Part shown: positions 1 to 35,237 of the stretch, piece by piece
Numbering within the stretch: position 1 is the first letter of the stretch
How the letters are laid out: the number at the start of each line of letters is the position of its first letter
Origin: a virus
Lineage: Duplodnaviria > Caudoviricetes
Reading direction: 5' to 3' (one strand)
IMG/VR virus record: IMGVR_UViG_3300021411_000017
Span: 1-35,237 of that record
DNA: 35,237 nucleotides
Translations under genes and position numbers: made by a program
The notes under the pieces: model-generated
The model's database searches: none
What the model was told of the DNA's origin: nothing
Seen by the model: the letters and a program-made list of their open reading frames with translations, nothing else

Positions 1-75
1 AGAAATATTGACAAGCTTGTCAGTATGGATCCTAAAGTTTTGGCTAAGCTGTTAGAGAGAGCAGGTATAAAATAA
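1..75 (+). CDS. 3' end of a hypothetical protein truncated by the window edge
   Basis: Open frame RNIDKLVSMDPKVLAKLLERAGIK ending in TAA at 73-75, directly abutting the ATG at 76. Confidence 0.6.
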   Translation, partial: RNIDKLVSMDPKVLAKLLERAGIK

Positions 76-507
76 ATGCCTCAATTTATAGGTAAGCCTC
101 CATACCGCTGTTCTCTATGTGGACAATTAGGAGCTAGAGAAGCTCATGGTGAACATGGAATTATCTGTGAGGAGTGTTACAAAAAGCAAGCTCCTATTTG
201 CGATTTCTGTTCTGTAGTTAATCCAACATGGGAGTATGACTGTAATACTTTCGTAACTAAAGAGATGGAAGGCTACAGATTTGTAAACGAGTGGTTAGCT
301 TGTGATGTCTGCCATGAGTTTATAGAGGATGACGACTATAACGGTCTACTCAAATTCTCTATGGCTGAGTATAGAAGAAATCATCCTAACCCTAAAGCAA
401 CCGATCGACTAGAAAGATTGCTAATGGAGAAAGTAGGTGAAATCCATAACTTGTTTAGAAAGAATAGAATAGGGTCCTGTAAACTGATAGGAGGCCAAGT
501 AAAGTGA
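76..507 (+). CDS. Hypothetical zinc-binding protein
   Basis: Four CxxC pairs (CSLC, CEEC, CDFC, CDVC); GTGA overlap with the next gene. Confidence 0.7.
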   Translation: MPQFIGKPPYRCSLCGQLGAREAHGEHGIICEECYKKQAPICDFCSVVNPTWEYDCNTFVTKEMEGYRFVNEWLACDVCHEFIEDDDYNGLLKFSMAEYRRNHPNPKATDRLERLLMEKVGEIHNLFRKNRIGSCKLIGGQVK

Positions 508-911
508 GCGAGACTACAAAACAACAAGCGCAACAAGAACAACAACAAGAAGAATACCAAACTAGGCTAGCCATTAAACTCTTCACTGATAAGATAGTAA
601 AGGCTGGCTTTCATGCTATTCCAACTGAGGAGGATCTACAAGAATCAAAGAAGCTATTAGATGGCATGACAGACTTTGCTTTGAAGCTACGTTTAGATAA
701 AGAAAATTATGCGCTACCTCATTTAAAGTTCTTTGCTGATAGCTTAGCAAGCTTAATTATATTAGCAGAAGTAGGCAATTCAGCCATATCTGCAATGTAT
801 AAGCTACATAAGATAGAGCAGTTGAGAGCTAAGCTAGCAAAGCAAGATGAATGTAATCTAACAGCTAAATGTATCTTGAAGAGAGGACATATTGGCGAAT
901 GTATAGTCTAA
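504..911 (+). CDS. Hypothetical protein
   Basis: GTG start with AGGAGG upstream; C-terminal C-x5-C-x5-H-x3-C motif. Confidence 0.65.
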   Translation: MSETTKQQAQQEQQQEEYQTRLAIKLFTDKIVKAGFHAIPTEEDLQESKKLLDGMTDFALKLRLDKENYALPHLKFFADSLASLIILAEVGNSAISAMYKLHKIEQLRAKLAKQDECNLTAKCILKRGHIGECIV

Positions 912-944
912 AACAAAATTAGAAGAATTAGGAGAATTAGAAGT

Positions 945-1745
945 ATGGCATTAAATAGTAAAAATTCTATAGAGAAAGTAGTAGTAGCTGTAGAAAGGTT
1001 ATCAAAAGAACAAGGTTTCTTTACAGCTGAACAACTAATGCAAGCAGCTAGCATCTCAAGAAGCTATTCCACATCTCTCTTACCTATCCTCACCAGAGCT
1101 GGATTGTTAGATGTTAATATAACTGTCAAACCTTACGCTTATCATCAAGTTAGATCCATGACAGAAGCTAGAGATTCGGGGGAGCTAGCTAGAATATGGA
1201 AAAGTAACAGAAACGCCGATGGAGTTCCGCGAACACCCAGGCAGGCTACGAGAGCCCAACAGCAGCAACCTCAGGGCCCGCAGCCTATCGAACTTCAAGA
1301 CCCAATGGAACTTCTCGAACAATTGCAGGATGACGACTTCGCTCAGCTTATCTCTTGGTACTTACAGAGACAACGTGGCGAGATTCAGCCTTTAAGAGAT
1401 CAAGTAAAGGACTTGCAAGTAAGGCTAGAATTAATACATTCCAATCAGTACAATGAGGATAGTAAGCTAAGGCATGAAAATGATACTTTAAGGAGAGAAT
1501 TAAAGGATGAGAGAGAAAGGATCATTCACCTTAGAAACGAGTTACAATCAGCTAATAATATGCTAGTTAGAAAAGAACCTCCTTCACGAATAGTAATGGT
1601 AGAACGCGGAAGTAACACTAACAATAACAATCACCAAGAACATGGTGGAAGTGGCAATGTTAAGGCAGGTTATGTAGTCCATGGTAAGCCTTACACTGGA
1701 CATGCACCTGCTAGTGTATTGGTAGAGCATAAGAATAGGAAGTGA
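945..1745 (+). CDS. Putative DNA-binding protein (N-terminal winged-HTH-like region plus coiled coil)
   Basis: FTAEQLMQAASISRSYSTSLLPILTRAGLL resembles a wHTH; heptad-rich segment at about aa 150-207; AGGAG Shine-Dalgarno (SD) site. Confidence 0.55.
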   Translation: MALNSKNSIEKVVVAVERLSKEQGFFTAEQLMQAASISRSYSTSLLPILTRAGLLDVNITVKPYAYHQVRSMTEARDSGELARIWKSNRNADGVPRTPRQATRAQQQQPQGPQPIELQDPMELLEQLQDDDFAQLISWYLQRQRGEIQPLRDQVKDLQVRLELIHSNQYNEDSKLRHENDTLRRELKDERERIIHLRNELQSANNMLVRKEPPSRIVMVERGSNTNNNNHQEHGGSGNVKAGYVVHGKPYTGHAPASVLVEHKNRK

Positions 1746-1755
1746 TGTTAAGACA

Positions 1756-1959
1756 ATGCACTCAAATCCTAATATTGGTGTAGACTATGAGTGTATAGAA
1801 TATAGTAACAATCCTCCACAAGCTAGAAAATGGCTATGTAATGTGAAGGGCTGTAGAAGGAGGTTCAAGAATAGAAGACATTGGGAGCAGCATTTTTTGG
1901 CTAGTCACTATGAGGATAGAAATTATAGTAGTAGAAAGGAGGTGATAAGGAATTTATGA
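1756..1959 (+). CDS. Small protein with a single C2H2 zinc finger
   Basis: WLC-NVKG-C-RRR-F-KNRRH-W-EQ-H-FLAS-H fits C-x4-C-x3-F-x5-hydrophobic-x2-H-x4-H. Confidence 0.7.
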   Translation: MHSNPNIGVDYECIEYSNNPPQARKWLCNVKGCRRRFKNRRHWEQHFLASHYEDRNYSSRKEVIRNL

Positions 1960-2174
1960 GTAGGATAAGAATAATAGCTACGAGGCTAACAAAAGGTAGC
2001 AAGTACGCAATGTTCGAGGAGAGTGAGATATGGAAGGATGGTATGTTGGTTAAGTGTAATAAGCGAGATATAGGTAATCAGCATCCTCCTTTCTTTGTCA
2101 ATTTCTTGTTGAGTAGTGAGTATGTAGGAGAGGCAAAGAAACTAACAATAACAATAGACGAGGATGTAGATTAG
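1956..2174 (+). CDS. Hypothetical protein
   Basis: ATGA overlap with the previous gene; SD-like sequence upstream. Confidence 0.6.
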   Translation: MSRIRIIATRLTKGSKYAMFEESEIWKDGMLVKCNKRDIGNQHPPFFVNFLLSSEYVGEAKKLTITIDEDVD

Positions 2175-2371
2175 TGAGAGCTAGAAAATACATTCAAGTA
2201 TTAGATCACCAGTTCGTAAAACTGGAGCGAATATTCAAGACAGCGTGCTGTGATTGCGACCTTGTTCATCTATGGCAACTTACTAAGAAAAAAGGAGTAT
2301 TTGGATTTGTAATCACTTTAGACAACCGTGCAACTGCCCAGCGCAGACGACATAGAAAATGCAAGGAGTAA
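2174..2371 (+). CDS. Small phage protein with a CCDCxLVH metal-binding motif
   Basis: ACCDCDLVH motif, basic C-terminus, coupled start/stop. Confidence 0.6.
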   Translation: MRARKYIQVLDHQFVKLERIFKTACCDCDLVHLWQLTKKKGVFGFVITLDNRATAQRRRHRKCKE

Positions 2372-2610
2372 CTATAAAAGGTGTTCTATTTAGAAGTAAT
2401 AAGTGTATTAGGGGACACCTAAGAACTATCCACAACACTCATGTTGGTCGGTATCTCATGACAGAACATGGAGGGGTGAGGCGATGGAGGATGAAGGGCT
2501 ATTGCTATGACTGCCAAAAGATTATCCATAAGAGTCATAGAGATAGAGAACGTAAAATGTTGGAGGAATTGAGAGCTGAGAATAGAAGAGAAAGGAGAGC
2601 TAGTAGATAA
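2359..2610 (+). CDS. Hypothetical zinc-binding protein
   Basis: CIRGH...CYDC motif of the kind often appended to phage HNH proteins; no HNH core visible. Confidence 0.55.
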   Translation: MQGVTIKGVLFRSNKCIRGHLRTIHNTHVGRYLMTEHGGVRRWRMKGYCYDCQKIIHKSHRDRERKMLEELRAENRRERRASR

Positions 2611-2933
2611 TGTTAAAAATAAGAATAGACCTATTTGAACAGAAAGATCCAAGAGAAACAATCTCTAAATCATTGTTAATATTTTGCTTGAATGCTGATG
2701 ATCTATTTCATCTTAAGAAAGGTACTATTGCACGCATACCTGGCCAACAACTAATGGCTCCTGAATACGACTTCTTGATTAGCTACAATAATACTACTGA
2801 TGAGGTGATAGATAGGCTATTCAAAGATGGCATCTTGTCAGAAGAAGACGTAAAGGCTATAGTCAATACAAGTAATACCATCAGAAAAACTCAGTCTATG
2901 GCTACTATAATAAAAAATAGAGTACCAAGATGA
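2610..2933 (+). CDS. Hypothetical protein
   Basis: TAATG and ATGA coupling at both ends. Confidence 0.65.
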   Translation: MLKIRIDLFEQKDPRETISKSLLIFCLNADDLFHLKKGTIARIPGQQLMAPEYDFLISYNNTTDEVIDRLFKDGILSEEDVKAIVNTSNTIRKTQSMATIIKNRVPR

Positions 2934-3181
2934 GTGCTAATGGAGAATGGAAGAAGCCTTGGAAGCTTAGTCCATGCGACACTAGCGGCTGTAGAGAGCT
3001 AACAGGTTGGAGGTATTGGAATGGTTATAGGTGGATCTATCGTTGCTGGGATTGTTGTAGAGAACAAAAGGGCTTTACGAGAGATAGAAGTACAGAACAA
3101 GCTTATAGAAAGAGGAGGGCATTAGAAAATGGTAACAGAATCAAAACCGCTAACAAAGACGGTAAGGTTAATGATCTTTAG
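2930..3181 (+). CDS. Hypothetical zinc-binding protein
   Basis: CDTSGC...CWDCC motif; ATGA overlap. Confidence 0.55.
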   Translation: MSANGEWKKPWKLSPCDTSGCRELTGWRYWNGYRWIYRCWDCCREQKGFTRDRSTEQAYRKRRALENGNRIKTANKDGKVNDL

Positions 3182-3464
3182 ACTAGACGAAGAGACCAAG
3201 CCAACAAAGTATAGCTTGTGGGACCTAGCTATGGCTGTCAACTTAGAGCCATGGGAGCTCGATGCTTGTGCTAGGCTGGCAATAGGCGAGTCGGTAGAGT
3301 CAGAGGCAGATGGCTTGATAGTAAGAGAAGAGGATGAAAAAGTAGAAGTCGAATTGCCTGTCATCGAAGTGGATCTAGACAACGAGGAAGAGGACGAGAA
3401 TGAGGACGAGAATGATGAGGAGGGCGAGGAAGCTGAAAAGGATAAAGATATTGAGAATGGCTAG
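3129..3464 (+). CDS. Highly acidic hypothetical protein
   Basis: GAGGAGG SD at about 3112-3118; D/E-rich C-terminal half; 12-bp tandem duplication GAGGACGAGAAT at 3390-3413. Confidence 0.65.
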   Translation: MVTESKPLTKTVRLMIFRLDEETKPTKYSLWDLAMAVNLEPWELDACARLAIGESVESEADGLIVREEDEKVEVELPVIEVDLDNEEEDENEDENDEEGEEAEKDKDIENG

Positions 3465-3490
3465 TAACTTTCCTTATCTATCTACGTGTT

Positions 3491-3507
3491 TGTCCGGATT
3501 ACGGACA
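3491..3507. promoter_or_regulatory. 17-bp palindromic site, copy 1 (TGTCCGGATTACGGACA)
   Basis: Intergenic, 40 bp upstream of the -35 box; four further copies in the window. Confidence 0.8.
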
Positions 3508-3547
3508 CGGTAAGTCAAACGGAAATTGCTTGTCGGTCAAACACCTA

Positions 3548-3575
3548 TTGACATTCGGGCCGATTGTGTTATAAT
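3548..3575 (+). promoter_or_regulatory. Consensus sigma70/sigmaA promoter with extended -10
   Basis: TTGACA at 3548-3553, 16-nt spacer ending TGTGT, TATAAT at 3570-3575, in an intergenic gap. Confidence 0.9.
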
Positions 3576-3683
3576 AGGCAACATTACGGCCGAATCTCAC
3601 AATTACTCGAAAGAGATAAAAATTATAGTGGTCATGAACCTGAACTACTTATCAATCCGCATACTAAGAAAGGAGGTGAAAAA

Positions 3684-4025
3684 ATGAAAACTGAACAAGT
3701 CCCCGTTAGTTACCGTGATCAGGAGGCTAAAAAGAACGTTCCTTTGGGAACTGTCGAAGTAAGTATTCCTGAATCAATCGAAGAGGCTCAACAGCTGTAC
3801 GGTGAAGGCGACGTTGATAAAGGAACTGAGCTGCTATTAGAGTATGCTACCACAGCATATACTATCGAGAAGCAGCGCCTTTACCGTGACGCCAACCGTC
3901 CTGACAAGCCTCAGGCTGCCGTCAACTTGTCGAAGTTCAAACAGCTCTCGCCAGAGAAGCAGAGAGAGTTGCTTGTAGCGGCAGGTATTATCAACGCTAC
4001 TGACAGTCAACAAGCTGCTTCCTAA
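3684..4025 (+). CDS. Hypothetical protein, first gene of the promoter's transcript (113 aa, start revised from 3564)
   Basis: AAGGAGGTG SD just upstream of ATG 3684; the track's TTG start at 3564 lies inside the promoter. Confidence 0.8.
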   Translation: MKTEQVPVSYRDQEAKKNVPLGTVEVSIPESIEEAQQLYGEGDVDKGTELLLEYATTAYTIEKQRLYRDANRPDKPQAAVNLSKFKQLSPEKQRELLVAAGIINATDSQQAAS

Positions 4026-4035
4026 TAAGGGGAGT

Positions 4036-4089
4036 AGTGGAGGATGGATGGAGATAGTGGTCACAAGCTGCTATCTCCTCCATTTCACT
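4036..4089 (+). other. Long intergenic RNA stem-loop
   Basis: GGAGATAG 4050-4057 pairs with CTATCTCC 4071-4078, extended by ATGGA/TCCAT and AGTG/CACT. Confidence 0.6.
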
Positions 4090-4090
4090 T

Positions 4091-4285
4091 ATGGAAGAAA
4101 TTGTAGAATTTGAAGATGTCACTTCTATAAACGATACTCCCCTAGCTTTATGTTGTTTTATAGAAGGTAAGAATGTCTGGATTCCTAAAAGCCAAATCCA
4201 TACTGACTCAGAAGTCTACCGTAAGAACCAATCTGGTAAGCTTATAATCTCTCGTTGGATCGCTGAACAAAAGGGGCTTGTATGA
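4091..4285 (+). CDS. Small phage protein with a WIPKSQ motif
   Basis: VWIPKSQI...LIISRWIAEQKGL, a recurring small beta-rich phage protein pattern. Confidence 0.7.
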   Translation: MEEIVEFEDVTSINDTPLALCCFIEGKNVWIPKSQIHTDSEVYRKNQSGKLIISRWIAEQKGLV

Positions 4286-4446
4286 GTAAGGTTGATCAAG
4301 AAATTCAAAAGTCCCTAAGGATTGTTATCCCCTTAGAGTTGTATGCTCAAGTAAAATTAGCATGTCCTGAGCATGGCCAAATTAGCCAATTAGTCCGAGC
4401 TTTGCTAATCAAGCACTTCTTACAACTTGCTGATACTACTGAATAG
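4282..4446 (+). CDS. Ribbon-helix-helix (CopG/Arc-like) DNA-binding protein, 54 aa, not in the ORF track
   Basis: MSKVDQEIQKSLRIVIPLELYAQVKLACPEHGQISQLVRALLIKHFLQLADTTE: beta strand, helix, G-x-x-S turn, helix; ATGA overlap; fills the gap. Confidence 0.65.
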   Translation: MSKVDQEIQKSLRIVIPLELYAQVKLACPEHGQISQLVRALLIKHFLQLADTTE

Positions 4447-4454
4447 GAAAATTT

Positions 4455-4787
4455 ATGGGCTTAGGTCCTCAAAAATCGTCATTACTCAATAAGTTAGGAA
4501 AGTTACAAGCATGGGAGATGAGTGTAGAAGAGCTACAAAAGATAGTAGCAGACAACCAACAAAAGAGAACAATCGACCGCTCAATGAGCAGAGCAGCGAA
4601 ACTGATGAGCTCATCAACTACGTCTTCAAAACGCTCCAAAGCAAGGAGCAAAGAGCTTCAATCCAACAAGCCATTGAAGAAGCTAGAAGATTGCGGGCTG
4701 TCCGTCGAGATAGTGAAGAGTCTTAGAGCTACCGGCAAGCAAGACTTTCAAATAATTTTAGAATTACAAGCTGCAGGATTATTGTAG
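4455..4787 (+). CDS. Hypothetical basic protein
   Basis: ATG with AGGA upstream; tiles with neighbours. Confidence 0.6.
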   Translation: MGLGPQKSSLLNKLGKLQAWEMSVEELQKIVADNQQKRTIDRSMSRAAKLMSSSTTSSKRSKARSKELQSNKPLKKLEDCGLSVEIVKSLRATGKQDFQIILELQAAGLL

Positions 4788-4788
4788 C

Positions 4789-5058
4789 ATGAATGTAACT
4801 CAATTAGAAGCCTTGTTAAAACAAGGTGGCTCGTTATCACATGAGATGATAGTCTCTAGCTCTCCATTAGCTGTCAACCAACTATGGCTAGATAATGTCA
4901 CTCCACGTCGTATCTTCAAAATCATTAAACTAGAACTACAAACTCTCATCGTAGCTGAAGGCTGGCAAACAAACACTACTAGTTACGACATCAGGCTCAT
5001 CAACCGCTACTTGTTCGAAGAGGACATAGCACAAGGAGAACTAGTAATATGGAAATAG
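4789..5058 (+). CDS. Hypothetical protein
   Basis: Tiles between neighbours. Confidence 0.6.
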   Translation: MNVTQLEALLKQGGSLSHEMIVSSSPLAVNQLWLDNVTPRRIFKIIKLELQTLIVAEGWQTNTTSYDIRLINRYLFEEDIAQGELVIWK

Positions 5059-6134
5059 TAGAAGAACCATTAGCTACTGAACAGATAGTATCTAAAGGTA
5101 CTAAGCAAGTTGTTGCTGAGTTAGTCCAGAGGCAAGACATAGACTTCATGAATATGGTTGTCTTAGACGCTCACTTATTAAAAACTTATAGAGCTTGTGA
5201 GCAGAAATTCAACTATTTTGAGGAGCATCATGTTATAGGTAAAGGAGTGAAAGCAGCTCCAGGCTTTGGTATCTCCATGCACGCCGGCATAGAGCATTAT
5301 CGTAAAGCTAAAATGGAAGGCAAGAACTTTGATCAGGCTTTAATAATAGGAGCCGGCCACTTATTAAAGGCATATAAGGATAACATGCCTAAAGAGGCGC
5401 AGTCAGAAGTCTTACAAGATGATAAGAGATCATTAGATAACGCGCTCAGGATATATGAAGGCTATTGTAAGCACTACGAGCCAATGGGCTATAAGTTCCA
5501 TTATGTCGAGGTGCCATTCGCTATGTATCTAGGTAAGATTAGGAGTTGGAAGTATATAGATCTAGGTAATGGCGTGGTATCTATGGACGTTACTCAAGTA
5601 GTGGAGCGTGAACTTGTCTATGTAGGTATTATTGACGCCGTTTTAGAGATGCACAACGCTCTCTATGTTAATGATCTCAAAACTACAGCCTGGTCTATTA
5701 GTGAGTCATGGCTAGAAGGTTTTAGAATGGATCAAGGCTTGTGTGGCTATACTGTCGCTGCTAAAGAGATTCTAGGAGTTGACACCCAACATGCTTTAGT
5801 ACATGGTATCTGGGTTCAAAAAGAAGCTAAAACTACAAGAGGTAAGCCACTAGATGAGTATTTCCAGAGTAAGGAGATACACTGGGATCAAGGCTTGATA
5901 GATGAATGGCACAGAAACACTATCATGACTGCTGAGAGAATAGAGAGAAGTAGATTGATGCAGGAATGGCAGATGGACTGGGGCCAGAACTGTGGAGCTT
6001 TTGGTGGCTGTGAATATAGACCACTATGTTCCGCTCCTCCTAAATTCAGACGTCATATGATAGAAGTAGAGTACCAACGAGCTATCTGGGCTCCTTTAGA
6101 AGATGAAAGATTACAAAAGATTGAGGGATTATAA
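5049..6134 (+). CDS. PD-(D/E)xK exonuclease, Cas4/RecB-like with Fe-S-type cysteines
   Basis: C...G-x-x-x-H, GIIDAV, VNDLKTT, QGLCGY and C-terminal CGAFGGCEYRPLC. Confidence 0.85.
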   Translation: MEIVEEPLATEQIVSKGTKQVVAELVQRQDIDFMNMVVLDAHLLKTYRACEQKFNYFEEHHVIGKGVKAAPGFGISMHAGIEHYRKAKMEGKNFDQALIIGAGHLLKAYKDNMPKEAQSEVLQDDKRSLDNALRIYEGYCKHYEPMGYKFHYVEVPFAMYLGKIRSWKYIDLGNGVVSMDVTQVVERELVYVGIIDAVLEMHNALYVNDLKTTAWSISESWLEGFRMDQGLCGYTVAAKEILGVDTQHALVHGIWVQKEAKTTRGKPLDEYFQSKEIHWDQGLIDEWHRNTIMTAERIERSRLMQEWQMDWGQNCGAFGGCEYRPLCSAPPKFRRHMIEVEYQRAIWAPLEDERLQKIEGL

Positions 6135-6169
6135 CTTTTAATATCCAAAAGAAAGGAGGTGAAATAGAA

Positions 6170-6454
6170 ATGATAATGATCTTTACTCGTACTGTCCTCC
6201 GTGATCCTAACGACACTAATAAGGCAACTGTCTATGTACGTGTTACTGGTTCCTTTGATGGTTTGGAATGTAAGGTAGGCGATCTAACTTTCCCATCTAC
6301 TCAATCATGGGCTAAATTTTGGGGTGCTGTCCATCATGGTGCCTTGAAGATTCCTGACTTAGAAGTCAAGATGGAGAATGCCTTCGGTGATGCTGTAGAT
6401 AGTGGCAAGGAGGAACAACTTGGAAATCCTGATGCGCCGGGGCTTAAAGTATAA
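6170..6454 (+). CDS. Hypothetical protein
   Basis: AAGGAGGTG SD upstream. Confidence 0.65.
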   Translation: MIMIFTRTVLRDPNDTNKATVYVRVTGSFDGLECKVGDLTFPSTQSWAKFWGAVHHGALKIPDLEVKMENAFGDAVDSGKEEQLGNPDAPGLKV

Positions 6455-6557
6455 TACTTTCCAGCCAGAAGAAACTAAACCAGTAAGTAAGCAGGAGCTT
6501 AACAGGCAGAACTACCAGGAAATACAACAAGCTATAAGAAAGGATAAGGATAAAATT

Positions 6558-7352
6558 ATGCCTTCTTTAAATGACTTCATGGCTCGCGACCCCTTACGAG
6601 CAGCTATCTGGGGTGGTAGCGGTAGTGGAAAGACAACACTAGCAGCATTATTAGCTAATTACGAGCAGTTTAGGCCAATTTACTTCTTTGACTGGGATCG
6701 TCGAATGGGAGCTTTACGTGCTTCTATTCCTCAAGATCTCTGGCAGTATATCTTTGCTGATTCTTATAGTGATAAGCAGCAACAAGGCTCAGCATTTAGT
6801 ATGATGGAAGCTAAACTAGTCTCTATAGAGAAAGAAGGCTACAAAACTATCATACTCGATAGCATGACTTTCATGTTAGAAGGTATAATGGCTCGAGTCA
6901 TGATGCTTGATGGTAATAAGAACTCTGCTACTATGAACCCCCAGTTACAGAACTACCTCTCTCAGCAATCAGCAGTCAAAGCTGTCCTGCAGCGAATGTG
7001 CTCTGCTAATTATAACTTCATCTGTACCTTTCATGAAGGCACTGATAAGGATGAGGTTAGTGGTCGCATCTTCAAGGCATTTAACGTCACAGGTAAGTTA
7101 GTATCAACAGTCCCTGGTTACTTCAATGAGATATGGCATACTGAAGTTAACCAGACAACTCAAGGCGAGAATGAGTTTAGTGTAAGAACTAGAAGTGACT
7201 ATACTTACATGGCCAGAACTACATTTAGATCGTTGAAGTCAACAGAAAAGCAGGGGGACGTATGGCCGAAAGTAATAGCAGAGATCAGCAACCAGCAGGA
7301 GATAGCCAAGCTACCACCACCACACGTACAAGTAGAACCACAAAAACTGTAA
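6558..7352 (+). CDS. AAA_24/Sak4-like P-loop ATPase (probable recombinase)
   Basis: Walker A GGSGSGKT, Walker B IILDS, CTFHE, PGYFNEIW; start revised to ATG 6558 (AAGGA upstream); lies between nuclease and SSB genes. Confidence 0.8.
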   Translation: MPSLNDFMARDPLRAAIWGGSGSGKTTLAALLANYEQFRPIYFFDWDRRMGALRASIPQDLWQYIFADSYSDKQQQGSAFSMMEAKLVSIEKEGYKTIILDSMTFMLEGIMARVMMLDGNKNSATMNPQLQNYLSQQSAVKAVLQRMCSANYNFICTFHEGTDKDEVSGRIFKAFNVTGKLVSTVPGYFNEIWHTEVNQTTQGENEFSVRTRSDYTYMARTTFRSLKSTEKQGDVWPKVIAEISNQQEIAKLPPPHVQVEPQKL

Positions 7353-7522
7353 GGGAAGGAGGAATAATTCTAGACGATAACCATAGTATCCAAATAAAAC
7401 TAAGGTGTAGGATTCATCCAAGAAACACCGGAAAGGAGCTAACAGGTTGTTCATACTGCAATAACTTATACTATTTGTGGCAGTTCGTAAACAGAGGCTC
7501 TATTTTATTAGAACAAAACTAA
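7262..7522 (+). CDS. Small hypothetical zinc-binding protein (true start probably near 7365)
   Basis: CRIH...CSYC motif; AAGGAGG at about 7356-7362 suggests a later, possibly non-ATG, start. Confidence 0.4.
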   Translation: MAESNSRDQQPAGDSQATTTTRTSRTTKTVREGGIILDDNHSIQIKLRCRIHPRNTGKELTGCSYCNNLYYLWQFVNRGSILLEQN

Positions 7523-7546
7523 AATCTGAATAAGGAGATTATTAGT

Positions 7547-7957
7547 ATGGAATTAGATGTAAATCTAAATGAGGTAGTGGAGAAGCCTAGATTGCCAGCT
7601 GATATAGAGCTACCACTAGCAATCATCAAGGCTGAAGTAAAGATAGGCCAGCAACCTAATAAGACTACAGGCCAGAAAGAGCCTTATGTAGCCTGTGAGA
7701 TTGTACCCTTACAAGAACCATGGAACGAAGGGTACAAGATCTACCACAATTTCTCTTTAACGCCGGCAGCCTTGTCAAGCCCAGACGCTACTTTCTCTAT
7801 TAAGAAGTTCTTCGCTATTATAGGCCATAACATTAGGGCTGATGGCAAGTTCTCGACGGAAGAAGTTCAGACGTTGAGATTCATCGGGAAAGTGAAGTAC
7901 GACGACAAGGCTCCTACTCGGCCGGCATTGGGTGGAGTGTTGAGAGGTGTTAGCTAA
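7547..7957 (+). CDS. Putative single-stranded DNA-binding protein (DUF669-like OB fold)
   Basis: Size, pattern (LPA...IIKAEVK...YHNFSL) and position after the Sak4-like ATPase. Confidence 0.6.
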   Translation: MELDVNLNEVVEKPRLPADIELPLAIIKAEVKIGQQPNKTTGQKEPYVACEIVPLQEPWNEGYKIYHNFSLTPAALSSPDATFSIKKFFAIIGHNIRADGKFSTEEVQTLRFIGKVKYDDKAPTRPALGGVLRGVS

Positions 7958-8218
7958 TAATAGATAGTAACAATCAGTAAACCTCCCTATCTAGCTACGC
8001 CTTACTCCTTATTCCAAACGAGGAAGTCTTCAGGCGAACACCTATTGTCTAGATGGAAGTGGAGGCCACAGTTATTGGGATGCAGTTGAAAGTTTACATA
8101 GGCTATTTAGAGACTTCAAGGAGACTTGTAGCCCAACTTTACCGAGAGCTACAGATAGAAAAAACTGTATAGCCGGCCCGATAACTAAAAATTGTGAGTA
8201 GATATAAAAGGCAACAAC

Positions 8219-8461
8219 ATGGATGGGCAACAAAGACAACCAAAGCTAGAAATAAGAGTTGAAAAATGGTGGATAACTACTATCTTAACTCATTCATTAT
8301 GTATTCACGGTGATTTCTATGGGCTACCAGATTTTAAAGATGGAGAATATACTATGGTAGAGATAGAGAGAATAGATATGATTAGAGGTATAGCTGAGAG
8401 CGAAGAAGCCTATATTAAACTAGGTAATCAAATGAGTTTAGATGAGCTAAAGAAAGGATAG
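8219..8461 (+). CDS. Hypothetical protein, paralogue 1 of a tandem pair
   Basis: Aligns with 8528..8725 (RQPKLE.RVE.WW...G.FY.LPD.K.G...AESEEAYIKL). Confidence 0.7.
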   Translation: MDGQQRQPKLEIRVEKWWITTILTHSLCIHGDFYGLPDFKDGEYTMVEIERIDMIRGIAESEEAYIKLGNQMSLDELKKG

Positions 8462-8464
8462 ATA

Positions 8465-8509
8465 ATGGCCTCAACAGCACACCAAGTTCATGATATTACT
8501 AAAAATTAA
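8465..8509 (+). pseudogene. Truncated duplicate of the 5' end of the ParB-MTase gene
   Basis: MASTAHQVHDITKN* versus MASTEQQVHDITKIF at 8786. Confidence 0.75.
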
Positions 8510-8527
8510 TAGAGAGATAAATACATC

Positions 8528-8725
8528 ATGGAAAGACAACCTAAATTAGAGTGTAGAGTAGAGTATTGGTGGGCTAATACTATGATTACAGGCACACTAA
8601 TGCTCTCTGGAAACTTCTATAACCTACCAGATCATAAGAATGGAGCCTTCACTACAATAGAAATTATTAAATTAGATATGATAAATATGGTGGCAGAGTC
8701 AGAAGAAGCTTACATCAAACTATAA
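8528..8725 (+). CDS. Hypothetical protein, paralogue 2 of a tandem pair
   Basis: Clear alignment with 8219..8461. Confidence 0.7.
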   Translation: MERQPKLECRVEYWWANTMITGTLMLSGNFYNLPDHKNGAFTTIEIIKLDMINMVAESEEAYIKL

Positions 8726-8785
8726 TGGATATAGAAAAATGCTTAAAAGATAAGTAAAAGTAAAAAAGGGGGAGGGTTAAAGTTA

Positions 8786-10195
8786 ATGGCTTCAACAGAG
8801 CAGCAAGTACATGATATTACTAAGATCTTTATTCCACCAGACAGGCAAAGGACTAAGGTTAGTGAAGGTAAAATCAGTTCGTTAGCAGTGAGTATACAGA
8901 CAAAAGGGCTGTTGAATCCTATAGTTGTAGCCCCACTTGATCGTGTCCGGTTTCCGGACGCAGCCAAGCATTTAGACGTACAGCTAGTTGCTGGCTACCG
9001 ACGCTACTTATCTTTTGCATTACTCAAGAAGCTTCAAATTCCAGTCAATTTTAGGGATGATATAACTGATAGAGTTTTGCTGGAAGAGATTGAACTAGAC
9101 GAGAATCTTGAACGTGAGGAACTTAGCTGGCAAGATGAAATTCGTGCTAAGGCTCGTCTAGTAGAGCTACGAAAAGAAAATTACGGCGAGGGAATACGAG
9201 AAGTAGCTGAGAAGATTGGTGAGTCTAGAGGTGAGTTATGGGAAGACGCTAATCTCGCCAAAGCTATGACTGTTTTACCTGAACTTGGAGAGGCTAAAAA
9301 CAAAAGTGCTGCTAAGTCTAAATTGCGCTTATTAAACCAACGTGCTACTCTCATGGTCAAAGCTCAGGAGTATCAGGTAGGTACTCGCACTATCAATCCT
9401 GACATTTCTAAATACATATTTCTAGGTGATTGCCTGGAGACTATCAGAAGCTGGGAGTCTGCTTCTATTGATTGCGTCGTTACTGATCCTCCTTATGGCA
9501 TAAACCTAGATGTCGGCCAAACTAAACGTGACTCCCATCATCCAGTTATCTATAGTGATAACACTTATGATATCATGGATCTTACTACCTTAGTAATCAA
9601 AGAAGCTTATCGCTTGTTAAAAGACAATACCCACGCTTACTTCTTCTTCGATATCAAAGCCTACCCCAAGATCATAAGGATGCTCACCGATGCAGGATTC
9701 ACTGTCGAGCCTATGCCCCTTATTTGGACCAAGCCTGGACCAGGTCAAACTAATCATCCTGAAAGTCGGTGGGGATCTGGCTATGAAACCTGTTTTTTCT
9801 GCCGTAAAGGTACTCGTCCCCTTCTTAAACAAGGACAATCGAACGTACTTCCTCACGATCCGGTGCCGGCAGCTCAAAAGATCCATCCAGTTGAAAAACC
9901 AGTTTCGCTTATTCGACAACTCATTGAAAGTTCTACTGCACCAGGAGAGGTGGTTGTTGACTTTTTTGGAGGATCTGGCTCCACTGCTGAAGCAGCTCTC
10001 CAGCTCAATAGAAATTTCCGCATCTGCGAGAAAGACCCGGCCTTCCATGCGGGTATTGTCGAACGTCTACAAAAGTTCTCTAACAAGGATAGTAATATTG
10101 AACCTGGAAGGCAAGATAGTAACGGACACTCTATAAATCTAAAAGAAACTATCAAATCTAAGTTCGATCCACTAGCTGGAGAAGAGGAGGACTAA
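8786..10195 (+). CDS. ParB-like domain + HTH + beta-class N6A/N4C DNA methyltransferase fusion
   Basis: ParB motifs GLLNPIVV, LVAGYRR, ENLEREEL; HTH GIREVAEKIGESRGELWE; MTase motifs VTDPPY, HPVEKP, DFFGGSGST in beta-class order. Confidence 0.9.
   Translation: MASTEQQVHDITKIFIPPDRQRTKVSEGKISSLAVSIQTKGLLNPIVVAPLDRVRFPDAAKHLDVQLVAGYRRYLSFALLKKLQIPVNFRDDITDRVLLEEIELDENLEREELSWQDEIRAKARLVELRKENYGEGIREVAEKIGESRGELWEDANLAKAMTVLPELGEAKNKSAAKSKLRLLNQRATLMVKAQEYQVGTRTINPDISKYIFLGDCLETIRSWESASIDCVVTDPPYGINLDVGQTKRDSHHPVIYSDNTYDIMDLTTLVIKEAYRLLKDNTHAYFFFDIKAYPKIIRMLTDAGFTVEPMPLIWTKPGPGQTNHPESRWGSGYETCFFCRKGTRPLLKQGQSNVLPHDPVPAAQKIHPVEKPVSLIRQLIESSTAPGEVVVDFFGGSGSTAEAALQLNRNFRICEKDPAFHAGIVERLQKFSNKDSNIEPGRQDSNGHSINLKETIKSKFDPLAGEEED
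8944..8960. promoter_or_regulatory. 17-bp palindromic site, copy 2 (TGTCCGGTTTCCGGACG)
   Basis: Inside the ParB-domain coding sequence. Confidence 0.75.
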
Positions 10196-10539
10196 TGGCT
10201 AACGAATCTAAAAATAGTAAAGAAGAAATAAGAGAGATAGCACTTGAAATAACTAAAAATTTAACCGCAGAAGGTAAGCTAATAGAGGGCGGCTTCATGG
10301 CTTTCAAAATTATTGTAATGCCTCCGAACGTACCAGATTATCAAGTACGTGATATGAGGCTAGCCTTCTTTGCTGGCGCTGAACATCTATTCTCTAGCAT
10401 ACTGGCTATAATGGATAGTGATAGAGAACCTACAGCAGCAGATGAAAAAAAGATGGATCTAATCAACGCGGAGCTCGCGAAGTTTAGAGCTGATATGGCT
10501 ATGCTATTTGCAGCTTCTTCAAAATCAGGTCAAGCTTAA
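10195..10539 (+). CDS. Hypothetical phage protein
   Basis: TAATG coupling, GGAGG SD, Q...MRLAFFAGA motif recurrent in phages. Confidence 0.7.
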   Translation: MANESKNSKEEIREIALEITKNLTAEGKLIEGGFMAFKIIVMPPNVPDYQVRDMRLAFFAGAEHLFSSILAIMDSDREPTAADEKKMDLINAELAKFRADMAMLFAASSKSGQA

Positions 10540-10598
10540 TAGTTAATAGTTAATAATTAATAATTAATAGTTAATAATTAATAATTAATAGTTAATAT
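10536..10598. repeat. Tandem array of nine TTAATA(G/A/T) heptamers
   Basis: Units start at 10536, 10543, ... 10592; last bases G,G,A,A,G,A,A,G,T. Confidence 0.95.
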
Positions 10599-10599
10599 T

Positions 10600-13194
10600 A
10601 TGAGTGAAATTCAATTACCTCAAGAAAACCTCTACAAGATACAATGTCCTGCTACTTTAATACAAGGTAGTCAGATAATGTTTGTAGGAGAAGCACCAGG
10701 AAGTAATGAGCTTATCTGGCATGTCTGTAATAGTTGCGGTAATGGTGCTCCTTATCCTGGTCTATGTAGAGTTAAGTTCTGTAGAGGATCCTTAGTTTTC
10801 AAGCCTCAAGGTTTTGTTGGCGCTTCTGGTGCTATGTTAAGGAGAGCTTGCCAGCATGCTAAGATCAATTTCGATGCTTGCTCAAGAAATAATGTAGTTA
10901 AGAGAAAACCAGGAGGAGAAGACTTTGGAAGTTTCTATCACGACCCAAAGGAGCGGAAGCGACCAACACAGGAGTTGCAGTGGTGGAGAAACCGCCTTTG
11001 CGATGAGATTAATAGCTACAGGCCTAATGTTGTTGTGGCTAATGGTAACGAGGCGCTTAAAGCTCTATGTCCTTCGTTAGCAGGCATTACTACGTGGCAA
11101 GGTAGTATTTTGATTAGTGAAGTTATTAAAGATCTTAAAGTTATTCCGATGCTACATCCTTCTTTTATAATGAGAGACAACTGGCAGTATTACTATGTAA
11201 TGTCCAGACAGATGAAAAGGATAGCTGTAGAAGCGCAAGGTAGAGAGATTATACAAAAGGAGCCATTAGATGAATTCTGCATCGCTCCCACCATCAAACA
11301 AGTTCTATCGTTTCTCACTGTTATTGGAGCATCGAGACAAGAATGGTACTTGGATATCGAGACAGTTGGCGATTCAATCAGATGCTTCGGCCTCTATTCT
11401 GCAGCAGTACCAAATTTCGCAATGTGCGTCCCGCTTCAGAAAACTTCTGGCCCAGCATGGAGTGTGGTGGATGAAGCATCTATCTGGCGAGAGCTCTCAC
11501 TCACTTTTAGGGACAATCCACACTTTGCAAATCAGAACTGTGTCTATGACTTGGACTACTTACTCGATTTCGGATGCGAGCCATCTAATATTGAGTTCGA
11601 TTCAATGCAAGGAACACAAGTAGCTTATCCTGAGTATCCTAAGAAGTTAGAATTTACAACTATGTTATACACCTTCTACCCCTATTATAAAGATGAGGGG
11701 CAGACATGGAAGAAAAAGGAGCCAGATGATAAAGTCTTTACTTACAACTGCAAGGACATGGTGGCTACGGCTAAAGTCAGTAAAGCACTCAAAGAAGACA
11801 TTAACAGTGCAGGACTGGCAGATGTCTATGAACGTAGAGTTAGGCGATTTTATCCCATTGCAATGGAAATGCAGAGAAATAGACTGCGTCTTGATAGACA
11901 TTGGCACGACAGGCTTAAGGATCTCCTCGTTTTGGAGCGAGACAAACAGCAGTCAAATCTGGACAAACTCATTGGATACCCAATCAATGTCAAATCAAGA
12001 GATCAAGTTGCTAAACTCCTTTTTACAGAACTACGGCTTCCAGCTAAAAAGAAGCGAGGATCTCAAAATATCACTACTGATGAAAATGCCTTGAGAGAGT
12101 TACGAGCCGCGCATCCTAGTGTTGAGGCTTTGAACAAGATATTAGAGATCAGGCATTTAAGGACTAAGAAAAGTAACTTTATAGATGTGGAGTTTGATAA
12201 TGCTAGCAACTGTGGCAGTGGTGATGGAGAGTCTTATCTTGGCTATACTGTGGGTATTAGCAGTGCGAAGACTGGTCGGTGGGCTTTTGGTAGTTCAACT
12301 AAATGGCGAGGTTCATCTCCACAGACCGTATCCAAAGTTATGCGTCTGCAATATGCGCCTCCTATCGTGGATGGCAAGTCATATGTGTTCTGGCAAAGAG
12401 ACTTATCGCAAGCTGAAGCTAGAATTGTGGCTTGGTTGTCTAATTGTAGGTTTCTTCTCGATGTTTTTAATAGTCCTATCAAGATTCATAAAGTGGTAGG
12501 AGGTAGGATATACAAAAAAGATCCTCTAAAGATAGAGTCAGATAGCATGGAGTATGATATCAGTAAGAGGATTGTCCATGCCTATAACTATATGACTCAG
12601 TGGAAGAAGATAGCGACAGTAGCTAATCTACCCTACGATTTTGCGAGACAGGCCTATGAAGCTTATAGCAAGGAAGTTCCAGAGATTGGTCAGTGGTGGA
12701 GAAAGACAGGAAAAGAAGCGACAGAAAAAGGTAGACTCACTACTCCTTTCGGTAGAGTTAGGCAATGTTTTAGCGCTTGCTCAGCTGTGGCGGCTACTGG
12801 TACTTTGCCAGACGATATTCTTAGAGACTTGGTAAGCTACGTTCCACAAGCTACTGTTCCTGATTTGCTAAACGAAGCAATGTGGAAAGTCTGGAATGAG
12901 AATGATTGGGTAAGGTGGCATCAACAAGGGCATGACAGCTACTTGGCAAGTGGGCCAGCTAATAGGACGTTAGAGTTCTATGACAAGACACAAGAAGCTC
13001 ATAATATTAGTTTTCTACTTAATGGTCACGACTGTCATATACCAAGTGAAATGCAGTGGGGCTATCTCTGGGGTGCAATGCTAGAGTATAAAATAGGCGA
13101 AGATACTAGCTATGCAGCCTGGCAAGATAGAGCAACTAAAGAAGGTTTTTTCGAGGAAAGTAAGATTATCAAGAAGTTATACCAAATGAACTAG
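10600..13194 (+). CDS. polA: Family A DNA polymerase with N-terminal uracil-DNA glycosylase-like domain and 3'-5' exonuclease
   Basis: UDG motifs GEAPG, FVGASG, LHPS; exonuclease LDIET, NCVYD, YNCKD; polymerase TGR, DLSQAEAR (A), KRIVHAYNY (B), QGHDS (C). Confidence 0.92.
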   Translation: MSEIQLPQENLYKIQCPATLIQGSQIMFVGEAPGSNELIWHVCNSCGNGAPYPGLCRVKFCRGSLVFKPQGFVGASGAMLRRACQHAKINFDACSRNNVVKRKPGGEDFGSFYHDPKERKRPTQELQWWRNRLCDEINSYRPNVVVANGNEALKALCPSLAGITTWQGSILISEVIKDLKVIPMLHPSFIMRDNWQYYYVMSRQMKRIAVEAQGREIIQKEPLDEFCIAPTIKQVLSFLTVIGASRQEWYLDIETVGDSIRCFGLYSAAVPNFAMCVPLQKTSGPAWSVVDEASIWRELSLTFRDNPHFANQNCVYDLDYLLDFGCEPSNIEFDSMQGTQVAYPEYPKKLEFTTMLYTFYPYYKDEGQTWKKKEPDDKVFTYNCKDMVATAKVSKALKEDINSAGLADVYERRVRRFYPIAMEMQRNRLRLDRHWHDRLKDLLVLERDKQQSNLDKLIGYPINVKSRDQVAKLLFTELRLPAKKKRGSQNITTDENALRELRAAHPSVEALNKILEIRHLRTKKSNFIDVEFDNASNCGSGDGESYLGYTVGISSAKTGRWAFGSSTKWRGSSPQTVSKVMRLQYAPPIVDGKSYVFWQRDLSQAEARIVAWLSNCRFLLDVFNSPIKIHKVVGGRIYKKDPLKIESDSMEYDISKRIVHAYNYMTQWKKIATVANLPYDFARQAYEAYSKEVPEIGQWWRKTGKEATEKGRLTTPFGRVRQCFSACSAVAATGTLPDDILRDLVSYVPQATVPDLLNEAMWKVWNENDWVRWHQQGHDSYLASGPANRTLEFYDKTQEAHNISFLLNGHDCHIPSEMQWGYLWGAMLEYKIGEDTSYAAWQDRATKEGFFEESKIIKKLYQMN

Positions 13195-13210
13195 CTGGGG
13201 GGCTAGAATA

Positions 13211-13468
13211 ATGGCTGAGAGAATAGGTGAGTCACGCAAGAATTTACTTAAAGAAGGCATGAAATTTTGGTCTGATAACATCAAGGCAATGTTAGCTACT
13301 AAGTTTGGTAAGGGCAAGTTAGGCCATATATTAGTAGTTTTCCCTTTTGGCGAAGCTACTGAATGTAGCTATATCAGCGATACTGATGGCAGAGGCCTAG
13401 CAATGATGCTTAGGCACTTAGCTGACAGAATAGAAAACCCCAATAGTAAAATTATAAAGACGCACTAA
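13211..13468 (+). CDS. Hypothetical protein
   Basis: Tiles between the polymerase and helicase genes. Confidence 0.65.
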   Translation: MAERIGESRKNLLKEGMKFWSDNIKAMLATKFGKGKLGHILVVFPFGEATECSYISDTDGRGLAMMLRHLADRIENPNSKIIKTH

Positions 13469-13502
13469 CTGGCTACTGTAGTTAGTAGCTAGGAGGTGCG
13501 CG

Positions 13503-14768
13503 ATGAGCAGGCGAAATTTAGGAAATTGGCTACGGGCTTATATTGAGTATACAGCGGAGACGGAGTCACCAGATCAATATCACTATTGGACCGCTGTTAG
13601 TTTGATAGCTGCAGCAACGAGAAGACAAGTATGGCTAAACTTACATTACTTTAAAATCTTCCCTAATATGTACGTCTTTCTAGTAGGGCCATCAGGAGCT
13701 AGAAAGTCTATAGCTACAGAGATAGGAATGAAGATTGCTGAGGAAGTGGGAATTAAGAAGTTTAGCAATAAGATTACTGGAGCGGCTTTAATTAAGGACT
13801 TGTCAGAAGCTACAGAAAAGGAGGTTATAGGGAATGAGATACAGCTATTCTCGCCCTTAATGATCTATGCGTCAGAACTTGGTGTTTTTATGGGTAGCGA
13901 TGCCTATGGATCAGGTGTCATTGCAGACCTTACTGACTTGTACGACTGCCCTTCCAAGTGGGAGAAGAAAACTATTTCTCGTGGTGCTGAGACAATCTTT
14001 GCACCTTTTACGACTATGTTGGCAGCTACTACTCCGCAGACCCTTAAAGATACAGTACCTACAGGAGCGGTTGGTCAGGGATTCACTTCACGTGTTCTAT
14101 TCATTTGGGGAGCCGGACGGCGCAAAAGAATACCTATCCCACCTTGGGGAGTAGAATATGAGATGCTCAAGAGTAACCTTATCGCGGACCTTAGGCATAT
14201 TGGGACTATTAGAGGGCAATTTAGTTTTAGCCCAGAAGGGTTTAAGGTCTATAAGAATCATTATATGGAGAGACTTGAACCTGAAGACGAGTATGAGGAC
14301 GAGAGGCTTAGAGGTTACTCTTCGCGCAAAGATATACATACTCTTAAACTTGCTCAGTGTATCTCTCTATCTCACAAAGATGATCTCATTATCACTGAAG
14401 AAGATATGGTCTCTGCTATAGAGGCTATTAAGTGGATAGATCAAGGACTACCATATGTGTTTGAGGGGCATGGACATGCAGCTAATGCAGGTGATGTTGT
14501 TAGAATATTTAGACAGATTGAAGCAGCCACTAAGAATATTGGTTATGCTAGCCATCCTGATCTGGTTAGGAAGAACTATAGTCATCTTAATGCTGCCGAG
14601 TTCGCTACTGTTATGCAAACCTTGCATGATTCTGGCGCTATAGAAGAGATAGTTACGAAGGACGCCAAGACAATGAAGATCATTAAAGTTTATAGAGTGG
14701 TAGATGGAAGTTTCTTGAAGAAGATGAAAGCTGGTGTTCCTAGTGGTTTGAATGGGAAGGAGGATTAA
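13503..14768 (+). CDS. DUF3987/YfjI-like P-loop NTPase, probable replicative helicase
   Basis: PNMYVFLVGPSGARKS Walker A, ASELG Walker B-like, LYD, GFTSR arginine finger; AGGAGGTG SD. Confidence 0.8.
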   Translation: MSRRNLGNWLRAYIEYTAETESPDQYHYWTAVSLIAAATRRQVWLNLHYFKIFPNMYVFLVGPSGARKSIATEIGMKIAEEVGIKKFSNKITGAALIKDLSEATEKEVIGNEIQLFSPLMIYASELGVFMGSDAYGSGVIADLTDLYDCPSKWEKKTISRGAETIFAPFTTMLAATTPQTLKDTVPTGAVGQGFTSRVLFIWGAGRRKRIPIPPWGVEYEMLKSNLIADLRHIGTIRGQFSFSPEGFKVYKNHYMERLEPEDEYEDERLRGYSSRKDIHTLKLAQCISLSHKDDLIITEEDMVSAIEAIKWIDQGLPYVFEGHGHAANAGDVVRIFRQIEAATKNIGYASHPDLVRKNYSHLNAAEFATVMQTLHDSGAIEEIVTKDAKTMKIIKVYRVVDGSFLKKMKAGVPSGLNGKED

Positions 14769-14929
14769 TGGAGGTAGTACTAACAAAAGTATGTGAGCTA
14801 CATAAACATAAACCATGTTGTGGCTGTAGCTGTCATGTTTGTGCTAATGACCATGATACTGGAGGTAATAGACATACAGAAGAATGTCAAGAAAGGGTGC
14901 TAGAAGAGTATGCCAACACCAATAACTAG
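14768..14929 (+). CDS. Cys/His-rich 53-aa peptide, not in the ORF track
   Basis: MEVVLTKVCELHKHKPCCGCSCHVCANDHDTGGNRHTEECQERVLEEYANTNN; TAATG coupling, AAGGAGG SD. Confidence 0.55.
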   Translation: MEVVLTKVCELHKHKPCCGCSCHVCANDHDTGGNRHTEECQERVLEEYANTNN

Positions 14930-15104
14930 TGGAAAGGAGATATTAGAATTGTGGAAGAAGAAGTATCCACTTCATTATAGCTGTATAAATGAGTGTGCGG
15001 TCGGATATCTAGAGGAATTGATAGATATGGCGCTGCATCAAACTATGGAAATAGCAGCTAGTGAATATCTATTGATAGCAAAGAAGCTAGCAGATAAAGA
15101 TTAA
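14910..15104 (+). CDS. Hypothetical protein
   Basis: ORF in the operon direction. Confidence 0.55.
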   Translation: MPTPITSGKEILELWKKKYPLHYSCINECAVGYLEELIDMALHQTMEIAASEYLLIAKKLADKD

Positions 15105-15118
15105 GGAGATTTAAAGTT

Positions 15119-15250
15119 ATGACTCCTATTATGGTTGATGCCTTAATTAGTGTAGTATTAGGAGTCGCAATAATAGTAACAATAGTTGCTGGATGGCGCG
15201 TAGTAATGTTAATAATTAACAACTATCAAAATAGGAGAAAATGGCAATGA
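15119..15250 (+). CDS. Single-pass membrane peptide, 43 aa, not in the ORF track
   Basis: MTPIMVDALISVVLGVAIIVTIVAGWRVVMLIINNYQNRRKWQ; AAGGAG SD; hydrophobic helix with basic tail. Confidence 0.6.
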   Translation: MTPIMVDALISVVLGVAIIVTIVAGWRVVMLIINNYQNRRKWQ

Positions 15251-15747
15251 GAAACGATGAGTTTGATAAGATGGTTACTGGATTTAGGAGCCAACAAGAC
15301 AATCTTATTCTCAGGAAAGGGCATGACTATACAACAGGTCATGGTACTGAGGATAGGCTATATAACTTCAAATGGGTGGGCGAGATGCTAGATATTAGCC
15401 CATTGAAGGTAGCAGGTATCTACTGGTTAAAGCATGTCTTAGCTATCACTACTTACATCAAGTATGGTGGAGTGTTGAGTGACGAGAGTATTGATAGTAG
15501 ATTGCTAGACGAGAGTAACTATAACTTATTAATAACAGCCATTATAGATGAAGCTAGATGTAATGCTACGGAGGGGCCAGCAGCTAGAGCACTAAGAGAA
15601 GTAAGAGAATATAATGATCCGCAACAAGTACGCCACGGTCATCCTGTCCGTAATCCGGACAAACGAGCAGATACAGACAAAGGAGGCATGCCTAAAAATC
15701 CTGAAATGCCAAATCCTTATGATAATCTAATACGTGGTAGAGAATAA
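15241..15747 (+). CDS. Nucleotide-modification-associated domain 1 (Nmad1/DUF1599-like) all-alpha protein, possible dNTP pyrophosphatase
   Basis: KGHDY...DRLYNF...LKH...ESIDSRLLDESNY motif series. Confidence 0.65.
   Translation: MAMRNDEFDKMVTGFRSQQDNLILRKGHDYTTGHGTEDRLYNFKWVGEMLDISPLKVAGIYWLKHVLAITTYIKYGGVLSDESIDSRLLDESNYNLLITAIIDEARCNATEGPAARALREVREYNDPQQVRHGHPVRNPDKRADTDKGGMPKNPEMPNPYDNLIRGRE
15645..15661. promoter_or_regulatory. 17-bp palindromic site, copy 3 (TGTCCGTAATCCGGACA)
   Basis: Exact reverse complement of copy 1; identity extends to 20 bp. Confidence 0.8.
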
Positions 15748-15758
15748 TAGGAATAACA

Positions 15759-16184
15759 ATGAAACAGCTAATTGATATAGCTATAGCTACTATAACGATA
15801 GCCATGGAAGCTGGTGGCGAATCTAATTTAGGTAAGCGCGCCGTAGCTCATGTATTAGTTAATAGAGTTAAGGCTGGACGTTCTATGACTGATGTCGTCT
15901 TAGATCCTTACGACTTTAGCTGTTGGGACACTAAATCTCCCACTCGTATGAATCTAGACAAGATAACAGATGCTCAATGGTATGATTGCTTCTCTATAGC
16001 TTTAGGAGCTATGTTAGGCAAGGAAGAAGATCCAACTAATGGCGCTATCTATTATCTAAATGTAGGAGTTGTCATGTCTACTGCTGGCAAGCTACCAGAT
16101 TGGTGGTCTATAGATGGTGATTCTTCTACTGAGATAGAGATAGGACATCATACTTTCAGGCGTCCTAAACCTAGAGTTTCATAA
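15759..16184 (+). CDS. SleB/Hydrolase_2 cell wall hydrolase (probable endolysin)
   Basis: TIAMEAGGE, AVAHVLVNR, FSCW, DPTNGAIYY, IGHHTF. Confidence 0.9.
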   Translation: MKQLIDIAIATITIAMEAGGESNLGKRAVAHVLVNRVKAGRSMTDVVLDPYDFSCWDTKSPTRMNLDKITDAQWYDCFSIALGAMLGKEEDPTNGAIYYLNVGVVMSTAGKLPDWWSIDGDSSTEIEIGHHTFRRPKPRVS

Positions 16185-16213
16185 ATCTAATAATAAACTA
16201 CTAATTACTAATA

Positions 16214-16429
16214 ATGAGTTCTACCACTCGTTTATGGGAAGATCTGGAGAACTACCCTAATTGTCTATTATTCACTTGGGTAGAAGATGGCCAAGATGCA
16301 ATTACAGTAGCTCTCCAGAAACCTTGCTCATTTAAAGAAGCTGAAGAAAGGGCTATAAAAGTATGCGAGGGGAGATTACAGCAACTATCCACTTTATCTT
16401 CTATGCTATTACCCACCGCCGGGCGCTAA
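16214..16429 (+). CDS. Hypothetical protein, last gene of the + arm
   Basis: ORF whose 3' end overlaps the convergent gene by 21 bp; no clear SD. Confidence 0.45.
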   Translation: MSSTTRLWEDLENYPNCLLFTWVEDGQDAITVALQKPCSFKEAEERAIKVCEGRLQQLSTLSSMLLPTAGR

Positions 16430-19400
16430 AAAAGAACTGCCTTCTTCCGATTCTTGGTTGGTGTCTGGTTCTTCTATTGGTTGAAATGCTGGACTATGTC
16501 TTAGAGCCGCTGGTGATCCCTTTAGTAACCTCTCTCCTAACGACTGCATTGCTGATTTCATTTTTGCTTGCGTACTTTTCTGTATATCTGTCCCTGTTAT
16601 CGGGAATTCAGGCCATCGCTCATTCCAGTTATATACCTCTTTTTTAACTTGTTCTTCTAGCTGAGAGCCTAAATCTATACCAGCTAATCCAGCCTGTCCA
16701 TAGCGAGCAGCCGCATATCCAATAACTGATTGTCGCTTAGCTTCTATTTCTAACAGACCACTAGCGAATTGTTCAAGCTCACTCTCCTTCATCTGATTAG
16801 GACCTTCTACTACTCCCATCTGTCCACCAGAAGACTTAAAACCTAGTATCCTACGGACTACATCTTTTGTCTCAGCTTTAAACTTTAATCTACCACTAGG
16901 ATCATTAAAGTCATAATCTCCTGTAAATAACCTACCTAACGCATCAGCCTGCTTAAATAAAGGAACTCGAGAGATCATAGCATTAAAAGCTCTATCCTTC
17001 ATATCTGGTTCTAGCCCAGGGTCCTTATCTAGAACAGATTGCATGATACTATAGCCAGTACCTATCGCCGGCCCCATAACTAAATTTGTAGCTTTCTCCA
17101 TTACAGACTCTCCAAATGGAGCGTCTATCATGCGGATAGAGTTACTAACATCAATACCAGCCAAAGCAGGCAAGCCGTGATGTATAACATCTGCCCATCC
17201 TTGGCCATACTGTTCTTGTATTTTCTTGTAAGTATCGTAACCTAGCCAGCCAGCACCTCCCATCGTAGCTGCCTTCATACCTCCCAGCGCTAGATTTACT
17301 CCTAACCACTTAGCTGCTCCTGGATAATTCCTACCTTTAACTATATCTAAAAATTGCTCAGTCTGCTTGATAGGAAACCTCATAAACATTGTCAGCAAAC
17401 CGCCAGTAGGATCAGAGTTAAAAGCATGTGGCTGATCTGATGTTAGCCCAAAGAACTGTGAATAGACATTACCTCTAGCCTTTCCATAATCTGCAGCTTG
17501 TGCATCTGTTAATCCTTGTTTCCTTCCAAAGTTATACATCGTTAGGAAAGCGCCTTGTTGATTTTTAGATTCTACAAATCCTTGGCCTTTTGATATTCCT
17601 TCTACCTTAGTATCCATGCCTAGAATACCATGTTTCTGTAGAAGTTTCTGGCCTGCAGGATCAGCTAATAACTTGGCAGCTTCAAAAAGATCGCCATCCT
17701 TAGCTATAGGATAGAGAGTAGATAATGTTTGCGTGCTGTTGACAGCCTGGTACCTAAAGCTATATTTCAAGAACAAATTCACCATTCCTATTTTAGACTT
17801 AGTGACTAGACTCTCCAAAATTTGAGGAGCTACTATATCTCGTAGGACTGGAATACTAGCTATTGAATTATCTAGTAGTTCGCTTAAAGGTAGTCGTCTA
17901 CCATATAGTCGAGACATTTTAGTAGATACACGTTCAGCTAGTTTTGGTTGATCTACAGCTATCTGTTTAATAACTGGTACTACTTTTCTACTCAAATCAT
18001 CTAGCTGTGTAAATCTCTCCATAGTCCTATCCCAAGTATTCCATAGAGTAAAGAAGTCCTTAGTATAGGCAGCGTTATTCTTAGGCTTCTGGAATAGAGC
18101 ATCTAGAAATTTATAACGCTCAGCAAATCCAAACTTGCCAGCTATTGCAGCGTCTATGCCAGCAGGGCTAACAGCCATTGCATCTGATAGCCTCTTGTAA
18201 GTTTGCTCTACTGGCCCCTTAAACATACGTAGAGTGTCGCCATCAAAGTAACTCTTATGATCTATTCTAAAATCTCCGCTATTCTTTAATCCTCTACTTT
18301 GAGCTAGATCATGAATAACTACCAAAGCCTCATTACGATTGTTAGCTGAGCCTAGATAGACGCCGTCCTTATCCATTATTTTGTAGTAGCCAGGAAAGAT
18401 ACCAGGAAGTAACTGATCAGCTGCATAGGTATCAGGAAATTGCTCTTTAACTCTACGCTGAACTTCTAATGCTATTAAAGATTTGTCAGGCGGCTCTTGC
18501 CAAGCTTTTGATTTTATACCAAACTCACGTTCAACTATAGGAGTTATATACTCAGTAGCCTTCTCACGTAATCTAGGCAAAGCTACCTGAACGTCTACTT
18601 TTATCTTATCCTCCATAAATTGCAAGGCTTTTTTAGCACCAGCAGAAAATTTAGCCTCAGGTAACAACATCTTATCACCATGAGTCATTGAAGTATCAGC
18701 TCTCATTAATATAGCTTTTCGTAAGTCCTCAGCACCTACTCCTATTACAGCATCCTGTGTTCTCTTACCGCGTGCTAAAATCCCTTGTTGTATAGACATC
18801 TCAGTTTTTGCAAGTTCTAATAAAGCATCAGCAGCTCGAGGATTTAGAGCGGCAGCCTCACGGACTGGTGAGCCTAGAGATCCAAAGATACCAGCATCAG
18901 GTAGCTTGTTGATACCATCAAAGACTACACCAGGAGTAGGCTCAAAACGTGGCGCTGGAGGTAACTCGTCCATTATCTTGTTAGCCTTAGCAAACTCAAA
19001 GTAGACGTCATTCTGGGCTATTCGCTTGTTAAACTCTATTTGTGCAAGTTCAGGACTTTTAAGCTGCAGAGCTGCCATCTCACCAAGCTCAGACATAGAA
19101 GCATCTGATCTAATAGCTTCTTCTAATGGACGTATCTTGTCTTGTTTACGAGTAGCAGCCCACTCGAATTGAGGATCTGTCTTTATAGTTTCTTCTAGAC
19201 TTCCAATCTTTCCAACACCTAAAAATTCTGCTACTTGTTGGGCTAATGGGCCTAGCTTTCCAGTTTTAGAAATTAAGCCAGCTCCTAGGCCAGCAATTGC
19301 ACCAGTTAAGCTACCACCTAAACGAGCTGAATCCTCAGACATTCCAAAGCCTGCTAGAGCTTCTTCGCTAGCAGCCTCAATAGGAGCTAAAACAGCAGAA

Positions 19401-19831
19401 AACGGAGATGCTATTCCAGATAAAGTACTAAAAGCAGAACCTATCCTACCATTCTCACCACCACCTGTTATAGTATCTAAGGCATTTTGAGGGAGCGATA
19501 AAGCAGAGTCAACAGCCTCACCTACACGCCGGCCGGTACGAGTACCAAACTGTTGTAAGGCATTTTGATTACCTACATTAGGATCATCATAGTACTTGCC
19601 ATAGCGATTAGGGTCTTGTTGTTGTCTAGATATGCCTAGAGAAGATCGCATTGATTCTAGAGGTGAATCAGAAGCTTTTATGTCACGAGCCGATTGGAGA
19701 GGCGATTCATTAGGGCTAGTAGAGGATTGCTGCTGTCCCTGAACACTAGCAATAGCTTCTTCATCGCTAAGCTCAGTATCGCTCTCGACTTCGTAAGTAC
19801 CACCATCTACTTCGACTCTATATTTAGGCAT
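16409..19831 (-). CDS. Large internal virion/DNA ejection protein
   Basis: 1140 aa, helical, last gene of the virion arm; N-terminal YRVEVDGGTYEVES motif typical of podovirus internal proteins. Confidence 0.65.
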   Translation of the reverse strand: MPKYRVEVDGGTYEVESDTELSDEEAIASVQGQQQSSTSPNESPLQSARDIKASDSPLESMRSSLGISRQQQDPNRYGKYYDDPNVGNQNALQQFGTRTGRRVGEAVDSALSLPQNALDTITGGGENGRIGSAFSTLSGIASPFSAVLAPIEAASEEALAGFGMSEDSARLGGSLTGAIAGLGAGLISKTGKLGPLAQQVAEFLGVGKIGSLEETIKTDPQFEWAATRKQDKIRPLEEAIRSDASMSELGEMAALQLKSPELAQIEFNKRIAQNDVYFEFAKANKIMDELPPAPRFEPTPGVVFDGINKLPDAGIFGSLGSPVREAAALNPRAADALLELAKTEMSIQQGILARGKRTQDAVIGVGAEDLRKAILMRADTSMTHGDKMLLPEAKFSAGAKKALQFMEDKIKVDVQVALPRLREKATEYITPIVEREFGIKSKAWQEPPDKSLIALEVQRRVKEQFPDTYAADQLLPGIFPGYYKIMDKDGVYLGSANNRNEALVVIHDLAQSRGLKNSGDFRIDHKSYFDGDTLRMFKGPVEQTYKRLSDAMAVSPAGIDAAIAGKFGFAERYKFLDALFQKPKNNAAYTKDFFTLWNTWDRTMERFTQLDDLSRKVVPVIKQIAVDQPKLAERVSTKMSRLYGRRLPLSELLDNSIASIPVLRDIVAPQILESLVTKSKIGMVNLFLKYSFRYQAVNSTQTLSTLYPIAKDGDLFEAAKLLADPAGQKLLQKHGILGMDTKVEGISKGQGFVESKNQQGAFLTMYNFGRKQGLTDAQAADYGKARGNVYSQFFGLTSDQPHAFNSDPTGGLLTMFMRFPIKQTEQFLDIVKGRNYPGAAKWLGVNLALGGMKAATMGGAGWLGYDTYKKIQEQYGQGWADVIHHGLPALAGIDVSNSIRMIDAPFGESVMEKATNLVMGPAIGTGYSIMQSVLDKDPGLEPDMKDRAFNAMISRVPLFKQADALGRLFTGDYDFNDPSGRLKFKAETKDVVRRILGFKSSGGQMGVVEGPNQMKESELEQFASGLLEIEAKRQSVIGYAAARYGQAGLAGIDLGSQLEEQVKKEVYNWNERWPEFPITGTDIQKSTQAKMKSAMQSLGERLLKGSPAALRHSPAFQPIEEPDTNQESEEGSSFLAPGGG

Positions 19832-19854
19832 TTTTAGATTACCTTATTTTTCGC

Positions 19855-21339
19855 TTATCTACCAAGTAATTTATCAGACAATAATTGAAGTGCATCTAAG
19901 TTTAAAGGACTGCTAGATGGCGATGGAGCTATATAATTAGGAGGCAGTGTAGGCATGGTAAATGGCTTAAACTTTCCTTGTCCTTGAAAAGGTTCCTGTG
20001 CTAAATCTATTAAAAAATTACCAAACGATAGTGGCTCCATAGTTTGCCCGCCTTTATTAGGTATAAATAGATCAGGTGGAGCTGGAGGATGAGGATAAGC
20101 ACTAAATTGAGGAGGTTTAGCATTCTGAGCTTGGAAAGCTTGAATAGCATCTAAATCACTATTATAGTGAGAAGGCTCAAAAGACGCAAAAGGATTAGAT
20201 GTAAAAGCACCTGTATTATAGAGTTCTGGATCGTTTGCTCTACCTATAGGAGGGGGAAGTCCTTTTATCTCATCAGGAAATATAGGATCGTCAATAGCTG
20301 TTAGATTCTGCTTTGGCTTAATAGGTATGATACCTAGATATCCTTTATTAGAAGGACTATCATAATTAGTAATTTTAGCAGTCATCTGTGCAGCGAAGGC
20401 ATCATCTATTTGCTTTGCTTTCTTAGGACTTACATTAGAGCCAATATTAGACTTAGCTATTTCCTTATTTTGCTTTATCTTATTACCAATATAGGTCATA
20501 ATATCTTTCATTTGACCTTCTGAATAGTTAGCGTTGGTATGAGCGCCACTACCAGGCAGAGGACGATTAGTACGTATTCTATCTAAAGCCTCATTCATAG
20601 CCGCAGTAGTTAAAGGATCAGCAGTTTGAGTCTTAGATCCATATGTAGGTGCTGAAGTAACATCAAACTTATTAGCCCATCTAGGATCTACAATTAACTC
20701 AGCCTCATTAGCATAACTAGAACCACGTTTAGGTAAGAGTGATAGTATGCTCTCAGGCGTATATTGTCCTTGCGTTATTCGCTCGTCAGAAACACCGCTA
20801 ACAAATCCCTTAGCCGTATGTGGATTGGTAGAGATAGCTGTAGCAGAAGGTAAAGTACCTACTTTCATTGGTAGCATAGTTAATGGATCTTTAATATTAC
20901 GTCCCCTATATCCACTAAATTGCTCACCTAATTTAGGATCTCTTCTAGCCATCCACTCAAATAACTGTTTAGCGCGTGCGTAATTAGGGATCTGCATTAT
21001 ACGAGATATATACTGAGCTGGATTGAGAGAACCAGCTTGTCTCATCCTACCTAGGTCACGATAGATACCGGCTTCCTCACCACCAGAATCTAGATTAGTA
21101 TTGACGCCAGCTAGTGAAGTTCCTAAAGCTCCACCAAAAACTTTATTAGCTAATTTACTAGCAGGTAAGGCATCTTGAGGAGTAGGGCCAAACGATAGTA
21201 TTTTATCAAGCATACTCATACTAGTGTCGAGTAAAGGACTATCAGTTCGCCATTTAGGCTGTTGAGGCTTAGCCATTACAGAGCCCTGTTTCTTGAGCGC
21301 TGCATTAGCTAGCAATTCACGCATGAGTTCATCAGCCAT
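19855..21339 (-). CDS. Internal virion protein with a putative ADP-ribosyltransferase domain
   Basis: YRG (144-146), ISTN..TAKGF (169-179), NEAELIV (211-217) form an R-S-E pattern; lies among ejection-protein genes. Confidence 0.55.
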   Translation of the reverse strand: MADELMRELLANAALKKQGSVMAKPQQPKWRTDSPLLDTSMSMLDKILSFGPTPQDALPASKLANKVFGGALGTSLAGVNTNLDSGGEEAGIYRDLGRMRQAGSLNPAQYISRIMQIPNYARAKQLFEWMARRDPKLGEQFSGYRGRNIKDPLTMLPMKVGTLPSATAISTNPHTAKGFVSGVSDERITQGQYTPESILSLLPKRGSSYANEAELIVDPRWANKFDVTSAPTYGSKTQTADPLTTAAMNEALDRIRTNRPLPGSGAHTNANYSEGQMKDIMTYIGNKIKQNKEIAKSNIGSNVSPKKAKQIDDAFAAQMTAKITNYDSPSNKGYLGIIPIKPKQNLTAIDDPIFPDEIKGLPPPIGRANDPELYNTGAFTSNPFASFEPSHYNSDLDAIQAFQAQNAKPPQFSAYPHPPAPPDLFIPNKGGQTMEPLSFGNFLIDLAQEPFQGQGKFKPFTMPTLPPNYIAPSPSSSPLNLDALQLLSDKLLGR

Positions 21340-21359
21340 TTTATACTCCTAATTATCAG

Positions 21360-22430
21360 TTAATCTATACGAGTAACTCTAGGAGCACGTACACCAGCTT
21401 TAGGAGCCTGAACTGATGGAGATTGTACACCGCCAGCAGCAGGAGTAGTATCATCTGGTAATTCTAGATCTTTTTTCATTTTGAGTATTAATTCAGATAT
21501 GACTTTACGCTGAGGATCAGCCTCTTTGCCCCTAAATCTTAATGCTTCTAAAGCGGCAATAGCCTTAGGTAATTCAGCATATATCTTTTGTTGTTGAGTT
21601 GATTTTGCAAGTGCTGTTAATTGTGCTTGATAGTTTTTAGTGTTATCAAGGACTGCATTACGATTCTCTACTAAGCTAAGTTTATCAGCAGCAGTAATAG
21701 CACGGTCGTGAGCTTTACCAGGAGCTGCAAGATCAAAAGCTTGTTGTTGTAATCTCATTTTCTCATCAACAGCTTCTTGAGCTTTAGATTTGCCAGGAGG
21801 TACATTTAGGCCAATAGCTTTCAAGATAGCAGAAGCTTGATCGGCTGGTAGCTTACTAACAGCTTCTATTACTTTCAGTCTATCACGTAGATCGTTAGCT
21901 TGTGATTGTTGTAAGTATTGTTGGCCTGCTAGCCTGGCAGCTAAATTACCTTGATGCTGCGAATAGGCTTGTCGCGCACCTTGTTGATCGTCAGCAAATG
22001 TAAATCCTAGAGGCGAACGAGGATCAGAAGTAGCCCCAGCAGGCATACCATTAGCATCATACTGAGGACCTTGATTGAACAAAGAGCTACCAGAGACACG
22101 CATCTCAGCAGGAGATGTCATTCCTTGACCTAGCATGGGTGGCTGGCTATAAGGGCCTTGAGGAGTTTGCTGACCTGGTTGAGGAGCGCCAGAAGGCGGC
22201 TGGAAAGGATCACGCATGGGAGTATAGCCTGGAGGAACAGGACCACTTGGCTGGCCGCCATAACCAGCAGCTAATCTACCCTGTCCATATTGAGCTGGAT
22301 TAGGAATAGATGTAGGCGGCATTTGAGGTATTGGACCTCCACCGCTACCGCCTTGTTGCTGTTGTATCTGGTCAATGACAGGCGCTAAGAATTGAGACAT
22401 TGCCTCTTGCATAGCATCTTGTTCTAACAT
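21360..22430 (-). CDS. Putative internal virion/ejection protein
   Basis: Gln/Pro/Gly-rich N-half, helical C-half, position. Confidence 0.55.
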   Translation of the reverse strand: MLEQDAMQEAMSQFLAPVIDQIQQQQGGSGGGPIPQMPPTSIPNPAQYGQGRLAAGYGGQPSGPVPPGYTPMRDPFQPPSGAPQPGQQTPQGPYSQPPMLGQGMTSPAEMRVSGSSLFNQGPQYDANGMPAGATSDPRSPLGFTFADDQQGARQAYSQHQGNLAARLAGQQYLQQSQANDLRDRLKVIEAVSKLPADQASAILKAIGLNVPPGKSKAQEAVDEKMRLQQQAFDLAAPGKAHDRAITAADKLSLVENRNAVLDNTKNYQAQLTALAKSTQQQKIYAELPKAIAALEALRFRGKEADPQRKVISELILKMKKDLELPDDTTPAAGGVQSPSVQAPKAGVRAPRVTRID

Positions 22431-22454
22431 TTTCTTTTAAGCTCCTAGATTATT

Positions 22455-23309
22455 TTAGTATTCTAACCAATTTTCTGATGGTGGTGGTCTCCATGTATTA
22501 GGATCTTCAAATCCATAATTAGGAGCTGGCTGAGGAGCACCACCAGGATAAGAAAGTTGTCCAAAGTTACCACTACCACCTTGCATAGGAGCAGCGCCAG
22601 AGCCAGGAGATGGAGCAGATTCGTACATGCCAGTTTGAGGATTAAAGACTATATTAGAACCTAGAAAATCAGTTCCACCGCCTGGTGATGCTTGTGGCTG
22701 TTGAGGGCCTGAAGGTTGATAGTTAGGTCCCATAATCATAGGGCTATTACCATAAGAGTCAGGTAACGCACCACCAGTATTAAGCCCACTATTACCAGTA
22801 AAGAAAGGATTATTAGCCATAGAGGGTGAGCCACCTGATTGCGAAGAGCTACTAGAATTACCAGGAGGAAAACCGCCTATAACAGTCGGACGAGATGCAT
22901 TGAGAAGGCCAGTATAAGCCTGAGCAGGTAAGAAGCTATTTTGCTGTTCTTGCATCTGGCCTGATACTAAGGTTTGTAATACCTTTCCAATAATATCGCT
23001 CATTAGATCATTTTGTTGGAGCGATTGATTATTGAGGAGTGTATTAGTGTTAGTACCATATTCTCCAGATCGCAAGCCACCAGCAGCTCTAGTCATATCT
23101 GTTAATTGCTGCCTTTGTTGAGCTTGTGGCTGTACTAGTCGCTGCATTGCTGGTCCAAGGACTTGTTGCAATAATGGAGAGTTCATGCCACCTTGGATCA
23201 TAGATTGGAGAGAGTTCATAGAAGTAGGAACAGAGCCTTGCGCAGTATTGAACAAGTTCATGAGCTCTGGGACTACAAGAGGAGAGACAGAATTCCATTC
23301 TAAGGGCAT
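22455..23309 (-). CDS. Putative DNA pilot/ejection protein
   Basis: Gln/Gly/Ser-rich, AAGGLRSG motif, follows the tail genes. Confidence 0.55.
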   Translation of the reverse strand: MPLEWNSVSPLVVPELMNLFNTAQGSVPTSMNSLQSMIQGGMNSPLLQQVLGPAMQRLVQPQAQQRQQLTDMTRAAGGLRSGEYGTNTNTLLNNQSLQQNDLMSDIIGKVLQTLVSGQMQEQQNSFLPAQAYTGLLNASRPTVIGGFPPGNSSSSSQSGGSPSMANNPFFTGNSGLNTGGALPDSYGNSPMIMGPNYQPSGPQQPQASPGGGTDFLGSNIVFNPQTGMYESAPSPGSGAAPMQGGSGNFGQLSYPGGAPQPAPNYGFEDPNTWRPPPSENWLEY

Positions 23310-23348
23310 TAGATCTTACCTTTTACCTTTCTTTTTTGACTAAACTTT

Positions 23349-23365
23349 TGTCCGGATTCCGGACA
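23349..23365. promoter_or_regulatory. 17-bp palindromic site, copy 4 (TGTCCGGATTCCGGACA)
   Basis: Intergenic between tail and ejection modules; near-perfect palindrome. Confidence 0.8.
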
Positions 23366-23381
23366 TTTGATTAGATAATTA

Positions 23382-24089
23382 CTAAAACATTATAATTCCT
23401 TGGCTCCGTCTAAGTACAGGTGGTATAATAGCTTTCAATACTGGCTGTACACTAGGTCTAGATATCACTAAAGGATCACTGAATAGACTCGTTCCAGTCA
23501 CTATTCCATGATTGCCCTTGTTGCTACGATCCATTTCTATAGGACCTGAACTGTCCATCTTCCAGTATCCACGTAGCCCCCGCTGTGTAGAACCATACAT
23601 CATAGCCTCGAAGATTTCCGCCTGGCTAAGGCCAACATTGTATACTGACAAATGAGCATTCCTACAGGCGCTGAAAGCCGCAAGCAACTTGTTGTGCTGC
23701 ACGATAGCACCAGCAATAGAGTCTATGCTGCGGGTCTCAGCGACTGATAATGCCTGGACGCTGTCCTTATAGAATTTGACTAAGGCGCCGTCATACGTCA
23801 CCCCTACATGGTGCCAGCCAGTCGTGTCGGTGAGCGGGCCACCTGAAAAGATTTGCACCAGCGCCCCGCCCGTGCCGATATAGAACGCGAAGTTGTTTGG
23901 GCTATTGTCCCAATTAAGCACCCACTGATACGGTTGACCCACGCCGCCGTTGGCCCGACTGATTACTTTAATGTTGTCGTTGACGTTCTTACGCCAGAGC
24001 CAGGCACAGATCGACAGGCCAGTGCCGCTGATATTAAGCACATCGCCAAAGTCTATAAAGTCCGTAGTGCCATTGAAGTCGCGGCTCAT
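23382..24089 (-). CDS. LamG/concanavalin A-like lectin domain virion protein
   Basis: DFNGTTDFID, SICAW, WHHVGVTYDG, LRGYWKMD, DRSNKGNHG. Confidence 0.85.
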   Translation of the reverse strand: MSRDFNGTTDFIDFGDVLNISGTGLSICAWLWRKNVNDNIKVISRANGGVGQPYQWVLNWDNSPNNFAFYIGTGGALVQIFSGGPLTDTTGWHHVGVTYDGALVKFYKDSVQALSVAETRSIDSIAGAIVQHNKLLAAFSACRNAHLSVYNVGLSQAEIFEAMMYGSTQRGLRGYWKMDSSGPIEMDRSNKGNHGIVTGTSLFSDPLVISRPSVQPVLKAIIPPVLRRSQGIIMF

Positions 24090-25132
24090 GCAATCTCCTC
24101 ATTATAGGTGATATAGCGTAAAGCATTTCCACTAGCCGCCATTGCTTGACCACTTTCATTCTTGACTAAAATTTTGAAAAACTGTGGTAGTAAAGGCACC
24201 TGCTTAATTAGTATTCTTTGAATTGTCGTCACAGCACGGACAGGAAATACTCCAACTAAACATGTAGATGCTGGTAAGATAGAAGTACTACCATCACTAA
24301 AAGCTGAGCCGTCAAGACTTGGAAGTAGATAGACTGAAACAAAGCCACCGGCCGATGGCGCACTGCCAAAAGTCGCTATCAGCTCAATATCCATCCAGCG
24401 ATTGACGAGCACCGAGTTGTCAAAGGCAGCACTGAGAACTGATGCCGCGTTCGCCAAGCTATTAAGTTCTGTAGAGAGGAAATAAGCCCAAGGGAAAACT
24501 TCAGCTGGGAAGCAGGAGAAATCATCCCAGTTCGTGATCATAAATTCGCCAACTACAGTCGAAGCCATGATGCCAGGCTTGCCGGTTGTAAGCGCAGTAT
24601 CAGTGATAGGTCCTAGTACTAGTGCGCCATTTAAATAGCCACTGATAGCAGTACCTGCCGCACGAACCTCTATAATATCATTAGCGGCAAGATTTTGATT
24701 CATCCCAGCCAACACCGTGCCGTTCGTTGACTGCGGGTTCTGGGCGTTAAACTTTACAAGCTCAAGTCGCTTGGTCGCAACTGGGCGGTAACCTAAACAG
24801 TAAAACGAGGCGAGGTTATAAGTGCCAGCAACATTAATCCGCACAGCCGGCCCTACCATGCAGTTGTGGGGCGTGAAAGATTCAGACTTGTAGACAAGAC
24901 TCGCTCGCTGATCGGCGTTGAACGATTCGTCCCAATAGGCGAAACCTACATACTGCGGCCCAGCTGAAGTATCAGCTTGAATTTTCAACTGATTGCTCAG
25001 AATATTAAATGTTGCTCCAGTGCCCTCGACCTCAACCCAACTGCCACCGAGCGTGCCCGAATCGGCTCTAAGAAAATTATCGGTGCGAGTTACTTGTGAT
25101 TTGACTGGAGCCTGCCATTTGAGTACAGACAT
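24086..25132 (-). CDS. Two-domain beta-sandwich virion protein (lectin-like domain plus conserved phage structural domain)
   Basis: DNFLRAD...LGGSW...WDDF beta-sandwich followed by TELNSLAN...YLLPSLDG...VKNESGQAMAASGN. Confidence 0.65.
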   Translation of the reverse strand: MSVLKWQAPVKSQVTRTDNFLRADSGTLGGSWVEVEGTGATFNILSNQLKIQADTSAGPQYVGFAYWDESFNADQRASLVYKSESFTPHNCMVGPAVRINVAGTYNLASFYCLGYRPVATKRLELVKFNAQNPQSTNGTVLAGMNQNLAANDIIEVRAAGTAISGYLNGALVLGPITDTALTTGKPGIMASTVVGEFMITNWDDFSCFPAEVFPWAYFLSTELNSLANAASVLSAAFDNSVLVNRWMDIELIATFGSAPSAGGFVSVYLLPSLDGSAFSDGSTSILPASTCLVGVFPVRAVTTIQRILIKQVPLLPQFFKILVKNESGQAMAASGNALRYITYNEEIA

Positions 25133-25140
25133 AAATCTCC

Positions 25141-25650
25141 TTATCTAATAGCTTTCAGTGCTAGTGTACAGCGTTGAATAGTAGTCACACTATCAACATT
25201 AAATCTTAATATACTACCAGCTGCTATAGCTGTAGTCCAACCTGTTAATGTAGTGTCTTCTGATTTTATAGCTGCTGTTATAGTAGGTTTAGCCGCAGCT
25301 GTAATACTATCACCTACTACCGGTGGGAAGTTAGCATAGCTATCCTTCCATATATCTATAACTATAGAACCAGCCTGATCAGCTAACAAGCTAACACTAA
25401 CAATAGTACAAGCAAATGGAATGCTTAAATCACCTTTAATTCCAGTAGTGATAGTAGCCCCACCACCATCTATTACATATCCTATCCCAACTACTCCACC
25501 AGATGAGCTAACAGATTGCCATATAGTACCATTACTTCTCTCCCAAGCATACTCGTCAGTTACATAATATAGAGTTCCAATAACTACAGCTGTAGCCACT
25601 GGTTGGGCTGCTCTAGTACCACGCTGGACTGCATCTGCATAAAGTCCCAT
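25141..25650 (-). CDS. Tail fibre-associated structural protein
   Basis: IDGGGATITTGIKGD...ADQAGSIVIDIWK domain recurrent in phage fibres. Confidence 0.65.
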   Translation of the reverse strand: MGLYADAVQRGTRAAQPVATAVVIGTLYYVTDEYAWERSNGTIWQSVSSSGGVVGIGYVIDGGGATITTGIKGDLSIPFACTIVSVSLLADQAGSIVIDIWKDSYANFPPVVGDSITAAAKPTITAAIKSEDTTLTGWTTAIAAGSILRFNVDSVTTIQRCTLALKAIR

Positions 25651-26123
25651 TATCTTAGTTTCTCCATCATCATTACATCACCACGAGAATCAAATAGAAC
25701 TTCAGGTGTTCCTGGATTACCATTAGTAAGGACACTCCATGAGCTTCCATGATTAACTGGAATAGCTGCAATTCCTAGAGATACTCTAGCATCAGCTCTA
25801 GCATTAGTATAGTATAGATTAGAGCCTTCTGGTAAATTAGTAGTAGATTTAGTACCAAGCCATGTAGAAGCTCGAGCATCATTATGGTACTGTGGATGAT
25901 CGTCGTCTGCTAGTCCTGTCAATACTCCATGATCTGTTAGTATAGCAGCTCCAATTTCATGCTCTACTCCAGCATCGTCAACAAAGTAGAAAGCAGAGAC
26001 ACCAGCTTTATCCTTGGCATAATATCTTATCTGGTTAGCTTCTGGAGTATGCGGAATAGTAGCTACTTCCTTTAAGCTAAGGTAAGTATCTACAACAACC
26101 CATTCCTGGCCTTCTAATCTCAT
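25650..26123 (-). CDS. Tail fibre-like protein
   Basis: Fibre motifs DHGVLTGLADDDHPQY and TTNLPEGSNLYYTNAR. Confidence 0.7.
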   Translation of the reverse strand: MRLEGQEWVVVDTYLSLKEVATIPHTPEANQIRYYAKDKAGVSAFYFVDDAGVEHEIGAAILTDHGVLTGLADDDHPQYHNDARASTWLGTKSTTNLPEGSNLYYTNARADARVSLGIAAIPVNHGSSWSVLTNGNPGTPEVLFDSRGDVMMMEKLR

Positions 26124-26128
26124 TTTAT

Positions 26129-26392
26129 TTACCTTTTAACTACTTTTCTGATCCCACAAAACTTGCAGGCCCTTATCTTTTTGCCTGTTCAAGTAGAATC
26201 ATAAACTCCATCTTTATTACAATTAGAGCAATGTCTAAATTTATAAGTTAGCCATGTAGATATATCAACGTCCATAGGCTTTCCGCAAGCTGGCTCTATT
26301 CCAGTAATTTCTTCATCTTGCAATAGAGTGTAAGGAGTATTCTGCTCTATAAGTCTAGTACCATGAGGACTTGTTAGTATTATACAAGGCAT
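26129..26392 (-). CDS. Zinc-ribbon protein interrupted by an in-frame TGA at 26189-26191
   Basis: CSNC...DST*TGKKIRACKFCGIRKVVKR then TAA at 26129-26131. Confidence 0.55.
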
Positions 26393-26418
26393 AGAATTTA
26401 ATAGTAATAATTACTTAA

Positions 26419-27795
26419 TTAAGCAGTCAATACTATAGTTACTGTTGTTCCTACTGAATCAGTAACAGATACAGTTACTCCTGATACTACTAATGAACAA
26501 GGAACACAACCACCAGCTATCATCGGCCCAGTACGTTCATCAACTAATACTGCTAATCTACCGCCAATATTACCTCCAGTTGGTGGATAGCCTACACAAT
26601 CTGGAATACTAGATGCACCAGCGCCTGGCAGCTTACAAGTCATTTCTGCAGGTGTAACAACTCTACCACTACCATGACTATGCCCGTCTGCGGTAACCCA
26701 AACTGTATTACCTATATTAACATCATTACAGCCGTAGTGATAGTGATAAAAGTGGTTAATACCACTACAATTAACTCCACCTCCAGAATCACACTCATAA
26801 AGCCATGCTATATATGCTACTCCAGCTACAGCACTTCCACTATTAACTGGAGGAGTAACTGTAATAGCATCTCCACTTGCAGTAGTTCCTTTAACTCCAT
26901 TAGCACCGGCAAGTTGAACAGTTCCAGTTTTCGACCAAGTATATGGACCTCTTCCACCACATACTAATAACCTTAAAGATTTAGTAGTTGAACATTTAAG
27001 TGAGTTATTAGGGTTACAACTTTTAATAGTTAGCTGATTATTCTGACCAGGAACACAACCACAACCACCTGATCCACCACCACCAGTTCCTTCAAAAGGT
27101 CCTACAGATGGCTTACTTAGTGGTCTAGCTGGTCCAGTTGACATAGTACGTCCAGGAGCTATAGGAGCTTGTGTACACTCATCGCCACCAAATCCAGAAC
27201 CAGCAGGCCATCCACATATTCCTCTAGCTGGTCCATTAGTAGGGATTACCCAGTTTACTGATGGCTCTTGATCTCCACAATTAACTATAGAGATAGAGTT
27301 GATATCTTCACTAACAACAACTTCAAATAAAGAACAGCCAGAAGAGCAATCAAAGACAACAGACCCATTCTCTATACAGACTTCACAAGTACGAGGAGCA
27401 GTCACTTGGTCGGTAACTACTTTCTCTATCTCTTCCATTGCTGTATCTAGGGCATCTGGATCTACCGGCGTCTCTTCAGAACCAGCACCAAAACGAGGTA
27501 GAATTAGAGTGTCGCCTTGAGATGAAGGAGGAATACAAACTTGAGTAGTGACATTAACTACTGCGCTATAACTACCACCAACATCGTCACTTAATTTATA
27601 ATAGTAACGCGTACCTATTGAGAGAGTATCATCAATGTAGATTACAGTACCAACGACAGCAGAACCTATTAATGTATAGATTGAAGCATCAGTAGAACGA
27701 TAAATACCCACAACGTTAGCACCGCCATAAAGCCAACGAAGTGTTGCACTTATTTGACTATTACTTTCAACTCTAACTTGTGTAGGTGCTGCCAT
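26419..27795 (-). CDS. Cysteine-rich virion protein with N-terminal fibronectin type III domain
   Basis: APTQVRV...LRW...IYRS...YIDDTL...TRYYYKL FN3 pattern; 20 Cys in the remainder; Ig-like GGRGPYTWS...VTDSVG. Confidence 0.7.
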   Translation of the reverse strand: MAAPTQVRVESNSQISATLRWLYGGANVVGIYRSTDASIYTLIGSAVVGTVIYIDDTLSIGTRYYYKLSDDVGGSYSAVVNVTTQVCIPPSSQGDTLILPRFGAGSEETPVDPDALDTAMEEIEKVVTDQVTAPRTCEVCIENGSVVFDCSSGCSLFEVVVSEDINSISIVNCGDQEPSVNWVIPTNGPARGICGWPAGSGFGGDECTQAPIAPGRTMSTGPARPLSKPSVGPFEGTGGGGSGGCGCVPGQNNQLTIKSCNPNNSLKCSTTKSLRLLVCGGRGPYTWSKTGTVQLAGANGVKGTTASGDAITVTPPVNSGSAVAGVAYIAWLYECDSGGGVNCSGINHFYHYHYGCNDVNIGNTVWVTADGHSHGSGRVVTPAEMTCKLPGAGASSIPDCVGYPPTGGNIGGRLAVLVDERTGPMIAGGCVPCSLVVSGVTVSVTDSVGTTVTIVLTA

Positions 27796-27813
27796 TAGGT
27801 TTTAGTGTTATTT

Positions 27814-29364
27814 CTAAGCTCTCATAGCTGATGTTGATCTATCTGGTCTTGTATCTACCTGAGCAACATTAGGCTGGACTATAAAACCTACTTTTTGAAG
27901 AACAGTACGAGCTGCAGTAGTATCATGTAGAAATTCGACTCTGATATTAAAGGACTCACATAGCTGTGGAGGAATTTTAGAATCAATTGTAACATAAGCG
28001 TCATCCACGCTAGCACCACGTAGAGAGAAATAACGATCCCAAGTCCAGCCAGGGCTAAAGTCAGTAGAGATTTGAACTCTGATTCTTGAGAAGCCATTTC
28101 TCTCCAATATTAGACGAGCACCACAAAACCAACCTTCATCGTCCATTTTCTGCCAGTTAGATGTCCAATAACGTGTGGAAGGTATAGCAACTCCATCATC
28201 ATCTATTGCTGTAGAATCAAAACTTTCTACCAATGTTTCTGTAGAGACTATAAGCTCTTCTGTAGCCTGATCTGTAGATTGAAAGTTAGAGCAGCAGTTA
28301 ATAGGCTTTCCCAACTTACCTTTAACCCACTCCTTCGACTTGTAGTTATAGGCCACATAACTATCGAGTAATTGTAAGGCAAGACCAGTTCTATCATAGA
28401 ATAGGTAGTATCGGTCTTCATTGAGATTCACCATTCCTCGAGCATATTGTAACTTGTTGAGAGGGATAGTAGCTCGTAGTAATTCAACGACAGCAGGATC
28501 ACTTACTCCATTAACTCCATTAGGATCAATCATGTAGATTATTACATCTGTACCTAAATAGAAAGCTAGAGCTTGGCCGGCTGAATCTAGACTTAATGGA
28601 GAGAGGATACCAGCTTTCCCAGCTAATAGAGATTGCTGAAAACGGATAGCTATTCCTGCAGAGGAAGAAGGGCTAAAAGTTAGAGTTACTACACCATCAC
28701 TTTTGAGGCAGAATAACACTCTACCAATAACAACAGCAGCTAGCCACGTACCGGGCGTTTCGTCGAGAACTCTGGAATTACCGCCGCATAGCGACCAGTC
28801 ATGATCCCAGTCGTCGGAGTAGTACCCTGTTCTATGGCCATCATAGATATCAGTAAACGTCCCGTCGCTAGATACGTTGAAGATAAACAAGAAGCCAAGG
28901 TAAGCGACAACTCCTTTACCAAAAGGCGCTGTTCCGGCTGCAATTTCGTCAGCGACCCCTGTTCCAGCATATTTTCTAGGTCTATTGTAGCCTTCATTAG
29001 AGTAGATAAGTGTGTCGTCAATGATAGTAAATTGGGGTCTAGTGATAGTTGTTCCATTTAGAGTTAAAGCTCCTTTTATAGAAACCCAAGCACCAGCAGA
29101 AATATGTTCTATGTCTGTTGTTAATAGGCGAATTAATTCATGAGAGCCATCAACTTGTCGATAATTGAAGAGGCCAATAATGTTAGCTGAGGAAGGAGTA
29201 GAAATAGATAGGTACTTAGACATACCACCACGACCGACAAGTCTACCATATCTGACTTTGACATTATTAAGATCCTTTGTTAGCTTAGGAGTGTCCTCAG
29301 CATTGACTATATCACTATAGCCAGCAAATCTTTCCAACCACTTGACTTTGAATTTCTCAGCCAT
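27814..29364 (-). CDS. Tail tubular protein B/nozzle (P22 gp10/T7 gp12-like)
   Basis: 516 aa, beta-rich propeller-like sequence, downstream of the adaptor gene. Confidence 0.7.
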   Translation of the reverse strand: MAEKFKVKWLERFAGYSDIVNAEDTPKLTKDLNNVKVRYGRLVGRGGMSKYLSISTPSSANIIGLFNYRQVDGSHELIRLLTTDIEHISAGAWVSIKGALTLNGTTITRPQFTIIDDTLIYSNEGYNRPRKYAGTGVADEIAAGTAPFGKGVVAYLGFLFIFNVSSDGTFTDIYDGHRTGYYSDDWDHDWSLCGGNSRVLDETPGTWLAAVVIGRVLFCLKSDGVVTLTFSPSSSAGIAIRFQQSLLAGKAGILSPLSLDSAGQALAFYLGTDVIIYMIDPNGVNGVSDPAVVELLRATIPLNKLQYARGMVNLNEDRYYLFYDRTGLALQLLDSYVAYNYKSKEWVKGKLGKPINCCSNFQSTDQATEELIVSTETLVESFDSTAIDDDGVAIPSTRYWTSNWQKMDDEGWFCGARLILERNGFSRIRVQISTDFSPGWTWDRYFSLRGASVDDAYVTIDSKIPPQLCESFNIRVEFLHDTTAARTVLQKVGFIVQPNVAQVDTRPDRSTSAMRA

Positions 29365-29678
29365 TAAGCAGCTCCACCTATCTTAGCTCGTACTCTTAAC
29401 TCAACAGTGTGTTCTTTCTTTTGGCCTGTGGTAGTACCAATACCCTGAAAAGTATAAGTGTAATCTTTACCTTCTATACCAGCAGCAAAGTTACAAGATA
29501 GTATCATGCCTGAACGAGCTATGGTAGCAACAAGAGTAGAAGTAACGTCAGTGCCAGCTTCGTCAATAGCAGTGACCGTTGAGCCTGCAGTGATAGAGGT
29601 ATCTCCAGGCAAGAAACTAGTAAAATCACGAGGATAGTTAATGAGCTCGCCAGGACGCTTATACATGACTTCATCCAT
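29364..29678 (-). CDS. Small tail structural protein (fibre-adaptor-like)
   Basis: KRPGE...Y.RDF...AGIEGKDY pattern; TAATG coupling. Confidence 0.55.
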   Translation of the reverse strand: MDEVMYKRPGELINYPRDFTSFLPGDTSITAGSTVTAIDEAGTDVTSTLVATIARSGMILSCNFAAGIEGKDYTYTFQGIGTTTGQKKEHTVELRVRAKIGGAA

Positions 29679-29702
29679 TAGATTTCCTATTTCTACCTTC
29701 TG

Positions 29703-30428
29703 TTATCTTCCATAGCCTTGTGATTGAGCAAGAGAACGTACACTAAAACTGTTAGCACCAGCATGAGGTACAAGAACAATCTTGTCTTGCCAATCTCTTT
29801 TCAAGTTTTGACGTTTTAGTTTAGCTATCTCGCCGCCTCTACCAAATGGCTTGCCTCCAAGAAGTTCACGCCAATAGACAGCTCCTTGCTGATCTTTTAG
29901 TTCTATTTCATAGCCCCAGATGATAGCTGAGTAGATTAAAGCCATTCCATAGTTTTTAGTTATATCATCTGAGAGGATATTAGTAGCTGGGTTGTCAGTC
30001 CAGTTATAATGATATAACTTCATATTGTAAGCTATATCAGGATTAGGAGGATAGACCTTGAGCGTTACATTATCTACAAGAGCTATTTCAGGAGGGCCTA
30101 TAGAGTCAGTAGGATACATAACGTCAAGCTCTTCCTGATCCATAGTGCCTAGAGTAAGAGGGCGCCATCTAGTTTCTGTAGATTTCTTGAAGTTTATAGC
30201 TCTAGCGTCTTTGAAGTTAACTATATTGACGGCTAGTGCACTTCCAATTAGATAATCTTGTGTATTGATAACTAGATTGAATGTAGTAGTAGCACGCATC
30301 CACCAGAAGTTGGCTTCACGTTCTATTAACCGGCGTCCTTCAGCTAATGCTACGTCGAGGATAACGGTAGGCAAACCCATCCTACCAAAATGCTCACGAA
30401 CTACATCTTTGATTTCACCGAGTGTCAT
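29703..30428 (-). CDS. Head-tail adaptor/tail tubular protein A
   Basis: MTLGEIKDVVR start, VYPPNPD..Y, ALIY motifs; position. Confidence 0.75.
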   Translation of the reverse strand: MTLGEIKDVVREHFGRMGLPTVILDVALAEGRRLIEREANFWWMRATTTFNLVINTQDYLIGSALAVNIVNFKDARAINFKKSTETRWRPLTLGTMDQEELDVMYPTDSIGPPEIALVDNVTLKVYPPNPDIAYNMKLYHYNWTDNPATNILSDDITKNYGMALIYSAIIWGYEIELKDQQGAVYWRELLGGKPFGRGGEIAKLKRQNLKRDWQDKIVLVPHAGANSFSVRSLAQSQGYGR

Positions 30429-30763
30429 TATCTTATACCTTTTGTTATAGCAGTCTTACCAGCTTGCTCAATAATAGGTAATAGCTTATCGAGTACTTTA
30501 CCATTAAGTTCCTGCATCTTAATGTTTGATTTTAGCAAGTCAGCTGATGTGCCTGATTTTTCTTCTCTTAGTTTGAAGTTGATAGCACCTTTGCTATCAG
30601 CAGTATATTCTATCTCTAAGCCAGTAACTTCCTTGTCACTTTCAATAGTGAATACTTTATCACCTACTTTATAAGTAGCTATGGTTTTTGCAGATCTAGC
30701 AGCGCAGGAAAGAGATAGGAAAGATAAAGTTAGTAATACAATTATAGTTTTCTTGTTGGACAT
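30428..30763 (-). CDS. Lipoprotein (possibly spanin-like or exclusion protein)
   Basis: Signal peptide MSNKKTIIVLLTLSFLSLS-C20 with lipobox. Confidence 0.7.
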   Translation of the reverse strand: MSNKKTIIVLLTLSFLSLSCAARSAKTIATYKVGDKVFTIESDKEVTGLEIEYTADSKGAINFKLREEKSGTSADLLKSNIKMQELNGKVLDKLLPIIEQAGKTAITKGIR

Positions 30764-30778
30764 TTTTCTCCTTTATCT

Positions 30779-30816
30779 ATAAAATGGGCCGGGACTTCTA
30801 GGTGGAACCGGCGACC
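30779..30816 (-). terminator. Probable intrinsic terminator
   Basis: On the - strand a GCCGG/CCGGC stem with inner UUC/GAA pairs is followed by CCAUUUUAU. Confidence 0.45.
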
Positions 30817-30862
30817 TTAGACGGATGCATGGATCAGCTAGCTTTGCAATATTCCTTGCCTA

Positions 30863-31051
30863 CTAAACGACAGGCGGAGGATTTGGTACAGTAGGATCAG
30901 CAGTGACTGAAAGATCAGTCAAAGCAGCTTCTACTTCCGTTTCATCAGCAGCTGACATTCCGCCAGCAGCCTTAGCTTGCTGCAGCGCAATTACTTTTGC
31001 TTTTGCATCTGCAATCTGCTGAAGCATACTTTCTTTCGTAGGATTAGCCAT
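30863..31051 (-). CDS. Small Ala-rich helical protein
   Basis: AAGGAGG SD. Confidence 0.7.
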   Translation of the reverse strand: MANPTKESMLQQIADAKAKVIALQQAKAAGGMSAADETEVEAALTDLSVTADPTVPNPPPVV

Positions 31052-31077
31052 AATTATATTCCTCCTTTCTTGTTAAG

Positions 31078-31251
31078 TTAGGATGCAGTCTTATCAAGAT
31101 CAGTAACTGCATCGGATACTTCTTTTTCTTCTTCCAAGTCCATTCCACTTACTAGCTCTACTTTGATAGGAGTGACTTCTATCTTCAAGGGCTCGAAGTG
31201 AAAGTGGAAGTGAAAGTCAGCACGTGAAGGGATTCTGCCTAGTAATGACAT
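31078..31251 (-). CDS. 57-aa protein with an FHFHFHF motif, not in the ORF track
   Basis: MSLLGRIPSRADFHFHFHFEPLKIEVTPIKVELVSGMDLEEEKEVSDAVTDLDKTAS; AAGGA SD; fills the gap. Confidence 0.7.
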   Translation of the reverse strand: MSLLGRIPSRADFHFHFHFEPLKIEVTPIKVELVSGMDLEEEKEVSDAVTDLDKTAS

Positions 31252-31260
31252 AGGTAATCC

Positions 31261-31617
31261 TTACCAACCAACAGCTTCTGCATAGAGCGTTTGAGCAGCG
31301 ACAGTTACGCCAGTCAATTCAGCAGAGACACCAGTAACGGCATCATCTACCCAGGCACGTAACTTCTTGTTTGCGAAGTCATACCGCCATAGAATAGTAA
31401 CAGCAGAGCCACTATCAAGTAGGACTAGGTATTCGAGCTCGCGCTTCATCCCAAACTTAGGATAAGTAGGGAGAGGCACGCCAAGGGCAGGATAAGTTAA
31501 AGCGCCATCACCAAACTGAATCTTGACCGTATTACGTAAGATAGCACCAGGCGAGGCGCGAATGAGACGATTCTTGACGACAGTAATAGTAACATCACCA
31601 ACAGCGATTCCAGCCAT
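31261..31617 (-). CDS. Capsid decoration/minor virion protein
   Basis: Y...GVP...YDFANKKLRAW...AEL pattern; position after the capsid gene. Confidence 0.6.
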   Translation of the reverse strand: MAGIAVGDVTITVVKNRLIRASPGAILRNTVKIQFGDGALTYPALGVPLPTYPKFGMKRELEYLVLLDSGSAVTILWRYDFANKKLRAWVDDAVTGVSAELTGVTVAAQTLYAEAVGW

Positions 31618-31662
31618 TTTGCATTCTCCGCATGGGCATTTTGGCTACCCATTAGTTAAGGA

Positions 31663-31765
31663 AGTTGGCGCTCTAGCCTTTTGCAAGGAGCTTCTCATTA
31701 TTATATGAGTTTAGCAAGGATTGGAAAGCTCAGGAGTAGAAAACCAATCCACTAGAGCACAAACT
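31663..31765 (-). ncRNA. Putative structured cis-RNA (three-way junction with loop-loop complementarity)
   Basis: Stems 31668-77/31751-60, 31718-24/31744-50, 31681-84/31714-17, 31694-98/31705-09; GAGCUU/AAGCUC cross-pairing. Confidence 0.5.
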
Positions 31766-31788
31766 GGTTGATTAGTTAACCGTCCTTG

Positions 31789-32307
31789 TTAGTAAAGTAC
31801 AGTCTCCACTTCGCACCATACCTTGGAAGATATGGGCTTGAATCCACCAAACTTTACAACAGCAAAAGGAACGTAAGCACCACCAGCAGTAGTTGCATCG
31901 GTAGACTGCTTAAATTCCAGTATATCGCCAGGAGCAAAGAGGCGATTCACACCGACAAGCTTAGCTACAACGACCTGTCCATTATCAAGATCAACATCGT
32001 TAGCTATTGCAGTGATACCAGCCTTTAGATCATTACCTTTTTTGAGAGTAGTATTGCTACTACCTAAAGTCAATGATTTCAAGACAGCCTCAGTACCACT
32101 AAGTTTGGAATTCTTGATGAGTTGGACGACTGGATCAGCAGTCTGGGCAACAAAATCTTCAGTGATATAGACACCAAAGCCAACAACTTCCATCTCAATG
32201 ACGACTGGGTACTGTTTGATAACACCGTTAGCAGCCTCAGCTTGTAGAGGAGTAAGCTCTAAGCCTAGGACTGTAATTCCAGACATACCATGAGGGATAA
32301 ACATCAT
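31789..32307 (-). CDS. Capsid-associated (cement/decoration) protein
   Basis: Beta-rich, immediately downstream of the major capsid gene. Confidence 0.55.
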   Translation of the reverse strand: MMFIPHGMSGITVLGLELTPLQAEAANGVIKQYPVVIEMEVVGFGVYITEDFVAQTADPVVQLIKNSKLSGTEAVLKSLTLGSSNTTLKKGNDLKAGITAIANDVDLDNGQVVVAKLVGVNRLFAPGDILEFKQSTDATTAGGAYVPFAVVKFGGFKPISSKVWCEVETVLY

Positions 32308-32326
32308 GAGCTAATCCTAGCCTTTC

Positions 32327-33298
32327 TTAAGCAGAGGTAAAACGGATAATATGCTCTTCGGTATCAGCAGTGAAATCCCACGGCTTTTTGAAACCCAAGA
32401 TAGCATACCAAGCTAGACCTTTATCGCGGCCATATTTGACTGCGAGCTTGTATCTAAGCTCTTCTTTAAGAGCTACGCCTTCGATTATAGAGTCATCACC
32501 AATTAACAGAGCCTCGCCAATGGTGTTAGTACCTTTAGCGTTGGAGAGGGTGTTAGGATTATCAGTGACGAGGAAGCGACAACCATAGCAGGTCTCTTCC
32601 ATGATCTCACCATTAAAGAGTTTGCGAGGATGCGCATATTTAGCAGCATCTTGAAACTCAGGATCATCAAAAAGACCGCGTTTTGCCTTGACTGACATAA
32701 TCACTACGTACTTATCATCTGGGAATTTCGGTAGGATTTTGCCAGTATTGCCAGAACCATAGAGTCCAGTTTCAGCAGCGTCAACCATTTCCTTAAGGTG
32801 AAAGTAGTTGAAATTGCTAGTAGCGGTGGTGGAAGCAGTTCCATCAACGTCCCAGACGCCTACACCAGTACCAGTAGCGATATAGCATAGCTTAGAGGTT
32901 TTCATCTCAGTAGCTACAGCTTCATCTAGGACCTGTTTCTGGTCGTTCATGATAACTTTTTGGACTGGTTGAGAAGGAGCAAACTCAGATAGAGCCTCCA
33001 ATTTACCAGTCCAAGGGATAGAATTACCCCACTCAGTGACAGTGAGACTGTCACGCACAATCGAGAATTTAGTCTCAGGAATGTCCTGAAACTCGCCAAT
33101 TTGACCGCCCTTAGTCTCAGCCATAGACACTTTATCGAAGTCTACGGAATCACCACGACCCTTACCATAGCCAGGCTCTACCCGCGTAAATTGGCGGAAG
33201 ATGTAACGGCTAGTGTTAACGTATCGTAGTTTTGAGCTAAGAGAGGGATTGGCAAAGTGGCCACCGTCAGCAGAGATGGCCCAATTTTGCCCAGGCAT
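32327..33298 (-). CDS. Major capsid protein (N4-gp56/P22-like HK97 fold)
   Basis: FRQF...GKGRGDSVDF, TVTEWGN, LFNGEI...GCRF, YGRDKGLAWY; follows the scaffold gene. Confidence 0.88.
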   Translation of the reverse strand: MPGQNWAISADGGHFANPSLSSKLRYVNTSRYIFRQFTRVEPGYGKGRGDSVDFDKVSMAETKGGQIGEFQDIPETKFSIVRDSLTVTEWGNSIPWTGKLEALSEFAPSQPVQKVIMNDQKQVLDEAVATEMKTSKLCYIATGTGVGVWDVDGTASTTATSNFNYFHLKEMVDAAETGLYGSGNTGKILPKFPDDKYVVIMSVKAKRGLFDDPEFQDAAKYAHPRKLFNGEIMEETCYGCRFLVTDNPNTLSNAKGTNTIGEALLIGDDSIIEGVALKEELRYKLAVKYGRDKGLAWYAILGFKKPWDFTADTEEHIIRFTSA

Positions 33299-33341
33299 AG
33301 ATTTCTAACCTTCTCTTTCTTACTTACTTTCTTTCCTATGA

Positions 33342-34130
33342 CTACTTAGTAGGAATACCAAAGCGAGACATCTGATCATCTTGACGCTCTTTGATGTAAG
33401 CAGCCAGTTCAGCTTCTCCTGGATCTTGAGCGATTACAGGAGTCATTGGTGGTTGACCGCCTTGAGTGTTATAACCAGGCCCGCGTGGTTGTTCTACATA
33501 GTCGCCAGAGTTTGGTGGCTGATTAGCGTTTCCTCCATTTGCAGCACGAACATTCATCAAGTAGTTACGAGTGAGCTGAGCTGCATCAGCTAGCCGGTTA
33601 GCGTAATTTTTAGAAGGATCAGTCTCACGCATGAAAGCAGAAACGACTTTCTCATGCGGAACGAGGTCAGGGTTGGCTCTCTTGAATTCATTTACAACCA
33701 TGGCGTTACCGACTACCTGCTCGACACCTTGAATTATTCGTTGAGTGAGTTGTTGCTCACGTTGCTCGAGAATTCTTTGAGGGTTAGTTAACCACTCAGT
33801 TGTGTCGATAGAGTTGTCGGCGCCGCGGCCGTAAGCGTCTCCATAAGAAGAGCCACGATTAGGCTGACCTACAGGAACATGGCCACCTTGATTATTCATA
33901 GGAGTTGCCATAGCTTGCTCCATTATACGAGTCAAGCGAGCTACGTCTTCCCTAGTAGCATGGAAGGCTTGTTCCATACCTAAGATGCCATGTTCGACTG
34001 CTTCTTCTACAGAATCATACTTACCAGCTATTTTACGAGATGGAGGATTATTGCCAACAGGCACCGTGCCGCCATCATTTGCCTGAGGCACAGCGGCTTG
34101 TGGCGTCCCAGGATTGTTACTTTCTGCCAT
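33342..34130 (-). CDS. Capsid scaffolding protein
   Basis: KIAGKYDSVEE motif, disordered plus helical segments, directly upstream of the capsid gene. Confidence 0.7.
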   Translation of the reverse strand: MAESNNPGTPQAAVPQANDGGTVPVGNNPPSRKIAGKYDSVEEAVEHGILGMEQAFHATREDVARLTRIMEQAMATPMNNQGGHVPVGQPNRGSSYGDAYGRGADNSIDTTEWLTNPQRILEQREQQLTQRIIQGVEQVVGNAMVVNEFKRANPDLVPHEKVVSAFMRETDPSKNYANRLADAAQLTRNYLMNVRAANGGNANQPPNSGDYVEQPRGPGYNTQGGQPPMTPVIAQDPGEAELAAYIKERQDDQMSRFGIPTK

Positions 34131-34152
34131 AAATCTAATAACTCCTTTTTAG

Positions 34153-34539
34153 CTATTTGTTAGATGTAGTAGGTTTAGACTGGCCTACAGCAAGCTTATG
34201 GACTTCACCTATAGGCAATTTAGGATCAATTATAGGCAATTTAGGATCAATAGATGGAACAGGAATGTTAGTCTCAATAACAGGCCAGCTCCATTGACCT
34301 TCTTTAGGTCCCATAGCTATATGATTGCACTGCCTAACATGACTATCAGGCACAAAAGTACAGATATCTATACTACCATCTGGATGAACTCTAGTGATTA
34401 TAGCAGCACAGATATCTTTGTAAGGGCCTACATGAATATGATTAACTATACGACCAACAGTAGGCTTGCGAACTTCAGCTATTGGCAATTTAGGGTTAAA
34501 AGGCGGAGTATTGCTAGGTATAGTTGATTGATCAGCCAT
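34153..34539 (-). CDS. Hypothetical phage protein (PTVGRIV...WSWP family) with internal repeats
   Basis: KPTVGRIVNH...AAIITRV...WSWP; three PKLPI motifs. Confidence 0.7.
   Translation of the reverse strand: MADQSTIPSNTPPFNPKLPIAEVRKPTVGRIVNHIHVGPYKDICAAIITRVHPDGSIDICTFVPDSHVRQCNHIAMGPKEGQWSWPVIETNIPVPSIDPKLPIIDPKLPIGEVHKLAVGQSKPTTSNK
34210..34251. repeat. Perfect 21-bp tandem duplication TATAGGCAATTTAGGATCAAT
   Basis: 34210-34230 is identical to 34231-34251; in frame, encodes IDPKLPI twice. Confidence 0.95.
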
Positions 34540-34867
34540 TTTTATTCACCTCCTTTCTTGTTAGGATAGAACCACCACTTACTATTGTTTCTAAGACGTT
34601 AGCAGCTCTAGAACCATCAGCGCGCGCGAGATCTAATTGTTTCTTTATACGCCATACTTCTGTTATCTGAGCACGTAGATCAAGCATAGAAGGGAGATCA
34701 GGAGAGACATGCTCAAAGTGATCGAGGAGAAGAGCCAAACGTCTCTCAATTTTAGGGGCAAGTACATTAGTAACAATAGTAGCTGCATAGCCTATCTCAG
34801 ATTGATCAGCAAGTTTATCAATGGCTTGCAGTCGGTTGTTCTGTGGGGATCGGTTGATGTCTTGCAT
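34532..34867 (-). CDS. Hypothetical helical protein between portal and scaffold genes
   Basis: ORF tiling and position. Confidence 0.65.
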   Translation of the reverse strand: MQDINRSPQNNRLQAIDKLADQSEIGYAATIVTNVLAPKIERRLALLLDHFEHVSPDLPSMLDLRAQITEVWRIKKQLDLARADGSRAANVLETIVSGGSILTRKEVNKNG

Positions 34868-35027
34868 TAGCTACTTTTGCTTTCTTTAAAAGATAATTAA
34901 GCTCGAAGTTTTGTTTTTTTAGTTGAGATACTTGAAGAGTTATATCATCTAAAACACGATAAGATGCATCTAGTTGAGCGCTTAGAACAATAACTTGCTT
35001 AGATAGAGCAACTGCATCGTCAGACAT
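34818..35027 (-). CDS. Small coiled-coil protein
   Basis: Leucine heptads; AAGGTG upstream. Confidence 0.55.
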   Translation of the reverse strand: MSDDAVALSKQVIVLSAQLDASYRVLDDITLQVSQLKKQNFELNYLLKKAKVANARHQPIPTEQPTASH

Positions 35028-35034
35028 AAGATCA

Positions 35035-35237
35035 CTATTTCATAGCACCTTGCGCCATATTCTTATTCATATAAAACTGAATGGCCTGGCGAAGACCATT
35101 CAACATAGCGGGAGGAACAGGCGGTTGTCCTCCTCCTTGTTGCATAGGTGGACCTTGTTGAGGCATTGGAGCAGCCATTTGTCCGGATTGCGGACGCATG
35201 GGAGTGCCTGGCTGTTGAACCTGTCCTCTAGCCATAG
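35035..35237 (-). CDS. C-terminus of a gene truncated by the window edge, probably the portal protein
   Basis: Pro/Gln/Met-rich tail in an open frame reaching the edge; identity inferred from gene order only. Confidence 0.45.
   Translation of the reverse strand, partial: MARGQVQQPGTPMRPQSGQMAAPMPQQGPPMQQGGGQPPVPPAMLNGLRQAIQFYMNKNMAQGAMK
35180..35196. promoter_or_regulatory. 17-bp palindromic site, copy 5 (TGTCCGGATTGCGGACG)
   Basis: Inside the low-complexity tail of the probable portal gene. Confidence 0.75.

What the first reader, a model, noticed from the sequence alone, without database searches (positions are those of the whole stretch)
3491..35196. Five dispersed 17-bp palindromes plus a ParB-HTH-methyltransferase: candidate parS-loaded, sliding DNA methylation system
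Seen: TGTCCGGATTACGGACA (3491), TGTCCGGTTTCCGGACG (8944), TGTCCGTAATCCGGACA (15645, exact reverse complement of the first), TGTCCGGATTCCGGACA (23349) and TGTCCGGATTGCGGACG (35180). They are spaced 5.5, 6.7, 7.7 and 11.8 kb apart across both arms. Three lie inside coding sequence and only one is near a recognisable promoter, which is a poor fit for ordinary operators. One lies inside the ParB domain of 8786..10195. Established: ParB/Spo0J/Noc/KorB proteins bind 13-18 bp palindromes through an HTH and slide as CTP-dependent clamps. Inference: these sites load the ParB-MTase so it spreads and methylates phage DNA in cis, for anti-restriction or self-marking. No ParA is present in the window.
Basis: partly seen in the sequence, partly recalled or inferred. 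Interest (0 to 1): 0.88.

Follow-up and report, generated by a model that had tools for sequence, protein, structure and literature searches.

The report
Phage ParB-methylase with self-encoded docking sites
This phage family keeps a 17-base palindrome every few kilobases, one copy inside the gene for a DNA methylase fused to a ParB-type DNA-binding module, and the palindromes are likely the docking sites from which that enzyme would slide and methylate the phage's own DNA, giving a common but unexplained phage protein a testable target.

Summary
The five palindromes are real (chance 0.23) and belong to a phage family: 12 of 12 capsid-gene relatives carry them, mostly at non-homologous places about 5-7 kb apart. 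One copy sits in a variable loop of the ParB domain. Its codons are nearly fixed (12/13, 15/15, 18/20, 16/18; none of 186 background columns reaches 0.85), it changes symmetrically, and 2 of 4 genes that lost it have a copy at or just before the gene start. Distant phages with the fusion carry other dispersed palindromes (20 of 49, against 1 of 17 ParB-less controls). Site sequence partly tracks the ParB recognition helix, including held-out predictions, with clear exceptions. Binding by the ParB-HTH-methyltransferase is therefore likely (about 0.85). Sliding, nucleotide use and site-directed methylation are untested, and both catalytic CTPase residues are replaced. The main rival reader is a conserved HTH terminase-small-subunit-like protein outside this window. 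ParA was found in none of 30 records. Ten literature searches found no report of such sites, but this scan noted the same idea at least 8 times on other DNA.

The parts
3491..3507 (.). Palindromic site 1, intergenic, 40 bp upstream of a consensus sigma-70 promoter
3548..3575 (+). 12/12 sigma-70-type promoter consensus with extended -10, in front of the conserved replication block (consensus match only)
8786..10195 (+). ParB-HTH-methyltransferase gene, 469 aa, in a conserved exonuclease / Sak4 / ParB-MTase / UDG-PolA / primase-helicase block
8816..9106 (+). ParB N-terminal nucleotide-binding domain (aa 11-107). R22, G70, R72, R73 and N107 are kept; the catalytic Q and E positions are R20 and Y71
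   Evidence: Pfam PF02195 E 1.4e-6; TIGR00180 58.3 bits vs cut-off 58.45; alignment to Noc
8944..8960 (.). Palindromic site 2, inside a variable loop of the ParB domain; conserved in place with nearly fixed synonymous codons
9191..9343 (+). Compact ParB/Noc-type helix-turn-helix and following helix (aa 136-186); predicted reader of the sites
   Evidence: profile matches to Noc, Spo0J and ParB chains; model helices 137-144, 148-163, 173-198
9410..10078 (+). Beta-class N6-adenine/N4-cytosine DNA methyltransferase domain (DPPY before FxGxG); predicted homodimer interface at aa 290-354
   Evidence: PF01555 E 9e-28; Foldseek best hit CcrM 6pbd
15645..15661 (.). Palindromic site 3, in the variable C-terminal part of ORF 15241-15747; inverted copy of site 1 with flank
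23349..23365 (.). Palindromic site 4, intergenic in the structural arm
35180..35196 (.). Palindromic site 5, in a frame open to the contig end, probably the portal protein's C-terminal tail

Best explanation
The five palindromes are likely the binding and loading sites of the phage's own ParB-HTH-methyltransferase dimer, which would close around DNA at a site, slide for kilobases and methylate the phage genome in cis. Shown: the sites, their family-wide conservation with local turnover, the DNA-level constraint on the in-gene copy, the domain layout, and intact methyltransferase motifs. Inferred: the HTH reads the site (about 0.85). The methyltransferase dimer likely replaces ParB's C-terminal dimerisation domain and closes the ring (model only). 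A nucleotide, likely CTP, would shut the N-terminal gate. Loss of the two catalytic residues would make clamps long-lived and far-spreading, as in M. xanthus Q52A and E93A. A site every 3-9 kb would cover the whole 45-kb genome and keep the mark on phage DNA rather than host DNA. The in-gene site would add autoregulation and keep reader and address together during gene exchange. The methylated sequence and the purpose of the mark (partial anti-restriction, or self-marking) are not known.
For: (1) Family: G001 has 8 sites with exact GTCCG-N5-CGGAC arms, G003 7, G002 5, G029 5; 12 of 12 capsid-gene loci carry at least one. (2) In-gene site: of 37 homologous genes covering the loop, 27 keep the exact arms, 5 have both arms changed symmetrically (GCCCG/CGGGC once, ATCCG/CGGAT four times), 1 has a one-off variant, 2 lost it but have a site at the gene start or 202 bp upstream, and 2 lost it with none seen on 1.7-2.8 kb contigs. 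Among 22 genes under 85% nt identity the top codon is CGT 12/13, GTC 15/15, CGG 18/20, CCG 16/18, while the spacer codon is free (TTC 9, TTT 6); 186 background 4/6-fold columns have a median of 0.43 and none reaches 0.85. (3) Other sites turn over between genes, frames and intergenic DNA yet stay evenly spread (G001 CV 0.31, p 0.001; 10 near-complete genomes combined p 4e-6). (4) Dispersed palindromes occur in 20 of 49 distant fusion-bearing phages against 1 of 17 ParB-less MTase phages (Fisher p 0.007), with different sequences in different lineages. (5) Helix code: the base 5 bp from the centre is C when helix residue 148 is R/K (4 of 5 lineages) and T otherwise (12 of 12 records, p 0.002). 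R/K with C occurs in two separate clades of the primase and polymerase trees, one sister to a Q-with-T genome. Held-out genomes predicted to carry TTCA-N5-TGAA gave 8 vs 1.4, 4 vs 0.1 and 3 vs 0.1 (one lineage) and 4 sites with matching flanks (G054). (6) Homodimer model through the MTase domain: score 0.69, best control 0.00, mark reached by 20 of 30 solved pairs and 1 of 23 single chains, runs agree in at least 93% of contacts, pLDDT at least 74; it may rest on likeness to solved MTase dimers. (7) No ParA in 30 records and no tyrosine integrase in 5.
Against: No binding, nucleotide or methylation data exist. 29 of 49 distant fusion-bearing genomes gave no palindrome at the cut-off; two counted hits (G011, G024) are doubtful, and two positive genomes (G072, G074) have a broken ParB frame in the assembly. 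The code has exceptions: G074 and G066 have K148 with T, and G055, G067, G069 and G051 showed no predicted site. Within the family the helix varies (G003 vs window) with no change of site. ParB and primase trees of the first set are congruent, so much co-variation is shared descent, and genomes are not independent. The evenness test is mildly biased by the discovery rule, and G003, G010, G019 and G023 are not significantly even alone. The ParB-less G025 has 11 dispersed palindromes, and an unrelated GC-rich fragment (G004) has 4 exact copies of this motif. Box II reads GYRR in 80 of 100 homologues. The PNAS 2025 screen names no N6N4-MTase fusion among its 11 nucleotide binders (PMC12704722 section 8). 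The family avoids ATCGAT (3 vs 27 expected), TGATCA, CCATGG and AACGTT, so methylation is not blanket protection. The dimer model shows no confident N-terminal gate contact.
Confidence: 0.55

Rival explanations
1. The ParB-MTase binds the sites but acts locally or as a regulator or DNA organiser (KorB-, BisD- or VirB-like control, autoregulation, genome compaction), while methylation is site-independent or limited to the site's surroundings.
For: All evidence for binding applies. One site lies 40 bp upstream of a perfect promoter and one in the gene itself. KorB and BisD slide to regulate transcription (PMC11790492 passages; PMC12409273 abstract). Restriction-site avoidance persists.
Against: Most sites move freely between genes and frames. 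The MTase motifs are invariant in 102 of 102 aligned close homologues (DPPY) and stay fused across the clade.
Confidence: 0.27
2. The sites are read by the conserved HTH terminase-small-subunit-like protein (missing from this contig) and serve packaging.
For: The gene lies next to the terminase large subunit in G001, with weak sigma70-r4/LuxR HTH hits. It is conserved in 11 family loci and has a site in its variable N-terminus in G001, G003, G029 and L333. Homologues occur across the clade.
Against: Its recognition helix changes in L333 with no change of site, differs among G010, G056, G065 and G068 that share one site, and is alike in G010 and G062 that have different sites. No homologue was found in G021, G022, G072, G053, G074, G075 or L396, which have sites (several are incomplete). 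The tightest link is to the parB gene.
Confidence: 0.07
3. The sites are operators of another phage or host protein, such as the unknown conserved ORF 3684-4025, a host regulator, or a winged-helix initiator like those whose iterons share this motif.
For: The same motif forms clustered repeats in many GC-rich prophage loci and is dispersed in G004. G025 shows that dispersed palindromes occur without ParB. ORF 3684-4025 is 62-69% conserved and unassigned.
Against: No DNA-binding fold was assigned to ORF 3684-4025 or 4455-4787, and neither has a homologue in distant site-bearing phages. The wHTH-like ORF 945-1745 is unique to the window. This reading does not explain the in-gene site or the helix code.
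Confidence: 0.08
4. The palindromes act as hairpins in RNA or single-stranded DNA (processing, pausing or priming signals).
For: Each can fold a 6-8 bp stem, and the in-gene changes are compensatory.
Against: Arm sequence, not just complementarity, is held in 53 contexts. The outer T/C asymmetry gives a wobble pair on the coding strand at some sites and a mismatch at others. No U-tract or fixed position relative to genes.
Confidence: 0.03

Closest known systems
Chromosomal ParB-parS and Noc-NBS (PMC7383237 passages; bioRxiv 10.1101/2021.05.05.442810 passages)
   Same: ParB nucleotide domain plus HTH (profile E 7e-18 to Noc, 2e-13 to Spo0J); palindromic site of similar length; helix residue 148 aligns with the specificity residue R173/Q158; Noc too has dispersed sites and no ParA (recalled); a parS inside the parB gene is known in B. 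subtilis (recalled).
   Different: The C-terminal domain is a beta-class DNA methyltransferase; no ParA; 17-bp odd-centred site; catalytic Q and E are replaced; the base that tracks residue 148 lies 5 bp from the centre, which may not match ParB geometry; the host is a phage with no integrase found.
KorB-OB of plasmid RK2 (PMC11790492 passages) and BisD-bisS of ICEclc (PMC12409273 abstract)
   Same: Element-encoded ParB-family CTP clamps that load at the element's own palindromes and act at a distance; BisD carries an extra effector domain and slides about 50 kb.
   Different: They regulate transcription with a partner protein; here the effector is an enzyme that would modify DNA, and sites are spread over the whole genome.
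Phage ParB-N6/N4-methyltransferase fusions (PMC12704722 passages and section 8; BCE_0392 as cited in PMC5512222)
   Same: Same two Pfam domains (PF02195 + PF01555); described as frequent in phages, of unknown function, perhaps anti-defence.
   Different: No DNA site, HTH-based targeting or sliding is reported in the passages read. BCE_0392 is cited as a non-specific nicking enzyme. Two terminase-type fusions with only a weak ParB-domain match and no HTH match (G027, G028) had no dispersed palindrome.
ParB activators of phage thymine dioxygenases (PMC13229309 abstract)
   Same: A phage ParB coupled to a DNA-modifying enzyme.
   Different: Separate proteins, no DNA-binding domain, and NTP-site mutations had no effect, which warns that CTP may not matter here either.

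Membership tests
ParABS partition system | Cognate ParA ATPase | tested here: not met
   PF13614: 0 of 5 and 0 of 25 records, 17 of them at least 90% complete; control rang in 14 of 14
ParABS partition system | parS sites clustered near the origin | tested here: not met
   Sites are spread over the whole genome
ParB-family CTP-gated clamp (ParB/Noc/KorB/BisD) | ParB/Srx nucleotide-binding domain with binding residues (R54, G92, R95, N127 in M. xanthus numbering) | tested here: met
   R22, G70, R73 and N107 are invariant in alignment A1; aligned to Noc
ParB-family CTP-gated clamp (ParB/Noc/KorB/BisD) | Catalytic Q and E for CTP hydrolysis | tested here: not met
   R20 and Y71 in the window; Box II has Y in 80, E in 17, H in 2, G in 1 of 100 homologues
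ParB-family CTP-gated clamp (ParB/Noc/KorB/BisD) | Central HTH | tested here: met
   Profile alignment to Noc through the HTH; model helices; TIGR00180 covers aa 5-151 just under its cut-off
ParB-family CTP-gated clamp (ParB/Noc/KorB/BisD) | C-terminal dimerisation that closes the ring | tested here: inconclusive
   No canonical domain; predicted MTase-MTase interface scores 0.69 vs control 0.00, possibly from likeness to solved dimers
ParB-family CTP-gated clamp (ParB/Noc/KorB/BisD) | Sequence-specific binding to a cognate palindrome | tested here: inconclusive
   Strong comparative support with exceptions; no binding assay
ParB-family CTP-gated clamp (ParB/Noc/KorB/BisD) | NTP binding, clamp closure and sliding | not testable with these tools
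   Needs biochemistry
Beta-class N6A/N4C DNA methyltransferase | DPPY catalytic motif before the FxGxG SAM-binding motif, MTase fold | tested here: met
   DPPY 234-237 and FGGSGS 394-399 conserved; Foldseek CcrM E 4e-15
Beta-class N6A/N4C DNA methyltransferase | Methylation activity and target sequence | not testable with these tools
   k-mer bias did not reveal a target; no methylome at hand
Restriction-modification system | Cognate restriction nuclease next to the MTase | tested here: not met
   Neighbours are small unknown ORFs and UDG-PolA; no restriction family among the 48 window ORFs scanned

The most novel reading that the evidence does not exclude
A self-addressed DNA modification system: a nucleotide-gated sliding clamp whose ring is closed by a methyltransferase dimer, loaded only at the phage's own evenly spaced palindromes (one written into its own gene), made long-lived by loss of the hydrolysis residues, and reprogrammable through a few helix residues. 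It would mark a whole genome in cis by address rather than by target sequence.
Probability: 0.45. Interest if true: 0.9.

Novelty: new variant of a known kind. Interest (0 to 1): 0.75.

Why it matters
ParB-methyltransferase fusions are among the commonest ParB-fold fusions in phages and have no known function (PMC12704722). A defined 17-bp site, a built-in natural mutant series (symmetric in-gene variants, helix-site pairs from other lineages) and a compact 469-aa protein make the question testable with standard binding and methylome assays. If methylation spreads from an address, it is a new way to tell self from non-self DNA, and a possible tool for marking a chosen DNA molecule or domain.

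Tried and rejected
Chance and assembly artefact: rejected. Protein constraint on the RVRFPD loop as the cause of the in-gene site: rejected by fixed synonymous codons, a free spacer codon and peptide changes (F to E, V to I or A) that keep the palindrome. The wHTH-like ORF 945-1745 as reader: no homologue in relatives. Plasmid-prophage partition or integration: no ParA and no tyrosine integrase; serine integrases were not searched. A relative lacking the fusion: none found; all 6 primase-anchored loci had it, and the capsid-anchored fragments do not reach the gene. Host: a GTDB scan with the family-specific MTase pattern found 0 loci. MTase target from k-mer bias: not found. Atlas searches for two conserved unknown ORFs gave no family. 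The polymerase tree did not finish; fast trees were used. Methylation data for Desulfofustis phage MD01: the passages read in PMC9296519 and PMC10370329 give none, and their supplements were not opened. Iyer 2013 (PMC3763556) and Xu 2012 (PMC3256598) are not held, so claims about them are second-hand. G004 (fragment without ParB) and L249 (the window itself) were left out of the counts. L244 and L245 (broken or cut N-terminus) were left out of the codon test.


Full report
OBSERVATION. The five 17-bp palindromes are at the stated coordinates. At up to 2 mismatches there are 5 matches, against a shuffle mean of 0.23 and a maximum of 2; the reversed pattern gives 0. A weight-matrix scan finds no further site. 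The window is a 73%-complete linear virus record with a replication arm (exonuclease, Sak4-like ATPase, ParB-MTase, UDG-PolA, primase-helicase) and a podovirus-like structural arm. Sites 8944, 15645 and 35180 are coding. Site 3491 ends 40 bp before a 12/12 promoter consensus.

THE PROTEIN. ORF 8786-10195 has a ParB N-terminal domain (PF02195), an HTH region that aligns with Noc, Spo0J and ParB chains, and a beta-class N6A/N4C methyltransferase (model pLDDT 87.8). The MTase motifs are invariant among close homologues. The nucleotide-binding residues R22, G70, R73 and N107 are invariant. The positions of the catalytic Q52 and E93 of M. xanthus ParB are R20 and Y71; Box II has Y in 80 and E in 17 of 100 homologues. 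In M. xanthus, Q52A and E93A variants still bind nucleotide, hydrolyse poorly, close rings even without parS, and spread 125-175 kb instead of 33 kb (bioRxiv 10.1101/2021.05.05.442810, passages). A two-copy model pairs through the MTase domain (aa 290-354): score 0.69, best control 0.00, mark reached by 20 of 30 solved pairs and 1 of 23 single chains, run agreement at least 93%, pLDDT at least 74. This may reflect solved MTase dimers, and no confident N-terminal contact is shown. It suggests, by inference, that the MTase replaces ParB's C-terminal dimer domain.

THE FAMILY. Close relatives (protein 58-62% identical) carry the same motif: G001 8 sites with exact arms, G003 7, G002 5 (G002 and G003 are near-identical), G029 5. 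All 12 capsid-anchored loci have at least one. Fifty-three distinct contexts give YGTCCGG-D-W-H-CCGGACR. Outside parB the sites turn over: they lie in variable termini of the portal, TerS-like, Sak4 and other genes, in different frames, or between genes. Spacing is even in G001 (7 of 8 gaps 5.0-7.3 kb, p 0.001) and marginal in the window (p 0.045). Ten near-complete genomes of the wider clade combine to p 4e-6, though only five are significant alone and the discovery rule favours dispersal.

THE IN-GENE SITE. Of 37 homologous genes covering the loop, 27 keep exact arms, 5 change both arms symmetrically, 1 has a one-off variant, 2 lost the site but have one at the gene start or 202 bp upstream, and 2 lost it with none seen on short contigs. 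In 22 genes under 85% nucleotide identity the codons are CGT 12/13, GTC 15/15, CGG 18/20 and CCG 16/18, while the spacer codon is TTC 9 / TTT 6. The 186 background 4/6-fold columns have a median top-codon share of 0.43, none at 0.85 or more. At protein level, 87 of 100 homologues carry a loop peptide that can encode the palindrome. Selection therefore acts on the DNA and is tied to this gene.

THE WIDER CLADE. A de novo scan for dispersed palindromes (simulated nulls never passed log10 p -5; cut-off -6) was positive in 5 of 5 close genomes. It was positive in 8 of 21, 11 of 25 and 1 of 3 distant fusion-bearing genomes, and in 1 of 17 MTase phages without ParB (20/49 vs 1/17, p 0.007; genomes are not independent; G011 and G024 are doubtful; G021 just missed). 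Compact-HTH proteins go with 15-17-bp cores, for example nine TGTCCC-N5-GGGACA-type sites in the metagenome-assembled Desulfofustis phage MD01 (OP947158). Proteins with an insertion in the HTH turn go with longer AT-cored sites. The base 5 bp from the centre is C when helix residue 148 is R/K (4 of 5 lineages) and T otherwise (12 of 12 records, several related). Residue 148 aligns with R173 of ParB and Q158 of Noc, the known specificity position (PMC7383237, passages; alignment), but the geometry may differ. On primase and polymerase trees the R/K-with-C state falls in two separate clades, one sister to G059 (Q with T) (fast trees). Applied to genomes where nothing had been found, the rule recovered TTCA-N5-TGAA sites in G052 (8 vs 1.4 at other spacings), G064 (4 vs 0.1), G009 (3 vs 0.1) and G054 (4 with matching flanks). 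It failed in G055, G067, G069 and G051, and G066 has K148 with T, like G074. G072 and G074 have a broken ParB frame in their assemblies. I tried this code after reading an earlier scan note that mentioned a recognition rule.

RIVAL READERS. The wHTH-like ORF 945-1745 is unique to the window. Two conserved unknown ORFs have no assigned fold and no distant homologues. The serious rival is an HTH-bearing TerS-like gene in the part of the genome missing here. Its helix does not track site sequence, and it was not found in 7 site-bearing records, some incomplete. Dispersed palindromes also occur without ParB (G025), and the exact motif occurs in an unrelated fragment (G004) and as clustered repeats in GC-rich prophage loci. 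Their reading as initiator iterons is recalled, not tested.

MECHANISM. Most likely the dimer binds a site through its two HTHs (about 0.85), closes on a nucleotide, slides, and methylates phage DNA within a few kilobases (0.55 for the whole chain). No ParA was found in 30 records and no tyrosine integrase in 5, so partition is unlikely. The family still avoids several 6-bp palindromes (ATCGAT 3 vs 27 expected), so protection from restriction can only be partial. The main alternative keeps the binding but gives it a regulatory or organising role (0.27).

LITERATURE AND NOVELTY. Ten searches of PMC (CC-licensed) and bioRxiv were run. Four aimed at this system and found no report of DNA sites for ParB-MTase fusions. 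PMC12704722 (passages and section 8) calls such fusions frequent and of unknown function, and names none among its 11 NTP binders; its supplements were not read and may show whether one was tested. I saw PMC12409273 and PMC13229309 as abstracts, and PMC11790492, PMC5512222, PMC9296519 and PMC10370329 as passages. It works like ParB-parS, Noc-NBS, KorB-OB or BisD-bisS but is not a ParABS system. This scan has noted the same idea at least 8 times on other genomes (unchecked notes, not used as support); no look-alike of this sequence was in the index. New here are the codon-level proof of constraint on an in-gene site, its symmetric variants and relocations, and a helix-site rule tested on held-out genomes.

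VERDICT. Observation confirmed; interpretation partly supported; new variant of a known kind; interest 0.75.

Noticed in passing
window 3479-3507 and 15645-15673: Sites 1 and 3 are inverted copies including 12 nt of flank (29 nt, 90%), suggesting that sites are copied to new places together with their flanks.
   Followed up: no
window 8219-8823: A tandem duplication of about 320 bp: ORFs 8219-8461 and 8528-8725 are paralogues, and 8460-8502 repeats the start of the ParB-MTase gene (86%), leaving a short stub.
   Followed up: no
window 10536-10598: AT-only heptamer array (TTAATAA/TTAATAG) just before the polymerase gene; possible unwinding element.
   Followed up: no
window 10600-13194: Family A DNA polymerase with an N-terminal family-4 uracil-DNA-glycosylase-like domain; the polymerase is conserved across the clade.
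   Followed up: partly
G001:15747-16436 (L134), absent from the window: Conserved HTH-bearing TerS-like gene with a site in its variable N-terminus in four relatives; a paralogue of window ORF 3564-4025 lies beside it.
   Followed up: partly
L013, L014, L017, L024 and many others: The same motif occurs as clusters of 3-5 near-copies in GC-rich prophage loci, probably origin iterons inside an initiator gene (recalled reading).
   Followed up: no
G004 (L142) 237, 2874, 8679, 10446: An unrelated 65%-GC phage fragment with four exact copies of the motif and no ParB seen in 14 kb.
   Followed up: partly
G025: A ParB-less phage with 11 dispersed TTGACG-N4-CGTCAA palindromes, one near its MTase gene; reader unknown.
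   Followed up: no
L382 (OP947158.1) 249-42993: Desulfofustis phage MD01 has nine dispersed TGTCCC-N5-GGGACA-type sites and a ParB-HTH-MTase at 10342-11634; a named record with a predicted host.
   Followed up: partly
L229 705-2309: The ParB loop carries an insertion of about 90 residues right after the palindrome codons, showing that the loop tolerates large changes while the site is kept.
   Followed up: no
G060: TTCA/TGAA palindromes with a 6-bp spacer (6 copies) as well as a 5-bp spacer (2 copies): a possible shift in dimer spacing.
   Followed up: no
G000, G001, G003, G029 combined: Strong avoidance of ATCGAT, TGATCA, CCATGG, AGATCT, AACGTT and TTCGAA, a fingerprint of host restriction systems.
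   Followed up: no
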